Shown here one piece after another: positions 1-64,000 of a stretch of 64,000 nucleotides of DNA. Where the stretch lies: the NCBI RefSeq assembly GCF_006345805.1, contig NC_043012.1, positions 3,224,001 through 3,288,000 on the forward strand. The letters run 5' to 3'. The translations under genes were made by a program, and so were the position numbers. This stretch comes from Octopus sinensis. Its lineage: Eukaryota. Numbering within the stretch: position 1 is the first letter of the stretch; each line of letters starts with the position of its first letter. A model generated the notes under the pieces. The model searched no databases and was not told the DNA's origin. It worked only from the letters and a program-made list of their open reading frames with translations.

Positions 1-1161
1 AATTCTCAGGTTGTGCAATCTGGATTATACCTGAGGTGGTTTCATGGCAAAGAATTCATCAAGGTATCTTTTTACGTCATCCAAGGAATTGAAATTTTTA
101 CCATTAAGACTATTCTGCAGAGACCTGAATAAGTGGGAATCTGAAGGAGCAATATCTAGTGAATATGGAGGGTAGGGTAACACATCCCAGCTAAGCTACA
201 GCAATTTTGTCTGGTTCCCAAAGAAACGTGCGGTCTTGCATTATCATGTTGGAAAACAGCACCCTTCCCATTGGCCAATTCTGGATGTTTCTCTTGAATT
301 GCTGCTTTTAACTCATCCAGTTGTGTGCAGTATTTCTCAGAATTAATTGTCTGGTTACTTGGGAGAGGCTCATAGTACAGAATTCCTTTCCAATCCCACC
401 AGACACAAAGCAAGACTTTTTTAGAGTGAAGACCCGCTTTTGGGGTGGCTAAGGGTGGCTCATGTCACTTACTCCAGGATCGCTTTCTCTGAACATTTTG
501 GTAGATAATCCATTTCTCATCACCAGCCACAATTTGCTTTAAAAAAGGTGCATTTTCATTCCATTTATAAAGCGAATTACAGATGGAAATGTGATCCAAA
601 AGGTTCTTCTCATTCAACTCATGTGATACCCGAACATCGTAGCAATTTGTGTACCCAAGCTTTACCAGGTGCTCGTGAATGATGGATTTTGATAGGTTGA
701 GGTTTTCTGCCAATTCTCGGGTTGTACAATGTGGGTTATTCTCAATTAATGACTTGATTTGGTCATCATCTGTAGTGGACGGGTTGCCAGCTAGCTCTTT
801 ATCAATAAGGCTACAATCTCCAGTTCGGAACCTTACGAACTACTTCCGTACAGTTCTTTCGGGTAAAGAAACATCACCATAAACTGCGCATATTTCTTTC
901 GTTGCTTGTGCGGCATTTTCCCCTTTACGGAAAAAGAAAAGCATCAAGTGCCGAAAATGAACTTTATTATCTGCCATTTTAAAGGGTTACAGAATTAACA
1001 CAGGTTATAGGAAGATAAACCTTCTTCCACAAAAAGATAGCTTAAACTGTGCTCTAAATGGAGGTGTAGTCAAATCCTATTTTATGGACTCAACCATGTT
1101 CTAAAATAAGTTGATAGGTAAGCTACTATAAATTGGCATGAACTTTCCAGACAACCCAATA
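1..1161 (-). mobile_element. Degenerate Tc1/mariner (mariner-type) transposon, 5' part
   Basis: ORF pieces VWWDWKGILYY...FQHDNARPH and WIIYQNVQRKRSW; TIR-like end (ttgggttgtctggaaagttc) at ~1135-1161. Confidence 0.88.
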
Positions 1162-2279
1162 TATACTTGAATAAATTGAAAATATATATCATCCTTGGGG
1201 GTTAACAGTGTTCATATCCATACAACCTATATGCACACATTCAATAAAGATAAAAAGCATAAATCTATATGCATAAACGCATATATAAATATATTGGGTC
1301 ATCCCATAAATAATGTGGTTTTTTATACATCCTTTACTTTACAAAATTAAAATAAACAAAGTCCATTTTTAATCTCCCTGGCCACATAGTTGGCATGACT
1401 TTTGTTCTATGTGTGGGGTTATAAATTTCACTATGTTCAATTATAATGAGTGTTGGGGATTTTGATTTTTAAGTTGCTAGATGTATTCAGCCAATGAAGT
1501 AGTGGGCCAATTTAGGCTTTGTGTATGAGGGGATGTGTGTGTAAATGTGCTTCTTAAAGTTGTTGGCTGTGGCTTCAACATATTCTCTTGTAGTTGAACT
1601 GGTAATCACTTGACATCTGTAAATGATGCTTTTAGCAAAGCAGTTTCTTTTCAAAGGGTACTCAAGTGTATTTTTATAATAACAAGTTTTAGATGTAGAG
1701 GCTCCTCAGGTTGGATATATCAGTGTCTGATATTTGTTCAGAGCAATTGTAGAAGTATGTGGGAGATATGAAACAGTGTTTGTAGTTAGAGCAGCCAGTT
1801 GGGTTTCATTGAAGGTCATTCTGCACGGAGAGAAGAGGAATTGGGAATGTATGATGCTGGAAATCAGGATCAGTAAAATTAAGAAGTTGACCATCAGATA
1901 TCAGAGGATGTACAACATTGTATTTTTTAGTGTAAAGTTATTATTCCCAGTCATGTTATCTGCAGGGTTGGGGTTGTAGAGTACAATAGCCTAACTATAT
2001 GGTTATTAGATACTTGGTAAATGTGTGTGTATGTGCATACATGTTATGCATTCACATGCGCACATGTGTGTTTATGTGTGTGTGTGTGTGTGTGTGCACG
2101 CATGCATGTAGAATGCTTTTATATAGATTTTTTTTTTAAATCACTAATTATATGGCTATTCAAATATATTTTAACCTTTACCAAGATAAGTTCATTGATT
2201 ATTATTCAGTTTATATTTAAATATATCAATATTGGATTTCTTTGTTTTCTTATATAGAAATTTTAATAATTTGACCTAC

Positions 2280-2417
2280 CTTTCTGGAATAAACTTATGT
2301 GGTTCTGGCCAGTATTCAGGGTCATGTTGAAGGCTATAAATAGATATGTCTATAGGAATGTCTTTCGGAATTATCCAGTCCTTTATCTTAACAGTTTCCT
2401 TGGCATACCTCTGAAGC
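2280..2417 (-). CDS. CYP left exon 12
   Basis: Identical to right (PER). Confidence 0.93.
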
Positions 2418-5400
2418 CTGTATAAATGAACAATAGGGAAAATTCTTAATTAATTGCAATATTTAATACCTAAGAATAATTCCATAAAATATACAGATAT
2501 ATATATTAAAGCGTCTAGCTGACACAATCATTAACAAAACAAGGAAAATGTTTTGTGTTGGGCAAAATGCTACATTCTGAGTTCAAATTCCTCCAGTCCA
2601 TATTTGCTTTTCACCCTCCCCGGATTCATTAAATAAATACTAGCTGAGCCTTGTGGGCCAATGTAATTGATTTACTGATCTCTGAAATTGCTGGTCTTGT
2701 ACCAAAATTTGAAATCAATGTACAGATATATTTACACATCAAAAGCAATAAAATATATTCCCATATTTTAGCAAACTCTTGAAAGTAAATGAAGTTAAAA
2801 TTATTGACTCAGTACTTAAACAGAGTTTTGATCACTATATATTTGAAGGTGATGGTCTGATATGGACACATCACAGCTGAATCACAGACACAATTCAGAT
2901 ATAATAAGAACACTGGAGAAACTCTTCTAGATTCTCACTTCATGTTTGTCTGAGACTGCCTCAATAATGTACAGACCATAATTGCAATAGAACACAATTA
3001 TAAGCACATCATTACTTCACTTTCGTTTGATAATGTAGCATTCTCTTTGAGACAGGAATATGAACTTATACATTTTATGCACAGGATGTTCTGTTATTAG
3101 GGCAATGACTGACTATTACATTTATGTTAATAGTAGGCATCTGTCGGTCTTGGGAGACCATGGATCTATGCCTGAAGAAATCATGTCAGCTGCTGATGGT
3201 GATGCAGCACGTGTTGTGGCTGTATAGGCCCACATGTGAGTGGTTGTATAGGCCCACATGAGAGTGGTAATCATGCATACAACGATTGCATTTAAAGAAG
3301 CTTTCTACAGGTGCTACTGGTTTTTCCTTTCATGAAGTGCACTTTTCTTTGGTTGCAAGTTCCTGTTTGTCTTCCACTTGCTTCACACACTTTTGCAATA
3401 TTTGTCTCCAGCATGGCGATCATTTGCAGTCTCCTCCCCTCTCAGAATGTCCAGAACCATCAACTTCATATCTTTCTTGCAGACGTACTTGAAACAAAGA
3501 TGAGGTTGTGCTCTTGTGCCAATGTCCAATTCTCCATACAGGATGTCCTTTGGGGCTCCCCCTGTCTGGCATGTGAAGTACATTTACATTATATCACAAC
3601 AACAAAGTAGATTTTTGCATGTAAACATATGATGTCATAATTTGTTGTAATGAAAGGTTATAAAATTTGGTACTAATATATATTTCTTATGGAACATATT
3701 TTTAAAAATCAATAAGCGGAAGTATTGATATAAATAGGGAGTTACAGAACAGGAGATATGCCATTGCTATTATTATGTATTTGGTAATATTATGTATTCC
3801 TTATGGAACATATTTTTCACACCAAGTGTAGAATATTGATATGAACATTGGTACTATCATACATTCCTTATGCTACTATTATGTTATTTGGTACTGTTAT
3901 GTGTTTCTTATCAAACACATTTTTGGTACTATTGTATATTTCTTGTGGAACACACTTTTCAAAACAATAAGGGAAGAATATTGATACAAATAGGGAGTTA
4001 CAGAATGGGAGATATGCCATTGAATATTGCAGCTTTCCTTTATAATTTTCTCCTCAAAATTGTTCGTTCACTTTTCAATTACTTGCTCTCTTCTCTTAAA
4101 AGAAGGCCATCAACAACAAGTAGTCTTATATCCCTTCTCTATAGTTTTCATTTGTATTTAAGTAGAATATATTCTATTAACAAACCATACAGTTGATACA
4201 ATTTAATGTGGAATATTCCTGATAGTAATAAATAAAATTCATAATGCATCACATTAGCTCACCTCTTTACAACAAACATTATTTAATTATTTCATGCACA
4301 TGTAAACATTGTAACACTACCTGAGTGATGCAGGATACATTCTAAGTAATTCAGACATACACATATCGAGGTAAGTTAGTGTGTTCAAATTTTCAACCGT
4401 AGGTTCTTCCTGCAAACAAATAAATATCAAATTCAATTCATGACACTGATTTGCTACTGAATCATAAATAAAATAAGTGAAATATAAGCATTTAACAAAA
4501 TACAGTTTAGGATTATGTTGATATTAGATTCACAATAGCTACTGTCATTTCCACACTTTTCTGAGTAATCACAATTGTCTTTGTTCATATTTTAATTTTG
4601 CAACCAAAATAATTATTCTATCTATATTAATATCCAAATAATATTAGTGAATATATATATATACACACACACACAAAGCAGTTATATCACAATCACCTCA
4701 GACATATGCAGCTGAGTAGCCTCTATAGTTAGAAATGTATCACTGGCTTAGATAGACTTCTAAAATAATTACTTTAGAAGTCTATCTAAACCAGTAATTA
4801 GTTATAATTAATGCTAAATTTCTCTAAACATTTGTATTCACTATGACTAGAACTTTTAAGTCACAGACAACCAAAATTTTAGAGTCTCATTAGTGATGAG
4901 CTAACCAATTGCAGATCTCTTGCATTATGTCTTAACACAAGTGCAATTCTACAATACAATACATATTACTTGAACTCAAAACTGTTTATCACATAATACA
5001 GCAGTACACATCACTACAACATCTCTGGTTTATGAATTATTCAGGTATTATTAGGTTACTGACTCGCCAGCACACCAGGTGAAATGCTCAGCAGCATTTT
5101 ATCCATCTTCATATTCTGAGTTCAAATTCCACTCAGGTGTTTTTTGCCTTTCATTCTTTCAGGGTTCATAAAATAAGTACCAGCCAAGTACTGGGGTTGA
5201 TGTAATCAACTTAGCCCCTCTCACCAAATTACTGGTCTTGTGCCAAAATCTTAGGGAAACTTACGTCACCAATGACATCCATCACTTCATCATATACCTT
5301 CTGCTGTATTTCTGGCTGAGTGGCAAGGATATATGAAAAAAACGACAACTCAGTTGAAGTTGCGAAGTGTGAAGCAAATAAGAACAACACCACCTGTGCA

Positions 5401-5586
5401 ACAATTTCTTCATCTGTTAAACCTATATTAATAAAAGATGATAAATTGAGCTTATGTTGCTATATAGTAAGATTGAAATATCCTGAACTAAGGATACATG
5501 TACATGTATACGACAGATAATGGATGTACATATGTATTTGTGTTCATTTTTGATTGAACCTAGTCATTTTACACATACATGATAAC

Positions 5587-5636
<50 letters not shown>

Positions 5637-5846
5637 CAAACACATGCTAAAAGAGATGTGAGGAAAAGTAAATAAATATAATTTATGCTATCTCTCTCTT
5701 TTTCTCACTCTCTGTCACACACATACATACAGCAACACACACACTTTCTCCCCCTCCTCTCTCTCAGTCAATCACACACTTGCTAAAAAAAGATGTGAGG
5801 AAAAATGAATTTAAAAAATGTTCAGTCACCCTGTCCCCTACATCTT

Positions 5847-5915
<69 letters not shown>

Positions 5916-8900
5916 CACTCACTTTAAATTTATTATTCAATTTTCAATAAGCTAAAATCTTAAATTATTAATTGACACATTATTAATTAGCATAATAGCA
6001 TAGCCTGGGAAAAAACATGGATTACATGGAAAAATGCAAGCAAGAGAAATAATATTCTTAAGATTATAAATCTGGAAAAGTTCAGGAAAAGTTATTACAC
6101 TTGGAAAAGTTCAGGACAAGTTATTACGTCTAGTAAAGTATAGAACAAGAAAATTTTTACTTAAAATATTGCAGCTAAGGATAAAATCTGAATATTAAAA
6201 ATTATTTGACTTTAATTTACGAACTAACATGATAATTAAAAAACATACCATCATTTTGTTAAAATAGTGACACATTAGATTACTTAAAAAATGAGAGCCA
6301 GAAGTACCAATATTGCTATAGTTTTATGCAAAGTAGAATAGTATATAAGGTAGGTAAATTCATTATGTAAAAAATAGGTATTGGGTCAAGACTGAAAATG
6401 TGAAGTCTTGGCAATAACTCGAGCAAATTTTACTGTAAATTTGTTGTTATACGTAGATTTTACAGTAATATATAATTAATTTTTGCATTATTTTATTTAT
6501 TGAACTAACTAATTATATATTTTTCATAACCTATTTTCAAATTTCTAATTATTAATCAATAATTAAAAAATTGAATTTTTTTGAAGGGTAAAAAGTATTT
6601 TGAGTTATATTTTATTTTTAATAGAAGTAACAAATGAAAGTAATAACTTGAAATACAATTTTTAGTTTTAATAAAAGCTAATATTTTCTAAATCTAAATA
6701 TCCTATTTGAAATTTTATCCTTAGCTGCAATATTTTAAGTAAAAATTTTCTTGTTCTGTTCTTTACGAGATGTAATAACCTGTCCTGAACTTTTCCAAGT
6801 GTAATAACTTTTCCTGAACTTTTCCAGGTTTATAATCTTAAGAATATTATTTCTCTTGCTCCCATTTCCCCATGTAATGAAACTACTGCTTCGTTAGATT
6901 TGTTTCTTCACACTGGCTTGCAACTCAATTTATGAACAGCTATGTTTTCTAAACAGTGTTTGGATGCTCTCTCTGTTGATTTGTTTTCTGATCTGGTTGA
7001 ACAAACAACTACTGTGTTGTGCTGGTTAGAGGACAGATATCATTATTATACCAATACTATCAGCCTTCCTTAGATAACTTAATTGCTTTTGCACATGTTC
7101 ACTCTTATCTGATAAGATTGCCTAAGAACCACTGTTTCTAATATCTACATCTTTCTCTTTCCCACGGACTTGTTTCATTTTTATCTGACATTCTGCTTTT
7201 GCATTTATATCTATAATTGTGTCTGGTGACTGCATTATGTATCTGCATGAGCTCTCCACTAGTTGGCATGAATGTTTCACTGTTCTCATTCTGCTCTCTG
7301 TCATGAGACGCAGAGAGCAGAATGAGAACAGTGTACCTGCTGTGGATCAAATAAAAGGTGAGGTCTGAAATTCCAATACAACAACCAAGTAGAACACAAG
7401 ATATCTGAAGAAGGCAGGAACATACAACAGCTGAAATGTAGTGAAAGCAACAATCAAGATGAGTACACCAGTTCAACTAATGTAAACAGTCAAATTTTAT
7501 ACTGTTTAAGACACCAAAGACCTTACAGGTTTTCATGGTACTGGTGATTAAGACATAATTTCAGACAACTGTTTGTCTGGGTCTTACGGAAGCAGTAAAA
7601 CCATAGCACAGAAAAGCACTACGCACCCTTGTGCATTGGTAAAGATTTTCACTGGCATATGTATTGCCATCAAGCATGCATCATGTGCTTTTTTTGGTGG
7701 TAGTTATAAATTACTATTGTACCTTCATGGTTCAATGATAGATTTCTTCCTAGTTAAGAGATTAGTTCGAGTGAGTGGTACTTATGTGCATACACATAAA
7801 AACGATCATGCACACACAGATATATATATATATATATCAATATACACACACAAATATATATAAATATATGTGTGTGTGTATATCATCATCATGATCATCA
7901 TCATGATTATCATCATTTAACGTCCGTTGTCCATGCTGGCATGGTTTGGACGTTTGACTGGGCTAACATGCTGGAAGGCTGCACCAGACTCAAGTCTGAT
8001 TTGGCATGGTTTTCTACAGCTAGATGCTCTTCCTAATGCCAACCACTCCGAGAGTGTATTTGGGTGCTTTTATGTACCACCAACATGGGCACCTAAAATA
8101 TGGTATCCACACCCAATATTGATTTTCCATCTTTGATCTCATTGTTGTTTACATGAGGCATGAGGGATATGAAATGTCAGAGCAAAATAAGTGCTGGCTG
8201 TATTTTCTACAGAAAATCTCTAGAGATAACCTTAACCTTAAGTGATGTAGTAGCACTGCTAACACAGTAGAACACAGGATTGACTTATCAAAATGTTTAA
8301 TATACTTTGTAGTATATTATGGTTGCATAATGAAATATGGTGTGCCCACAGATCATTACTATTCATATTTAGCTGATGAGACACAAAACTCTAATGTATT
8401 AGAATATTTATTTTATCAGATCTTAATAATGCCCAAATATTCTCACTGAGATCCATTATAGATTATTGCTCACATATCAAATATGGTGCTGGTACTACTA
8501 CACACACACATATATAGACATCCTAAACATTGTCCACAAAAAGGTCACCCAACTCACAAGCAGACTCCAGCCTCTGAAGCAAAGACATGCTGAGTTATAT
8601 TCCTCAGCTTTTCCTTTTGCTACTAAAATAATTCTTGCTTCTTTGAGCATCTCCTCTGAGCATTTCCGATTTACTCATTTCTTTTTCCCTCTTTCTCTGC
8701 CCAACCCCAATAGATCCAACACTAGTTATTGTGCCTTCAAAATCCCTTCCCTGATCATGTATTTTCTGCAGATGTTGATTTGCAAAAGTCATTTTCACTC
8801 TGTTCTATGTACACACTGACATTACCCTTCCAATGGAGCATACTGGCTTTACTTCCTTCAAGATTTGCATGTCCTTTGTAGTCATAGCCCATGTTTGACA

Positions 8901-11900
8901 GCCATGTAGCATAGCTGTACATACACAGGCATCATACAATCTGCCTTTCACTTTGAGGGAGAAGTGCTTTGTTACCAACAAATGTAGTAGCTCTTAGAAC
9001 TTTACCCGGCCTATTCTTACTCTAGCAACTATGCTTTTAGAGCTTCCTCCATCACTGCTAACTTGGTCTCAAAGGTAACAGAAGCTATCTACTACTTCTA
9101 AGGATTCCTGGGCATTGCAGGAAGTCTGTTCTCTGCACATTCTCAGTGTTTATTGTACCCACACATTTGCTACACACAAATCTATTTTCTCTGTTAAACT
9201 TCCCATGACACCACTACACCTTCAATGTGTTCAAAGCTTGCACTAAGTAGTTTCTACTAACACATTTCTTACATATTGAGCAGGGCTGTCTCCTTGAAGG
9301 GATTTGTGATTCATCTGTTTTCCCACTTAATAAGGCTTTGGTCTTTTCTCAGTGAATTTCTGCAGAATACTGCATCTAAAGCGTTCATATATATTTTGTA
9401 TATCAAACCTATATTTCAAATAATCAAAATTTACTTGCCTCTTTTTGACCTCCAGTCACTCATGTTCTCAAATGTGAGTGTTTCCAGTTCGTGTTTCATA
9501 TCATCATCAATTTTATCAACATTTTCAAGTTTTGCATCCAACAAAAGTTGGAGAAAATCATGTCTTACCTAAAACCAACAAGAAAATCTAGAAATATTAA
9601 ACAGCTGAATAAAATTACTGAGGTTTTAATATAAATATTAGGCATTCTAAGTACTAATTTTAGAAATATCCAATCACTGGATTTTACTGGTAGATTTTTT
9701 TGGACAAGTGGAACATTACTATGAATGAGATGTATATTGTGATATGGCAAAATTGCGTTTTGGTATTCTATAGACATATGATGAACAGAGCAGTAACATA
9801 GAAAACTCCTTTTCAATTTCTTGTAAATTCAGTTAAATAGAAACTGTAATAAGGAAATGCAGAACATATATTTCATATTTTTCAGTAGACAGTATATAAT
9901 TCTAATTCTCACTGTCTAATCTCATTTCCTCACTAGAAAAAAATGTTTTTCTTGCTGGTTATAAAAAACATTTTAAAACACATTGACTGAAAACATACTA
10001 TGAAATGCTCAATAACATTAAATAAATTTCAAATATTACCGTTTTATTTTTTCTCCGTTCTGCTATAACATCTTTGGAAAACATAGAGATAGAGTGCAAT
10101 GAACTGGAAAAGTTAGTGTTGATTCCGAAAGTACCCAGAATTTTTGGAATTACTGGAAATAACACTGAAACAACAAATGCACAGGCTAATTAGTACAGTT
10201 GATTATATTGGCGATAAAAATTTGTATTCCATGTAATAAACCAATAAACCTTAGCAGTTTTCTTGAAACGAATGATATACATGTTAATAAATAAACTCAC
10301 TGATCAAAACTAGAAACTTATTGAGAGTTCCTTTGTTTTTAGTGAAATCAACAATCAAAACAGATCCAAATGTTCTCAACAAGCTTACGTTCTATTTCAG
10401 ATGAAACTGTTTTTGCCTGTTTTGTGTTGATTTTGTAGAGGTAAATATTGTAAATGCAATGAAAGATAGGCTAGGTGCCTTGCTATCTCTAGATTTGTTC
10501 AATAGAAAGTGGAATTTTCTGGAGAGAAAACAAAAGGCTTCAATTTAAGACTTTCTAGAGAGTTTCAAAAGGTTAGTGTTGTATAATTCATGTACCTGAA
10601 GAGTGAAGTGCAATGATTTATTTATATATAAAGCCGAAAAAGGAGCTTAATTTCAGATTATTTTGTGACCAAAATAAAGGGATATTGTGATATTATCTGT
10701 GTTATTAGGCATCATTGATCAGAGCAGAACACCTGAGCACAGGAGTGCTCATTCCAACCTGTTATCTGCCCATATAGACAGGTGCACCAACATATAGCAT
10801 AGATAAATTAACAACAACTAGCTGAAGCATCGTTCAGTGAGAGATAAACATAACTGCAATGATGTCTGAGTTTGGCTTTTCTTTCTTTTCTGTATATTTA
10901 TCATAAATACAGTCTTTTATCTAATGTATAGAGGTTAAAATTTACACACACACGCGTACAGAAACTCATTTAAACATACATCGATACAAGCACACACATG
11001 ATGTGTGTCACTGCAATACACACAGTTAGCAACAATGAGGTCATATTCATTCAATAACATATCTTAAGAGAATAAGTAAATATTTACTTTGAACAGAAGT
11101 GATCGGGTCATAAAAATTGACATAAAAGAATTTGTCAAAGCATTTTATTAATGCATGATCTGGATTCTTCTGTGAATTAACTTCGATGCCAAACGCAGTA
11201 GATGCAATCATATCAACTGTGTAATGTGAAAATACTCTGAAATGAAAATAAAGAAATAAGAAACTAAAATAATACTAAAACTCACTTTGTTCTGCTCTTT
11301 TAAATACATTTTAATTGGGAACTATTGTTGTGCATTGAGTACATTTTAAAACAAAAGCTATGCTACTAGTATGTGACGTGATGGTATAGATTCAATTTAC
11401 AGGTTAAATTATTTCACATATCTTACATTGATAATAATTATTGGAAATGTATCAATTCCAGTTTTTCTCTCCAAATACAAAGCTATCATGCATAGTGAGA
11501 AAGACATGATTTCTTTTTTCCTGCTTATTATAAAATTAACAAATTGCTTGTAATTTTTCACTTCAATGGGTCAAATACCTACACTGGTGCTTTTTGGCAT
11601 AGACAGTACAATCCTTACTCTGCCTCAGAATGCTGAACCTTTCAGAAAGAGATGACAAAGGACCAAGATACCTGGCACCTTGCTGTACTCAAGAAGACCT
11701 ATCCTCCACAGCAGAAGTGTTATGGTAGCATTCGCTGGTGAAGGGGATTGGCCTGCAAAAGTCCTGTGCGGTTGCCATATAAAAGCAATTGTGTTGGTGC
11801 CATGCTAAAAGCACCCTACACACATTGTAAAGTGTTTGGCATTAGGAAGAGTATCCAGCTGTAAAAACCAAGCAAAATCAGACTGGAACCTGGTGCAGCT

Positions 11901-14900
11901 CTCTGGTTTGCAAGCTTTAGTCAAACTGTCCAACCCATGCCAGCATGGAAAATGGACATTAAAGAATGATGATGATGCTATAATAGTTTATACAAACATG
12001 GTTGTGTAACTTGGTTAAGGATAAACACTTTATTTGACATCAATACATAAACACTCTTACATACTTACACATAACAACAAGAACAACACAAAAGTAAATC
12101 AGTTTAAACAGAGTCACTCACTGTTTCATTTCAACAGCTTTGTCACTGTCAGCAAAAAGAGAAAAGTTTTCTTCCAGGTTTTTCACAACACTATTCATAA
12201 TTCCCATTGTCTGAAAGAAATTGAAATTCCCAAAATTGTTCTTATTCTTTTCTCATGGTTTTAGTTTTACTGCTGTAGACGTTTAAGACAGTTGATTTTC
12301 TAATAATTCTTGAAAATATGATTCATGTTATCTCCTCATTTTAACAATTCTCACAACATCTACGGTCTACATTGGTCTTCTGACAGAAGCTAGTTGTTGT
12401 ATACTATCTCTGCTTAATGCCACATGAAACACCTCCTCTTGTCACACCTACTGTATCTTTTCTTTAAGAGCTGCACTAACCATTCAGTCCAATAGCTTTC
12501 CCAGTGAACCAATAATCTGGAATTCATTTCCTACCCTTCCTTTCCCATCAGTCATTGAATTACTGAAATACATTAATACCTCAGGTCGTTGAAAGCCAGC
12601 AAACATTTGTAAAGATCAATCCTCCTAATTAGGCCATTAGAAAAAAGGTATATTAATTAGTTGAATCAAATTCATTCTCCCCAACACAATTATAAAGTTA
12701 TGTAATTGACATAAATAAATGTGGTGAAATCTTATGATGAAAATGTATATCTTATAGGCTTTTATTAAGTCAATGTGTCAGCATTGAAGACTTTCTCCAT
12801 ATAGTATATGGAAAATAAGCTTGGTAGCAACAATATCTGAGTTTGCTGTAAAGAGGAGTCTTGCCCTGACACAACAGATGCTCTTTGTAAAACTATTAAC
12901 ATTATGATTTGTTAGATAATTACAGCTTATTACCTTTAACCAAAGCTATAGAGCCTCTTGTTTATCAACTAATGATTCAAGGAAAGGAAAAATAATATTT
13001 AAATGTATTAACAACATATTTTTAATTTAGAATAAGAGGAATATAATTTTCATTAAAATTAAGACTATATGAAATTAAATAGAATTGATCTTACCTGTTT
13101 TAAGTGACTGGTACTGAAGGTTGGGAGTAGTACAGTACGGGTAAATTTCCAATGATTGTCTTTGAGAAAACTTATGAATCGATCACTAATTTTGTTTTGT
13201 GGCAATACATCCTATAAAGAACATGTGACATCTGATCAAAGTGAACACACCATGAAGAAGACATTACAAAGAAATAATTCCATCTTACTTTGAAATGAAA
13301 ATAGAGAGAAAAGAGGAGAAATATGTCACATTTTGTGGGGAAAATGAGAAAAGTCAAAAAGATTTCTGAATCTGCAAATCAAATTTTGGTGAGGATAATC
13401 CACTGACAAACAACATTGTCAGTGAATAAAATCTTTTTGCATTGGTAAAAGCTATAGTCATATTAGCTTAATAACCAAGTAATTGAAAATCAATGATCCT
13501 GGTAATTGATGAGGACCTAGAAATTAACCCATTACCCTAGGGTCATGGCAAATGCTTTGTCATCTCAGACATGTACAAAGTTTATTCTAAGAACCATGAA
13601 TGATGATTAAACAATTTAGTGTTGTTGAATTTTATCAGCATTGCTATCAGAGATGATATGACCATGTTTACTGCTAGAAGTCTGGAGGGAAGCTTCAATT
13701 GATTCCATCAGCCTTTATCTTGAACAAGTGTAAAGAAAGATGTTTATGATAAATGCATGTTTATCATGGCCAGAGGATTATACATGTCATAATAATCCAT
13801 ACTGATATCCTCACTCACAAACACTTCTCGCCTGATACAATCATCCCATCACACTGATGCAATTGGGAGAGGAATTGAATTTTCACAAGTGTAACTTCAG
13901 TTACTCTCATCCCTGGTAATTACTATGATCAACACACAAATCCTCCACATACACTTGATGTTTCTTTCATTTACAAACCCAACCTCTGCCATATCAGACA
14001 CTAACTTTGTATCAATTTAGTGGTAAGAGAATTATATATCTCATAATAACCCATAATAATCCATCATCACTCACAAATACTTCTTGGTTCTCACATTCAT
14101 CTGAATATGCTGATAATGCTAGTGGAGTAACTGAATATTTTACATTTGTAAATCTTTTACATCAGTTAGTTTTGTCTTCAACAATTGTCTCTTTTCAACA
14201 CGTGAATACTTCAAGTACCATCAATTTAGTTTTCAGCCACACGCCCAACCACTGCCAAACCAAAATTGACTCTGTTCCCATCTCAAGGCAAGGTCTCTTC
14301 CTTATCACAACTACCCATTACATATCTATGTACTATGCATCTATCCTCAGATCTCCAACTCCATAACATTTCAAGTCAACTGGTTCTACAATTCATATTC
14401 TAAATATGCATGATGACACATGTACTTGTAACCTATCAGAAACAACTCATCTTTTCACTGAAACCATCTTCTTCAGTATATTTCTCCACATCCCACACGC
14501 AACGAAATTTCATAATTTTAAGTACCCAAAATCATTCACTCATTTTGGGCTATGCCACAGAATTTCAGCAGAGAAAATGACCTAGGCACAAACAGAATGG
14601 AAACTCTCATAATCAACAGACTTCTCCAACATGAATATCTCTCACTCCTTATTTAACGTTTGTGCAGTTTTCTTATGGCCAACTCAATGGGAGAACTTCC
14701 CTCTTATGCTATTCAGCTGTAGGTCCACATCTTATTGAAAATCTGTTAATGAGGCAAGAAAAGAAAGCTTATGTTATTTAGATGCATGCCTGGATGTAAA
14801 ACATCTTAAATTTTAAAAAGTAAACTTACGTATCTGTTTGTAAATACAGCAAATTGTTTGATGCAAATTTCTTTAACCATTTCTGGGTCACTGATGAGTA

Positions 14901-17900
14901 TATGAGGTTGATTACAAATGTAAAATCTGTAAAAGTAAGAAAACATAGGAAAATTACAATTCAAATTTTCATATCTGTTCACAAAATTGCATTGTATATC
15001 TTCCGGAACTTATAACATGATTGGTTTTTGTGTCGACAGGATGGACAGTAAAATGTCCACAACACTATCTGCATCAAAAAAAGTGACTGTTAGCATATTT
15101 AAAGTTGGAAATAAAACAATTAAGAAGAAATAACTATAAAAGAATAGAAGAAAATATTTACTAAAGATTAAAATTAAATGAAATTAAATAAAGCTACATT
15201 TCTAATGGAACAACAACGATCAATGATTAATAGAAAATATGAGAGAAACAGAGATATCACTGGCAATACAACTGCACTGGACACATGGTCATAAATCCCT
15301 GACACTGTTACCAAATATGTAAGGACATGCATGTGTATGTATGTGGTGTGCATGTGTTTATGATCCTGTGAGTGTGGAAGCATTCCAGTATGTATATGTA
15401 TCCAGGCTATGGACAAGGAGCCAAATCAGGCACTGCAGTTGATGTGACCAGCCACATTAACACTGACACACACACACACACACTGAGAAAGGCTAAAGAG
15501 CTAGAAGCGTGCATGTGGGAATCTGCTAGATGGAAGCACTGAATTGATATGGTGTTTTTACACCTTTTATCATAAGAGAGAATTATTTTCCTCCATGGTG
15601 ACTGCAGTGAATTTGCCTTTTGAAGCTGAAATATGTGGCAAAAATATTTTAACTAAATTAAGGTTCATCTATTCCTAATCACTGCCTCGTGCTGATACTG
15701 CTATTTTCATTCCATCCACTCGTGCAAGGTAGTCACTGATGTTCACTGCATTATTTGGTTAAAGCTATGGCTCTGAATTTGCCTAGGGTTATGTCTCTAG
15801 GGTATTTCCCTATTGAGGAGGGCTAAAGAACCAGAAAAGAGCCAGAAATGTGCTTATGATAAAAGGTTTTTACACTTTTAACATAAGAGAGAATCTTTTC
15901 CCCATTGCAACTGCAGTGAATTTGCCTTTGTAAGTTGGAATGTGTCACTAACATATTTTAACTATCCTAAAATTCATATTTATCTATTTTCATGACCCCA
16001 ATTGCACTTCAAGAGGAATAAACAATAAATGTACACACTTAGTCATCACATCAGAATGAGATATAAACTGTTTAAAATGTTCGTACCCTAATACTTTTCC
16101 ATATTTCTGTTTCATTTCTTTGTCAAACTTTGCCATTCCCTAAAAAAGAATAACTAAATTACAATTTCAATATAGAAAGGTTTAAATACTTGTTTTTTCA
16201 CTCCTCCAAGATAATATTTTTATGAATAGTTTTGTATTAATAAGCAAATCTAGTTTCATTTACATAAAGATCCAATCACAATATTATTATAAAGAAACAA
16301 AGTAAAGAAAAAAAATTAATGGAGTGGGAGGGATTAAGCAGCAGAAAATGGGTGTGTGGAGAACACTTCTGGAATAAAAGAGTACAATCAAATTCTGCCA
16401 CCATTGACTTTACATTTCACCCTTTTAGGGTTAATAAAATAGGTACCAATCAAACACAGGGGTTGGGGTGGGGGAGAATAATCGACTAATCCCTCCCCAA
16501 AATTACTGGCTTTGGGCCAAAATTTGAAATCAATATTATACACACACACATACACACACACTCACATATAAACCAAGAAAATGAAGAGTTTCTACTGGTT
16601 GGTAAATTTTAAAAAGTACAAAGAAGAAAATGCTCCAGTATGACCACAGCCATATGACTGACACGAATAAAAGAATACTATTTTTTGTAGCATTTGTAAG
16701 TTTCTTCATGGGATATCATGCGCTCAAATATGTGCATTTCTAAATTACAAAGTGTGTACAGCTCAAAATAACTGCAAATTGGGACCTTGAAATTTCCTTG
16801 AAATTTCCGTGGCTGATAAGGAAAATGCTAAAACTTATGTAAACTATTAAAATGTGAGAATTTGACATCTAACCAGTAACTGTTAGTGCATTGGTACACA
16901 TTGAATTCTAATTTATACTTTTGCACCAGAAATATACAATACAAGCGATGTGCCACTCTTCGTTGCGGCAACCCCCGCGTAAGTCTCCATGACCGAGGGT
17001 CGACGCTCCTTCTATAAAAAGTAACGACACACAGCGACAAGAGACTCGTGCAATTCGATCCTGTTCCATCTCTTTCTACAATTTTTCACTTTTTATTTTC
17101 ACTCTTTCACACAATAATAACGTCTGACTCTGACAGCAATACATCAGGTACTCAGTTGAAGCATCTTTCGAGAAAACAGACATTACATACAGCTAAACTT
17201 CATATAGATACTTAATGCTAGCTAATTAGCAAATAATCTTATGTAAAAGCCGTGCACAGCTCCATCTGGACTATTCCATTTCTGCACTTAAATTTTATTT
17301 TTTTATTTATTCCCATTCCTGTGAAACCACTTATTCAAGTTCAAGTCATTGATGCGATTTTATACCAATAGCTATTTTTACTTTTTTTATGTTACGATAA
17401 TATTATACTTTAGTTTGATTTTAATTATTACTTACTACATATAATTCAATTGTTATTGTGAAAGCATCTGACATAAAATAGAGAAATGTTTTTGTTTCAC
17501 TTTTAACACATTATACTGAAATAGTGGAGAAGATATGATATGGCTATGGGCTCGCTCTAGGTAAGAAGTTGAACATTTTTCTTGCCCATGAAACTACATG
17601 GACCCTAAGTAAGGCATCTGTAAAATTTGAATGAAATTGGTTGTGTAGTTCTCAAGTTTTAGGGAAACACACAGACAGACAGACACACATTCTCAGTTTT
17701 ATATATAGAGAGATATTCTAAGAATATGAGAAAGACTGATTTTCCATAATATTTATCCCCAGGGTGTGAAGTGAAGCCATTGCTTTTAATATTAAAACAT
17801 GGATCAAGGCAGTGACATGGCAGAATCATAACCATGCCAGGCAAAATGTTTAGTGGCATTTCATCTGTCTTCATGTTCCAATTTCAAATTCCAATGAGGT

Positions 17901-20900
17901 TGGCTTTGCCTTTCATCCTTTTGGGATCGATAAAATAAGTACAAGTTCAATGCTGGGATCGATGTAATCAATTCATCCCCTCCCCCGAAATTGCTGGCTT
18001 TGTACCAAAATTTGAAATCAATATTAAGACATGGATCAAGGCTGCAAGCTGGCAGAAACCTTACCATGCTAGGCAAAATACATTTCATGTGTCTTTATGT
18101 TCAGAGTTCAAATTCTACTGAGATTGATTTTGCCCTTCATCCTTTAAGGGTCAATAAAATAAGTACCAGGTGAACACTGAAACACTGGCTTTATGCCAAA
18201 ACTTGAAACCAATCTTAAGACATGGAGCGAAATAGAAAGGAAATGCGAGGTTGTAATTTCCTGTTTTCAATGAGGGCATAAGAAGTGTGAAAGGATGGAA
18301 TTGTTTGCAAGGGTGAAAACTTGTAATTTCCCTTCTGGATCATTGATACGTGCTTAAAAAATTCTTTTCAAATTGTTATGTAGGATGATGGAGTTCTATA
18401 AGTGAGGAAAAATGTCAAATTGAATTGTTCCCAGTGTATTACTGGTACTGATTTTACTGAATCAAAATGATAAAATACCAATCATTAAACCTTATTGTTT
18501 AAAGTAAAGAGTAAGATTATATAAAAATAACAAGAAATAAATAAAAAATATCTACTTTAATAAATGCCAAATCAACACCGACAACAATTATGTTTAGAAT
18601 GCTGAGAAACCAATCACAATGCAAAATTTTAACTACCGTATACACTCGCAGATAGGTCACACCCTTAGTTTGGGGTTGTCAAAGTAGGTCACACTATAAT
18701 CTGAGGAGTTACAATGGCCCCCTTTATAACGTAAATATAACTAATATTTCTTAAACATTATCAAATATACATCTTTATTTCAAAACTTTGCTTATAAATA
18801 TTAAAACATTTTGTGGAAGTGACTTTATGAAGGTAGTCTGATTGATAAATCTACTTCACCATTGATACACTGCCATCTACTTCAGATAAGTTGCAGCCCT
18901 GATTTTATCAAAATTTTTGGTAAAAATAGTGCAACCTATATGCAAGTATACATGATAACTTTTATGTCATTCAGCTATCTAAGTCTATCAAACAAGGTAC
19001 ACATAGGGTATGAAAAATTCCAATGCCACCTACCTTCTTCATGAGTTGTAACATATTTCCAAAAAAGAACCATGGCTCTGGGCCAGGAATATTGATGTTT
19101 TTGAAGTAATCATATGGTTTTTTTGCCAGTCTAATATGTAATTGAAAAAACATTGCATTTAAGATTATTGTAGATAAATACTGTTTATAAAATTTAGAAA
19201 TACTCGAACTAAAATAATTAAACTAGTTTATAATGGAATATAAAATAGATTCAATCATATAAATGCACTCACTGCTTTCGATTTGAGAAATGTTGAAATA
19301 TGAGATTTATCCATTGTGTTGTTTTAGAAGTGTGCACTTAGAATTTACAAAATCTACTGACATTATTAACCTATATCTTTCAGTGAGAAAGTGGTCTGTT
19401 CATAAAAATCTCAAAGTATTATTTGAGTAATGATAAGTCATCATCATTACTATTGCCAATTAAAGTTTGTTCTCCATGCTGGCATGGGTTGGATGTTTCA
19501 GCAGGAGCTGGCCAGCTACAGCACTTGCCAGTTGGAGGGCTGCCTGAACTTGTTTATCTGTTTTAGGCATGGTTTCTATGGCTTTACAGAGTGTACTGTG
19601 TGCTTTTAACAGGATACCGGCTCGAGTGCTCTTACATGGCACCGGCTTGGATGTTCTTACATGGCACCAGCTTGGATGTACATTTATGCAGTAGTGGCAC
19701 ATGTGTTTATATGTGGAACTTGGATGGGCACTCTTATGTGTCACTAGTACGGGTGCTTTTATGCAGCCCCAGCACCTGCGAGTCTGCGAGAGTAGGATCT
19801 CTTAGCTGAGAGACGGATGTAAAGGACAAGCCTGTATGTATGGATGGCCACAATTTTACTTAGCTTCATGCGTCTTGCCTAGCACAATACACTGCTTAAT
19901 GTCTCAGTCCCTTGTTGTCCCTTCAGTGAAGCCCAACATCTGAAGATCCTTTCTCAAAATTTCATCCCACATGTTCCTTCCTCAGTTAGAGATTAGCAAT
20001 TCTTGATGCAGCTGTCCTCGTCCATATGCATCATATGTCCATATCAGCACAATCTTATCGTTCACTACATCTAATGTTTTATATACCCAACTTTTTTTTC
20101 CAATCACTTACACCATCATACATGCACACTGACATTACCCATCCAGCAGAGTATGCCGGATTCATTTCACGTGTTGTCAGTGGTCACAGCCCATGTTTCA
20201 CTGCCATGTGGTACACTGGATTTCAAGGATTGCCAGAATGTTCTGAAATGTTTCTCAAACAGACTTCTTTCATTGGATTTATAATTTCCAACCATCTACA
20301 ACAGGTATTTTTTGAGTAATTCGAATATATTTCGACATATACATTAATTCTTGCTTTAAGAGTTTAGACAGTAGCTAAAATGAATGTTAGATAAATACAT
20401 AGGTACAGTGCTGGCCTATAATGGATGAAATTGTTTAAAGAAATGCAAAACATTAGCTTCTAACTTCTCTCACAAAAGTCAAGACAAAACTGTTTATAAA
20501 CTAGTGTAGTATCATGACAGGGTATTTTATGCTCAACAGCATGTTTGATATGCATATTATATAGTAGAAGATTAGCATATTCAGAAGGCTCATCATCGTT
20601 TAACGTCCGCTTTCCATGCTGGCATGGGTTGGACGGTTTGACTGAGGACTGGTGAGCCAGAGACCACACCAGGCTCAATCTGATCTGACAAAATTTCTAC
20701 AGCTGGATGCCCTTCCTAACGCCAACCACTCTGAGAGTGCAGTGGGTGCTTTTACGTGCCAGCAGCATGAGGGCCAGTCAGGCGGTTCTAGCAACGACCA
20801 TGCTCAAAAGGTGTTTTTATGTGCTACTCACACAAGAGCCAGTCCAGCGGCACTGACAAAGACCATGCTCGAATTTTGTTTTTCATGTGCCACCAGCACA

Positions 20901-21535
20901 TGTGCCAGTAGAGTGACACTGGCAATGATCACACTCGAATGGTGCTTTTCATGTATCACTGACATAGGAGCAAATTCATGGCCCTGGCAACGATCATGCT
21001 CAGATGCACTTTTAACATTCCACTGACACGAGTGCCAAGCAGTCAGTACTGTCATAAACACAGATAGCGTAGACTCTTGAGTGCCACGATATGTCCTTAC
21101 TAATAGCGTTAGAGACCTAATGGAGAGAAATTTATTTTATCTTGGAATGAAATTTGCCCGTAAACTCCGTATTCTGTCGTGCATTGCAGTAAGAGGTGGA
21201 CAAAAGTGTGTAGAAAGTGAACTCATAGAATTAACTCTTAGAACATTTTAATAAATTAGCTTTTAAATTAGCTTATAAGTATAAACAATTAATTGATATT
21301 TAAAAATGGTCATAGTGAGTATAGAAACTTTAGTCGTAATGAGAATACAAATGCTTTAGTAATAACGTTAGTATAAATATTTTAGTAATTTAGTTGGTAA
21401 AAGATTTTACAATTCGAAGTTTGTGTAATTTTTTTCTGAATAAAAAGTTGATAAATTTACTTACATATATAATAGCAGAAGAACAATTGAGAGGAGAACA
21501 CAATTCGGTATAGTAAAGAAGCTGAGGGTATCCAT
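2280..21535 (-). CDS. CYP3A-like: Cytochrome P450, clan 3 (CYP3A-like), left copy; exons 1-12 open; exons 13-14 not in window
   Basis: Exons (minus): 21535-21465, 19130-19034, 16139-16087, 14926-14830, 13211-13095, 12210-12122, 11236-11088, 10164-10040, 9568-9439, 5422-5265, 4409-4321, 2417-2280. Frame is open throughout and splice sites mirror the right copy. Confidence 0.92.
3135..3600 (-). mobile_element. RTE-like LINE 3' fragment (mirror at ~53545-54010)
   Basis: PKDILYGEL...CKKDMK C-terminal RT-adjacent motif. Confidence 0.65.
4321..4409 (-). CDS. CYP left exon 11
   Basis: Identical to right (ELLR). Confidence 0.92.
5265..5422 (-). CDS. CYP left exon 10 (I helix, FLFASHFATSTEL)
   Basis: 158 nt, open frame through ATQPEIQQKVYDEV. 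Confidence 0.92.
5588..5910. repeat. (CT)n microsatellites with a duplicated ~45-bp unit
   Basis: Direct reading. Confidence 0.85.
6021..6878. mobile_element. Foldback/MITE-like element with ~170-bp imperfect TIRs (left arm only)
   Basis: 6021-6190 is the inverted complement of ~6712-6878; short internal repeats tggaaaagttcagga. Confidence 0.7.
8650..9260 (-). mobile_element. LINE RT fragment (mirror at ~49550-50180)
   Basis: Degenerate FCYLGDQVS...KVKGRLYDACV...LHG reading. Confidence 0.7.
9439..9568 (-). CDS. CYP left exon 9
   Basis: Identical to right, same GC donor. Confidence 0.87.
10040..10164 (-). CDS. CYP left exon 8
   Basis: 9 nt / 7 aa differences from right. Confidence 0.88.
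11088..11236 (-). CDS. CYP left exon 7
   Basis: 3 nt / 2 aa differences from right. Confidence 0.92.
12122..12210 (-). CDS. CYP left exon 6
   Basis: 2 nonsynonymous differences from right. Confidence 0.88.
13095..13211 (-). CDS. CYP left exon 5 (DVLPQNKISDRFISFLKDNHWKFTRTVLLPTFSTSHLKQ)
   Basis: Same length and splice sites as right; 12 aa differences. Confidence 0.92.
14830..14926 (-). CDS. CYP left exon 4
   Basis: Identical to right exon 4. Confidence 0.92.
16087..16139 (-). CDS. CYP left exon 3
   Basis: Identical to right exon 3. Confidence 0.9.
16942..17713 (-). mobile_element. Non-autonomous Helitron, intron 2 (left copy)
   Basis: 5' TC(TC)TATATATAAAA, (ctgt)n, 3' hairpin then CTTG|T. 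Confidence 0.7.
19034..19130 (-). CDS. CYP left exon 2
   Basis: Identical to right exon 2. Confidence 0.92.
21465..21535 (-). CDS. CYP left exon 1
   Basis: Identical to right exon 1. Confidence 0.9.
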
Positions 21536-22798
21536 TGTCTTAGAATTTGCTGATGAACGACTGTCAAAATCAATATAGAAAAGCTAACTACACAACTGTT
21601 TTCATCATATAACTAATGTCGGCTGTAATAAAGTTAACATCAAAGAAAAGTCAAAATAATATCGGATGAAAAAGAAAAAAAGATTGCTACTGAAGTATTT
21701 CTAATTTAAGCAGAAGGCTAGCGATTTTATGGAGAAGAGGTAAGTAATATAAACGACTTCAATACTTGACTGGTATCTCAATTTATCGAACCTGGAAATT
21801 TACTGTTAAACAGGGCTTGATTTGAATTCAGAACGTTAAAAAGCGATAATGGATATTGCGAGTTATTTTGCAGACGTTCACTAAAAATTAAATTAAAAAA
21901 CCAGTAACAATTTAAGGGCGTAGCTAAACTCGCAATTTGTTAAGCGACGTACAACCCGTCACTCCACCCAGCCATTTAAAACCCTCCCCTTTCTTTTTCT
22001 TTTTCATAGTAATTTAATTGTGATTCAAATTACGTAATTAAAATTACAGTATATTTGCAAAGCGAGTTTTTTTTAAATCCTCCAACTTAGTAAAGAATGT
22101 TGTGACCTGAACTGCTTAATGTTATCTAAATAATATTATATACTGATATAGACGGTGGCAGGTCAAAGAATCTGCAAATAGAGATTAGAGATAGGAGAGG
22201 AAATTTAACATACGAGAAAATACAGTAAACTGCAAAAGTATATTGAAAAATTTATACTATCAATTAATAAAATTCAAATATCAAATATAGTAAAGTCCAA
22301 AGTAAACGTTCGAGAGATCTTTTACCTGTCAGAAATAGTATCGAGGTCTCTCAAGTTTCCATCAATATCTATAAATCTGAAATGCAAAAAGTTTGTTTGT
22401 CTCGTTTTGGCATTTGAACAGGTTAAAGGGCACTGCATTGATTCCAAATTTAACAGGGACATGTAGAATGAGGTGAGGATGAGAGTGGGCTAGGTTAGAA
22501 ATCCATATCTTAAAAGGTGTGGTTATTAGGGCAAAAAACGCACACTTTGACAAGTCTTCTCCCATTCTTTTATGTGTCTGTCTTCCTCCGTTTCTCTCTC
22601 TTTCCTCCCTTCCTTTCACGTTCTCTCTATAACGTCGTTTGACAGTGTCTACTATCTTTCCCCCGCCGCCTTCACTCTTTTTTCCACATCCTCTCTCTCT
22701 ACGTCTGTCTGCATTCATAGAGAGAATTATTATCGCCACAAGAACCACACAATCATGAGAACAAATATTTTGTTGAATTTCTGCTGCTTTTAAATAAA

Positions 22799-22845
<47 letters not shown>

Positions 22846-24699
22846 GTGTGCGCATTATGTGGTCGGTTGAGCTAAAAATATGCACACCTATGTTAAAAGT
22901 GCTGGCGATTTTGCATGGCATCTATTTTTTTTCCTCAATTGAAAGGCGTGACCTCTAGGAAAAAATTCCTCATCTTATAAAATGTGGCTTGAGTAGACCC
23001 GAATGAAATCGGGTTATGTTAACCAAAATGTGAAAAGGGGTCTAAATGGGTCTGGAAGGGGATTCAAATTTACAGGAGCCGGTGTTTAGGAATTCTGTTA
23101 CATCAAGCTAAAAAATTTGCGCCAGCCTTTTAATCGTCAATGTGTTGCCGTCCATGATGAAGAAGTTTTGAATGCTTGCCATGGTGAGTCTACTGTCATG
23201 AGAAAGAATCACTTCAAAACTTGGTGTTTAGGAATTTTCTTTTACATCAAGTTCAAAATTTTACGCCAGCCGTTAAACTGCCACTACGTTGCTGTCCGTC
23301 ATTAAGAAATGCCAGCCATGGTGACTCTACTATCCTCAGATTCTATCCCTTCAAACTTTGGTTTCCAATATTTTATTATTTTTATTCAGCTCGCAAATTC
23401 TTCTGTCCCCTTTAAATGTTAGTGTTTTGCTGTCTGCCTTGAAGCAGACTTTTCCGTTGTCACTGCCTGATATTTATGAATGATCTTCCAAAATATTTCA
23501 TTTCTCAACTTACTCAAGATCTTTTGTTGTTTATAAATGGGAGAGAGATACATAGAGAAAGATAAAGAGTAAAAGAAAGCGAGGGAGAGTCCGAGAGAAA
23601 GGAAGAGTAAGAGAGTGGGAAAGTGAGAGAGAAAGGAGAGAGAAACAAAGAGGGAGAATGTGGTGATAAAAAAACAGGAAAGAAGCAACAGAAAGTAACA
23701 ACCACACTCTTACCCGTGCATAGGCTAGGCTATCTTTTAAAACGATAGAGTAGTTAAATAAATAATAAGGTTACAGTTATTCCATTTTCTGAATGAGGTT
23801 AGTTATAAATAGAATGTCAAAGATTACACTGGGGAACAATTTTTAACGTAATTTCTGTTGTTTGGTTTTTCACTTGATTTAGACCAAAGGTTTTCAGCGG
23901 GTCCATTGGGAGCTCGTGGTTGGGTTTTGGAGCAAAGGGGCGCTAGGGGGCGTTAAGAGATTTGGGCGGGGAGGGGGAGACTACTGGGGTGCCGAAAGTC
24001 CCTTCTACTTATTTTCACATCTCTGTGACAATCAGTTTTTAAAATATACCAGCCTTATATTGGAAATTTTCAAAAACTTAAAAAACACTTTTTCCACTTT
24101 GGCGACACCAAGCAAAATCCTGGTACCATGTGTAACCGGTGTTGCTAGAGTGAAACGCTCAAACCGAAAACAAAAACTAAAAAGATATGAATAGTGACAG
24201 ATGACTAATAGAAAAAAAGCAACGAATAAAAGCAAAAAACTGAATGTATGTGTTATGTGTATGTTTGTGTGTAAATATATAAAGAATGGTGGTCAGAATT
24301 TTAAACGAAACTGGCTTTTGGGAGTGGCTGATAGGTATGTGGTTGTGTATGTGTATGTATGTATGTATGTATGGGTATGTTTGTATGTATATGACTGCGT
24401 GTATTGCCGATTTGAATTCCTTTCTGTGATTGAACTTAAATTGATCCCTGGCTATTAAAGGCCCAACCACACACACACATTCGTTTTAGGTTTTGTACCC
24501 ATTTGAACTGCGGCCATACACCAGATAACGTGGTAAGTTTTATGTTCCGAAATTTAAAGTCTGAATTTGTTTTAATTATAATATTGTACCTTAGCTAAAA
24601 AGGCATATTTTGGTTAATGTTTACAATATTACCACGAAACGAACAAAGAAGAATAAAAAAGTGCAACCGGCGTAAAAAGATGTGTATGAAACGAATATG

Positions 24700-25200
24700 A
24701 AAACAAAAATGTGCGCAAACCAGCGAGGGTGGGGACAGGACTTTTGGAAAATTCACAAGATCCGAGTTTTTTTCCCCAAAACTTTTAGGGTTAGTAAAAA
24801 CATTTTGTTTGTGATCCTTCAAAATTAACAGAGGTTGCTTAGGATCAAGTGGTTCTGTCTTCATTTGTAGGTTATATTTCTCCATGATTTTCATAGCCTC
24901 AATGTTGGCTTTCTTAAGTATTCTTTTATCAGCAATTTTATACTTTTTCTGAATTTCTTTTTTAAGTAATTCCAAATAATAGTCTTTATCAAGTTTGTAC
25001 AGATTTCCAGTCTTATCCAACATAGTATCCATAGAATTGATTTCTTTGGTGATGTTGCGAAGATACCCCAGATGTTTATTTCTTAGTGGTGATCGTTGAA
25101 AATTTACATTTCTCACAATGGACCAGAGATCATCTTCAAATTGCTTCAATCTTGGGTAATTTAGATAACCTGAATGAAATATTCTTAATTAAGTTCTTAG
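24700..25200 (-). mobile_element. Penelope-like element fragment (pre-RT region)
   Basis: FEDDL...DKTGNLYK...LKDHKQN resembles the region preceding Penelope RT. Confidence 0.65.
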
Positions 25201-25698
25201 TAATTGCTCTAGGATGATTACTAAATTTGCTAATGTACTTAAGATTGGTCAACGGTTTACGATATTTTTTCTAAAAATACTCTAGTAAACACGGTTATAG
25301 AGCGAGCATACAGATGTAAGCATTGGCAAAAACACACATTTAGTGCATATAAGTAATCTCTATAATTATATATAATTTAAACTTTAATTTCCTTTATATT
25401 TAACATTCACTATTGGTATCCATACTCTTTCTGTTAGCTACTTATGACGTTATATCATATAACGTTTTTTTAAACAATATTAATAGCGTTCTGTCAATCG
25501 CTAAACAAATCCATCATTTTTTGCTAAAATGTCGTATTGACGAGTTTCGTTTTTTTTCACTTTCCCGAAGAGAAGATTGCATTGTTTATACCATTTATTC
25601 TTTTGAATAGTATCAGTGGAATTTTCGAAACATGTGTCGAAAGTAAAAATATTTGATTTACACTGCGTTAAACTCCATTTATTTATTCATATATATAT

Positions 25699-25699
<1 letters not shown>

Positions 25700-25781
<82 letters not shown>
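25700..25781. repeat. (TA)n microsatellite
   Basis: Direct reading; also 22798-22843 and 51168-51212. Confidence 0.95.
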
Positions 25782-25785
<4 letters not shown>

Positions 25786-25994
25786 GATGAATAAAGATAA
25801 GGAACAATTCTTTACAAAAATGAAGATATTAGGATGGGCAATGATGTACAAGGGAAAGTGTCTTTTGAAGGAGCTCAATGAAACAGTTATGCATACAATT
25901 TCTTGTACATTGTGAGGACATTATTATACAGACTAAGCTAAAGTTCTAGATAGGTTTATAGGGAAGTTGCTGTGCTTTTCATATTTTCAGCCAT

Positions 25995-26273
25995 TCAGTT
26001 TGGAGGGAACTTTGTTATGAAGTATTGTTCCATATTTTTTCTGAAGAAGGTGTCATTCCTTGGGCATTTATAAAAGGGAAATATCTTGAATTTTCCTTCT
26101 CCACATGTTTCTAAGTGTTTACTCAGTGGAATCTTTCGCAGTTCCTCCTGTTGGACATGTTGTTGGTGAATTCTGGCTCATTGACATAAAGAATTTCCAG
26201 TTTTGCATATATAATTCTCCTTGCATATGGCACAGGTTATGCTGTATATTATGTTCTGCGTCTTGCAATTCAT
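25995..26273 (-). mobile_element. Penelope-like GIY-YIG endonuclease relic (one in-frame stop)
   Basis: Manual translation: MNCKTQNIIYSITCAICKENYICKTGNSLCQ*ARIHQQH...KHLETCG...EQYFITKF. Confidence 0.75.
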
Positions 26274-26314
26274 GTCTGCATTTACTTTGAATGTGTAACC
26301 ACTCTTATATTTTA

Positions 26315-26880
26315 TTCATATCCCACATGAGGCATGTGGGATATGAAATGTTATAGCAAAATCAGTGCTGGCTATATTTTCTACAGAAAATCTGTGGAGA
26401 TAACCTTAAGTGATGTAGTAGCACTGCTAACACAGTAGAACACAGCATTGACTTATCAAAATGTTTAATATACTTTGTAGTATATTATGGTTGCATAATG
26501 AAATATGGTGTGCCCACAGATCATTACTGTTCATATTTAGCTGATGAGACACAAAACTCTAATGTATTAGAATATTTATTTTATCAGATCTTAATAATGC
26601 CCAAATATTCTCACTGAGATCCATTATAGATTATTGCTCACATATCAAATATGGTGCTGGTACTACTACACACACACATATATAGACATCCTAAACATTG
26701 TCCACAAAAAGGTCACCCAACTCACAAGCAGACTCCAGCCTCTGAAGCAAAGACATGCTGAGTTATATTCGTCAGCTTTTCCTTTTGCTACTAAAATGAT
26801 TCTTGCTTCTTTGAGCAAGTTAGGCTCATACTATCTCCTCTGAGCATTTCTGATTTACTCATTTATTTTTCTCTCTTTTC
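26315..26880 (+). repeat. Third copy of a CYP intron-9 segment (8152-8705 / 50120-50685) in the spacer
   Basis: Near-identical sequence; ORF 26634-26843 matches 50162-50371 and 8466-8819. Confidence 0.9.
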
Positions 26881-26884
26881 CTGC

Positions 26885-28400
26885 CCAACTCCAGGAGGGT
26901 GGGGGTAAATGTTGGGTATGTAGGTGTGGATGGCATGGGATGGGGAAGGATCGGAAAGGTGGGGGTTGAAATGTTTAGGAGTGGGGTGGGCTTACGAGGG
27001 AGGGGTGACGATGAAGGGAGAAAGGAGAAGGTGGGTAGGAGTGAAGAGAAGAAAGAAGGAGAGTAGGAGTGAAGAGAAGTAGGAGTTGGTGTAAGAGAGG
27101 AGAGGTGGGTGGGAGGATGTAGCTGTGAGGGGGAGAGAGACGAGGGGAGGTTAGATGAAGAAGGGAGGAGAGTTGAGCCCATGTGGCGTAAAGGAGTGAA
27201 GAGAGAAGATTAATCCCTGTTCACGGCTCAAGCGGGAGTCTGGATGGCCCCTATACAAGGGCAGTCTGAATATGGACAGGTGTTGCAAAGAATGACCAGC
27301 AGAGCGGAAATGATGTGAGACCGTGGTGTCATTGCTGAGTCGGGTGTCTCGGAGGTGTGCCACGAACCAGTCAGCCAAGCGGTGTCCCGTTTGCCCAATG
27401 TATAGAGAATGGTAGAGAGAGCAGGGGATGCAGTAGATGATATTGGTAGAAGTGCAGGTGAAGGAGTCGGTGATGTGATAGGGTCAATGATGGGTGCCAG
27501 TGAGGAGGGTGGTGTTGGAGAGGTAAGGGCAAGTGCGGCAGCGTGGGCGAGAGCAGGTGAACGAGCCGGGTTGGGAGGTTGGGTTAGGGAAGAAGCTGTG
27601 AACCAAGAGTTCTCATAGGTTGTGGCTCGTTTGAAGGAGGGGAGGGGTCGGTTAGAGAAGATGTGCTAAGTCGAGGGGTCAGACTGGAGTCGCCAGAAAG
27701 CTCGGAGAATGGTGCGTTGGAGAGGTAGGGTGGTGGAGTGGTAGGTGACTGGAAATGCGAGGCAGGAGATGGCGGGGCGGGTTCGGTGGGAGAGTGCAGA
27801 TGCATGGTCCATGGAACTTGCTCTGGCAAGGGCGGTGTGAATAGTGGTGAGGGGATATCCACGTAGGATGAAGTGGCAAGCCATGAGTTGAGACTGAGTC
27901 TCAAAGTCATGGTCATCACTACAGAGCCTACGTAGATGGAGGAATTGGGAATAAGGGGTGGAAAGTTTGGTGTGTTTAGGTTGGGAGGAAGAGAAGTTGG
28001 GGTATGAGTGTGAGTCTGTGTGTTTGTAGTGGATGGAGGTGGTGAGAGTGGAGTGATAAATGCTGCCTGAAATGTCAAGAAAGGAAACAGAGATGTAAGA
28101 GATAGTGCAGGAGAAGTGGGGGGCAGGATGGAAAGATTTCTCAAAAGAGATGAAAGAGTCTAGATGTTCGTAGGAGAGTGAGGTCACATCGATACAGTCG
28201 TCAAGAGTAGGACCAGTGAAACTTGAGAATATTTGGACCTCAACGTAGCCAACGAACAGATTCACATAGTTGGGGTCCATTCTCGTTCCCATGGCCACTC
28301 CCGAAATCTGCTGGTAAAAATCACCCACGAACGAGAAGCAGTTAAGTGAGAGGACAAGTTTAATGCTTTTAATGTGGCACCAGCACTGGCAGAGTAACCA
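26885..28400 (-). mobile_element. Penelope-like retroelement 3' half (RT C-terminus + GIY-YIG), frameshifted
   Basis: YQQISGVAMGTRM...LDDCI...FLDI; LYIGQTGHRLADW...HF. Confidence 0.88.
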
Positions 28401-30708
28401 AGTAACTCACAAGATAAGGAATTATGAGAGGAGCAGGGGCATTTGAGGAGGGGAACTTGTGTCAGAAGATGAAAGGTTAGAGTGTGACAAAGAGACAGAG
28501 ACAGACAGAAGCAGGTGTCTTGCCATGACGGAATGGACATTAAAGGAGGTGATTTAGTATCAGATGATGAAAGGTTAGAGTGTAACAGGGAAATAGAGAG
28601 GCAGATATAGGTGTCTTGCTATAGAAGAGGTACATGGTTACCCAGTGAAAGAGAGAGAAAGAAAAAGAGGGAGAGAGAGAGAGAGAGAGGGGGTACAAGA
28701 AAGAGGCTAGAAACAAGTGTGCTGATGTAAAGGAGATACTTGCTTACCTTGTCAGAGGAAAAACAAGAGGAGAGAGTGACCACAGGGAAATAGAGAGAGA
28801 GAGAGAGAGAGAGTATATGTGTGTGTGTGTGTGTGTGTAAGAGAGAGTAGGAGAGAGATGGTGAAGTGCTAGGGTGTACTTACAAGTAACAAGAATATGA
28901 GTGTAGAACCGGGTTGGAAAAATAGGGTGTGGGTGTGGGTGTGGGGGGTTTGGGGAGCAGTGATACTCTGAGCAGGGCAGTGAGGGCAAGAAATGGGATT
29001 GGAATGCAGTCATAATTTATGAAGAGGAAATGTGAGGAAGAGAAAGATGCAGTTAGAAGAGGAGTTGTAGTTTGATTTCTTAGGGTATATATATATACAC
29101 AGTCTTAATCTTTCAATCTACCAAATTCCACTCAGATGGTATTGGTCTACTCCAGGCTAAAGATATCATACAGGCATCAAACCCAGAATTATGTGATTAC
29201 AAAGCAAAAATCTAAACCACAAAGCCATATTTGAACTTATTATGTACAGAGATGGACATTAAAACTCACCTTCTTTCTTTCTTTCTTTATTTCTTTATTT
29301 ATGGATTTTGTATGAAATCTATACCTTTAGTATAAATAGGCTGTCATAAGTTGAATAGTTTATATATTTTCACATGGTATGTTTGTGTTGGTAGTCATTG
29401 GCATTTTAAAACTAGACTATAGAAGCTATAGTTACATACATGCACACACACACACACACACACAATCATACAGATACATTTTAGATTAGACTCCCCATGT
29501 TCAGTCCATTGCAGGATGAAGGCCTCAGCATCTTCTCTCCACCAACCATAGTCTGATGTGTAAGCCATGAATTGGAGCTTGAGATCATGCTGGTTTGATA
29601 GCTTACTCATCTTAACGCCCCCTCCCCTAGCGCCCCTTTGCTCCAAAATGCTCCCTCAAGTTCCAAATGGCCTCCTTTGAAAACCTTTGGTCTAAATCAA
29701 GTGAAAAACCAAACAACAGAAATTGTGTTAAAAATTGTTCCCCAGTGTAATCTAAGACATTCCATTTATGACCACCTCATTCAGAAAATGGAAAAACTGT
29801 AACCTTATTATTTAACTACTCTATTGTTTTTCTTAACATAGATGGAAATTTGAGAGACCTCGATACTATTTCTGACAGGTCAAAGATCTCTCGAACGTTT
29901 ACCTTGGCTTTTATTATATTTGATATTTGAATTTTAAAAACATACTTTTGCCGTCTACTATATTTTCTCGTATGTTAAATTTCCTCTCCTATCTCTAATC
30001 TCTCTCTCTCTCTCTTCTGTCATTTAATATCTGCTAAACTCCACCTTCCTTTAATTTTCTTATTTGCAGATTCTTTGACCTGCCACCGTCTATATCAGTA
30101 TATAATATTATTTAGATAACATTAAGCAGTTCAGGTCACAACATTCTTTACTACGTTGGAGGACAAAAAAAAAAAACTCGCTTTGCAAATATACCGTAAT
30201 TTTAATCACGTAAGTTGAATCACAATTAAATTACTATGAAAAAGAAAAAGAAAGGGGAGGGTTTTAAATGGCTGGGTGGAGTGACGGGTTGTACATCGCT
30301 TAACAAATTGCGAGTTAAGCTACGCCCTTAAATTGTTACTGGTTTTTTAATTTAATTTTTAGTGAACGTCTGCAAAAGTAACTCGCAATATCCATTATCG
30401 CTTTTTAACGTTCTGAATTCAAATCAAGCCCTGTTTAACAGTAAATTTCCAGGTTCGATAAATTGAGATACCAGTCAAGTATTGAAGTCGTTTATATTAC
30501 TTACCTCTTCTCCATAAAATCGCTAGCCTTCTGCTTAAATTAGAAATACTTCAGTAGCAATCTTTTTTTCTTTTTCATCCGATATTATTTTGACTTTTCT
30601 TTGATGTTAACTTTATTACAGCCGACATTAGTTATATGATGAAAACAGTTGTGTAGTTAGCTTTTCTATATTGATTTTGACAGTCGTTCATCAGCAAATT
30701 CTAAGACA

Positions 30709-30779
30709 ATGGATACCCTCAGCTTCTTTACTATACCGAATTGTGTTCTCCTCTCAATTGTTCTTCTGCTATTATATAT
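30709..30779 (+). CDS. CYP right exon 1 (MDTLSFFTIPNCVLLSIVLLLLY)
   Basis: ATG, hydrophobic anchor, AT|gtaagt donor, 71 nt; joins exon 2 in frame. Confidence 0.9.
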
Positions 30780-31869
30780 GTAAGTAAATTTATCAACTTT
30801 TTATACAGACAAAAATTACACAAACTTCGAATTGTAAAATCTTTTACCAACTAAATTACTAAAATATTTATACTAACGTTATTACTAAAACATTTGTATT
30901 CTCATTACGACTAAAGTTTCTATACTCACTATGACCATTTTTAAATATCAATTAATTGTTTATACTTATAAGCTAATTTAAAAGCTAATTTATTAAAATG
31001 TTCTAAGAGTTAATTCTATGAGTTCACTTTCTACACACTTTTGTCCACCTCTTACTGCAATGCACGACAGAATACGGAGTTTACGGGCAAATTTCATTCC
31101 AAGATAAAAGACATTTCTCTCCAATAGGTCTCTAACGCTATTAGTAAGGACATATTGCGGCACTCAAGAGTCTATGCTCTCTGCGCTTATGTCTTCGTTG
31201 ACATCTTCTCCAATTGTCAATTCCTCTTGTATCAACATCTCACATCATCAGTACGCTATGTGCCTTTGTTTATACAGTAGAACCTCGCAATACGAGTGCC
31301 CCATTGTATGAGTAATTTGCTGTACGAGCCGAGACTCGAGCGAAATTTTGTCTTGAACTACGAGCAAACAAATCGTCCCATCTTTAAGGTAATTCAGTTA
31401 ATAAGACCAGTTTACATATTTCTTTTGCATTCTCTTTTTTATAATTGTCATTTTGCTTGTAACTACACCTTCTCTGTTTTAACAACTCATAAAAAAATTA
31501 TTTTTGAGTAGTTTTGGGGGTTCTGGAACAGATTAATTATATTTTAGTTAATTTCAATGGGGAAAATTGATTTGTAAAGCGAGTAAATCTTAAGACGTGC
31601 TCGGTCATGGAATGAATTAAGTTCGTACTGCGAGGTATCACTGTATATACATTTTTTGTAACACTTGAGCATTTGAAAGTGTTGAACTTGTTCCAATTTA
31701 TAAAATTTATTTTCTAAATCATACGACATGAATTGGAGCCGCTTATTTATTTTTTGTATTCATCTTGTAACTTAATGAAACAGTATGAAATGTTCTGGAT
31801 TAATCAACCCCGCCTCTACTTTGTTGCTATAACAACGTCTCTACTGAGTTGTTCTGAAGAAAGAGAGGT

Positions 31870-31900
<31 letters not shown>

Positions 31901-33522
31901 TCATGATGTGTGGGAGAAAATAGAAACCCACAGTAAGCGGAGACATACTGGAAACATCGGGAGACTGTTGGGATAGTCTGTGAAGGACAGCCTAAGACTT
32001 GGCGATTATAGTACCAATAGGTGGAAATACACCAATACCAGGGGCAGGAGTGCAAAGGATCCTTGGTTCAACTGAGGAGGGTCGTTGGGTGAAGGCAGTA
32101 GGACTTGCTCACCAGGGTCAATGGATGCAGTGGGACCAGACACTCAAATGTCCACTGCCTTGGAAGGAACTCTGGAACACTGACCAAGGAAGATTGGCCT
32201 ACTTCCCTCGTGCTGTCACTGATCTCTTGCCAACCTCAAACTATCTTAAAATATGGAATAAAGAAAAAGACTCATTCTGCAAGCAGTGCGGGGCAACTCT
32301 TTGCACTTTGAACCACATTTTGACCGGATGCTCTAGGGCTTTGGGAAACATGACAAGGTTCTTGCAGAAATCGTATAGTGGACTTATATGCAAAGGGTGA
32401 AGGCTAATAAACACCACCCACCTCCAAAAAAGGGTACCAAATTCCTAAAGATAGGTGACGAATATCATAAGACGAAAGCAATGAAAGGCGCCTTGTTTGC
32501 CATTTTGCGTTAAGCATCAGACTGGGAGATGCAAGTTGGCCCGAGGGGTAGACTTGTTTTTCGAGAAGAGATAGTGGTAACCTCACCTCAACCAGAGATG
32601 TTCTTGCTCTGCAAGTTCCTGCATCGTGGTCGAACTTACAGTGCCCTGGGAGGACAGACTCGATATTTCCCACCAAGTAAAGAAATCGAAATGTCTGGAC
32701 TTAGATAACAAGGCTTTGTCAAGGGCTGGCTTGCAGCCTTATTTCCACTGAAATCGGCTGCCGCAGCTTTCCATGTTGGTCGGTCTGCTATTTCCTGCAG
32801 AAAATAGGTCTGAGACCCAGACAACTAAAGAAAGCCATCGAAGAAACAGGCACATCTAAAACTAGAACAAGATAGCTATAGCTGATAAGAGACCGCAAGT
32901 GAAACCCTTCGGTAGGTGCTCTGCTCAGATGAAGGTTACCGGCAGAGGGGTCAGCTAATTGCTTCACAACGTGCGGATTCGTTATTTTTTTCTTTTTACC
33001 TGCGTAAAAAAGTGTGTTACTATCTGGGAGATCTTTACGGTAGCAGAAAAGGAATTTTTACTCCTATTTCTAAATTCGGTGCGTTGTGAAGGAATTAGCT
33101 ATTATAGAATATTTGTGTGTGTATATATATATATATACAAAATTAGAAAATGGAGAAACATACTTAAATTAATCAAACATCAACCATCAGATAATACCCA
33201 ATCAATACTTTATTACACCATTACATAACAGCAAAGGCATTATACAAAATATATTGTAAATATAATTAGACAAGGAAATAGAAATATAAAATATAAAATA
33301 TAATATATAATTATATCATATCTGACAGCTGTTTCGGCCGTGAGGACAAGTATGCCTCATTTAACCTATAAGCCATATAAGGCAGGTATAAATGAGACAT
33401 TAACAAGGATGTCCCACGGCCTCTTCAGAGAATTTAATTTATTATAAGTGTGAAAAATTTTTTTTACATATAAATATAAAAATATAAAATATAAAAACGT
33501 GTGCATAGACACTCATAATTCT

Positions 33523-33561
<39 letters not shown>

Positions 33562-36500
33562 ATAATACAATATAAACAAAATAAACAAAATATATCAATA
33601 TACATTCACAAACACAGTTATTCTACATATTGGACTCCTAGTTCCATAATATATATATATATATATATCGCTTTTGGAAAAGCATAAATCCGGAGAAGCA
33701 CACTCTAAGAAATAGAGCAGTCTATATTTTATCACTGGTGAAGGCCGGTTTATGGGGGTTTCCTGGGTTTCCCGTCCATAAAGGGTTTAACTCTATGGCA
33801 TATCGTCAGACCCCAAGGCCTGTTGGCCTAAAACCCCTATCCAAGGTAACCCCATAAACCGGCCTTCACCACTGATAATATATGAGGGGGGGGGGGTTAT
33901 TTGTTATGAAAGAGAGATCTTTGTAAGAAAAAAAAATGAGAGAGAAAGAAATATAATGAAAGAGAGAAAGACGCAGTAGAGGGCAGAAAGAGAAAGAGAA
34001 AAACTGAGAGTAGATTTGTAGACAACATGTTTTAAAAAACACAGACGCAGTTTAAGGAAAGGGAGAGAGAGTAAGCAAGAGAAAAGTATTATAATATATT
34101 TGAAAGTTCATTCTGCATTCATAAGCGTGTAACGAACTTAGTGTGATGTGTATCTTCTCTTGTACTTTCGGGGTACAAGAAAGCAATCACTAGCCGTTGC
34201 TTTAATAATACAGATTCTCTACCAGTCAGAAACAACAAGACGCAGACGTAAAATATATATATACTACTTTATTCTCTTTCTTGGTAACAATAACAATAAG
34301 TGGTTATCTGATGTCCTTGGTTTGGGGCGCGCAAGGCTGAAAGTTAATCGATTGTAATATTTACAATATTCAGCCGCTAAAACCAGAACGGGTTCAAGAT
34401 GGCGTCGAAACAGGGAAGTTGAATGTGGTCGGCAACAATTTGGTTAAAGGCATTCGGCCGACTGCTGCTAGAATCAAGTCCTGACGGAGAGAGAATATAC
34501 GTGACCGTTGCCTTCGATAGCCATGTCTCAAAGTCCCCGCTGACTGCTGCTAGTGGTCAAACGTTCTAACTGCTACGTAGGCAATAGGGTTCTTCTTCCG
34601 GTACTTCGCACATGCGCGAGAGGGCCCTTCCTCTCTCTGCCTTGGTAAAGGCACCAACATGCGCGAAATACAAATGGACGGTGCGCGAGCGCGCGCCGTT
34701 ATAGTGTCACTACAAGCGTAACTGATCTCATTTTACACATAACAAAATGCAATGTGTTTCACATCGGTCAACGTTGCAGAGAGAAGTAAAGCAACAATCG
34801 GAGCATTCAGTGCAGGCGAACTGTAGCAAGATGTTTACAAAATTGTTGTGCAAACTGTAATCGTAAATAATATTTATTTTAAAAATTTCACACATACGCA
34901 CACACGCGCTTATATATATATATATATATATGTATATATAACAAGTAAGTGTATTATTTTGACGCTCGGGAAAACTGAAAAAGTCTTTTATGTATATCTA
35001 TATAAATAAAACTGAGAATGTCTGTCTGTCCGTATGTATGTGTGAATCCCTAAAACTCGAGAACTACTCAACCGATTTCATTCAAATTTTACATATGCAT
35101 TACTTAGAGTCTGCTTTTTGCCTAATGCGGGCCCAGAGCAATCTCTTAGACTGGCTCGGTATTACGAGATGGGATATAATATTGTTTCACTTTTAATTCT
35201 AATGTGATAACACTAAGATCATATTTTTTTACACATATATCGTTCAATTAACAGTTAATAATTATCACCGCTGTTCCAAGGTTGCAAGATATTTATAGTT
35301 ACATATTAACCCTTAGATTAACGTTTAATACCTGTACTTAATCCATATATATAAGAATTCTTTGTCTCTCTGCCTCTCTGTCTGTTCCCAATGCATTCTC
35401 AAACGGCTCCACCAAATCATATTAGTGTCAATATGTAATTTTTTTCATTAAAACAATCTTTCTATAGTCAAATGTAGTACAGCACATTTTATACCACGAC
35501 GATGACGACAACGTCACATTTTGTATATGAGTGTATGTCTGTCAATGTATGAGTGCGCATGTGTCTGTCAGTGTGTATGTGTGTTTCAGCAATCGACAAC
35601 GTCACATTTTGTATATGAGTGTGTCTCTGCGTTAGGTACGTTATTCAACACACATACATATACATATGTGACGACTGGCATGCATGAATGTATGTGTCTC
35701 TCTTACTATATGTATGTGATTGTATGTGAGAGTGTGTGTGTGTGTATCGTCACATTTTGCATATGAATGTGTATGTATCTATGAGTGTGTTTGCACGCCT
35801 GTTACGTATGTAATCAAGACCTGGGATGAGGTGGTGAAGCACGACCTTCAAACATTGGGCCTTAGTGAGGCAATGACTAGTGACCAAGACCTTTGGAGAT
35901 ATGCTGTGCCTGAGAAGACGCAACAAACCAAGTGAGATCATAGCCCACGGCATATGCCAATGGGTGTAACCAACCCACTTATGAATACTCTCATTCATTA
36001 GATAATAAACTTTGCTTGCGAAGACCTATTGAGGCAAGTGTAATCAAGATCTAAATCGCTGACGTGGCCGATGGCAGTACCGCCTGATTGGCACTCATGT
36101 CAGTGAAACGTTAAAAGCATATCCGAACGTGGGGTGTAACCAGCCCACTTATAAGTACACCTCATTCATTGGACAATGAACTTTGCTTGCAAAGATTTTT
36201 GAGGCAAGTGTAAACAAATCTAAATCGCTGACTTGGCCGATGACAGTACTGACTGCTTGGCACTCGTTGCCAGTGGAACATTAAAAGCACATCCAAACCT
36301 GATCGTTGCCAGGGCCACGAATTGGCTCCCGTACCGGTGACACATGAAAAGCACCATTCGAGCATGATCACTGCCAGCGTTGCCTTACCGGCACATGTGC
36401 TGGTGGCACGTGAAACACAACATTCATGCAGGGTCTTTGCCAGTGCTGCTGGACTGGCTCCTGTGCGGGTAGCACATAAAAACACCTTTTGAGCATGGTC

Positions 36501-39500
36501 ATTGCTAGAACTGCCTGACTGGTCCTCATGCTGGGGGCACGTAAAAGCACCCACTGCACTCTCAGAGTGGTTGGCGTTAGGAATGGTATCCAGCTGCAGA
36601 AACTTTGTCAGATCAGATTGAGCCTGGTGTGGTCTCTGGCTCACCAGTCCTCAGTCAAACCGTCCAACCCATGCCAGCATGGAAAGCGGACGTTAAACGA
36701 TGATGAGCCTTCTGAATATGCTAATCTTCTACTATATAATATGCATATCAAACATGCTGTTGAGCATAAAATACCCTGTCATGATACTACACTAGTTTAT
36801 AAACAGTTTTGTCTTGACTTTTGTGAGAGAAGTTAGAAGCTAATGTTTTGCATTTCTTTAAACAATTTCATCCATTATAGGCCAGCACTGTACCTATGTA
36901 TTCATCTAACATTCATTTTAGCTACTGTCTAAACTCTTAAAGCAAGAATTAATGTATATGTCGAAATATATTCGAATTACTCAAAAAATACCTGTTGTAG
37001 ATGGTTGGAAATTATAAATCCAATGAAAGAAGTCTGTTTGAGAAACATTTCAGAACATTCTGGCAATCCTTGAAATCCAGTGTACCACATGGCAGTGAAA
37101 CATGGGCTGTGACCACTGACAACACGTGAAATGAATCCGGCATACTCTGCTGGATGGGTAATGTCAGTGTGCATGTATGATGGTGTAAGTGATTGGAAAA
37201 AAAAGTTGGGTATATAAAACATTAGATGTAGTGAACGATAAGATTGTGCTGATATGGACATATGATGCATATGGACGAGGACAGCTGCATCAAGAATTGC
37301 TAATCTCTAACTGAGGAAGGAACATGTGGGATGAAATTTTGAGAAAGGATCTTCAGATGTTGGGCTTCACTGAAGGGACAACAAGGGACTGAGACATTAA
37401 GCAGTGTATTGTGCTAGGGAAGACGCATGAAGCTAAGTAAAATTGTGGCCATTCATACATACAGGCTTGTCCTTTACATCCGTCTCTCAGCTAAGAGATC
37501 CTACTCTAGCAGACTCGCAGGTGCTGGGGCTGCATAAAAGCACCCGTACTAGTGACACATAAGAGTGCCCATCCAAGTTCCACATATAAACACATGTGCC
37601 ACTACTGCATAAATGTACATCCAAGCTGGTGCCATGTAAGAACATCCAAGCCGGTGCCATGTAAGAGCACTCGAGCCGGTATCCTGTTAAAAGCACACGG
37701 TACACTCTGTAAAGCCATAGAAACCATGCCTAAAACAGATAAACAAGTTCAGGCAGCCCTCCAACTGGCAAGTGCTGTAGCTGGCCAGCTCCTGCTGAAA
37801 CATCCAACCCATGCCAGCATGGAGAACAAACTTTAATTGGCAATAGTAATGATGATGACTTATCATTACTCAAATAATACTTTGAGATTTTTATGAACAG
37901 ACCACTTTCTCACTGAAAGACAGGTTAATAATGTCAGTAGATTTTGTAAATTCTAAGTGCACACTTCTAAAACAACACAATGGATAAATCTCATATTTCA
38001 ACATTTCTCAAATCGAAAGCAGTGAGTGCATTTATATGATTGAATCTATTTTATATTCCATTATAAACTAGTTTAATTATTTTAGTTCGAGTATTTCTAA
38101 ATTTTATAAACAGTATTTATCTACAATAATCTTAAATGCAATGTTTTTTCAATTACATATTAGACTGGCAAAAAAACCATATGATTACTTCAAAAACATC
38201 AATATTCCTGGCCCAGAGCCATGGTTCTTTTTTGGAAATATGTTACAACTCATGAAGAAGGTAGGTGGCATTGGAATTTTTCATACCCTATGTGTACCCT
38301 GTCCGATGGACTTAGATAGCTGAGTGATAAAAAAGTTATCATGTATACTTGCATATAGGTTGCACAATTTTTACCAAAACTTTTGATAAAATCAGGGCTG
38401 CAACTTATCTGAAGTTATCAATGGTCAAGTAGATTTATCAATCAGACTACCTTCATAAAGTCACTTCCACAAAATGTTTTAATATTTATAAGCAAAGTTT
38501 TGAAATAAAGATGTATATTTGATAATGTTTAAGAAATATTAGTTATATTTTCGTTATAAAGGGGGCCATTGTAACTCCTCAGATTATAGTGTGACCTACT
38601 TTGACAACCCCAAACTAAGGGTGCCACATATCTGCGAGTGTATACGGTAGTTAAAATTTTGCATTGTGATTGGTTTCTCAGCATTCTAAACATAATTGTT
38701 GTTGGTGTTGATTTGGCATTTATTAAAGTAGATATTTTTTATTTATTTCTTGTTATTTTTATATAATCTTACTCTTTACTTTAAACAATAAGGTTTAATG
38801 ATTGGTATTTTATCATTTTGATTCAGTAAAATCAGTACCAGTAATACACTGGAAACAATTCAATTTGACATTTTCCCTCACTTATAGAACTCCATCATCC
38901 TACATAACAATTTGAAAAGAATTTTTTAAGCCCGTATCAATGATCCAGAAGGGAAATTACAAGTTTTCACCCTTGCAAACAATTCCATCCTTTCACACTT
39001 CTTATGCCCTCATTGAAAACAGGAAATTACAACCTCGCATTTCCTTTCTATTTCGCTCCATGTCTTAAGATTGGTTTCAAGTTTTGGCATAAAGCCAGTG
39101 TTTCAGTGTTCACCTGGTACTTATTTTATTGACCCTTAAAGGATGAAGGGCAAAATCAATCTCAGTAGAATTTGAACTCTGAACATAAAGACACATGAAA
39201 TGTATTTTGCCTAGCATGGTAAGGTTTCTGCCAGCTTGCAGCCTTGATCCATGTCTTAATATTGATTTCAAATTTTGGTACAAAGCCAGCAATTTCGGGG
39301 GAGGGGATGAATTGATTACATCGATCCCAGCATTGAACTTGTACTTATTTTATCGATCCCAAAAGGATGAAAGGCAAAGCCAACCTCATTGGAATTTGAA
39401 ATTGGAACATGAAGACAGATGAAATGCCACTAAACATTTTGCCTGGCATGGTTATGATTCTGCCATGTCACTGCCTTGATCCATGTTTTAATATTAAAAG

Positions 39501-42500
39501 CAATGGCTTCACTTCACACCCTGGGGATAAATATTATGGAAAATCAGTCTTTCTCATATTCTTAGAATATCTCTCTATATATAAAACTGAGAATGTGTGT
39601 CTGTCTGTCTGTGTGTTTCCCTAAAACTTGAGAACTACACAACCAATTTCATTCAAATTTTACAGATGCCTTACTTAGGGTCCATGTAGTTTCATGGGCA
39701 AGAAAAATGTTCAACTTCTTACCTAGAGCGAGCCCATAGCCATATCATATCTTCTCCACTATTTCAGTATAATGTGTTAAAAGTGAAACAAAAACATTTC
39801 TCTATTTTATGTCAGATGCTTTCACAATAACAATTGAATTATATGTAGTAAGTAATAATTAAAATCAAACTAAAGTATAATATTATCGTAACATGAAAAA
39901 AAGTAAAAATAGCAATTGGTATAAAATCGCATCAATGACTTGAACTTGAATAAGTGGTTTCACAGGAATGGGAATAAATAAAAAATAAAATTTAAGTGCA
40001 GAAATGGAATAGTCCAGATGGAGCTGTGCACGGCTTTTACATAAGATTATTTGCTAATTAGCTAGCATTAAGTATCTATATGAAGTTTGGCTGTATGTAA
40101 TGTCTGTTTTCTCGAAAGATGCTTCAACTGAGTACCTGATGTATTGCTGTCAGAGTCAGACGTTATTATTGTGTGAAAGAGTGAAAAAAAAAAGCGAAAA
40201 ATTGTAGAAAGAGATGGAACAGGATCGAATTGCACGAGTCGCTTGTCGCTGTGTGTCGTTACTTTTTATAGAAGGAGCGTCGACCCTCGGTCATGGAGAC
40301 TTACGCGGGGGTTGCCGCAACGAAGAGTGGCACATCGCTTGTATTGTATATTTCTGGTGCAAAAGTATAAATTAGAATTCAATGTGTACCAATGCACTAA
40401 CAGTTACTGGTTAGATGTCAAATTCTCACATTTTAATAGTTTACATAATTTTTAGCATTTTCCTTATCAGCCACGGAAATTTCAAGGAAACTTCAAGGTC
40501 CCAATTTGCAATTATTTTGAGCTGTACACACTTTGCTATTTAGAAATGCACATATTTGAGCGCATGATATCCCATGAAGAAACTTACAAATGCTACAAAA
40601 AATACTATTCTTTTATTCGTGTCAGTCATGTGGCTGTGGTCATACTGGAGCATTTTCTTCTTTGTACTTTTTAAAATTTACCAACCAGTAGAAACTCTTC
40701 GTTTTCTTGGTTTATATGTGAGTGTGTGTGTATGTGTGTGTGTATAATATTGATTTCAAATTTTGTGTTTGATTGGTACTTATTTTATCAACCCTAAAAG
40801 GGTGAAATGTAAAGTCAATGGTGGCAGAATTTGATTGTACTCTTTTATTCCAGAAGTGTTCTCCACACACCCATTTTCTGCTGCTTAATCCCTCCCACTC
40901 CATTAATTTTTTCTTTACTTTGTTTCTTTATAATAATATTGTGATTGGATCTTTATGTAAATGAAACTAGATTTGTTTATTAATACAGGACTATTCATAA
41001 AAATATTATCTTGGAGGAATGAAAAAACAAGTATTTAAACCTTTCTATATTGAAATTGTAATTTAGTTATTCTTTTTTAGGGAATGGCAAAGTTTGACAA
41101 AGAAATGAAACAGAAATATGGAAAAGTATTAGGGTATGAACATTTTAAACAGTTTATATCTCATTCTGATGTGATGACTAAATGTGTACATTTATTGTTT
41201 ATTCCTCTTGAAGTGCAATTGGGGTCTTGAAAATAGATATATATGAATTTTAGGATAGTTAAAATATGTTAGTGACACATTCCAACTTACAAAGGCAAAT
41301 TCACTGCAGTTGCAATGGGGAAAAGATTCTCTCTTATGTTAAAAGTGTAAAAACCTTTTGTCATAAGCACATTTCTGGTTCTTTAGCCCTCCTCAATAGG
41401 GAAATACTACAGAGACATAACCCTAGGCAAATTCAGAGCCATAGCTTTAACCAAATAATGCAGTGAACATCAGTGACTACCTTGCATGAGTGGATGGAAT
41501 GAAAATAGCAGTATCAGCACGAGGCAGTGATTAGGAATAGATGAACCTTAATTTAGTTAAAATATTTTTGCCACATATTTCAGCTTCAAAAGGCAAATTC
41601 ACTGCAGTCACCATGGAGGAAAATAATTCTCTCTTATGATAAAAGGTGTAAAAACACCATATCAATTCAGTGCTTCCATCTAGCAGATTCCCACATGCAC
41701 GCTTCTAGCTCTTTAGCCTTTCTCAGTGTGTGTGTGTGTGTGTCAGTGTTAATGTGGCTGGTCACATCAACTGCAGTGCCTGATTTGGCTCCTTGTCCAT
41801 AGCCTGGATACATATACATACTGGAATGCTTCCACACTCACAGGATCGTAAACACATGCACACCACATACATACACATGCATGTCCTTTCATATTTGGTA
41901 ACAGTGTCGGGGATTTATGACCATGTGTCCAGTGCAGTTGTATTGCCAGTGATATTTCTGTTTCTCTCATATTTTCTATTAATCATTGATCGTTGTTGTT
42001 CCATTAGAAATGTAGCTTTATTTAATTTAATTTAATTTTAATCTTTAGTAAATATTTTCTTCTATTCTTTTATAGTTATTTCTTCTTAATTGTTTTATTT
42101 CCAACTTTAAATATGCTAACAGTCACTTTTTTTGATGCAGATAGTGTTGTGGACATTTTACTGTCCATCCTGTCGACACAAAAACCAATCATGTTATAAG
42201 TTCCGGAAGATATACAATGCAATTTTGTGAACAGATATGAAAATTTGAATTGTAATTTTCCTATGTTTTCTTACTTTTACAGATTTTACATTTGTAATCA
42301 ACCTCATATACTCATCAGTGACCCAGAAATGGTTAAAGAAATTTGCATCAAACAATTTGCTGTATTTACAAACAGATACGTAAGTTTACTTTTTAAAATT
42401 TAAGATGTTTTACATCCAGACATGCATCTAAATAACATAAGCTTTCTTTTCTTGCCTCATTTACAGATTTTCAATAAGATGTGGACCTACAGCTGAATAG

Positions 42501-45500
42501 CATAAGAGGGAAGTTCTCCCATTGAGTTGGCCATAAGAAATAAGGAGTGAGAGATATTCATGTTGGAGAAGTCTGTTGATTATGAGAGTTTCCATTCTGT
42601 TTGTGCCTAGGTCATTTTCTCTGCTGAAATTCTGTGGCATAGCCCAAAATGAGTGAATGATTTTGGGTACTTAAAATTATGAAATTTCGTTGTGTGTGGG
42701 ATGTGGAGAAATATACTGAAGAAGATGGTTTCAGTGAAAAGATGAGTTGTTTCTGATAGGTTACAAGTACATGTGTCATCATGCATATTTAGAATATGAA
42801 TTGTAGAACCAGTTGACTTGAAATGTTATGGAGTTGGAGATCTGAGGATAGATGCATAGTACATAGATATGTAATGGGTAGTTGTGATAAGGAAGAGACC
42901 TTGCCTTGAGATGGGAACAGAGTCAATTTTGGTTTGGCAGTGGTTGGGCGTGTGGCTGAAAACTAAATTGATGGTACTTGAAGTATTCACGTGTTGAAAA
43001 GAGACAATTGTTGAAGACAAAACTAACTGATGTAAAAGATTTACAAATGTAAAATATTCAGTTACTCCACTGCATTATCAGCATATTCAGATGAATGTGA
43101 GAACCAAGAAGTATTTGTGAGTGATGATGGATTATTATGGGTTATTATGAGATATATAATTCTCTTACCACTAAATTGATACAAAGTTAGTGTCTGATAT
43201 GGCAGAGGTTGGGTTTGTAAATGAAAGAAACATCAAGTGTATGTGGAGGATTTGTGTGTTGATCATAGTAATTACCAGGGATGAGAGTAACTGAAGTTAC
43301 ACTTGTGAAAATTCAATTCCTCTCCCAATTGCATCAGTGTGATGGGATGATTGTATCAGGCGAGAGGTGTTTGTGAGTGAGGATATCAGTATGGATTATT
43401 ATGACATGTATAATCCTCTGGCCATGATAAACATGCATTTATCACAAACATCTTTCTTTACACTTGTTCAAGATAAAGGCTGATGGAATCAATTGAATCT
43501 TCCCTCCAGACTTCTAGCAGTAAACATGGTCATATCATCTCTGATAGCAATGTTGATAAAATTCAACAACACTAAATTGTTTAATCATCATTCATGGTTC
43601 TTAGAATAAACTTTGTACATGTCTGAGATGACAAAGCATTTGCCATGACCCTAGGGTAATGGGTTAATTTCTAGGTCCTCATCAATTACCAGGATCATTG
43701 ATTTTCAATTACTTGGATATTAAGCTAATATGACTATAGCTTTTACCAATGCAAAAAGATTTTATTCACTGACAATGTTGTTTGTCAGTGGATTATCCTC
43801 ACCAAAATTTGATTTGCAGATTGAGAAATCTTTTTGACTTTTCTCTTTTCCCCTCAAAATGTGACATATTTCTCCACTTTTCTCTCTATTTTCATTTCAA
43901 AGTAAAATGGAATTATTTCTTTGTAATATCTTCTTCATGGTGTTTTCAAATTTTATTGCTGCAGAGATTTCTTAGAAAACTTTGATCAGATGTCACATGT
44001 TCTTTATAGGATATGTTTCCACCAGACAGAGTTGGGGATAAATTCCTAAGCTTTCTCACAGACTTACATTGGAAGTTTGCCCGTACTGTACTACTCCCAA
44101 CCTTCAGTACCAGTCACTTAAAACAGGTAAGATCAATTCTATTTAATTTCACATAGTCTTAATTTTAATGAAAATTCTGTTCTTTTATTCTAAATTTAAA
44201 ATATGTTGTTAATACATTTAAATATTATTTTTCCTTTCCTTGAATCATTAGTTGATAAACAAGAGGCTCTATAGCTTTGGTTAAAGGTAATAAGCTGTAA
44301 TTATCTAACAAATCATAATGTTAATAGTTTTACAAAGAGCATCTGTTGTGTCAGGGCAAGACTCCTCTTTACAGCAAACTCAGATATTGTTGCTACCAAG
44401 CTTATTTTCCATATACTATATGGAGAAAGTCTTCAATGCTGACACATTGACTTAATAAAAGCCTATAAGATATACGTTTTCATCATAAGATTTCACTACA
44501 TTTATTTATGTCAATTACATAACTTTATAATTGTGTTGGGGAGAATGAATTTGATTCAACTAATTAATATACCTTTTTTCTAATGGCCTAATTAGGAGGA
44601 TTGATCTTTACAAATGTTTGCTAGCTTTCAACGACCTGAGGTATTAATGTATTTCAGTAATTCAATGACTGATGGGAAAGGAAGGGTAGGAAATGAATTC
44701 CAGATTATTGGTTCACTGGGAAAGCTATTGGACTGAATGGTTAGTGCATCTCTTAAAGAAAAGATACAGTAGGTGTGACAAGAGGAGGTGTTTCATGTGG
44801 CATTAAGCAGAGATAGTATACAACAACTAGCTTCTGTAAGAAGACCAATGTAGACCGTAGATGTAGTGAGAATTGTTAAAATGAGGAGATAACATGAATC
44901 ATATTTTCAAGAATTATTAGAAAATCAACTGTCTTAAATGTCTACAGCAGTAAAACTAAAACCATGAGAAAAGAATAAGAACAATTTTGGGAATTTCAAT
45001 TTCTTTCAGACAATGGGAATTATGAATAGAGTTGCGAAAAACCTGGAAGAAAACTTTTCTCTTTTTGCTGACAGTGACAAAGCTGTTGAAATGAAACAGT
45101 GAGTGACTCTGTTTAAACTGGTTTACTTTTGTGTTGTTCTTGTTGTTATGTGTAAGTATGTAAGAGTGTTTATGTATTGATGTCAAATAAAGTGTTTATC
45201 CTTAACCAAGTTACACAACCATGTTTGTATAAACTATTATAGCATCATCATCATTCTTTAATGTCCATTTTCCATGCTGGCATGGGTTGGACAGTTTGAC
45301 AAAAGCTTGCAAACCAGAGAGCTGCACCAGGTTCCAGTCTGATTTTGCTTGGTTTTTACAGCTATATACTCTTCCTAATGCCAACCACTTTACAATGTGT
45401 GTAGGGTGCTTTTAGCATGGCACCAACACAATCGCTTTTATATGGCACCCGCACAGGACTTTTGCAGGCCAATCCCCTTCACCAGCGAATGCTACCATAA

Positions 45501-48500
45501 CACTTCTGCTGTGGAGGATAGGTCTTCTTGAGTACAGCAAGGTGCCAGGTATCTTGGTCCTTTGTCTTCTCTTTCTGAAAGGTTCAGCATTCTGAAGCAG
45601 AGTAAGGATTGTACTGTCTATGCCAAAAAGCACCAGTGTAGGTATCTGACCCATTCAAGTGAAAAATTACAAGTAATTTGTTAATTTTATAATAAGCAGG
45701 AAAAAAGAAATCATGTCTTTCTCACTATGCATGATAGCTTTGTATTTGGAGAGAAAAACTGGAATTGATACATTTCCAATAATTATAATCAATGTAAGAT
45801 ATGTGAAATAATTTAACCTGTAAATTGAATCTATACCATCACGTCACATACTAGTAGCATAGCTTTTGTTTTAAAATGTACTCAATGCACAACAATAGTT
45901 CCCAATTAAAATGTATTTAAAAGAGCAGAACAAAGTGAGTTTTAGTATTATTTTAGTTTCTTATTTCTCTATTTTCATTTCAGAGTATTTTCATGTTACA
46001 CAGTTGATATGATTGCATCTACTGCGTTTGGCATCGAAGTTAATTCACAGAAGAATCCAGATCATTCATTAATAAAATGCTTTGACAAATTCTTTTATGT
46101 CAATTTTTATGACCCGATCACTTCTGTTCAAAGTAAATATTTACTTGTTCTCTTAAGATATGTTATTGAATGAATATGACCTCATTGTTGCTAACTGTGT
46201 GTATTGCAGTGACACACATCATGTGTGTGCTTGTATCGATGTATGTTTAAATGAGTTTCGGTATGCGTGTGTGTGTAAATTTTAACCTCTATACATTAGA
46301 TAAAAGACTGTATTTATGTTAAGTGTACAGAAAAGAAAGAAAAGCCAAACTCAGACATCATTGCAGTCATTTTCATCTCTCACTGAACGATGCTTCAGCT
46401 AGTTGTTGTTAATTTATCTATGCTATATGTTGGTGCACCTGTCTATATGGGCAGATAACAGGTTGGAATGAGCACTCCTGTGCTCAGGTGTTCTGCCCTG
46501 ATCAATGATGCCTAATAACACAGATAATATCACAATATCCCTTTATTTTGGTCACAAAATAATTTGAAATTAATCTCCTTTTTTGGCTTTATCTCTCTAT
46601 ATATAAAACTGAGAATGTGTGTCTGTCTGTCTGTGTGTTTCCCTAAAACTTGAGAACTACACAACCAATTTTATTCAAATTTTACACATGCTTTACTTAG
46701 GGTCCATGTAGTTTCATGGGCAAAAAAAATGTTCAACTTCTTGCCTAAGGCGAGCCCATAGCAATATCATATCTTCTCCACTATTTCACTATTACATGTT
46801 AAAAGTGAAACAAAAACATTTCTCTATTTTATGTCAGATACTTTCACTTTAACAATAAAAATTAGAGATAATAATAACAATTGAATTATATGTAGTAAGT
46901 AATAATTAAAATCAAGCTAAAGTATAATATAATCGTAACATAACAAAAGTAAAAATAACAATTGGTATAAAATCGCATCAATGACTTGAACTTGAATAAG
47001 TGGTTTCACAGGAATGGGAATAAATAAAAAATAAAATTAGTGTGCAGAAATGGAATAGTCCAGATGGAGCTGTGCACATACCGTTTACCACAGCTTTTAG
47101 ATTAGATTATCTGCTAATTAGCTAGCATTAAGTATCTATATAATGTTTGGCTGTATGTAATGTCTGTTTTCATGAACAGCCGCGCTTACTAAGTACTGCT
47201 GTTGGTTTATTCTTATACATAAAGGACTATAACTTCAACTGCGCACTGCTTTTTGATTCACCGTAAGGTTTGTTGTTATTATTATTACTGTTTAACTATT
47301 GTTATCACATTTGTTGGTTCCTCGTAAGGGAAACGTTGTTGTGTTGCATTTGCTAAATAATTGTAAAATGTAACCCTCCCCCTTTGGGAGAAGGAGCTTT
47401 GGTTATTGTTTAAAAATTGAATTATGTCCTTGTTTGGGGAAATTGACAATATTTTCACCATTTATACGGAAGCATTTTTGTTAGAATGCCTTTGATAGGA
47501 AAGTCCAAAAATGAATTTCGCTGCAGCCGTTGGCGGGCGTGAACTTATTTAAATTAAAATGGAAGACATACAAACCTATTTCGGATTGATCACCGACAAA
47601 GATGTGAATCTACGATAACACCACCAAACGAAATAAAAAATTAAATTAAAGAAAAGACTATTGTCTATAAAGTATACAATGTAGAGAAAAAAAAAAGATT
47701 TAAACACCTGGAGGAAAGCACCATGGAAAAGTGTCTTGGTGCGACCATGAAAGATATCTAACCAGAGGCAGTAAATTCGACACAATAGAAGCAAGGTTCA
47801 AGTCAACGGAGCGTGCAAGAGAGTACTCGACTCGAACCTCGCAAAGTGGAAATATTTTATTTTTACCTTTATATCTAGGACGTAGGACGTCCCGGATAAA
47901 AATTTAAAATGTCCCCCCAGAAGTAGAGGTAAGCTGGATTGTAGCCACACTTCTAAACAAGAGGGAGGACAAGATACAATTGATCGAAATTGCAAGAGAC
48001 AGGCCTACAATTCCAGTCTGTTATATATTTTGAGTATTGTTATCACTAGTGATATCAAGATATAACTTTGTATTTTGTATTTTATGTGTAGATGTATATA
48101 TATAGATGTACATGTAATATGTATACATATATATATACACATATATACATGTACTAGCACTATGACCCGGCAACGACCGGTCATAATGCTAGTATATGAA
48201 TAAATCATTACACTTCACTCTTCAGATACATGAATTATAAAACACTAACCTTTTGAAACTCTCTAGAAAGTCTTAAATTGAAGCCTTTTGTTTTCTCTCC
48301 AGAAAATTCCACTTTCTATTGAACAAATCTAGAGATAGCAAGGCACCTAGCCTATCTTTCATTGCATTTACAATATTTACCTCTACAAAATCAACACAAA
48401 ACAGGCAAAAACAGTTTCATCTGAAATAGAATGTAAGCTTGTTGAGGACATTTGGATCTGTTTTAATTGTTGATTTCACTAAAAACAAAGGAACTCTCAA

Positions 48501-51164
48501 TAAGTTTCTAGTTTTGATCAGTGAGTTTATTTATTAACATGTATATCATTCGTTTCAAGAAAATTGCTAAGGTTTATTGGTTTATTACATGGAATACAAA
48601 TTTTTATCGCCAATATAATCAACAGTACTAATTAGACTGAGCATTTGTTGTTTCAGCATTATTTCCAGTAATTCCAAAAATTCTGGGTACATTCGGAATC
48701 AAAAGTAACTTTTCCAGTTCATTGCAGTCTCTCGCTAAGTTTTCCAAAGATGTTATAGCAGAACGGAGAAAAAATAAAACGGTAATATTTGAAATTTATT
48801 TAATGTTATTGAGCATTTCATAGTATGTTTTCAGTCAATGTGTTTTAAAATGTTTTTTATAACCAGCAAGAAAAACATTTTTTCTAGTGAGGAAATGAGA
48901 TTAGACAGTGAGAATTAGAATTATATACTGTCTACTGAAAAATATGAAATATATGTTCTGCATTTCCTTATTACAGTTTCTATTTAACTGAATTTACAAG
49001 AAATTGAAAAGGAGTTTTCTATGTTACTGCTCTGTTCATCATATGTCTATATGATACCAAAATGCAATTTTGCTATATCACGATATACATCTCATTCATA
49101 TTAATGTTCCACTTGTCCAAAAAAATCTACCAGTAAAATCCAGTGATTGGATATTTCTAAAATTAGTACTTAGAATGCCTAATATTTATATTAAAACCTC
49201 AGTAATTTTATTCAGCTGTTTAATATTTCTAGATTTTCTTGTTGGTTTTAGGTAAGACATGATTTTCTCCAACTTTTGTTGGATGCAAAACTTGAAAATG
49301 TTGATAAAATTGATGATGATATGAAACACGAACTGGAAACACTCACATTTGAGAACATGAGTGACTGGAGGTCAAAAAGAGGCAAGTAAATTTTGATTAT
49401 TTGAAATATAGGTTTGATATACAAAATATATATGAACACTTTAGATGCAGTATTCTGCAGAAATTCACTGAGAAAAGACCAAAGCCTTATTAAGTGGGAA
49501 AACAGATGAATCACAAATCCCTTCAAGGAGACAGCCCTGCTCAATATGTAAGAAATGTGTTAGTAGAAACTACTTAGTGCAAGCTTTGAACACATTGAAG
49601 GTGTAGTGGTGTCATGGGAAGTTTAACAGAGAAAATAGACTTTGCGTGTAGCAAATGTGTGGGTACAATAAACACTAAGAATGTGCAGAGAACAGACTTC
49701 CTGCAATGCCCAGGAATCCTTAGAAGTAGTAGATAGCTTCTGTTACCTTTGAGACCAAGTTAGCAGTGATGGAGGAAGCTCTAAAAGCATAGTTGCTAGA
49801 GTAAGAATAGGCCGGGTAAAGTTCTAAGAGCTACTACATTTGTTGGTAACAAAGCACTTCTCCCTCAAAGTGAAAGGCAGATTGTATGATGCCTGTGTAT
49901 GTACAGCTATGCTACATGGCTGTCAAACATGGGCTATGACTACAAAGGACATGCAAATCTTGAAGGAAGTAAAGCCAGTATGCTCCATTGGAAGGGTAAT
50001 GTCAGTGTGTACATAGAACAGAGTGAAAATGACTTTTGCAAATCAACATCTGCAGAAAATACATGAGCAGGGAAGGGATTTTAAAGGCACAATAACTAGT
50101 GTTGGATCTATTGGGGTTGGGCAGAGAAAGAGGGAAAAAGAAATGAGTAAATCGGAAATGCTCAGAGGAGATGGTATGAGCCTAACTTGCTCAAAGAAGC
50201 AAGAATCATTTTAGTAGCAAAAGGAAAAGCTGAGGAATATAACTCAGCATGTCTTTGCTTCAGAGGCTGGAGTCTGCTTGTGAGTTGGGTGACTTTTTTG
50301 TGGACAATGTTTAGGATGTCTATATATGTGTGTGTGTAGTAGTACCAGCACCATATTTGATATGTGAGCAATATATAATGGATCTCAGTGAGAATATTTG
50401 GGCATTATTAAGATCTGATAAAATAAATATTCTAATACATTAGAGTTTTGTGTCTCATCAGCTAAATATGAATAGTAATGATCTGTGGGCACACCATATT
50501 TCATTATGCAACCATAATATACTACAAAGTATATTAAACATTTTGATAAGTCAATACTGTGTTCTACTGTGTTAGCAGTGCTACGACATCACTTAAGGTT
50601 AAGGTCATGTCTTGAGATTTTCTGTAGAAAATACAGCCAGCACTTATTTTGCTATGACATTTCATATCCCTCATGCCTCATGTAAACAACAATGAGATCA
50701 AAGATGGAAAATCAGTAATGGGCGTGGATGACATATTCCAGGCATTTTTTCTCCTTAATCAGCACCCATCCAACCCATTAATCATCTACAAACACATTGC
50801 TTAACCCTTTTGTTATTATATTCCTGTTGAGATACTCTGTGTTTCTTTCAATTTATTTAAAATATAACGAAGTATTTAGTAAAATAACTTAGTTATCATT
50901 AAACTATAGTTAGGAACATAAATTGTGACTAAGGTTTGGTGGAAGACTTTTATTCAGAACATTTGAAAACAAGACATTTGTACTACAGATCCATAGGCAG
51001 TTTCAGCTGGGTTGGTATCAAAAGGGTTAAATATGTATGTATATATATGTATATATATATATATTATTTATTTATTTAAATGAATGCAATGCATCCATTC
51101 CCAAGTATGATTGTATATATATATATATATTTACACACACATATTTATAACTGTGAGTATAATG

Positions 51165-51223
<59 letters not shown>

Positions 51224-54200
51224 TATCTGTGTGTGCATGATTGTTTTATACATATGCACATAAGTACCACTCACTCAAACCGATCTGTTGACCAGGAAGA
51301 AATCTATCATTGAATCATGAAAGAACAATAGTAATTTATAACTACCATCAAAAAGAGCATATGATGCATTCTTGATGGCAATGCATACGCCAGTGAAGAT
51401 CTTTACCAATGCACAAGAGTGCATAGTGCTTTTACTGCTTCTGTAAAACTGTATTTTTTAAAGATGTTTTGGTGTCTACTACATATGACTGCATTGTTGT
51501 AATCAAAACGTGTGTGTGTTGCTTAACTGTTCCGTTTGTAATTATTCCTACTGGCTTTATAAACACCCAAAAATTATATCTGCCCACTTCCATTACTATA
51601 TATTTATTGCCAGCTGCAAGTTCTATGTGTCTCTACCAAAAAGAATCTCTGAATCCTTAGTTCAGGATATTTCAATCTTACTATATAGCAACATAAGCAC
51701 AATTTATCATCTTTTATTCATGCAGGTTTAACAGATGAAGAAATTGTTGCACAGGTGGTGTTGTTCTTATTTGCTGCAGACTTAACAACTTCAACTGCGT
51801 TGTCGTTTTTTTCATATATCCTTGCACTCAGCCAGAAATACAGCAGAAGGTATATGATGAAGTGATGGATGTCATTGGTGACGTAAGTTTCCCTAAGATT
51901 TTGGCACGAGACCAGTAATTTGGTGGGAGGGGCTAAGTTGATTACATCAACCCCAGTACTTGGCTGGTACTTATTTTATCAACCTTGAAAGAATGAAAGG
52001 CAAAAAACACCTGAGTGGAATTTGAACTCAGAATATGAAGATGGATAAAATGCTGCTGAGCATTTCACCTGGTGTGCTGGCGAGTCAGTAACCTAATAAT
52101 ACCTGAATAATTCATAAACCAGAGATGTTGTAGTGATGTGTACTGCTGTATTATGTGATAAACAGTTTTGAGTTCAAGTAATATGTATTGTATTGTAGAA
52201 TTGCACTTGGGTTAAGACACAATGCAAGAGATCTGCAATTGGTTAGCTCATCACTAGTGAGACTCCAAAACTTTGGTTGTCTGTGACTTAAAACTTCCAG
52301 TCATAGTGAATACAAATGATTAGAGAAATTTAGCATTAATTATAACTAATTACTGGTTTAGATAGACTTCTAAAGTAATTATTTTAGAAGTCTATCTAAG
52401 CCAGTGATACATTTCTAACTATAGAGGCTACTCAGCTGCATATGTCTGAGGTGATTGTGATATAACTGCTTTGTGTGTGTGTGTATATATATATATTCAC
52501 TAATATTATTTGGATATTAATATAGATAGAATAATTATTTTGATTGCAAAATTAAAATATGAACAAAGACAATTGTGATTACTCAGAAAAGTGTGGAAAT
52601 GACAGTAGCTATTGTGAATCTAATATCAACATAATCCTAAACTGTATTTTGTTAAATGCTTATATTTCACTTATTTTATTTATGATTCAATAGCAAATCA
52701 GTGTCATGAATTGAATTTGATATTTATTTGTTTGCAGGAAGAACCTACGGTTGAAAATTTGAACACACTAACTTACCTCGATATGTGTATGTCTGAATTA
52801 CTTAGAATGTATCCTGCATCACTCAGGTAGTGTTACAATGTTTACATCTGCATGAAATAATTAAATAATGTTTGTTGTAAAGAGGTGAGCTAATGTGATG
52901 CATTATGAATTTTATTTATTACTATCAGGAATATTCCACATTAAATTGTATCAACTGTATGGTTTGTTAATAGAATATATTCTACTTAAATACAAATGAA
53001 AACTATAGAGAAGGGATATAAGACTACTTGTTGTTGATGGCCTTCTTTTAAGAGAAGAGAGCAAGTAATTGAAAAGTGAACGAACAATTTTGAGGAGAAA
53101 ATTATAAAGGAAAGCTGCAATATTCAATGGCATATCTCCCATTCTGTAACTCCCTATTTGTATCAATATTCTTCCCTTATTGTTTTGAAAAGTGTGTTCC
53201 ACAAGAAATATACAATAGTACCAAAATGTGTTTGATAAGAAACACATAACAGTACCAAATAACATAATAGTAGCATAAGGAATGTATGATAGTACCAATG
53301 TTCATATCAATATTCTACACTTGGTGTGAAAAATATGTTCCATAAGGAATACATAATATTACCAAATATATAATATAGCAATGGCATATCTCCTGTTCTG
53401 TAACTCCCTATTTATATCAATACTTCCGCTTATTGATTTTTAAAAATATGTTCCATAAGAAATATATATTAGTACTAAATTTTATAACCTTTCATTACAA
53501 CAAATTATGACATCATATGTTTACATGCACAAAATCTACTTTGTTGTTGTGGTATAATGTAAATGTACATCACATGCCAGACAGGGGGAGCCCCAAAGGA
53601 CATCCTGTATGGAGAATTGGACATTGGCACAAGAGCACAACCTCATCTTTGTTTCAAGTACGTCTGCAAGAAAGATATGAAGTTGATGGTTCTGGACATT
53701 CTGAGATGGGAGGAGACTGAAAATGATCACCATGCTGGAGACAAATATTGCAAAAGTGTGTGAAGCAAGTGGAAGAGAAACAGGAACTTGCAACCAAAGA
53801 AAAGTGCACTTCATGAAAGGAAAAACCAGTAGCACCTGTAGAAAGCTTCTTTAAATGCAGTTGTTGTATGCATGATTACCACTCTCATGTGGGCCTATAC
53901 AACCACTCACATGTGGGCCTATACAGCCACAACACGTGCTGCATCACCATCAGCAGCTGACATGATTTCTTCAGGCATAGATCCATGGTCTCCCAAGACC
54001 GACAGATGCCTACTACTAACATAAATGTAATAGTCAGTGATTGCCCTAATAACAGAACATCCTGTGCATAAAATGTATAAGTTCATATTCCTGTCTCAAA
54101 GAGAATGCTACATTATCAAACGAAAGTGAAGTAATGATGTGCTTATAATTGTGTTCTATTGCAATTATGGTCTGTACATTATTGAGGCAGTCTCAGACAA

Positions 54201-57200
54201 ACATGAAGTGAGAATCTAGAAGAGTTTCTCCAGTGTTCTTATTATATCTGAATTGTGTCTGTGATTCAGCTGTGATGTGTCCATATCAGACCATCACCTT
54301 CAAATATATAGTGATCAAACTCTGTTTAAGTACTGAGTCAATAATTTTAACTTCATTTACTTTCAAAAGTTTGCTAAAATATGGGAATATATTTTTTGCT
54401 TTTGATGTGTAAATATATCTGTACATTGATTTCAAATTTTGGTACAAGACCAGCAATTTCAGAGATCAGTAAATCAATTACATTGGCCCAGAAGGCTCAG
54501 CTAGTATTTATTTAATGAATCCGGGGAGGGTGAAAAGCAAATATGGACTGGAGGAATTTGAACTCAGAATGTAGCATTTTGCCCAACACAAAACATTTTC
54601 CCTGTTTTGTTAATGATTGTGTCAGCTAGATGCTGTAATATATATATCTGTATATTTTATGGAATTATTCTTAGGTATTAAATATTGCAATTAATTAAGA
54701 ATTTTCCCTATTGTTCATTTATACAGGCTTCAGAGGTATGCCAAGGAAACTGTTAAGATAAAGGACTGGATAATTCCGAAAGACATTCCTATAGACATAT
54801 CTATTTATAGCCTTCAACATGACCCTGAATACTGGCCAGAACCACATAAGTTTATTCCAGAAAGGTAGGTCAAATTATTAAAATTTCTATATAAGAAACA
54901 AAGAAATCCAATATTGATTATTTAAATATAACTGAATAATAATCAATGAACTTATCTTGGTAAAGGTTAAAATATATTTGAATAGCCATATAATTAGTGA
55001 TTTAAAAAAAAAATCTATATAAAAGCATTCTACATGCATGCGTGCACACACACACACACACACAAACATAAACAACATGTGCGCATGTGAATGCATAACA
55101 TGCATGCACATACACACACATTTACCAAGTATCTAATAACCATATAGTTAGGCTATTGTACTCTACAACCCCAACCCTGCAGATAACATGACTGGGAATA
55201 ATACTTTACACTAAAACACTAAAAATGTTGTACATCCATGATATCTGATGGTCAACTTCTTACTCTTTGATTGATCCTGAATTTTACTGATCCTGATTTC
55301 CAGCATCATACATTCCCAATTCCTCTTCTCTCCGTGCAGAATGACCTTCAATGAAACCCAACTGGCTGCTCTAACTACAAACACTGTTTCATATCTCCCA
55401 CATACTTCTACAATTGCTCTGAACAAATATCAGACACTGATATATCCAACCTGAGGAGCCCTACATCTAAATAAACTTGTTATTATAAAAATACACTTGA
55501 GTACCCTTTGAAAAGAAAACTGCTTTGCTAAAAGCATCATTTACAGATGTCAAGTGATTACCAGTTCAACTACAAAGAATATGTTGAAGCCACAGCCAAC
55601 AACTTTAAGAAGCACATTTACACACACATCCCCTCATACACAAAGCCTAAATTGGCCCACTACTTCATTGGCTGAATACATCTGGCAACTTAAAAATCAA
55701 AATCCCCAACACTCATTATAATTGAACATAGTGAAATTTACAACCCCACACATAGAACAAAAGTCATGCCAACTATGTGGCCAGGGAGATTAAAAATGGT
55801 CCATATACACACAGTAACTGATAAATGGGACACACGCAAACGTAAACAATATTCACACATAAACACACATAATGCATGAGCACACACTTTATGCACAAAC
55901 ACACATTCATGCCTTTAAACACACACACACACACACACCTAAAAGCAAACACATGCACCTCACACATGCCTACTCCATCAATCCGTATACTCACACCTAC
56001 CTTTGCACATACATACACACACATCTGATAACCTCATGCACCCATACATTAGAAGTAGTCCCTTAATTTCTCGGTATAGCTTGGAGGACCAGGATAAACA
56101 GGGAGGTTAAGAATTCATCCTTTCTTTTGCAACTTTCATTTTCTCACCTGGGCCAGAAATTTGATGCCTCTGTAATTATTTCTGTCTAGGACATCACCTT
56201 TGTCTTTGTAGCAGTTGACTATAATATTGCTTCTCTGATCATTGGGCATGACTCCCACTTGGACAACCTGATTAACTATACTGGTGACCAAGTCATATCT
56301 CACTCTGCCAGATATTTTAAGCATCTCAGCAGTGATTCCTGATGGGCTGAAGGCTTTTCCTGTCTCCATATCCTTAATTGCCTTATCTACTAAGCTTCTG
56401 TCAACCAGATAGCTGGCTCCTCTGTTCTGTTCACATTAAGCAGGCTCTCCTTCTCCCATGCATTTTCTACATTTAGCAACCTTTCATAGTGGCACTTCCA
56501 AGCCTCCTTCTTTGCAAAATCACTGACTACAAGTGAGCCATCATCTATGAGAAAAAATTGCTCTGCTACCACAGCACGATCTTCTCTGACAATGTTTAGC
56601 AATCCAAAATACTTCAAGCTTCTGGTCTTCACATCGCAGGCCATTGACAGCTTTCTCCTTGCTTTCTCCTTTCTCCCTGGCCAAGCATACCTGCCTTCTA
56701 ACCTCCCTCATAGCTACCTGGTATAGTTCTTTGCTACAATACAAAATACACATAGATGAATAACGATATATTATGCACCTTACAAGGTAAATTCTCGTTC
56801 TAAAATTGTATGTGTTTTATATTACTTTTAATGTATCAAAAAACTGTCATGATTTATGAATCATTTGGTATTTTCTAATAACGGTACTCTAATCTTCAGA
56901 TTTGCACCTGAAGCAAAAGACAAATTGAATCCTTATACCTTCTTACCATTCGGCATTGGACCAAGAATGTGTATAGGCATAAAAATGGCAAGATTGGAAT
57001 TTAAGCTTGCTATCGCTACCATAATCAGAAAATATAAATTTGTGAAATCTCCGAAAACCGAGGTAAGATAATGTGAATATGAAATCTTAAAATATAAAAC
57101 AGAGTTTGTGTGTGTGTGTGTGTGCATGGACATATGTTCCTTATGGATTTGAAAACCTAGTTGCCGATTTTGGCGTATTAGGTATCAAATGATTCAGTAA

Positions 57201-59158
57201 TCTTTCATTGACCAAATAAAGTAAAATTTTTGCAACTCTGCCTCCCTTATCTTTATGTCTAACATCAAGCATAATGAGAAAATGTTTAAAATATTTTACT
57301 AGGGAATGAAACTTTGAAGTTATACCGTCAACTTCATTAGTATTACTTAGTAGATAATCTAATGTGAAGTATTTTTGTGTTTTGTTTAGCCCAGCGTTAC
57401 CTCTGATATAGCAGACCCATCGAATATCTTTTTTTTCCTTCCTGAAATACTGTAGATCTGTGTCTTTTTTTTGATGAAAGGTTATGTTTTAAGAGAGATT
57501 TGGTTGCTTTCTGTAGTAGCTCAGGTTAATACAGACACACCTGTGTGTGTGTGTGTGTGTGTTTTGTTGTAGTGAAAAAATACTAATTTTGTAAGAAATC
57601 TGGACATCTTTCTTACTGCTAACCATTCAGCTTCAAAAAACAATTGTTAATTGCTGGAAGTCTTGTAGACTGAGATGTACATATACTGTTATCATATAGA
57701 TTGGAAGTTCAATATGAAATTTGAACTCGTTATCTTGTGGTTAGTAATCCATTACCTTAAATTTGAAACCATTAAGTCTTTAAACATTATTATACTGGGT
57801 TTAGTCTTTTGACTATCGCCATGATAGGGTATCACCTTCAAAAATGTAATTGACCATACTGAGCTCAGTACGTATTTCAATCTGTTATTTATTTTATAGA
57901 TCTCTGCTTGATGAACTGCTAACTTTGAGACATAATGGGGCACAATACTCGATTTTACAACAAATGTAAACACACACACATATTGAGTGCAAGAATGTGG
58001 TTAAAAAGTTTGCTTCCCAGCCACATGGTTCCATGTTCAATCCCTCTGCATGGTACTTTGAGCAAGTGTTTTCTACTATAACCCTAGGCCAACCACAGAC
58101 TTGTGACTGAATTTGGTAGATTGAAACTGCAGCATTGTTCATCAGAAAATGACTGAAAAACATGTTTATAAAGAAGAGTTGTTTGCTTCATACTCCTCAT
58201 AAGCTGGTTCTGCCCATAAGAAAGGAACAAATAATACAATGTGGCTGTAGGTAATAACCCCCCCCCCCCCCCGGGCAACGCCAGGGTGCATTGCTTGTAC
58301 AATGTAATTTGAAACAATGATTTATTGTTCACAAAATGTCAATCATTACATTATTCATAAAACTGTTCCCGCGAGTGAAATATTTGCTGGGTTATCTGCA
58401 TTTTAAGTTTACTTTTATTTCAAACTTCAGCTGAGATGAACATGTAGAAGAATATTATTGTTATTAATAATCTCCTATTTAATAGAATGTCTTTCATGAA
58501 ACATTTATTACTTTTAACTGAATGCAAAATCACAAACAAAATAAAATGTAACACATTATTCCTTTGGGAATTATGGACACCTCAGATAATCTTAGGAAAG
58601 ATGTGATCTTCATTCCTTTCAGCAGAGTCATAAGATTTCTTTCCAATGCAATTAATGAGGTAAGTGTAGACAATACAACTGGGAATTGAAACTGGATTGC
58701 ATGTTGGCTGGCTGAATGCATAATTTATTACTGTACCCTCAGCCCCACTAGTATAGTTAGAAATGAATTTGTAACCCACCTGGGGACATGGGAAATCGAC
58801 ATTTGAAGTATTAATGCATCTTCCAAAGTGAAGTGAATCTTAAGTGTATTGTGATGACTTTGACCATTTGAAATCTAAATTTTGATTGAACAAGGTAAGA
58901 ATTCTCTTATAAATGAGTTTTTGTAACTGTTATAAATATTAGAAGATTTCATATTTTGACTGAATCTGAAATTTTAAAGAAATATCATTAGTTGTATGTG
59001 TTTGATTGTCACACTTTATCATTGATCAACAATTGAAATATCTAATGCTCACTGACTTTATTTCCTGGTAATTCTCTTTCTAGGTTCCTCTTAAGACAAG
59101 TGGGCAAATATTTCTTTATGCAAAGAATGGAATATGGTTGAAGGCTGAAAAACGATAA
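30709..59158 (+). CDS. CYP3A-like: Cytochrome P450, clan 3 (CYP3A-like), right copy; 14 exons; 1-bp deletion in exon 10 (pseudogene or consensus error)
   Basis: Exons: 30709-30779, 38164-38260, 41081-41133, 42283-42379, 44010-44126, 45010-45098, 45984-46132, 48657-48781, 49252-49381, 51726-51882, 52738-52826, 54727-54864, 56900-57062, 59084-59158. All introns GT-AG except intron 9 (GC-AG); phases are compatible apart from the exon 10 deletion. Motifs: N-terminal TM anchor, IPGPEP hinge, WKFAR (WxxxR), ELLR (ExxR), PERF, FGIGPRMCIG heme loop, stop TAA. Confidence 0.93.
31275..31643. mobile_element. Tigger/pogo-type MITE
   Basis: TA|CAGTAGAACCTCGCAATACGA ... TCGTACTGCGAGGTATCACTG|TA. Confidence 0.8.
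31950..32950 (+). mobile_element. RLE-type non-LTR retrotransposon 3' fragment (Hero/R2-like), degenerate
   Basis: Zn-knuckle CKQC...LNHILTGC, then ELTVPWED and EIGCR restriction-like endonuclease motifs in broken frames. Confidence 0.75.
32953..33100. mobile_element. Small MITE-like element
   Basis: Imperfect ~20-bp TIR agctaattgcttcacaacg / cgttgtgaaggaattagct. Confidence 0.55.
33318..33434 (-). ncRNA. Type I hammerhead ribozyme, Penelope-type (minimal palindromic stem III)
   Basis: Minus strand: ucu-CUGAAGA-ggccgug[long stem II]cacggcc-GAAA-C-AGCU-GUC-aga; all core nucleotides present. Confidence 0.75.
33729..33878. mobile_element. 150-bp MITE
   Basis: ~30-bp TIRs tggtgaaggccggtttatgggg / ccccataaaccggccttcacca. 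Confidence 0.8.
34330..34760. promoter_or_regulatory. CpG-dense promoter-like island in right intron 1
   Basis: AAGATGGCG (YY1-like), CTTCCGG (ETS-like), two CATGCGCG (NRF1-like), GCGCGAGCGCGCGCC, in an otherwise AT-rich region. Confidence 0.45.
34990..35340 (+). mobile_element. Helitron 5' fragment of a related family
   Basis: tatataaataaaactgagaatgtctgtctgt... similar to 39570/46592 starts; end approximate. Confidence 0.6.
35810..36710 (+). mobile_element. LINE-tailed SINE-like repeat (truncated mirror 20590-21055; relatives ~7900-8100, 11790-11980, 19440-20250, 37040-37860, 45240-45480)
   Basis: Shared tail ccaacccatgccagcatggaaagcggacgttaaacgatgatg. Confidence 0.7.
38164..38260 (+). CDS. 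CYP right exon 2 (LAKKPYDYFKNINIPGPEPWFFFGNMLQLMKK)
   Basis: Proline hinge; ag|...|gt. Confidence 0.92.
39570..40341 (+). mobile_element. Non-autonomous Helitron, intron 2 (right copy)
   Basis: A|TC start; tgccgcaacgaagagtggca hairpin; CTTG|T end. Confidence 0.7.
41081..41133 (+). CDS. CYP right exon 3 (GMAKFDKEMKQKYGKVL)
   Basis: KYGK motif, 53 nt, ag/gt. Confidence 0.9.
42283..42379 (+). CDS. CYP right exon 4 (FYICNQP...DPEMVKEICIKQFAVFTNRY)
   Basis: DPEMVK and FTNR motifs; ag/gtaagt. Confidence 0.92.
44010..44126 (+). CDS. CYP right exon 5 (DMFPPDRVGDKFLSFLTDLHWKFARTVLLPTFSTSHLKQ)
   Basis: WxxxR and PTFS motifs; ag/gtaaga. Confidence 0.92.
45010..45098 (+). CDS. CYP right exon 6
   Basis: 89 nt, TMGIMNRVAKNLEENF..., ag/gtgagt. 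Confidence 0.88.
45984..46132 (+). CDS. CYP right exon 7 (YTVDMIASTAFGIEVNSQKNPD...)
   Basis: E-helix motif, 149 nt. Confidence 0.92.
46592..48192 (+). mobile_element. Non-autonomous Helitron, right intron 7 only
   Basis: A|TC start, tatgacc...ggtcata hairpin, CTAG|T end; empty A|T site with no TSD in left arm at ~10630. Confidence 0.9.
48657..48781 (+). CDS. CYP right exon 8 (LFPVIPKILG...IAERRKNKT)
   Basis: F'-G region, ag/gt, phase fits. Confidence 0.88.
49252..49381 (+). CDS. CYP right exon 9 (VRHDFLQLLLDA...)
   Basis: DFLQLL motif; GC donor (AG|gcaagt). Confidence 0.87.
51726..51882 (+). CDS. CYP right exon 10 (I helix), frameshifted
   Basis: LTDEEIVAQVVLFLFAADLTTST; 157 nt vs 158 nt in the left copy. 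Confidence 0.88.
52738..52826 (+). CDS. CYP right exon 11 (YLDMCMSELLRMYP)
   Basis: ExxR motif. Confidence 0.92.
54727..54864 (+). CDS. CYP right exon 12 (HDPEYWPEPHKFIPER)
   Basis: Meander/PERF motif. Confidence 0.93.
56090..56750 (-). mobile_element. RTE-like LINE fragment in right intron 12
   Basis: GKAFSPSGITAEMLK...YKDKGDVLDRNNYRGIK (RT N-terminal motifs). Confidence 0.8.
56900..57062 (+). CDS. CYP right exon 13 (FGIGPRMCIG)
   Basis: Heme-binding FxxGxRxCxG; 163 nt. Confidence 0.95.
59084..59158 (+). CDS. CYP right exon 14 (VPLKTSGQIFLYAKNGIWLKAEKR*)
   Basis: ag acceptor, clan-3-like C-terminus, TAA, AATAAA ~55 nt downstream. Confidence 0.88.
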   Translation, partial: VPLKTSGQIFLYAKNGIWLKAEKR

Positions 59159-59213
59159 TCTGAAATTTGCCAAAGAAATGCTGCTGTGCTATAATGTTCT
59201 TCACATTTCTACC

Positions 59214-59219
59214 AATAAA
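59214..59219 (+). terminator. Putative polyadenylation signal of right CYP copy
   Basis: AATAAA 55 nt after the stop codon. Confidence 0.55.
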
Positions 59220-60916
59220 ATTACTTTCTGTAGACAACACCAGAATAATTCTGTAACAATATGAATTCTATTTCTTATATCATCAGCATCATCATCATCA
59301 TCATCATCATCGTTTAAAGTCTGCCTTCCATTAATTGCTTTTAACCCTTTTGTTACCATATTTCTGTTGAGATGCTCAGTGTTTCTTTCAATTAATTTTA
59401 ATTTTAACAAAGAATTTAGTCAAATAACTTCGTTATCATTCAGCTAGTGTTAGGAACATAAACTGTGACTAAGGTTTGGTGAAAGATTTTAATTCAAAAC
59501 TTCTGGAAACATGATACTTGTATTACAGAGCCAGAGGCAGTTTGGTATCAAAAGGGTTAAACAGAAGTATTTGTTGATCAGGAGATTCAGAGAATTTAAC
59601 AAGCTGGAACTGGTTATTTATTATATAAAATCTGTTCTGTCTGTGTGTGTGTGTGTCTTTTAGGATCTCAGGCATCCTCCATTCACTTGCGCTCAAATTT
59701 GATATGTAGATACCAACGGTATCAGGCCATGTATAAGTCTTGAAAAAATTACAAAAATTGATTCCAGGTGAGAATGTGATTTGGTTTAAATGTTTGACAA
59801 CTCAGCACCGTCCATTGGATGGTGGGGATGCGTTCTGCTCGTCTGTTTATATATGTGATGGTTAAATTAAGTTAAAGAGAAAAAATAACTAATTAGCATA
59901 TTTACAAGATTTGTGAGTTAGAAAGCTTTAACTCAGTTTATCATAAGTTCTGCTAATGGATGTTGAATATATAATTTGACTCTCGTCTGATTCGTGTTCC
60001 CTTTTTTCCATCTTAGATGAGTATTCCCTTAACTCTTTAGTGTTCAGATTTCACTGTCTAATGTAATGCTTATTGATTCACATTGATTTGAATTAATCAT
60101 GCATTACATTGTAGCTCTGAGATATCAATGATGTGATAGTTGGGTGTGATGTGGAGGTGATCTGATTGCTATTTCTAGCACATCAAGTTGACTGGTCGTG
60201 TAGAGCCACCTTTATTGTTTAACAACTACACTTTATATATGGATAAAGAAAACTAGTAATAGAGCTCATACAGTCAGAAACCACCTTCACTAAAGAAAAC
60301 AGGTAAACGTTTACTGTATCAAGTCAATGAAAGACCATCTTTATGGTTGCTTGATTTGTTAGAAATTGAGGTCAGACCGCTCTCAAATTATAACCTGTCT
60401 TATAAAAGAAAGACACACTTCTTTTGCTCTGAAAGCCTAGAAACATTGTATGTATTGAAGTCTCTCTTGACAATGGCATTTGCATCTGAAAGCCTGTATT
60501 TCTTGTGTTGTACCATTTTAAAATTTTAGATTTCTTTCCTTTCTTTTTCTTTTTTCTTTTGTCAAGTTTACAAAGTTTGTTTCAGTGTATGACACTTCTT
60601 TTTTAACATATTCTGTGGAGAAAAAGAATTTGTTTTAAATCTCTGCAAGAGATATAGAGTAACAATACTGAGTATATATCAACAGAATGTGGCAGTCATA
60701 TAAAGGATGATATTACTGTTATTTTAGCCCCAGGAAAACATCTTTTCCTGCTGGCCATCAACACACAGTCTGTGTCTGTATAGCATTTGTGAGTGAAGTC
60801 ATCGCTCCCATCTCTAGCCTCACGTGATACACACAGACCTAGGTTTCTGGGTGGTTACCTGTCTTCAGTGTGAGAAAACCACAAGCTAGCAACGAAAGCT
60901 CTCTCCACTCATAAAT

Positions 60917-62150
60917 ATCAGGTTGTCCCATAAGTTCTGTCCGAATTTCGAATAAAGAAAACAAATGATCAAATGTTATATTTAATTGAAATCTAATCAT
61001 CAATTTACTTTCCCTGATTATCTATGACTTGCTTCCATCTATTTACAAGTTTTTTAATCCCATCAATGTAAAACTCTTTTGGTTTCAAAGCAAAGAACTC
61101 TGAAATGCCAGTTTCGACCTCCTCCTGGCTTGCAAAAGTTATTCGTCCCCCCCGATGAAATTCTGTAAACTACGACAAATGGTAGTTTGAAGGAGCAAAG
61201 TCGGAGAATAAGGTGGATGAGGATTTTTCCCAACCAAGCTCTTCAAATCTTTGTGATGTGATCTTTGCAGTATGGAGTCGCACATTGCCCTAATGAACAT
61301 CACTCCTTTTCGTTCACTAAAGCGCTTCTTTTTTTTTTCTTCAAGCTTGGTTCAAACACTCTAATTGCTGACTTGAGCATTGATTAGCTTCCATCTATTT
61401 ACAAGTTTTTTAATCCCATCAATGTAAAACTCTTTTGGTTTCAAAGCAAAGAACTCTGAAATGCCAGTTTCGACCTCCTCCTGGCTTGCAAAAGTTATGT
61501 CCCCCAAATGATTCTGTAAACTACGAAACAAATGGTAGTTTGAAGGAGCAAAGTCGGGAGAATAAGGTGGATGAGGAATTTTTTCCCAACCAAGCTCTTC
61601 AATCTTTTGTGATGTGATCTTTGCAGTATGGAGTCGCACATTGCCCTAATGAAACATCACTCCTTTTCGATTCACTAAAGCGGTTCTTTTTTCTTCTTCA
61701 AAGCTTGGTTCAAACACTCTAATTGCTGACTTGAGCATTGATTGTTGCATTAGGTGGTAACAATCAAAGTGAATTACTCCTTTGCAATTCCACCAGATTG
61801 AGAGAACTTTTTTTCCATGAAGTTCCCTTCTCAGTTGTGGTTGAGCTTTTTCCCTTTTACCAAGCCACTGTTTATGACGTTTAACATTTCGATAGAAGAT
61901 CCATTTTTCGTCACAAGTCTATCCAAAAAGGGTGAAAGGAGTTCACGAGAATGGAGAGAAGAGCAGATATCAACTCGGGATTTGCAGTTGCTTTTAGACA
62001 ATTCATGAGGCACCCATTTTCCAAAGCTTGGTATGAAGAAAGATGTACAGTTAGACCTTTACAGCTGCTTCAAGAATGATGTGCCATTGATGCATTTTCC
62101 TGCCAGTGTTTGAGGGGCAATTTATTCTCCCATAGTATATAACAACCGTT
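60917..62150 (-). mobile_element. Degenerate mariner transposon with internal 356-bp direct duplication
   Basis: HPPYSPDFAPSNYHLF (YSPDLAPSD-like); TIR caggttgtcccataagttc at ~60919; 5' limit approximate. Confidence 0.85.
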
Positions 62151-63562
62151 TTGCCAATATTTTATTGGTGCATTCTTAGATTGCATCATGGCAAAATACT
62201 ACCATCTTCAGGTAAATTTTAGACATACAAGCAGGTAAAGCAGAAGTAGAAGTGACTAATTCATCAACAATCATGGTGGAACAAGTGATATTTTGAGAAA
62301 ACACCATAGCATTTATAGGGAAAATGGAGCAGAAATATAGAGAGCAACTAGTTCTGTAGTTCAGTTGTAAAAAATGCTTTTCCTCAAACATTTTAGCAGA
62401 ATAATTCTTATTTGTTATGGAGATGTACTTGCATAGCAAGTGACCTGATTTGAGATCATTTGCTAGAACGAAAACAATTGCAGTGTGGAAGATGCAGCAT
62501 GGAATTTTGTCAGTGAACAGGTCGCGGTCTCAAAGAGACGAAAATATTTTGACAAATTAAATTTATATGTTGAAGTGAATCTAATGGTTTTTGTGTGTTT
62601 CTTAAATGGCTTATAAACACCTTCCATGCTGCAATTCTTATTTACACCTTTGAAAATATACCTCTGCAAAATTTTATTTAAAAACATGCTCTTTTCAGAA
62701 ATTTATGAGGAAACTAAACTGTAGTTATGCCTAAGTATTGTAGCCATACAATCATCTAACCATAGCCAGTCATTAAAGGCTGACTTTCTTTAATCAATAT
62801 TTTTAAAGTTAAAAAGAAAATTTTGTGAATTCTGAAAGTCTGATGTTAAAAAAAGAAATTGAAAAATCTTAATCTTTTTTTTAAGACATAATAATAGTAA
62901 AAAAAAAAACATTAAGACTGGAGAAGTTAATAACTGTTTACTCTATAACAAATAAGTTCTAGTTTTGTTGCATGTTGTGAGGGTCATTCTGCCAATAATA
63001 AACTCTTGCACTGGTTCTATTTCACTTTTTATAATTCCTTAATCAGATAACAATTTAGCCAATTAACCAAAGCAATTGTTTAATTGTTTGTCTAATCACC
63101 AACATGCAAATTCACATCTAGAATCTTGGAAACCAAATCCAAAAATGAAATAATTCTTGGACTATTTAGGAAAATGTAACTTTCAAGACATTATACCTGA
63201 AACAACAACAAAGATAGCCTTTTTGTCATCACAGGTTTTGTTTGATTAAGGTTTACCTGGGGCTCAAATATAACAACAATCATCATCATCATCATTCAAA
63301 GCTGATAAGACTTTGGTGCAAAGGCATAGGCAATGAAATCAAACTCAGTACACAATAGGCAGAGCAAGGAGGGTAAAGTATGATGGAGCAGGGAGGAGTA
63401 CATGGTTTCTTGACTTACTAGAAATAGCAGTCAAGTCTCTCTCAAATCACACCGTACCAGTTTCAAAGAAGGAAGGGCACTTTGGATAATGTGGTCCTAC
63501 ATATATCTCTGGAAGAAAAGACGAGAGAGTAATGGTTGACTTATCTATCATGGGCCTGTGAT

Positions 63563-63790
63563 GGCGAGTTGGCAGAAAGGTTAGCACACCGGGCGAAATG
63601 TGTTACCGTATTTCGTCTGCCGTTACGTTCCGAGTTCAAATTCCGCCGAGGTCGACTTTGCCTTTCATCCTTCCGGGGTCGATAAATTAAGTACCAGTTA
63701 CGCACTGGGGTCGATGTAATCGACTTATTCCCTTTGTCTGTCCTTGTTTGTCTCCTCTGTGTTTAGCCCCTTGTGGGTAATAAAGAAATA
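63563..63790 (+). mobile_element. tRNA-derived SINE (octopus-type); decayed relatives at ~2560-2720, 5060-5260, 17740-18240 and their mirrors
   Basis: ggcgagttggcagaa...gagttcaaattccgcc head plus conserved gtcgataaattaagtaccag body. Confidence 0.7.
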
Positions 63791-64000
63791 TATCATGTTG
63801 GGCCTGCTTGACCAAGCCTGACCTGACATTAAACAACAACTGTTGGTAGTTCATTTACGAACTCTTATGAGTTGTTGTTTAACCCCAGGTCAACTCTGGT
63901 CCAGTGAATCTATGGTCAGGCATTCCTACTATGACCATCCTTTTGTTTTCAAAGGCAGTGCACCCAGGAACCACATCCAGTGTGTTCTTTTCAGAGACGG

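What the first reader, a model, noticed from the sequence alone, without database searches (positions are those of the whole stretch)
1364..55799. Palindromic head-to-head P450 pair, homogenised except at the substrate pocket
Seen (manual alignment): two clan-3 P450 copies lie in inverted arms. Exons 1-4, 9, 11 and 12 show 0 differences in 675 nt, and most introns look ~97-99% identical. Exons 5, 6, 7, 8 and 10 show 38 substitutions, 28 amino-acid changes and only 3 synonymous codons. Some non-coding patches (intron 9, spacer-proximal ends) are only ~85-90% identical, so the duplication is older than the bulk identity suggests. Established: Gotoh SRS1 (B'/C), SRS2/3 (F-G) and SRS4 (I helix) set P450 specificity, and theory on duplicates under gene conversion predicts divergence peaks at selected sites. 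Inference: arm-to-arm conversion homogenises the scaffold while selection keeps two different active sites, giving a two-specificity P450 palindrome.
Basis: partly seen in the sequence, partly recalled or inferred. Interest (0 to 1): 0.92.

Follow-up and report, generated by a model that had tools for sequence, protein, structure and literature searches.

The report
Octopus inverted P450 gene pair
Two inverted copies of an Octopus sinensis cytochrome P450 gene are an old duplication kept about 98% alike by copying between them, and their protein differences cluster at the active site; this is a known kind of gene-pair evolution, and one copy has a broken reading frame in this assembly.

Summary

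The window is Octopus sinensis chromosome CM016874.1. The gene has 14 exons, not 12. The arms run to about 125 nt past the stop codon: copy B ends at 59280, and copy A ends 7.6 kb left of the window.

Comparison with O. vulgaris and O. bimaculoides shows an old inverted duplication. Unconverted blocks are 11-12% diverged, against 1.5% between sinensis and vulgaris. Arm-to-arm gene conversion then homogenised the arms in a mosaic (runs test p=3e-9).

Selection is suggestive, not proven. 25 of 30 amino-acid differences fall in substrate-recognition segments. Nonsynonymous divergence is about twice the local intron rate (p=7e-5). But dN/dS is only 1.3-1.7 (not significant), and 25 of 28 divergence islands are non-coding.

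The O. vulgaris orthologue of B has a stop at codon 12. "Two working specificities" is therefore unproven.

The closest known case is the head-to-head CYP1A1/CYP1A2 pair, so this is a new member of a known kind.

The parts
1363..23949 (-). Arm A (the part inside the window), carrying copy A exons 1-12. The arm continues left of the window for another ~7.6 kb.
   Evidence: blastn arm-to-arm blocks. L001 is the same chromosome and extends 17.5 kb to the left.
23950..29623 (.). Spacer between the arms (~5.7 kb). It is 98.3% identical to the O. vulgaris sequence upstream of the B orthologue.
   Evidence: the ORFs here have no Pfam hit
29624..59280 (+). Arm B, carrying all 14 exons of copy B. It ends ~125 nt after the stop codon.
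21465..21535 (-). Copy A exon 1 (ATG at 21535)
   Evidence: Spliced model translates exactly to XP_036365728.1 / P0121
19034..19130 (-). Copy A exon 2
16087..16139 (-). Copy A exon 3
14830..14926 (-). Copy A exon 4
13095..13211 (-). Copy A exon 5 (SRS1, B-B'-C region). It has 19 differences from copy B, all within a 67-nt stretch.
12122..12210 (-). Copy A exon 6 (2 differences)
11088..11236 (-). Copy A exon 7 (3 differences)
10040..10164 (-). Copy A exon 8 (F'-G'-G region, SRS2/3). 9 differences, 8 of them derived on the A lineage.
9439..9568 (-). Copy A exon 9 (0 differences). Its donor is GC in all four genes compared.
5265..5422 (-). Copy A exon 10 (I helix, SRS4), reading frame intact. The motif is ASHFAT.
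4321..4409 (-). Copy A exon 11
2280..2417 (-). Copy A exon 12 (ends in PERF). Exons 13-14 are off the window.
30709..30779 (+). Copy B exon 1
38164..38260 (+). Copy B exon 2
41081..41133 (+). Copy B exon 3
42283..42379 (+). Copy B exon 4
44010..44126 (+). Copy B exon 5. The divergence island is 44013-44079.
45010..45098 (+). Copy B exon 6
45984..46132 (+). Copy B exon 7
48657..48781 (+). Copy B exon 8
49252..49381 (+). Copy B exon 9
51726..51882 (+). Copy B exon 10: 157 nt against 158 nt in copy A, O. vulgaris and O. bimaculoides. One C is missing at 51825 (CC to C). The conserved frame then hits TGA at 51863-51865.
52738..52826 (+). Copy B exon 11
54727..54864 (+). Copy B exon 12
56900..57062 (+).
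59084..59158 (+). Copy B exon 14 plus the stop codon
29624..30003 (+). Old, unconverted inner end of arm B, paired with A 22180-23949. A-B divergence is 9.2% against B-vulgaris 1.1%.
36240..36540 (+). Old block in intron 1, next to the A-specific deletion. A-B divergence is 14%, B-vulgaris 1.3%.
51159..51433 (+). Old block in intron 9, paired with A 7622-7887. A-B divergence is 13-14%, B-vulgaris 2.2%.
46605..48192 (+). 1.6-kb repeat insertion in intron 7 of copy B. O. vulgaris shares it; copy A and O. bimaculoides lack it. The flanking alignment blocks overlap by ~12 nt, which would fit a target-site duplication (not verified).
31192..36239 (+). ~5 kb of intron 1 present in copy B, O. vulgaris and (in pieces) O. 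bimaculoides, but deleted from copy A.
159..839 (-). Mariner-type transposase fragment inside a ~5.4-kb A-specific insertion between exons 12 and 13 of copy A. This insertion is why arm homology appears to stop at 1363.

Best explanation
This is a genuine, old inverted duplication of one 14-exon clan-3 cytochrome P450 gene in the Octopus sinensis / O. vulgaris lineage. Copy A is XP_036365728.1 and copy B is XP_029646589.1.

The duplicated unit runs from ~1.1 kb upstream of the ATG to ~125 nt past the stop. The two copies lie head to head around a 5.7-kb spacer. O. bimaculoides has the single-copy ancestral arrangement.

The copies split soon after the bimaculoides lineage separated. Since then, repeated intrachromosomal arm-to-arm gene conversion has overwritten most of both arms. 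This has left a mosaic of three kinds of sequence:
- Tracts homogenised after the sinensis/vulgaris split (exons 1-4 and 11-12).
- A central 8.4-kb tract last homogenised before that split (exons 5-10).
- Small old blocks that escaped conversion, many of them next to large indels or transposon insertions that interrupt homology.

On top of this mosaic, amino-acid replacements have accumulated faster than the local neutral rate. They sit almost only in the segments that line the active site:
- SRS1 in exon 5, changed on both lineages.
- The G'-G region in exon 8, changed on the A lineage.
- The I-helix oxygen-activation motif in exon 10, changed on the A lineage.

I infer selection for a changed pocket, mainly in copy A, plus the resistance of already diverged patches to further conversion.

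Shown: the structure, its age, the conversion mosaic and the SRS concentration. Inferred: that selection caused the SRS divergence. Not established: that both copies are functional today.
For: Structure:
- Arms and spacer are defined.
- Both copies have 14 exons with conserved splice sites.

The rearrangement is real:
- The O. bimaculoides upstream flank (L003 6560-8671) lies beyond copy A's 3' end. The bimaculoides downstream flank follows copy B.
- The independent O. vulgaris assembly has the same spacer at 98.3%. It also has the innermost piece of arm A in inverted orientation (L002 1131-1347).

Age:
- Old blocks give dAB 10.8-12.1%, dBV 1.5%, dAO 14.4% and dBO 13.0%.
- A 1.6-kb insertion is shared by copy B and vulgaris only. 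A 5-kb deletion is private to copy A.

Conversion:
- Shared-derived sites are BV 81, AB 49 and AV 14. They form 31 runs against 62 expected, p=3e-9.
- In converted tracts dAB (0.4-0.8%) is below dBV (1.4-3%).

Constraint and selection:
- Constant exons have 0/675 differences against 52/4198 in flanking introns, p=8e-4.
- In the central zone, exons have 4.95% differences against 2.55% in introns, p=4.6e-4.
- There are 32.75 nonsynonymous differences against 15.5 expected, p=7e-5. Synonymous differences match expectation: 5.25 against 4.1.
- The N:S ratio is 35:7 on the paralogue lineages against 67:34 on the orthologue lineage, p=0.044.
- 25 of 30 amino-acid differences fall in SRS-equivalent segments, p=6e-12. 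The orthologue control is 14 of 57, Fisher p=2e-7.
- The exon 8 and exon 10 changes are almost all derived on the A lineage. Exon 5 has 10 A-derived and 8 B-stem-derived changes.
Against: - dN/dS is not significantly above 1: 1.68 in the variable exons and 1.33 overall, binomial p=0.70 against neutrality.
- Exon 5 could be an old unconverted patch under relaxed constraint. Its 16% divergence is not far above the 9-14% of old non-coding blocks.
- 25 of 28 dense divergence islands are non-coding, so islands arise without selection on protein.
- Exons 5, 8 and 10 each lie ~35-460 nt from an indel or heterology boundary.
- Copy B has a frameshift in exon 10. The RefSeq model avoids it only with a non-canonical intron.
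- The vulgaris B orthologue has TGT>TGA at codon 12 and an N:S ratio of 20:3. This fits decay of B better than maintained dual function.
- Copy A replaces the near-invariant I-helix Thr, which is T in 105 of 109 homologues. That could mean loss of function rather than change of function.
- I could not retrieve arm A of O. vulgaris beyond its inner ~1.3 kb.
- The SRS boundaries are my own generous definitions, projected from CYP3A4.
Confidence: 0.66

Rival explanations
1. Conversion mosaic without adaptive divergence. The islands, including those in exons 5, 8 and 10, are simply patches that conversion tracts missed, because nearby indels and prior divergence block heteroduplex formation. One or both copies are under relaxed constraint and B is decaying. 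The SRS concentration arises because SRSs are the least constrained parts of any P450.
For: - 25 of 28 islands are non-coding, and many abut the indel/TE breakpoints of the arm alignment.
- dN/dS is indistinguishable from 1.
- Copy B has a frameshift in sinensis. Its vulgaris orthologue has a nonsense codon and N:S 20:3.
- The differing sites are more variable among 109 homologues (entropy 2.16 against 1.83, p=0.02).
Against: - Nonsynonymous divergence in exons 5-10 is 2-3.4 times the intron rate of the same tract (p=7e-5 to 3e-9). Synonymous divergence equals the intron rate. Relaxation alone cannot push dN above neutral.
- Orthologous differences show no SRS enrichment (14 of 57).
- The exon 8 and 10 changes are one-sided on the A lineage, unlike old blocks where both lineages contribute.
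- The constant exons are cleaner than their introns (p=8e-4). So both copies were constrained until recently.
- Four I-helix changes hit positions that are near-invariant elsewhere, not variable ones.
Confidence: 0.24
2. Assembly artefact. Two haplotypes of one locus were joined head to head, so the differences are allelic.
For: - The O. sinensis assembly may derive from error-prone long reads (from memory, not checked here), and octopus genomes may be heterozygous (also not checked).
- Bulk arm divergence (~1-2.5%) is in a range that alleles could show.
- I had no read data.
Against: - The two arms have different unique flanks, matching the upstream and downstream flanks of the single O. bimaculoides gene.
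- The independent O. vulgaris assembly has the same spacer and the inverted inner arm end.
- Copy B shares 81 derived sites and a 1.6-kb insertion with the O. vulgaris gene that copy A lacks. The A/B split therefore predates speciation.
- RefSeq annotates two separate full-length genes.
Confidence: 0.04
3. A young duplication, about as old as the sinensis/vulgaris split, with a burst of positive selection and no gene conversion.
For: Bulk arm divergence (~1.3-2.2%) is about equal to the sinensis-vulgaris divergence (1.7%).
Against: - Old blocks are at 11-14% divergence.
- There are 81 B+vulgaris shared-derived sites, segregated in tracts from 49 A+B shared-derived sites.
- The B-lineage insertion shared with vulgaris is absent from copy A.
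- The inverted inner arm end is present in O. vulgaris.
Confidence: 0.02

Closest known systems
Vertebrate CYP1A1/CYP1A2 head-to-head pair with region-specific gene conversion (PMC3199271)
   Same: - Two paralogous P450 genes lie in inverted, head-to-head orientation, separated by a spacer (23 kb in human).
- The duplication is older than the species compared.
- Conversion is detected as exon-by-exon switches between a tree that groups paralogues and a tree that groups orthologues. This is the same logic as my site-pattern test.
- One paralogue decays in some lineages (macaque CYP1A2 null alleles).
   Different: - In CYP1A, conversion is limited to parts of exons and ceased long ago, and the paralogues are ~80% identical. 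Here whole 30-kb arms, introns included, are ~98% identical, and conversion continued after the latest speciation.
- In CYP1A, the converted regions include SRS1 and SRS5. Here the SRS segments are what stay different.
- The clan differs (clan 3, not CYP1), and so does the phylum.
Large palindromes with arm-to-arm gene conversion, as on primate Y chromosomes (Rozen et al. 2003; from my own knowledge, not read here)
   Same: - Inverted arms of tens of kb lie around a unique spacer.
- Arm-arm identity is higher than orthologous identity, because of ongoing intrachromosomal conversion.
- The structure is conserved between sister species.
   Different: - Y palindromes are up to megabases long, with >99.9% arm identity, and carry testis gene families.
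- Here the arms are 30 kb, the pair appears to be autosomal (not checked), the arms are 97.8% identical with many old islands and arm-specific transposon insertions, and each arm holds a single gene.
Paralogous differences maintained by selection under gene conversion (Innan 2003; Teshima & Innan 2004; Takuno & Innan 2009, cited in PMC3199271; other examples from my own knowledge: primate red/green opsins, RHD/RHCE)
   Same: Most of the duplicated unit is homogenised, with sharp divergence peaks at functionally decisive codons.
   Different: - Selection is not demonstrated here: dN/dS is not significant and there are no population data.
- Many peaks are non-coding.
- One copy has an open-reading-frame lesion in each of two species.

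Membership tests
Cytochrome P450 (Pfam PF00067) | Significant match to the P450 profile over the full length | tested here: met
   P0121 (copy A) matches PF00067 at E=5.4e-96, residues 39-507. The precomputed PF00067 hit is also listed for P0001.
Cytochrome P450 (Pfam PF00067) | Haem-binding FxxGxRxCxG, the ExxR motif and the PERF motif | tested here: met
   FGIGPRMCIG is in exon 13 of both copies, ELLR in exon 11 and PERF at the exon 12/13 junction. In copy B these lie downstream of the frameshift.
Cytochrome P450 (Pfam PF00067) | I-helix oxygen-activation motif (A/G)-G-x-(E/D)-T-(T/S) | tested here: not met
   In 109 clan-3 homologues, G is present in 109/109, the acid in 107/109 and T in 105/109. 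The octopus genes read AAHLTT (bimaculoides, vulgaris), AADLTT (copy B) and ASHFAT (copy A). This motif is typical of monooxygenase P450s, but it does not define the fold.
CYP clan 3 (CYP3/CYP5-like) | Closest characterised relatives are CYP3A/CYP5A | tested here: met
   The best solved structures are CYP3A4, 3A7 and 3A5 (E 1e-97 to 1e-90), with the next family at 1e-40. Database neighbours are named CYP3A-like or thromboxane-A synthase. No formal clan phylogeny was made.
Palindrome evolving by arm-to-arm gene conversion | Inverted arms around a spacer, verified as a real chromosomal structure | tested here: met
   The flanks match the O. bimaculoides upstream and downstream flanks. The spacer and inner arm end are present in the independent O. 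vulgaris assembly. Read-level confirmation was not possible.
Palindrome evolving by arm-to-arm gene conversion | Paralogues within a species group together in some tracts and orthologues group in others, although the duplication predates the speciation | tested here: met
   AB-shared-derived sites 49, BV-shared-derived 81, AV 14. Runs test p=3e-9.
Palindrome evolving by arm-to-arm gene conversion | Both arms present in the sister species | tested here: inconclusive
   Only the spacer and ~1.3 kb of the inner end of arm A could be fetched for O. vulgaris. The locus stops 222 nt short of the high-identity part of arm A. No A-type protein is annotated in O. vulgaris.
Duplicates kept different by selection despite gene conversion | Divergence peaks coincide with functionally decisive sites | tested here: met
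   25 of 30 amino-acid differences are in SRS-equivalent segments (p=6e-12), against 14 of 57 in the orthologue control. However, 25 of 28 nucleotide islands are non-coding.
Duplicates kept different by selection despite gene conversion | Excess of replacement change (dN/dS>1, or dN above the neutral rate) | tested here: inconclusive
   dN/dS is 1.68 or 1.33, not significant. dN exceeds the local intron rate (p=7e-5). N:S is higher than on the orthologue lineage (p=0.044). No codon-model likelihood test and no polymorphism data.
Duplicates kept different by selection despite gene conversion | Both copies encode functional proteins | tested here: not met
   Copy A is intact. Copy B has a 1-nt deletion in exon 10 that leads to a premature stop, and the RefSeq model needs a non-canonical intron. 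The vulgaris B orthologue has a stop at codon 12. An assembly error cannot be excluded for the deletion.

The most novel reading that the evidence does not exclude
Both copies are expressed and functional, which requires the copy B deletion to be an assembly error or a rare allele. Selection has held two different active sites apart against continuing arm-to-arm conversion since before the O. sinensis / O. vulgaris split. This octopus P450 lineage has also lost the invariant Gly and acidic residue of the I-helix motif, and copy A has lost the Thr as well. It may therefore have moved away from ordinary O2-activating monooxygenase chemistry, with copy A a further neofunctionalised form.
Probability: 0.25. 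Interest if true: 0.65.

Novelty: new member of a known kind. Interest (0 to 1): 0.42.

Why it matters
- It is a clean invertebrate example of concerted evolution in a gene-sized palindrome. Three things can be separated using just two outgroup genomes: the age of the duplication, the timing of individual conversion tracts, and the sites that resist homogenisation.
- If both copies work, it would be a natural experiment on how few pocket residues redefine a clan-3 P450.
- The aberrant I-helix motif flags an octopus P450 lineage whose chemistry may be unusual.
- It also corrects the public annotation. The RefSeq protein for copy B is an artefactual read-around of a frameshift. The O. vulgaris model replaces the true first exon, which carries a stop codon.

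Tried and rejected
- **Heme motif search.** This showed that the gene has two more exons. It did not mean that copy A is truncated; that was resolved with L001.
- **Exon-targeted islands.** I tested whether the islands are preferentially exonic. They are not: 3 of 28 islands against 7% of sites.
- **Classical dN/dS.** It was under-powered (6.75 synonymous differences), so I used the intron rate of the same conversion tract as the neutral yardstick.
- **A third paralogue as conversion donor for the A-type residues.** The next closest octopus P450 clusters are only ~45% identical in protein. That is too distant for DNA conversion, so I rejected this without a genome-wide search.
- **Arm A in O. 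vulgaris.** The P0122 locus stops 222 nt short of the high-identity part of the arm. P0123 is an isoform with no separate locus on record. Going through the upstream TPR gene would also fall ~0.6 kb short by my estimate, so I ran no further search on it.
- **Literature.** I found no paper on this octopus locus.
- **Structure prediction.** Not run. The alignment to CYP3A4 sufficed to place the residues, and the tool returns no coordinates for distance measurements.


Full report
**1. What is there**

The window contains a large imperfect palindrome. There are 23 inverted-repeat pairs. Collinear blastn blocks of 97.5-97.9% identity link 1363-22184 with 30058-55799, and weaker patches (83-88%) carry the arms inward to 23949 and 29624.

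tblastn with the best database homologue showed that the annotated Octopus sinensis protein XP_029646589.1 (P0001) matches the plus-strand copy exon for exon. So the window is O. sinensis chromosome CM016874.1.

The gene has 14 coding exons.

The minus-strand copy A is XP_036365728.1 (P0121, 516 aa). I fetched its locus (L001, the same chromosome, reaching 17.5 kb left of the window). A fully canonical 14-exon model translates exactly to that protein.

Arm homology only seems to stop at 1363/55799. Copy A carries a ~5.4-kb insertion there, which includes the mariner fragment at window 159-839. Homology resumes beyond it and ends ~125 nt after the stop codon, at 59280 in arm B. Each arm is therefore about 30 kb, holds exactly one gene, and flanks a 5.7-kb spacer.

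**2.

All splice sites are conserved in both copies. The exon-by-exon differences are exactly as reported:
- 0 differences in 675 nt of exons 1-4, 9, 11 and 12.
- 19+2+3+9+5 = 38 substitutions in exons 5-8 and 10, giving 28 changed residues and 3 synonymous codons.
- Exons 13-14 add 4 substitutions.

The conserved frame then reads 12 wrong codons and stops at 51863-51865. The RefSeq protein for copy B reaches exon 11 only through an intron that is non-canonical in every possible placement (AG..GC, GT..CA or TG..AG). That model is an annotation work-around and is not evidence of function.

**3. A real rearrangement, not a mis-join**

O. bimaculoides (L003) has one copy, with a TPR-repeat gene 4 kb upstream and no inverted copy within 10 kb.
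- Its upstream flank (L003 6560-8671) is found in O. sinensis beyond the 3' end of copy A.
- Its downstream flank follows copy B.
- Both arms begin at the position equivalent to L003 ~8900.

The independent O. vulgaris assembly (L002) is collinear with window 22588-30981 at 98.3%. That stretch covers the whole spacer and the innermost, inverted piece of arm A (L002 1131-1347). The fetched locus ends 222 nt before the high-identity part of arm A, so I could not see a full vulgaris copy A.

**4. The duplication is old and the arms are a conversion mosaic**

I projected copy A, the O. vulgaris B orthologue (V) and O. bimaculoides (O) onto copy B coordinates.

Structural markers:
- A 1.6-kb repeat insertion (46605-48192) is shared by B and V but absent from A and O.
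- About 5 kb of intron 1 (31192-36239) is present in B, V and O but deleted in A.

Site patterns, polarised with O over 12,735 four-way sites:

| Pattern | Sites |
|---|---|
| B and V share the derived state | 81 |
| A and B share the derived state | 49 |
| A and V share the derived state (homoplasy control) | 14 |

The first two classes are spatially segregated: 31 runs against 62 expected, p=3e-9.
- A+B tracts cover 30117-42265 (exons 1-4) and 52498-56199 (exons 11-12).
- A B+V tract covers 43823-52266 (exons 5-10).

In three blocks that escaped homogenisation, A-B divergence is 11-12%. By comparison, B-V is 1.5%, and A or B against bimaculoides is 13-14%. The duplication is therefore roughly 80-100% as old as the split from O. 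bimaculoides, yet most of the arms look younger than the sinensis/vulgaris split.

**5. Is the coding divergence special?**

Evidence against a special status:
- Overall exon and non-exon divergence are similar (2.7% against 2.2%).
- Of 28 dense islands (at least 5 differences with gaps of 20 nt or less), 25 are non-coding.
- Many of these abut the breakpoints of the arm alignment, at 31191, 36240, 46604, 50742 and 51159-51650. Conversion is expected to fail there.
- The split into constant and variable exons largely follows tract history (section 4).
- dN/dS (Nei-Gojobori) is 1.68 in the variable exons and 1.33 overall, not different from 1.

Evidence for a special status:
- Within the central tract, exons have 38/767 differences against 142/5565 in introns (p=4.6e-4).
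- Nonsynonymous differences number 32.75 against 15.5 expected from the intron rate (p=7e-5). If indel-adjacent blocks are excluded, the expectation is 9.6 (p=3e-9).
- Synonymous differences match the intron expectation, 5.25 against 4.1.
- The constant exons are cleaner than their own flanking introns (0/675 against 52/4198, p=8e-4). Both copies were therefore constrained until recently.

Parsimony on ((A,(B,V)),O) gives these N:S ratios:

| Lineage | N:S |
|---|---|
| A | 19.5:5.5 |
| B stem | 12.3:0.7 |
| B (sinensis only) | 3.5:0.5 |
| Bimaculoides/stem | 66.7:34.3 |

The paralogue lineages against the orthologue lineage give Fisher p=0.044.

The exon 5 differences all fall within 67 nt (44013-44079). 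The flanks are identical for 31 nt upstream and more than 70 nt downstream. The changes split into 10 A-derived and 8 B-stem-derived. The exon 8 and exon 10 changes are almost all A-derived. They therefore look like a burst on the A lineage rather than retained old divergence.

**6. Where the replacements sit**

I aligned copy A to CYP3A4 (E=2e-97). This places:
- The exon 5 changes at CYP3A4 residues 108-124, the B-B'-C region or SRS1. This includes the position of Phe108 of the Phe cluster described in bioRxiv 10.1101/2020.06.09.142851.
- The exon 8 changes at residues 224, 239 and 246-250 (F'-G'-G).
- The exon 10 changes at residues 306-309 and 313 (I helix).
- Residue 498 at CYP3A4 residue 478 (SRS6).

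I used generous SRS windows of my own definition, covering 23% of the protein. 25 of 30 differences fall inside them (p=6e-12). Of the 57 differences from O. bimaculoides at sites where A equals B, only 14 do (Fisher p=2e-7).

**7. Function and caveats**

Copy A is a full-length P450 by Pfam. Its haem-binding motif, ExxR and PERF are all present.

The I-helix motif is aberrant in this whole octopus lineage. 109 clan-3 homologues have A-G-[YF]-[ED]-T-[TS]. The octopus genes read:
- AAHLTT in bimaculoides and vulgaris.
- AADLTT in copy B.
- ASHFAT in copy A.

Copy A has therefore also lost the near-invariant Thr. This could signal changed chemistry or loss of function.

Copy B is frameshifted in this assembly. 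Its O. vulgaris orthologue has TGT>TGA at codon 12 of the true exon 1, and the deposited model substitutes another first exon. Its lineage has N:S 20:3.

The sinensis deletion lies in a stretch otherwise identical between the arms. Short-read polishing is unreliable in such a stretch, so an assembly error is possible. I cannot decide this without reads.

**8. Verdict**

Gene conversion and the great age of the duplication are demonstrated. Concentration of replacements in pocket segments is demonstrated. Selection is likely (about 0.6-0.7) but not proven. "Two working specificities" is doubtful at present.

The closest precedent is the head-to-head CYP1A1/CYP1A2 pair with region-specific conversion (PMC3199271). 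Y-type palindromes and the Innan/Teshima model of selected differences under conversion are also close. I rate it a new member of a known kind, of moderate interest.

Noticed in passing
window 51825-51882 and 52736-52738 (copy B exon 10/11 junction): The RefSeq protein XP_029646589.1 (509 aa) is obtained only by ending exon 10 21 nt early and using a non-canonical intron (AG..GC, GT..CA or TG..AG). It contains 12 out-of-frame residues (LSQKYSRRYMMK) and lacks VMDVIGD. This is an annotation work-around for the 1-nt deletion.
   Followed up: yes
L002 8100-8170 (O. vulgaris OX597828.1; equivalent to window 30709-30779): The canonical exon 1 of the O. vulgaris orthologue of copy B has TGT>TGA at codon 12. 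The deposited models CAI9733869/70 start instead from an alternative exon in intron 1 (MNNFELRGGGGGGGVR), which lacks the membrane anchor. Whether A-to-I RNA editing (UGA to UGG), common in coleoids, could rescue it was not tested.
   Followed up: partly
copy A exon 10, window 5350-5372; copy B 51776-51798: The I-helix oxygen-activation motif is non-canonical in this whole octopus P450 lineage: AAHLTT, AADLTT or ASHFAT, against AG[YF][ED]T[TS] in 109 clan-3 homologues. This hints at atypical catalysis or eroding function.
   Followed up: partly
window 159-839 (-) and 61364-61918 (-): Mariner-type transposase fragments (Pfam Transposase_1, E=3e-23 and 9e-11). The first lies in the A-specific insertion that hides the continuation of the arm.
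   Followed up: yes
window 26325-26893, 8151-8709 and 50112-50683: A ~570-nt dispersed repeat is present in the spacer and in intron 9 of both arms (93-95% identical). The O. vulgaris spacer also has it (L002 3730-4298).
   Followed up: no
window 27666-28328 (-): A 220-aa ORF in the GC-rich part of the spacer contains a Y..Q..G.AMG-like stretch that recalls reverse transcriptases (my impression from memory). It has no Pfam hit at E<=0.001.
   Followed up: partly
window 9437-9438 and 49382-49383 (exon 9 donor): Intron 9 uses a GC donor in both O. sinensis copies, in O. vulgaris and in O. bimaculoides. It is a conserved GC-AG intron.
   Followed up: yes
window 55800-59280 (distal arm, exons 13-14): The distal 3.5 kb of the arms is less homogenised than the rest: 3.9% substitutions and 93-97% block identity. 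Conversion seems to weaken toward the outer ends as well as the inner ends.
   Followed up: partly
L002 8788-10079 and 10349-11648: O. vulgaris intron 1 carries a 1.3-kb inverted repeat (98%, foldback-like insertion) that is absent from O. sinensis copy B.
   Followed up: no
window 43948-43978: A 31-nt segment just upstream of exon 5 is deleted in copy A but present in B, O. vulgaris and O. bimaculoides. It lies 31 nt from the acceptor and may help isolate the exon 5 island from conversion.
   Followed up: no

Follow-up and report, generated by a model that had tools for sequence, protein, structure and literature searches.

A CYP3A-like P450 paralog of Octopus sinensis lacking the acid-alcohol pair of its I helix

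A P450 gene of Octopus sinensis (RefSeq model XP_036365728.1, 516 aa) encoded the I-helix motif ASHFAT, with phenylalanine and alanine at the two positions of the catalytic acid-alcohol pair, in a gene that was intact over all of its 14 coding exons. As judged from sequence comparisons, loss of the pair most likely belonged to a rebuilding of the substrate pocket rather than to decay, and we give a probability of about 55% to a working clan-3 P450 whose pocket would have been re-tuned after duplication and which would use a non-canonical proton path. The gene (left copy) was found on the reverse strand of the window, i.e., the whole stretch of 64,000 nucleotides analyzed (contig NC_043012.1, positions 3,224,001 to 3,288,000), together with a second, forward-oriented gene (right copy). 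Features are listed in Table 1.

Integrity of the left gene and its I-helix motif

Orthologs in O. vulgaris and O. bimaculoides had exactly the exon lengths and splice sites of the left gene. The ExxR motif (ELLR, exon 11) and PERF (P436-E-R-F439, at the end of exon 12) sat in invariant alignment columns, W127 and R131 were retained, and the Cys-ligand loop FGIGPRMCIG in exon 13 (Cys462) fitted the pattern FxxGxRxCxG. The open frame and intact ExxR and PER of an earlier sequence-only reading were thus recovered. That reading had named the absence of exons 13 and 14 as a refuting outcome; the chromosome record showed both of them, undamaged and a short way beyond the window, 5.6 to 7.5 kb left of its first base, behind a longer intron 12. 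A truncated pseudogene, as the lack of a heme exon in the window and the end of right-copy homology at position 1363 could have implied, was rejected on this ground.

Table 1. Features of the two P450 copies, in window coordinates unless a locus is named
Feature	Position	Strand	Remark
Left gene, coding exons 1-12 within window	2280..21535	-	threading of XP_036365728.1
Left E1	21535..21465	-	
Left E2	19130..19034	-	
Left E3	16139..16087	-	
Left E4	14926..14830	-	
Left E5 (B-C loop, SRS1)	13211..13095	-	divergence island: 19/117 nt differ from right copy
Left E6	12210..12122	-	
Left E7	11236..11088	-	
Left E8 (F'-G' region, SRS2/3)	10164..10040	-	9/125 nt differ from right copy
Left E9	9568..9439	-	GC donor
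Left E10	5422..5265	-	
Left codons A326-S327-H328-F329-A330-T331-S332-T333-E334	5349..5375	-	equivalent to CYP3A4 A305-V313
Left ExxR motif ELLR (E382-L-L-R385)	4341..4352	-	exon 11
Left E11	4409..4321	-	
Left E12	2417..2280	-	PER at end
Left E13 (heme loop)	L001 37170-37332		intact
Left E14	L001 38966-39040		intact
Left promoter-proximal arm of inverted duplication	21053..22366	.	partner 29838-31191, 91.6% identity
Right paralog XP_029646589.1	30709..59158	+	14 exons; parental position, from synteny
Right exon 10	51726..51882	+	157 bp
Right I helix FAADLTTSTAL	51773-51799		

The I helix and SRS4 were encoded by exon 10 (158 bp), through which XP_036365728.1 threaded exactly, with an AG acceptor and a GT donor precisely at 5422 and 5265. 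Its reverse complement translated in frame as LTDEEIVAQVVLFLFASHFATSTELSFFSYILATQPEIQQKVYDEVMDVIGD. A second I-helix exon, as a mutually exclusive alternative, was not found, each copy carrying one. The left-copy sequence was backed by one assembly only.

The HMMER alignment of FASHFATSTELSF with the real CYP3A4 chain FAGYETTSSVLSF was gap-free, setting FASHFATSTEL against FAGYETTSSVL (ASHFAT against AGYETT). Because no gap intervened, the substitutions relative to CYP3A4 could be listed directly as G306>S, Y307>H, E308>F, T309>A and V313>E, with T310 kept. The motif departed from the classical (A/G)Gx(D/E)T(T/S) by Phe329 at the acid position and Ala330 (codon GCA, window 5363..5361) at the threonine position. 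A-to-I editing could not turn this GCA codon back into one for threonine. Translation and alignment therefore agreed with the sequence-only reading on the I-helix residues, on the substitutions against CYP3A4 and on the missing acid-alcohol pair.

Family membership was clear from profile, sequence and fold. Its match to the cytochrome P450 profile PF00067 scored 322.6 bits (E = 5.4e-96), where the curated cut-off is 22.8, and spanned profile positions 2-456 of 462. Among solved structures the closest sequences were CYP3A4, 3A7 and 3A5, aligned over their full length with E of about 1e-90 to 1e-97 (best match to the human enzymes, 2e-97), the next family being CYP4B1 (1e-40). An AlphaFold model built without heme (pLDDT 84.5, pTM 0.85) displayed an unbroken I helix spanning residues 313-344, and its best 50 Foldseek matches were all CYP3A4, 3A5 or 3A7 (TM-scores 0.79-0.93). 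Identity to these three enzymes was 33-37%, under the 40% rule for family CYP3. The left protein is thus assigned by sequence to clan 3, as proposed for this cephalopod gene from the sequence alone, and is CYP3A-like while standing outside family CYP3 despite its RefSeq name '3A7-like'.

The motif was compared with a survey of 232 aligned clan-3 I-helix motifs (181 clan-3 relatives). At the threonine position, 222 of the motifs had threonine (204) or serine (18) and 2 had alanine; at the acid position, 207 had D or E. Once two alignments that scored low or were shifted had been set aside, the left protein was the only one lacking both residues, and a motif of the ASHFAT type was not common in mollusc relatives.

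Ancestral state, duplication and divergence islands

The right paralog, O. bimaculoides XP_014772532.1 and O. vulgaris CAI9733869.1 had 14 exons like the left copy, were 85-92% identical to it, and agreed with it in heme loop, ExxR and PERF. All three shared with it the loss of the I-helix glycine and acid, their motifs being AAHLTT in O. bimaculoides and O. vulgaris and AADLTT in the right copy, while keeping threonine at the position of CYP3A4 T309, where the left copy has alanine. Aligned in this way, the Octopus ancestor is reconstructed as AAHLTT, with glycine and acid already lost. The sequence-only reading, made against CYP3A4, was right that glycine, acid and threonine are all absent; the loss of the first two was already ancestral in Octopus. 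Changes assigned to the left copy alone are Thr to Ala plus A to S, L to F and A to E (A327S, L329F, T330A and A334E in exon 10, by codon changes GCA>TCA, TTA>TTC, ACA>GCA and GCG>GAG). SRS1 and the F'-G' region contributed 12 more replacements that set the left copy apart from the three proteins, besides S327, F329 and E334.

From sequence and synteny, the left gene is placed as the inverted daughter copy, produced by a duplication older than the split between O. sinensis and O. vulgaris. A duplication restricted to O. sinensis and following that split was rejected on two grounds. At 12 coding sites the right copy and O. vulgaris had a derived state in common, and the promoter-proximal inverted repeat was present with both its arms in O. 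vulgaris. No O. vulgaris protein orthologous to the left copy was found in the protein collection, and the O. vulgaris locus examined (L002) began at the equivalent of window position 22588, with left exon 1 lying about 1 kb outside it. In the right copy as assembled, a 1-bp deletion between 51824 and 51825 in exon 10 would lead, if splicing is canonical, to a TGA stop 12 codons later.

Introns of the two copies differed by about 1.5% (flanking introns, 1-2.5%) and displayed a clear gene-conversion mosaic. Seven exons (675 bp) were without any difference, where 10.1 were expected at the intron rate (P = 4e-5). Differences were instead concentrated in exon 5 (SRS1), exon 8 (F'-G') and exon 10 (SRS4), which held 27.8 non-synonymous differences against 4.7 expected (P = 2e-13), and 16 of the 17 left-lineage replacements fell in SRS1, SRS2-3 or SRS4 segments (P = 2e-11). 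Within exon 10, the five nucleotide differences between the copies (window 5372, 5369, 5364, 5363 and 5350), one of them a change in the right copy, all lay inside 23 bp, the other bases being identical. Simulations gave a cluster of this kind, at any place in the coding sequence, a probability of 0.007 at the intron rate and of 0.096 when all 42 coding differences were placed uniformly.

Synonymous change was also elevated in the islands (5.2 against 1.3 expected), so that these may partly represent old divergence that escaped gene conversion, as opposed to fast adaptive change. Whole-gene dN/dS between the copies was 1.33 from small counts (18 non-synonymous and 6 synonymous changes on the left branch). 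The ratio is here considered uninformative, the signal being carried by the spatial pattern; taken alone it may be compatible with relaxed constraint on the left copy.

Proposed function of the left copy, alternatives and known P450 systems

Replacements gathered in the SRS segments of a young paralog are what substrate re-tuning usually leaves behind in P450 families of the detoxification type. Under the preferred reading, gene conversion and purifying selection would hold the two copies near-identical, with sharp, exon-confined and mostly amino-acid-changing islands in SRS1, the F'-G' region and SRS4 as the exceptions. ASHFAT would be the SRS4 island, composed of four derived replacements on the ancestral acid-less AAHLTT. 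The left enzyme would remain a heme-thiolate protein using O2 and P450 reductase, and protons could reach the iron-bound oxygen by way of, for example, the retained neighbouring Thr331 or the new Ser327, or via ordered water or a hydroxyl group of the substrate. Such a route would probably lower coupling or shift the enzyme towards reactions of the peroxo/hydroperoxo type. P450eryF, whose catalysis is substrate-assisted with a hydroxyl of the substrate completing the proton relay, has alanine at the threonine position and keeps the preceding acid; the left copy resembles it in the alanine but has Phe in place of the acid. P450eryF (CYP107A1) and P450cin are bacterial and of a lineage unrelated to the left copy. 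Both are listed as exceptions, being natural monooxygenases without the conserved threonine (PMC9366932). CYP114, of bacterial gibberellin synthesis, naturally lacks the acid and hydroxylates nonetheless, with an altered reaction outcome (PMC10293830); it differs from the left copy in keeping the alcohol residue, in being bacterial and in depending on ferredoxin.

Damage tolerated in a redundant duplicate, with a frame still unbroken and an enzyme that couples poorly and leaks H2O2, is an unlikely explanation, compatible with the loss of a nearly invariant catalytic residue and with dN/dS of about 1 or above on recent branches. No transcript-derived copy of the left protein was found in the protein collection, and the classic T252A mutant of P450cam appears as uncoupled in the reference list of PMC9366932. 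Neutral decay would nevertheless scatter changes, and the clustering described above, with its change-free exons and its replacements nearly all in SRS segments, therefore counts against it. Splice sites, reading frame and heme-binding residues are all intact, and the frameshift, as assembled, sits in the right copy rather than the left. That another paralog donated the whole 23-bp cluster at once in a short-tract gene conversion, or that the cluster is an assembly artefact, instead of a product of stepwise selection, is the least probable of the readings. The tight spacing of the five differences, the intron mosaic and several codons elsewhere that differ at 2-3 positions, a possible sign of templated events, would fit it. 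However, no SHFAT donor was found among other Octopus CYP3-like paralogs or the other representative sequences examined, no further copy of the 30-mer turned up across the window and loci L001-L003, and one of the five differences arose in the right copy. Errors of long-read assemblies are typically indels, not clustered substitutions.

A change of chemistry was also considered, in which the left copy would be no monooxygenase and would rearrange or use peroxides. Its substrates could be fatty-acid hydroperoxides or H2O2, or else an endoperoxide (for example PGH2), and neither O2 activation nor a reductase would be required. CYP5A1 belongs to clan 3 and retains Glu in its motif (AGYEIIT), CYP74 carries an insertion in the Cys-ligand loop, and in CYP152 an Arg-Pro replaces the acid-alcohol pair and binds the fatty-acid carboxylate. 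The left copy shares the threonine absence of the CYP5A1/CYP8A1 type through Ala330. CYP5A1, CYP8A1 and CYP74 need no O2 or redox partner and have, as the left copy does, a non-canonical I-helix oxygen-binding groove (PMC10813956). Absence of the pair, nearly unique to the left protein in the survey, has been linked to alternative reactivity (PMC10293830), and three SRS segments were remodelled at once. Several points weaken this more dramatic reading, which we hold to be quite improbable. Loss of the acid dates to the ancestor common to Octopus, in whose descendants threonine persists. Thr to Ala is a recent change and belongs with the other replacements that gather in three substrate-recognition segments of the young left copy, and the neighbouring Thr331 is retained. 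Unlike in CYP74, the Cys-ligand loop is standard in length and sequence; Phe329-Ala330 stand where CYP152 has Arg-Pro; and fold and closest sequences are those of CYP3A monooxygenases. Unlike CYP5A1, CYP8A1 and CYP74, the left gene has as closest relatives ordinary Octopus CYP3-like genes that keep threonine. A microsomal P450 with Thr replaced by Ala is still an oxygenase, human aromatase T310A keeping 36% of its activity via alternative proton relays (PMC9366932). The fuller proposal, that a CYP3-like monooxygenase turned after the recent duplication into an enzyme not activating O2, which would either convert lipid hydroperoxides or endoperoxides independently of a reductase or act as a peroxygenase, appears more doubtful still. 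If true, it would provide an independent and datable origin of CYP5A1/CYP74-like chemistry, with the AAHLTT orthologs as the 'before' state.

Few catalytic residues of P450s are conserved as strongly as the I-helix threonine, and animal microsomal P450s that have naturally lost it are rare, most of these losses being ancient (CYP5A1, CYP8A1, CYP7 family). The octopus loss is young, polarisable and located within an intact gene. The threonine-keeping orthologs of two sister species differ from the left copy mainly at three pocket segments, and the sister paralog keeps threonine but is frameshifted as assembled. This contrast provides a natural experiment on a CYP3-like enzyme working, or changing its chemistry, without the acid-alcohol pair, and, under the re-tuning reading, a case of selection holding substrate-site differences against gene conversion. 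The left copy is a useful natural variant and by itself reveals no new mechanism or enzyme class.

Nothing specific on octopus CYP3-like genes, on the left-protein accession or on CYP3A4 T309A was found in the literature. The insect CYP6ER1 and CYP6P4a/b pairs are reported to display, as the octopus pair does, recent duplication followed by amino-acid divergence, and are tied to a known selective agent, insecticides (PMC9249207, PMC11657943). Concentration of the divergence in SRS segments is a feature of the octopus pair, in which the conserved threonine is additionally replaced.

The left P450 gene and its I helix

Reverse complementation of window 5265-5422 gave a single open frame, translated as LTDEEIVAQVVLFLFASHFATSTELSFFSYILATQPEIQQKVYDEVMDVIGD, which forms a minus-strand exon of 158 bp with edges ...tatag and gtaagt. 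CYP3A4 was the top match of the full left protein among solved structures (HMMER, E = 1.9e-97), and the left-copy stretch FASHFATSTELSF paired without gaps with FAGYETTSSVLSF of CYP3A4. A305 and T310 were retained (A326, T331), while G306, Y307, E308, T309 and V313 were replaced by S327, H328, F329, A330 and E334, respectively (standard CYP3A4 numbering). The sequence-only reading of ASHFAT in place of AGYETT was correct in every detail of this alignment.

The O. sinensis locus obtained by exact protein look-up (L001, chromosome record CM016874.1) overlapped window 1-31535 with 0 mismatches. Threading the RefSeq model of the left copy, which lies on the minus strand of the window (XP_036365728.1, 'cytochrome P450 3A7-like', 516 aa), onto the DNA yielded 14 coding exons, and all splice junctions were AG/GT but one, a GC donor after exon 9 (AG/GCAAGT) also present in the right copy, O. 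vulgaris and O. bimaculoides. Exon lengths were identical in the O. bimaculoides ortholog and, save for an alternative first exon, in O. vulgaris. Only exons 1-12 were found inside the window because intron 12 extends over 7.9 kb in the left copy versus 2.0 kb in the right, exons 13 and 14 lying beyond base 1 of the window, 5.6-7.5 kb further left. The sequence-only reading had allowed for a gene missing these two exons; both are located on L001, left of the window, so its proposal does not fall on that account. Homology between the copies ended at window 1363 and 55799. Left intron 9 was also longer than its right partner (4.0 vs 2.3 kb). The extra sequence of introns 12 and 9 showed no right-copy homology and no ORF of at least 120 aa, and presumably represents degraded-repeat insertions.

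The left protein matched almost the entire PF00067 profile (Pfam, E = 5e-96). An alignment of 25 sequences had invariant columns at ExxR (E382-R385), PERF (436-439), W127/R131 of the C helix and the Cys loop, and the AlphaFold2 model (mean pLDDT 84.5, pTM 0.85) displayed an unbroken I helix at residues 313-344. All top 50 Foldseek matches were CYP3A4, 3A5 or 3A7 (TM-scores 0.79-0.93, identity 33-37%). The protein is a clan-3, CYP3A-like P450, outside family CYP3 by the 40% identity threshold of the nomenclature rule; the earlier statements of intact ExxR and PER motifs and of clan-3 membership both held.

Coordinates of the features (window positions unless a locus is named; L002, O. vulgaris; L003, O. 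bimaculoides)
Feature	Position	Remark
Exon 5	left 13095-13211; right 44010-44126	divergence island
Right exon 10	51726-51882	157 bp, not 158
GC donor after exon 9	9439 (left); 49381 (right); L002 28194; L003 23106	conserved
Left exon 13	L001 37170-37332	FGIGPRMCIG, Cys462; outside window
Left exon 14	L001 38966-39040	outside window
Extra sequence, left intron 12	1-1362 + L001 29257-37169	
Extra sequence, left intron 9	5499-9438	
Inverted duplication	1363-22366 vs 29838-55799; L001 40793-49040; L003 6560-10000	
Spacer between genes	22400-30700	8 kb
Spacer ORFs (examples)	27666-28328; 24595-25149	both minus strand

Rarity and polarity of the I-helix motif

The I-helix survey encompassed 232 motifs from 181 proteins, taken from the best 150 cluster representatives of 1.84 billion proteins, 28 first-search matches and cluster members. 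The position of T309 was occupied by Thr in 204 motifs, Ser in 18 and Ala in 2, and that of E308 by Glu or Asp in 207. Besides the left protein, Ala occurred in one unnamed Logan transcript cluster (P0081, P0182-P0186), whose near-identical members read AGYDATANT in five cases and AGYDTTANT in the sixth, a split that may reflect a Thr/Ala polymorphism or two paralogs of very recent origin. With the exception of two alignments that were low-scoring or shifted, no surveyed sequence other than the left protein lacked both pair residues; the motif is truly rare, and the prospect of its being common in mollusc relatives, raised by the sequence-only reading, was not borne out. A second Octopus CYP3-like orthogroup elsewhere in the genome displayed AAYENT (Thr to Asn, acid kept) in O. 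bimaculoides (P0089), O. sinensis (P0193) and O. vulgaris (P0194); since it is conserved in three species, non-canonical I helices are recurrent in the octopus clan-3 expansion. AGHETT or AGYETT occurred in two further groups of Octopus paralogs and in the cuttlefish relatives.

The ortholog reads FAAHLTTSTAL in both O. bimaculoides and O. vulgaris, against FAADLTTSTAL in the right O. sinensis copy. Four bases were unique to the left copy (GCA to TCA, TTA to TTC, ACA to GCA, GCG to GAG), while the fifth left/right difference (CAC to GAC, His to Asp) was a change of the right copy. The Gly and acid of AGxET therefore disappeared before these Octopus species split, the left-copy lineage being already without the acid, and only Thr to Ala, together with A to S, L to F and A to E, is new in the left copy and confined to it.

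Divergence of the substrate pocket and possible catalysis

Coding sequences of the two copies differed at 42 positions plus one indel, distributed unevenly among exons. Exons 1-4, 9, 11 and 12 (675 bp together) were identical, while differences reached 19/117 in exon 5, 9/125 in exon 8 and 5/158 in exon 10, the latter all inside 23 bp. Exon 5 was an extreme case, with 12 of 39 codons differing, derived changes in both copies and codons changed at 2-3 positions (including AAT/TTA, CGA/AAA, AGT/GGG), between intron flanks only 1.7-2.3% different. The 300-bp intron flanks typically differed by only 1-3%, except where homology broke off next to exons 10, 13 and 14. Taking intron divergence (1.5%) as neutral yardstick, the identical exons showed 0 changes against 10.1 expected (P = 4e-5), and exons 5, 8 and 10 an excess of non-synonymous (27.8 against 4.7, P = 2e-13) and also synonymous changes (5.2 against 1.3, P = 0.002). 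All but one of the 17 left-lineage replacements lay in SRS1 (B-C loop), SRS2/3 (F'-G' region) or SRS4 (P = 2e-11, with segments generously drawn, partly after the data were seen). The whole-gene dN/dS of 1.33 was uninformative alone. Neutral decay would scatter changes, whereas these were clustered, which indicates that the scaffold is constrained and that selection either generates or preserves substrate-pocket differences. ASHFAT is derived, belongs to a paralog that is young and intact, and sits within substrate-site divergence.

In the single assembly providing its sequence, the left gene is intact, with a conserved heme-binding scaffold, a remodelled pocket and no canonical acid-alcohol pair. 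Most likely the protein is a heme binder that continues to use O2 and a reductase. Proton delivery would then take another route, for example through neighbouring Thr331, the newly gained Ser327 (groove position) or Glu334 (one helix turn along), ordered water, or a substrate hydroxyl. P450eryF and P450cin are natural monooxygenases without the pair, named as exceptions, and aromatase T310A keeps 36% activity via alternative relays (PMC9366932). CYP114, which like the left protein is without the acid, gained a different reaction outcome (PMC10293830). The sequence would also allow a peroxide-using enzyme that requires no O2 activation, in the manner of CYP74, CYP5A1 and CYP8A1 (PMC10813956), but does not favour it, because the Cys loop is standard, the peroxygenase-type Arg is missing, the change arose very recently and its relatives are CYP3-like enzymes. 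RNA editing, which occurs in cephalopods, could alter codons nearby; it cannot turn GCA into a Thr codon. A literature search found no published work on these genes. The left copy joins two known kinds, being both a P450 that lacks the acid-alcohol pair and one of the duplicated P450s that diverge at SRS regions, and provides a good natural test case rather than evidence of new chemistry.

History of the duplication and state of the right copy

One P450 gene is present twice in the window, head to head, as an inverted duplication whose aligned blocks were mostly about 97-98% identical. O. bimaculoides DNA between the upstream TPR gene and the P450 matched, inverted, the sequence past the left copy's 3' end, and downstream synteny was retained by the right copy; the left copy is therefore the daughter, which was inserted in inverted orientation some 1.3-2.4 kb upstream of its parent. 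No second P450 copy was found within 10 kb upstream in O. bimaculoides. At 12 coding sites the right copy and O. vulgaris had a derived state in common while the left copy retained that of O. bimaculoides, and O. vulgaris has the two arms of the promoter-proximal inverted repeat as well, so the duplication is older than the split between O. sinensis and O. vulgaris. The introns were mosaic in their site patterns, the left and right copies being closest and sharing derived states in some introns, and the right copy and O. vulgaris in others, which points to ongoing gene conversion between the copies.

As assembled, the damaged copy is the right one. Its exon 10 was missing one C between 51824 and 51825 (CTTGCACT vs CTTGCCACT), and canonical splicing would give SYILALSQKYSRRYMMK then a stop 12 codons past the deletion; the model XP_029646589.1 retained 12 out-of-frame residues and joined exon 11 at a non-GT/GC-AG junction. 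Either the parental copy has recently become a pseudogene or the deletion is an error of the assembly.

The spacer between the genes was GC-rich around 26-30 kb, and its long, transposon-remnant-like ORFs had no Pfam match. O. vulgaris keeps this spacer at 97.4%.

What the first reader, a model, noticed from the sequence alone, without database searches (positions are those of the whole stretch)
13095..13400. Exon 5 (SRS1) hot patch: 12 of the first 24 residues differ, then identity resumes abruptly
Seen: left DVLPQNKISDRFISFLKDNHWKFT vs right (44010-44081) DMFPPDRVGDKFLSFLTDLHWKFA. That is 19 nt differences in 72 nt, 2 of them synonymous; the remaining 45 nt of the exon are identical. Flanking introns show raised divergence (about 6 differences in the first 80 nt downstream, plus an indel of ~27 bp upstream). 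Established: this segment aligns to CYP3A4 ~107-126, the B'-C loop. Inference: either a selection-protected divergence peak or a patch converted in from a third paralog.
Basis: partly seen in the sequence, partly recalled or inferred. Interest (0 to 1): 0.74.

Follow-up and report, generated by a model that had tools for sequence, protein, structure and literature searches.

The report
Octopus P450 twins: protected pocket patch
Two back-to-back copies of an octopus detoxification-type enzyme gene (cytochrome P450) are almost identical, except for short stretches that shape the substrate pocket; the largest stretch has been kept different in two octopus species while the rest of the gene was repeatedly copied over, a clear example of a known way in which duplicated genes acquire different jobs.

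Summary
Exon 5 of two head-to-head CYP3-clan genes (Octopus sinensis, CM016874.1) differs at 19 of its first 72 nt (12 of 24 residues) and at 0 of the last 45. The arm background is 1.6% (P ~ 1e-17).

The patch aligns to CYP3A4 P107-L129 (B-C region, SRS1). It is the largest of three clusters; the others lie in exon 8 (F'-G) and exon 10 (I-helix).

Related genomes decide the interpretation:
- O. bimaculoides has a single copy. Its patch matches the left copy at 8 differing sites and the right copy at 11, interleaved, with no change of its own. Both copies are therefore derived.
- O. vulgaris carries both patch types (2/67 nt within a type, 17-19/67 between types). All 16 informative sites group by type across species. 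The far flanks group by species or palindrome partner.
- An intronic island sheltered by type-specific insertions shows 9% neutral divergence between types. The 1.6% arm divergence therefore reflects gene conversion.
- Nonsynonymous change in the patch exceeds the neutral yardstick (P = 4e-4).

Verdict: a selection-protected, adaptively diverged SRS1 island in a gene-converting inverted pair. It is not a one-off import from a third paralog. This is a new member of a known kind, of moderate interest.

The parts
13095..13211 (-). Exon 5 of the left copy (gene XP_036365728.1, 'L-type')
   Evidence: Splice sites and frame; identical to protein P0271.
13142..13208 (-). Left version of the hot patch (VLPQNKISDRFISFLKDNHWKFT); 11 changes derived relative to O. 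bimaculoides
   Evidence: 2/67 nt from O. vulgaris copy B.
44010..44126 (+). Exon 5 of the right copy (gene XP_029646589.1, 'R-type')
   Evidence: identical to protein P0152.
44013..44079 (+). Right version of the hot patch (MFPPDRVGDKFLSFLTDLHWKFA); 8 derived changes; aligns to CYP3A4 F108-L129
   Evidence: 2/67 nt from O. vulgaris copies X and A.
43948..43978 (+). 31-nt segment present in the right copy (and in X, A and O. bimaculoides) and deleted in the left copy; O. vulgaris B has an overlapping 49-nt deletion with the same left edge
43823..44197 (+). Full type-specific block around the patch, shoulders included: upstream sites 43823, 43854 and 43906 are shared by R and X; downstream sites 44177-44197 are shared by L and B
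2280..21535 (-). Left gene, exons 12 to 1 (exons 13 and 14 lie beyond the left edge of the window). Open frame, all splice sites intact.
   Evidence: complete 516-aa product P0271.
30709..59161 (+). Right gene, exons 1-14 with stop codon; sits at the ancestral position and orientation relative to the TPR neighbour
1363..23958 (.). Left arm of the inverted repeat (interrupted by private insertions)
29610..55799 (.). Right arm of the inverted repeat
23959..29609 (.). Unique spacer between the two promoters
48657..48738 (+). Second cluster, exon 8 (left copy 10164-10083): 9 differences, 8 of them left-derived; aligns to CYP3A4 T224-R250 (F'-G, SRS2/3 region)
51776..51798 (+). Third cluster, exon 10 (left copy 5372-5350): 5 nonsynonymous differences in 23 nt, 4 left-derived; aligns to CYP3A4 G306-V313 (I-helix oxygen-binding motif, SRS4)
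51159..51433 (+). Intron 9 island (left copy 7889-7612), cut off from the long homology blocks by type-specific insertions: 9.0% type-fixed divergence at 178 unique sites. Used as the neutral yardstick.
29610..29830 (+). Innermost arm segment (left copy 23958-23739), separated from the left arm by a 1363-nt private insertion (22376-23738): 9.3% substitutions
51825..51826 (+). One-base deletion in exon 10 of the right copy (the left copy reads CTTGCCACT), leading to TGA at 51863-51865
   Evidence: the annotated protein P0152 reads the shifted frame.

Best explanation
The window holds two head-to-head (inverted) copies of a CYP3-clan cytochrome P450 gene of Octopus sinensis. The right copy sits where the single gene of O. 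bimaculoides sits. The left copy is the derived inverted duplicate. The duplication dates from about the time the O. bimaculoides lineage split off, and well before O. sinensis and O. vulgaris separated. Since then, gene conversion between the copies has kept nearly all of the ~22-kb arms alike (1.2-2.6% divergence). Three short coding stretches have escaped this. They encode substrate-contacting parts of the enzyme: SRS1 in exon 5, the F'-G region in exon 8, and the I-helix in exon 10. In the exon 5 patch both copies moved away from the ancestral sequence (11 and 8 changes in 67 nt), mainly by amino-acid-changing substitutions at about three times the neutral rate. The single-copy species did not change at all there. 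The two resulting versions have since been conserved as distinct 'types' in both O. sinensis and O. vulgaris. The proposed mechanism is that conversion tracts covering the patch would erase a useful difference in substrate pocket and are removed by selection. Tracts that stop short of it are neutral and trim the divergent block down to the selected codons, leaving sharp edges and low 'shoulders'. Shown here: the anatomy, the polarity of every change, the sharing of types across species, the homogenised flanks, and the nonsynonymous excess. Inferred: that the two types differ in substrate range, and that selection rather than chance has kept conversion out.
For: Anatomy: inverted arms; 14-exon gene models; P450 family, E = 4e-96; CYP3A4 the closest solved structure, E = 1e-94, with the patch at P107-L129. 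Outlier status: 19/67 against 1.58% background, P = 9e-18. Polarity: O. bimaculoides has one copy and matches one or other version at all 19 sites (11 left-derived, 8 right-derived, 0 of its own) in 8 interleaved runs, so it is not a recombinant. Types across species: L and O. vulgaris B differ at 2/67; R and O. vulgaris X or A differ at 2/67; between types 17-19/67; 16/16 informative quartet sites give LB|RX. Homogenised flanks: L, R, X and A lie within 0.4-1.7% of each other, and informative flank sites group as LR|XAB or LRB|XA, that is by species or by palindrome partner. Old age at neutral sites: the intron 9 island has 16 type-fixed differences in 178 sites (9.0%), again LB|RXA; the innermost arm segment has 9.3%; and there is a 962-nt identical run against a simulated 95% maximum of 497. 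Selection: patch Nd 15.25 over 59 sites against the 9% yardstick gives P = 4e-4, while synonymous Sd 3.75 over 13 sites is compatible with it (P = 0.03-0.33). The paralog branches carry N:S = 32.8:5.2 and the species branch 57.2:32.8, Fisher P = 0.010. All nonsynonymous differences fall in exons 5, 6, 7, 8 and 10, and none in exons 1-4, 9, 11 or 12. Shoulders: 12 substitutions in 383 nt beside the patch, against 0.5% further upstream. Ancestral position of R: the O. bimaculoides intergenic segment is split between the far side of L and the promoter side of R.
Against: The right copy carries a frameshift in exon 10 in this assembly. If real, one partner is now a pseudogene and present-day selection to keep two working types would be moot, although its O. 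vulgaris orthologue X is intact. The 34 nt immediately upstream of the patch and the 47 nt immediately downstream are identical between copies. A simple linkage model predicts the highest neutral divergence there (P ~ 0.03 for 0 in 34 nt at 10%), so one must invoke splice-signal constraint or repeated trimming. The neutral yardstick rests on one 178-nt island, with a rough interval of 5-14%; at 14% the nonsynonymous excess is only P = 0.02. O. sinensis and O. vulgaris differ by only about 1%, so sharing of types between them shows persistence over a short time only. No functional or expression data exist. The locus history is not fully resolved: the left copy matches O. vulgaris A in its 5' half and B in its 3' half.
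Confidence: 0.75

Rival explanations
1. One-off ectopic gene conversion: one copy received the 67-nt tract from a third, more distant CYP paralog, and the other copy keeps the original sequence.
For: The tract length (67-130 nt) is typical of conversion tracts and the edges are sharp. Synonymous divergence in the patch is about 18 times the arm background (pS 0.29 against 0.016; P = 0.018 for at least 2 clean synonymous differences). The left lineage holds 3 of the 3.75 synonymous changes. A third copy with the left-type patch exists in O. vulgaris.
Against: Both versions are derived relative to O. bimaculoides (11 and 8 changes, interleaved), so neither is 'the original'. The window has no third copy. 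The O. sinensis locus has no further CYP gene within 10 kb on either side. Apart from these two genes and their O. vulgaris and O. bimaculoides counterparts, the closest protein found is 46% identical, too distant to donate a tract only 8-11 nt from the ancestral sequence. O. vulgaris B shares the left copy's 3' flank up to the TPR gene, so it is the orthologue and not a donor. A distant donor would offer no intron homology for a tract that starts 3 nt into the exon.
Confidence: 0.08
2. Young duplication without any gene conversion: the arms differ by 1.6% because the duplication is recent, and the patch arose through an extreme burst of positive selection, or a clustered mutational event, in both copies.
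For: Arm divergence (1.6%) is only slightly above the O. sinensis-O. vulgaris divergence in the same region (0.6-1.7%). The differences in exons 8 and 10 are all single-hit and nonsynonymous. The right copy has a three-base run change, AAT to TTA.
Against: Neutral intronic sequence sheltered by type-specific insertions is 9% diverged between types, and the innermost arm segment is 9.3% diverged. Type-specific transposon insertions and rearrangements are shared across species. Palindrome partners X and A in O. vulgaris share derived sites, and A carries R-type patches although its 5' half is L-like, which shows conversion or exchange between copies. Seventeen or more substitutions in 67 nt, including synonymous ones, within about 1% of neutral time would need a 25-50-fold acceleration.
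Confidence: 0.1
3. Relaxed constraint: one copy (the right one, with its frameshift) is a decaying pseudogene, and the patch is accumulated damage.
For: Frameshift in exon 10 of the right copy. dN/dS within the patch is about 0.9.
Against: Decay would be spread evenly, yet six of twelve exons have no difference at all and the differences cluster in pocket-forming segments. Both versions are conserved between species at 2/67. The intact left copy carries more derived changes than the frameshifted one. The right copy's O. vulgaris orthologue X is intact.
Confidence: 0.03
4. Assembly artefact: the two 'copies' are haplotypes wrongly joined as an inverted repeat, and the patch is an allelic polymorphism.
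For: Divergence of 1.6% is in the range of heterozygosity in marine invertebrates. I had no read data.
Against: The independent O. vulgaris assembly has the same head-to-head pair (X on the minus strand directly upstream of A) plus a third copy, and holds both patch types on one chromosome. Each arm carries private kb-sized transposon insertions, and the two genes have different 3' neighbourhoods. NCBI annotates both genes.
Confidence: 0.02

Closest known systems
Vertebrate CYP1A1/CYP1A2 (bird CYP1A5/CYP1A4) head-to-head pair
   Same: Two P450 paralogs in head-to-head orientation across a spacer (23 kb in human). Region-specific gene conversion homogenises some exons while other segments, including substrate recognition sites, stay diverged and set substrate specificity (PMC3199271, which cites Goldstone and Stegeman for 'intense inter-locus gene conversion' in chicken).
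   Different: A different P450 clan (clan 3 here, not CYP1). The octopus pair is far more alike (98.4% including introns; CYP1A1/1A2 share >80% of amino acids). Here introns and flanks are homogenised too, so the locus is a true palindrome, and the divergent islands are much shorter (23-82 nt). In mammalian CYP1A, SRS1 is among the converted regions (PMC3199271); here SRS1 is the protected one.
Selection maintaining paralogous differences under gene-conversion pressure (Teshima and Innan 2004; Takuno and Innan 2009, yeast heat-shock genes; both cited in PMC3199271)
   Same: A narrow divergence peak centred on selected amino-acid sites, a low homogenised background, shoulders of linked divergence, and persistence of the two states across species.
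   Different: That is a population-genetic model with a few worked cases, not a gene family. The octopus case adds three peaks in one gene, each on a pocket-forming segment, and an outgroup showing that both copies are derived.
SRS-focused divergence of duplicated P450s (Gotoh 1992, cited in PMC6082832; insect CYP6ER1 duplicates, PMC9249207)
   Same: Amino-acid change between recent P450 duplicates concentrates in substrate recognition sites, including the I-helix [A/G]Gx[E/D]T[T/S] motif, and can create new substrate specificities.
   Different: For CYP6ER1 the functional effect was demonstrated by transgenic assays and involves only a few residues in SRS4/5. Here nothing has been tested and SRS1 carries 12 replacements.
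Large palindromes with arm-to-arm gene conversion, such as primate sex-chromosome palindromes (from my own knowledge, not checked here)
   Same: Inverted arms with a unique spacer, near-identity maintained by intrachromosomal conversion, and genes within the arms.
   Different: Those arms are typically >99.9% identical, with no known selected islands of divergence. The octopus arms are small (~22 kb), 1.6% diverged and interrupted by private transposon insertions.
Primate CYP2D6/CYP2D7P/CYP2D8P (PMC4419802)
   Same: A clustered P450 gene and pseudogene set in which the interplay of conversion and SRS constraint has been analysed.
   Different: By its title, that study reports purifying selection on the SRSs without frequent or long-tract conversion. 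The octopus pair shows diversifying change at the SRSs together with extensive homogenisation.

Membership tests
Cytochrome P450 (Pfam PF00067) | Significant match to the P450 profile over the whole catalytic domain | tested here: met
   E = 3.9e-96, 323 bits, profile positions 2-440 of 462.
Cytochrome P450 (Pfam PF00067) | Heme-binding cysteine motif FxxGxRxCxG | tested here: met
   FGIGPRMCIG at window 56949-56978 in the right copy. The left copy's heme exon lies outside the window but is present in its product P0271.
Cytochrome P450 (Pfam PF00067) | I-helix oxygen-binding motif [A/G]Gx[E/D]T[T/S] (as given in PMC9249207) | tested here: not met
   Right copy AADLTT, left copy ASHFAT, O. bimaculoides AAHLTT. 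All three lack the acidic residue, and the left type also lacks the threonine. This is a conserved signature, not a strict membership criterion.
CYP3 clan / CYP3A-like | Closest characterised relatives are CYP3A enzymes | tested here: met
   The best solved structures are CYP3A4, 3A7 and 3A5 (E = 1e-94 to 1e-85); the next family is CYP4B1 at 2e-36. Databases name the octopus proteins '3A24', '3A7-like' and '3A8'.
CYP3 clan / CYP3A-like | More than 40% identity for the same family and more than 55% for the same subfamily (P450 nomenclature rule, from my own knowledge) | tested here: not met
   Identity to vertebrate CYP3A proteins is 33-40%. It is a clan-3 member but not a member of subfamily CYP3A, so the database names are only by similarity.
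Inverted-repeat (palindromic) gene pair homogenised by gene conversion | Two inverted arms of high identity around a unique spacer, each containing a gene copy | tested here: met
   Arms 1363-23958 and 55799-29610, spacer 23959-29609, 1.2-2.6% substitutions.
Inverted-repeat (palindromic) gene pair homogenised by gene conversion | Arm identity higher than the age of the duplication allows (evidence for conversion) | tested here: met
   Sheltered neutral segments are 9.0% and 9.3% diverged, against 1.6% in the arms. There is a 962-nt identical run. Flank sites group by species or palindrome partner. In O. vulgaris, copy A has been overwritten with R-type sequence. The evidence is indirect; no conversion event was observed directly.
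Selection-protected divergence island under gene conversion (Teshima-Innan type) | Sharp divergence peak on coding sites within a homogenised background | tested here: met
   28% in 67 nt against 1.6%.
Selection-protected divergence island under gene conversion (Teshima-Innan type) | The same two states retained in each paralog across species | tested here: met
   16/16 informative sites give LB|RX; 2/67 within types. Caveat: the two species are only about 1% apart.
Selection-protected divergence island under gene conversion (Teshima-Innan type) | Amino-acid change in the island faster than neutral | tested here: met
   Nd 15.25 over 59 sites against a 9% neutral yardstick, P = 4e-4 (P = 0.02 at 14%). 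N:S on the paralog branches against the species branch, P = 0.010.
Selection-protected divergence island under gene conversion (Teshima-Innan type) | The two states differ in function, and hybrids are less fit | not testable with these tools
   This needs enzyme assays and population data.

The most novel reading that the evidence does not exclude
The locus may capture the contest between gene conversion and selection in progress. In O. vulgaris a tandem third copy (B) keeps the left-type pocket. The copy that faces X across the palindrome (A) has been overwritten with right-type sequence from just upstream of exon 5 to at least intron 9, and has then taken a ~385-nt insertion inside exon 5. 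This would mean the patch is erased as soon as a back-up copy relaxes selection. In addition, the left type has lost both the acid and the threonine of the I-helix oxygen-activation motif. It may therefore no longer be an ordinary monooxygenase but a P450 with altered chemistry, as in the clan-3 relative thromboxane synthase. The three protected islands would then mark a change of reaction and not only of substrate.
Probability: 0.2. Interest if true: 0.62.

Novelty: new member of a known kind. Interest (0 to 1): 0.42.

Why it matters
This is an unusually clean natural example of how duplicated enzyme genes keep a few functionally decisive codons apart while recombination keeps erasing every other difference. 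It offers three short islands, each on a pocket-forming element; a single-copy outgroup that polarises every change; and a sister species with a third copy that serves as a natural control. For cephalopod biology it identifies a lineage-specific pair of clan-3 P450s, a type associated with xenobiotic or lipid metabolism, whose substrate pockets diverged quickly after duplication. The 12-residue SRS1 swap is a ready-made design for chimera experiments. For annotation it shows three things: the reference model of the right copy reads through a frameshift; the O. vulgaris model fuses two genes; and the 'CYP3A' names are only by similarity.

Tried and rejected
1. The first protein search used a 92-aa chimera of the exon 5 and heme-exon peptides and found nothing. 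This was a false negative of the word index: the full-length query later found proteins containing both peptides exactly.
Run with the contiguous heme-exon ORF, it gave only relatives of 64% identity or less. One of them (P0033) hinted at real relatives but was too distant to polarise the patch.
3. Rfam found no RNA family in the window.
4. I first read the end of left-arm homology at 1363 as truncation of the left copy. That was wrong: a mariner-like element sits there, and the gene continues off the window (P0271).
5. RNA-editing 'hard-wiring' (A in the left copy, G in the right at 7 of 19 sites) was considered and dropped, because 9 of the 19 differences are transversions and polarisation shows changes on both lineages.
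6. An O. bimaculoides patch that is a recombinant of the two types was rejected: 8 runs among 19 sites, against about 10 expected for random interleaving.
7. I considered whether the sharp 5' edge of the patch is an unequal-crossover junction of a hybrid left gene. It is not: the same edges appear between O. vulgaris B and X.
8. A cDNA-mediated conversion was considered and dropped because intron 4 is retained.
9. A non-coding hot spot at 36287-36535 lies next to a 170-nt tandem repeat and is probably misaligned repeat units.
10. Structure prediction was not run.
11. Whether O. sinensis lost a copy by A/B fusion or O. vulgaris gained one by tandem duplication could not be resolved, because the transposon markers conflict.
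Full report
OBSERVATION. The window is 64 kb of Octopus sinensis chromosome CM016874.1 (assembly GCA_006345805.1): a locus fetched for the annotated protein is identical to the window over 43,292 of 43,292 overlapping bases. A self-comparison shows a large inverted repeat: left arm about 1363-23958, right arm 55799-29610, unique spacer 23959-29609. Each arm carries a copy of a 14-exon cytochrome P450 gene, arranged head to head. The left copy lies on the minus strand, with exon 1 at 21535-21465 and exon 12 at 2417-2280. The right copy lies on the plus strand, with exon 1 at 30709-30779 and exon 14 at 59084-59158. Exon 5 is 117 nt (13211-13095 and 44010-44126). The two copies differ at 19 positions, all between 44013 and 44079, and at none of the remaining 47 nt. 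Non-exonic divergence between the arms is 269/17025 = 1.58%, and the next-highest 72-nt window in the same aligned block holds 6 substitutions. The patch is therefore an extreme outlier (P = 9e-18). The upstream indel is 31 bp (43948-43978), not ~27. The downstream intron has 5 substitutions and an indel in its first 71 nt.

WHAT THE GENE IS. The spliced product matches Pfam p450 at E = 4e-96. Its closest solved structures are human CYP3A4, 3A7 and 3A5 (E = 1e-94 and weaker), with the next family at 2e-36. Identity to vertebrate CYP3A proteins is 33-40%, so this is a clan-3 P450 and not a member of subfamily CYP3A. In the HMMER alignment the patch corresponds to CYP3A4 P107-L129. That is the B-C region containing F108 and S119 (residue roles are from my own knowledge), and identity resumes at R130 of the WxxxR motif.

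EXON 5 IS NOT ALONE. Comparing all exons gives 38 differences in 1241 aligned exonic nt (exons 2-12; exon 1 is identical). Half of them are in the patch. The other 19 are almost all nonsynonymous (Nd 17.5, Sd 1.5). They fall only in exons 6, 7, 8 and 10; exons 1-4, 9, 11 and 12 are identical. Two further clusters stand out. One has 9 differences in 82 nt at the start of exon 8 (CYP3A4 T224-R250, the F'-G region). The other has 5 differences in 23 nt of exon 10 (CYP3A4 G306-V313, the I-helix oxygen-binding motif). CYP3A4 residues 218-223 are labelled SRS(2,3) and residue 293 'start of SRS4' in PMC6082832. Differences in the other exons are richer in transversions than intronic differences are (13:6 against 102:167, P = 0.014).

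THE PATCH HAS A DIFFERENT HISTORY FROM ITS SURROUNDINGS. Within the 24 codons, synonymous divergence (3.75/13 = 0.29) is as high as nonsynonymous (15.25/59 = 0.26). Four codons carry two or three changes. At the arm rate one expects 0.2 synonymous changes (P = 0.018 for the two clean ones). Point mutation plus selection on a 1.6%-old duplicate therefore cannot explain the patch. It is either older than its flanks or imported.

IS THERE A DONOR IN THE WINDOW? No. tblastn with both proteins finds exactly two copies of exons 2-12 and one heme exon. The left arm appears to end at 1363 only because a degenerate mariner-like element (Pfam Transposase_1 and HTH_48) is inserted there and runs off the window. 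The left gene is complete in the genome: its product XP_036365728.1 is 516 aa with its own heme exon.

OUTGROUP. A full-length protein search found the Octopus orthologues, and their loci could be fetched. O. bimaculoides has a single copy with the same 14 exons. A TPR-repeat gene lies upstream, and neither 10-kb flank contains CYP exons. Its introns align well. At 8749 intronic or flanking sites, 7.6% are 'both O. sinensis copies alike, O. bimaculoides different', 0.8% are left-specific and 0.7% right-specific. Exons show 6.9% of the first class. In the patch the picture reverses. O. bimaculoides has no change of its own (about 5 expected). At each of the 19 differing sites it agrees with one of the two copies, giving 11 left-derived and 8 right-derived changes. 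These are interleaved in 8 runs, so it is not a recombinant of the two. Both versions are therefore derived from an O. bimaculoides-like ancestor. This alone argues against a single import into one copy. The clusters in exons 8 and 10 are mostly left-derived (8:1 and 4:1). The changes in exons 6 and 7 are right-derived.

SISTER SPECIES. O. vulgaris has three copies on one chromosome. X lies on the minus strand, head to head with A; B follows A in tandem; and the TPR gene comes next. A six-way alignment of exon 5 with 700-nt flanks shows that the left-type patch is carried by O. sinensis L and O. vulgaris B (2/67 apart). The right-type patch is carried by O. sinensis R and O. vulgaris X and A (2/67 apart). 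Between types there are 17-19 differences in 67 nt. All 16 informative quartet sites in the patch support (L,B | R,X), and 15 sites are strictly (L,B | R,X,A). The shoulders lean the same way. R and X share derived states at 43823, 43854 and 43906. L and B share states at 44177-44197, and both have a deletion starting at the same base upstream of the exon. In the far flanks L, R, X and A lie within 0.4-1.7% of one another. The few informative sites there group as LR|XAB or LRB|XA, that is by species or by palindrome partner. This is the pattern of concerted evolution around an old, conserved difference.

A NEUTRAL YARDSTICK. Two arm segments are cut off from the long homology blocks by insertions private to one type. 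The innermost 220 nt (23739-23958 against 29830-29610) shows 9.3% substitutions. An island in intron 9 (7612-7889 against 51159-51433) has 16 type-fixed differences in 178 unique sites (9.0%), again grouped (L,B | R,X,A). O. bimaculoides sides with the left type at 12 of these and with the right type at 4, and has 8 changes of its own. Beyond the island's edges the two types carry unrelated sequence that is shared across species. So at neutral sites the types are about 9% apart, roughly the O. sinensis-O. bimaculoides distance. The duplication therefore dates from about the time of that split, and the 1.2-2.6% divergence of the main arms must come from homogenisation. A 962-nt perfectly identical run (simulated 95% maximum 497 nt) fits this. 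So does the state of O. vulgaris copy A. Its 5' half and upstream flank are orthologous to those of the O. sinensis left copy (98.3% over 15.9 kb, including a 1363-nt insertion). Yet from just upstream of exon 5 to at least intron 9 it carries right-type patches, the right-type island and the right-type 1.6-kb intron 7 insertion.

SELECTION. Against the 9% yardstick the patch is still threefold too diverged (P = 2e-5). The excess lies in nonsynonymous changes (15.25 against 5.3 expected, P = 4e-4). Synonymous changes are compatible with the yardstick (P = 0.03 for at least 4, 0.33 for at least 2). At the upper plausible rate of 14% the nonsynonymous excess remains at P = 0.02. Branch by branch over exons 1-12, the two paralog branches carry 32.8 nonsynonymous and 5.2 synonymous changes. 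The species branch carries 57.2 and 32.8 (Fisher P = 0.010; P = 0.031 without the patch). In the single-copy lineage the patch did not change at all, while each duplicate changed at 12-16% of sites.

MECHANISM. Shown: an inverted duplication inserted a second copy (L) between the TPR gene and the ancestral gene (R). The O. bimaculoides intergenic segment now lies partly beyond L's 3' end and partly next to R's promoter, and R keeps the ancestral orientation. Exchange between copies has homogenised the arms. Three short coding islands, all on pocket-forming elements, have stayed apart and are conserved as two types in two species. Inferred: the islands confer different substrate ranges (or chemistry). 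Conversion tracts that would overwrite them are eliminated by selection, while tracts ending outside them drift to fixation and trim the divergent block to the outermost selected codons. This would explain the sharp edges (both outermost differences are nonsynonymous) and the weak shoulders.

CAVEATS. (i) The right copy lacks one C after 51825 and runs into a TGA at 51863. The reference protein model simply reads the shifted frame. The O. vulgaris orthologue X is intact, so this is either a very recent pseudogenisation or an assembly indel. (ii) The 34 nt upstream and 47 nt downstream of the patch are identical, which is more than simple linkage predicts. (iii) The yardstick rests on short segments. 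(iv) O. sinensis and O. vulgaris are only about 1% apart. (v) The left copy matches O. vulgaris A in its 5' half and B in its 3' half and downstream flank. I could not decide whether O. sinensis fused A and B or O. vulgaris duplicated L. This does not affect the patch edges, which look the same in the B-X comparison.

COMPARISON WITH WHAT IS KNOWN. The closest documented system is the vertebrate CYP1A1/CYP1A2 pair, which lies head to head 23 kb apart and shows region-specific gene conversion (PMC3199271). The population-genetic frame is selection maintaining paralogous differences under conversion pressure (Teshima and Innan; Takuno and Innan; both cited in PMC3199271). Concentration of change in substrate recognition sites of duplicated P450s goes back to Gotoh 1992 (cited in PMC6082832) and has functional examples in insects (PMC9249207). 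The octopus locus is a new and very tidy member of this kind. It is not a new kind of system.

VERDICT. Novelty: new member of a known kind. Interest is moderate (0.42).

Noticed in passing
window 51825-51865 (+), exon 10 of the right copy: One C is missing relative to the left copy (CTTGCCACT becomes CTTGCACT), which shifts the frame into a TGA 13 codons on. The NCBI model XP_029646589.1 reads the shifted frame (...YILALSQKYSRRYMMK) and then rejoins exon 11. O. vulgaris X, O. bimaculoides and the left copy are all intact here.
   Followed up: partly
window 51776-51798 (+) and 5350-5372 (-); also L001 exon 10: All the octopus copies lack the acidic residue of the I-helix motif [A/G]Gx[E/D]T[T/S] (right AADLTT, O. 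bimaculoides AAHLTT), and the left type also lacks the threonine (ASHFAT). This is unusual for an oxygen-activating P450 and may point to altered chemistry.
   Followed up: partly
window 1-~1340 (-): A degenerate mariner-like transposon (Pfam Transposase_1 9.6e-27, HTH_48 3.9e-18, internal stops) lies in intron 12 of the left copy and runs off the window. The same element is in intron 12 of O. vulgaris copy A (L002 28554-29614). It explains why arm homology appears to stop at 1363.
   Followed up: yes
L002 ~15920-16295 (O. vulgaris copy A): A ~385-nt insertion sits inside exon 5 directly after its first codon, with a 3-nt insertion a little further on. Copy A is probably a pseudogene, and the annotated O. 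vulgaris protein CAI9733871.1 (697 aa) is a fusion of copies A and B.
   Followed up: partly
window 31191-36240 (+): A 5-kb insertion private to intron 1 of the right copy (absent from the left copy and from O. vulgaris A). It contains an ORF (31996-32397) with a weak zf-RVT match (E = 3e-4, below the Pfam cut-off), so it is probably a non-LTR retrotransposon remnant.
   Followed up: partly
window 46592-48193 (+): A 1.6-kb insertion in intron 7 is present in the right copy and in O. vulgaris A but absent from the left copy and O. vulgaris B. Its first ~580 nt belong to a repeat family that also occurs at 17172-17715 and 39568-40111.
   Followed up: partly
window 22376-23738: A 1363-nt insertion in the left copy's upstream flank is shared with O. 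vulgaris copy A but absent from the right arm and from B. It isolates the innermost 220 nt of the arm, which has diverged to 9.3%.
   Followed up: yes
window 49382-49387 (+) and 9438-9433 (-): Intron 9 uses a GC-AG splice pair (donor GCAAGT) in both copies.
   Followed up: no
window 38933-39895 against 17388-18350 (approx.): A 962-nt run of perfect identity between the arms, about twice the longest run expected for evenly spread differences. It is probably a recent conversion tract.
   Followed up: partly
window 36287-36535 against 21009-20760: A non-coding stretch with up to 13 substitutions per 50 nt lies beside a 170-nt tandem repeat (35962-36301) and the edge of the 5-kb insertion. It most likely reflects alignment of non-equivalent repeat units, not a real divergence island.
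   Followed up: no
window 29273-29608 and about 9-10 kb left of the window (L005 40793-41876): The O. bimaculoides intergenic segment between the TPR gene and the P450 gene (L001 7550-8671) matches O. sinensis on both sides of the left copy plus spacer. This is consistent with the inverted copy having been inserted into that intergenic region.
   Followed up: partly
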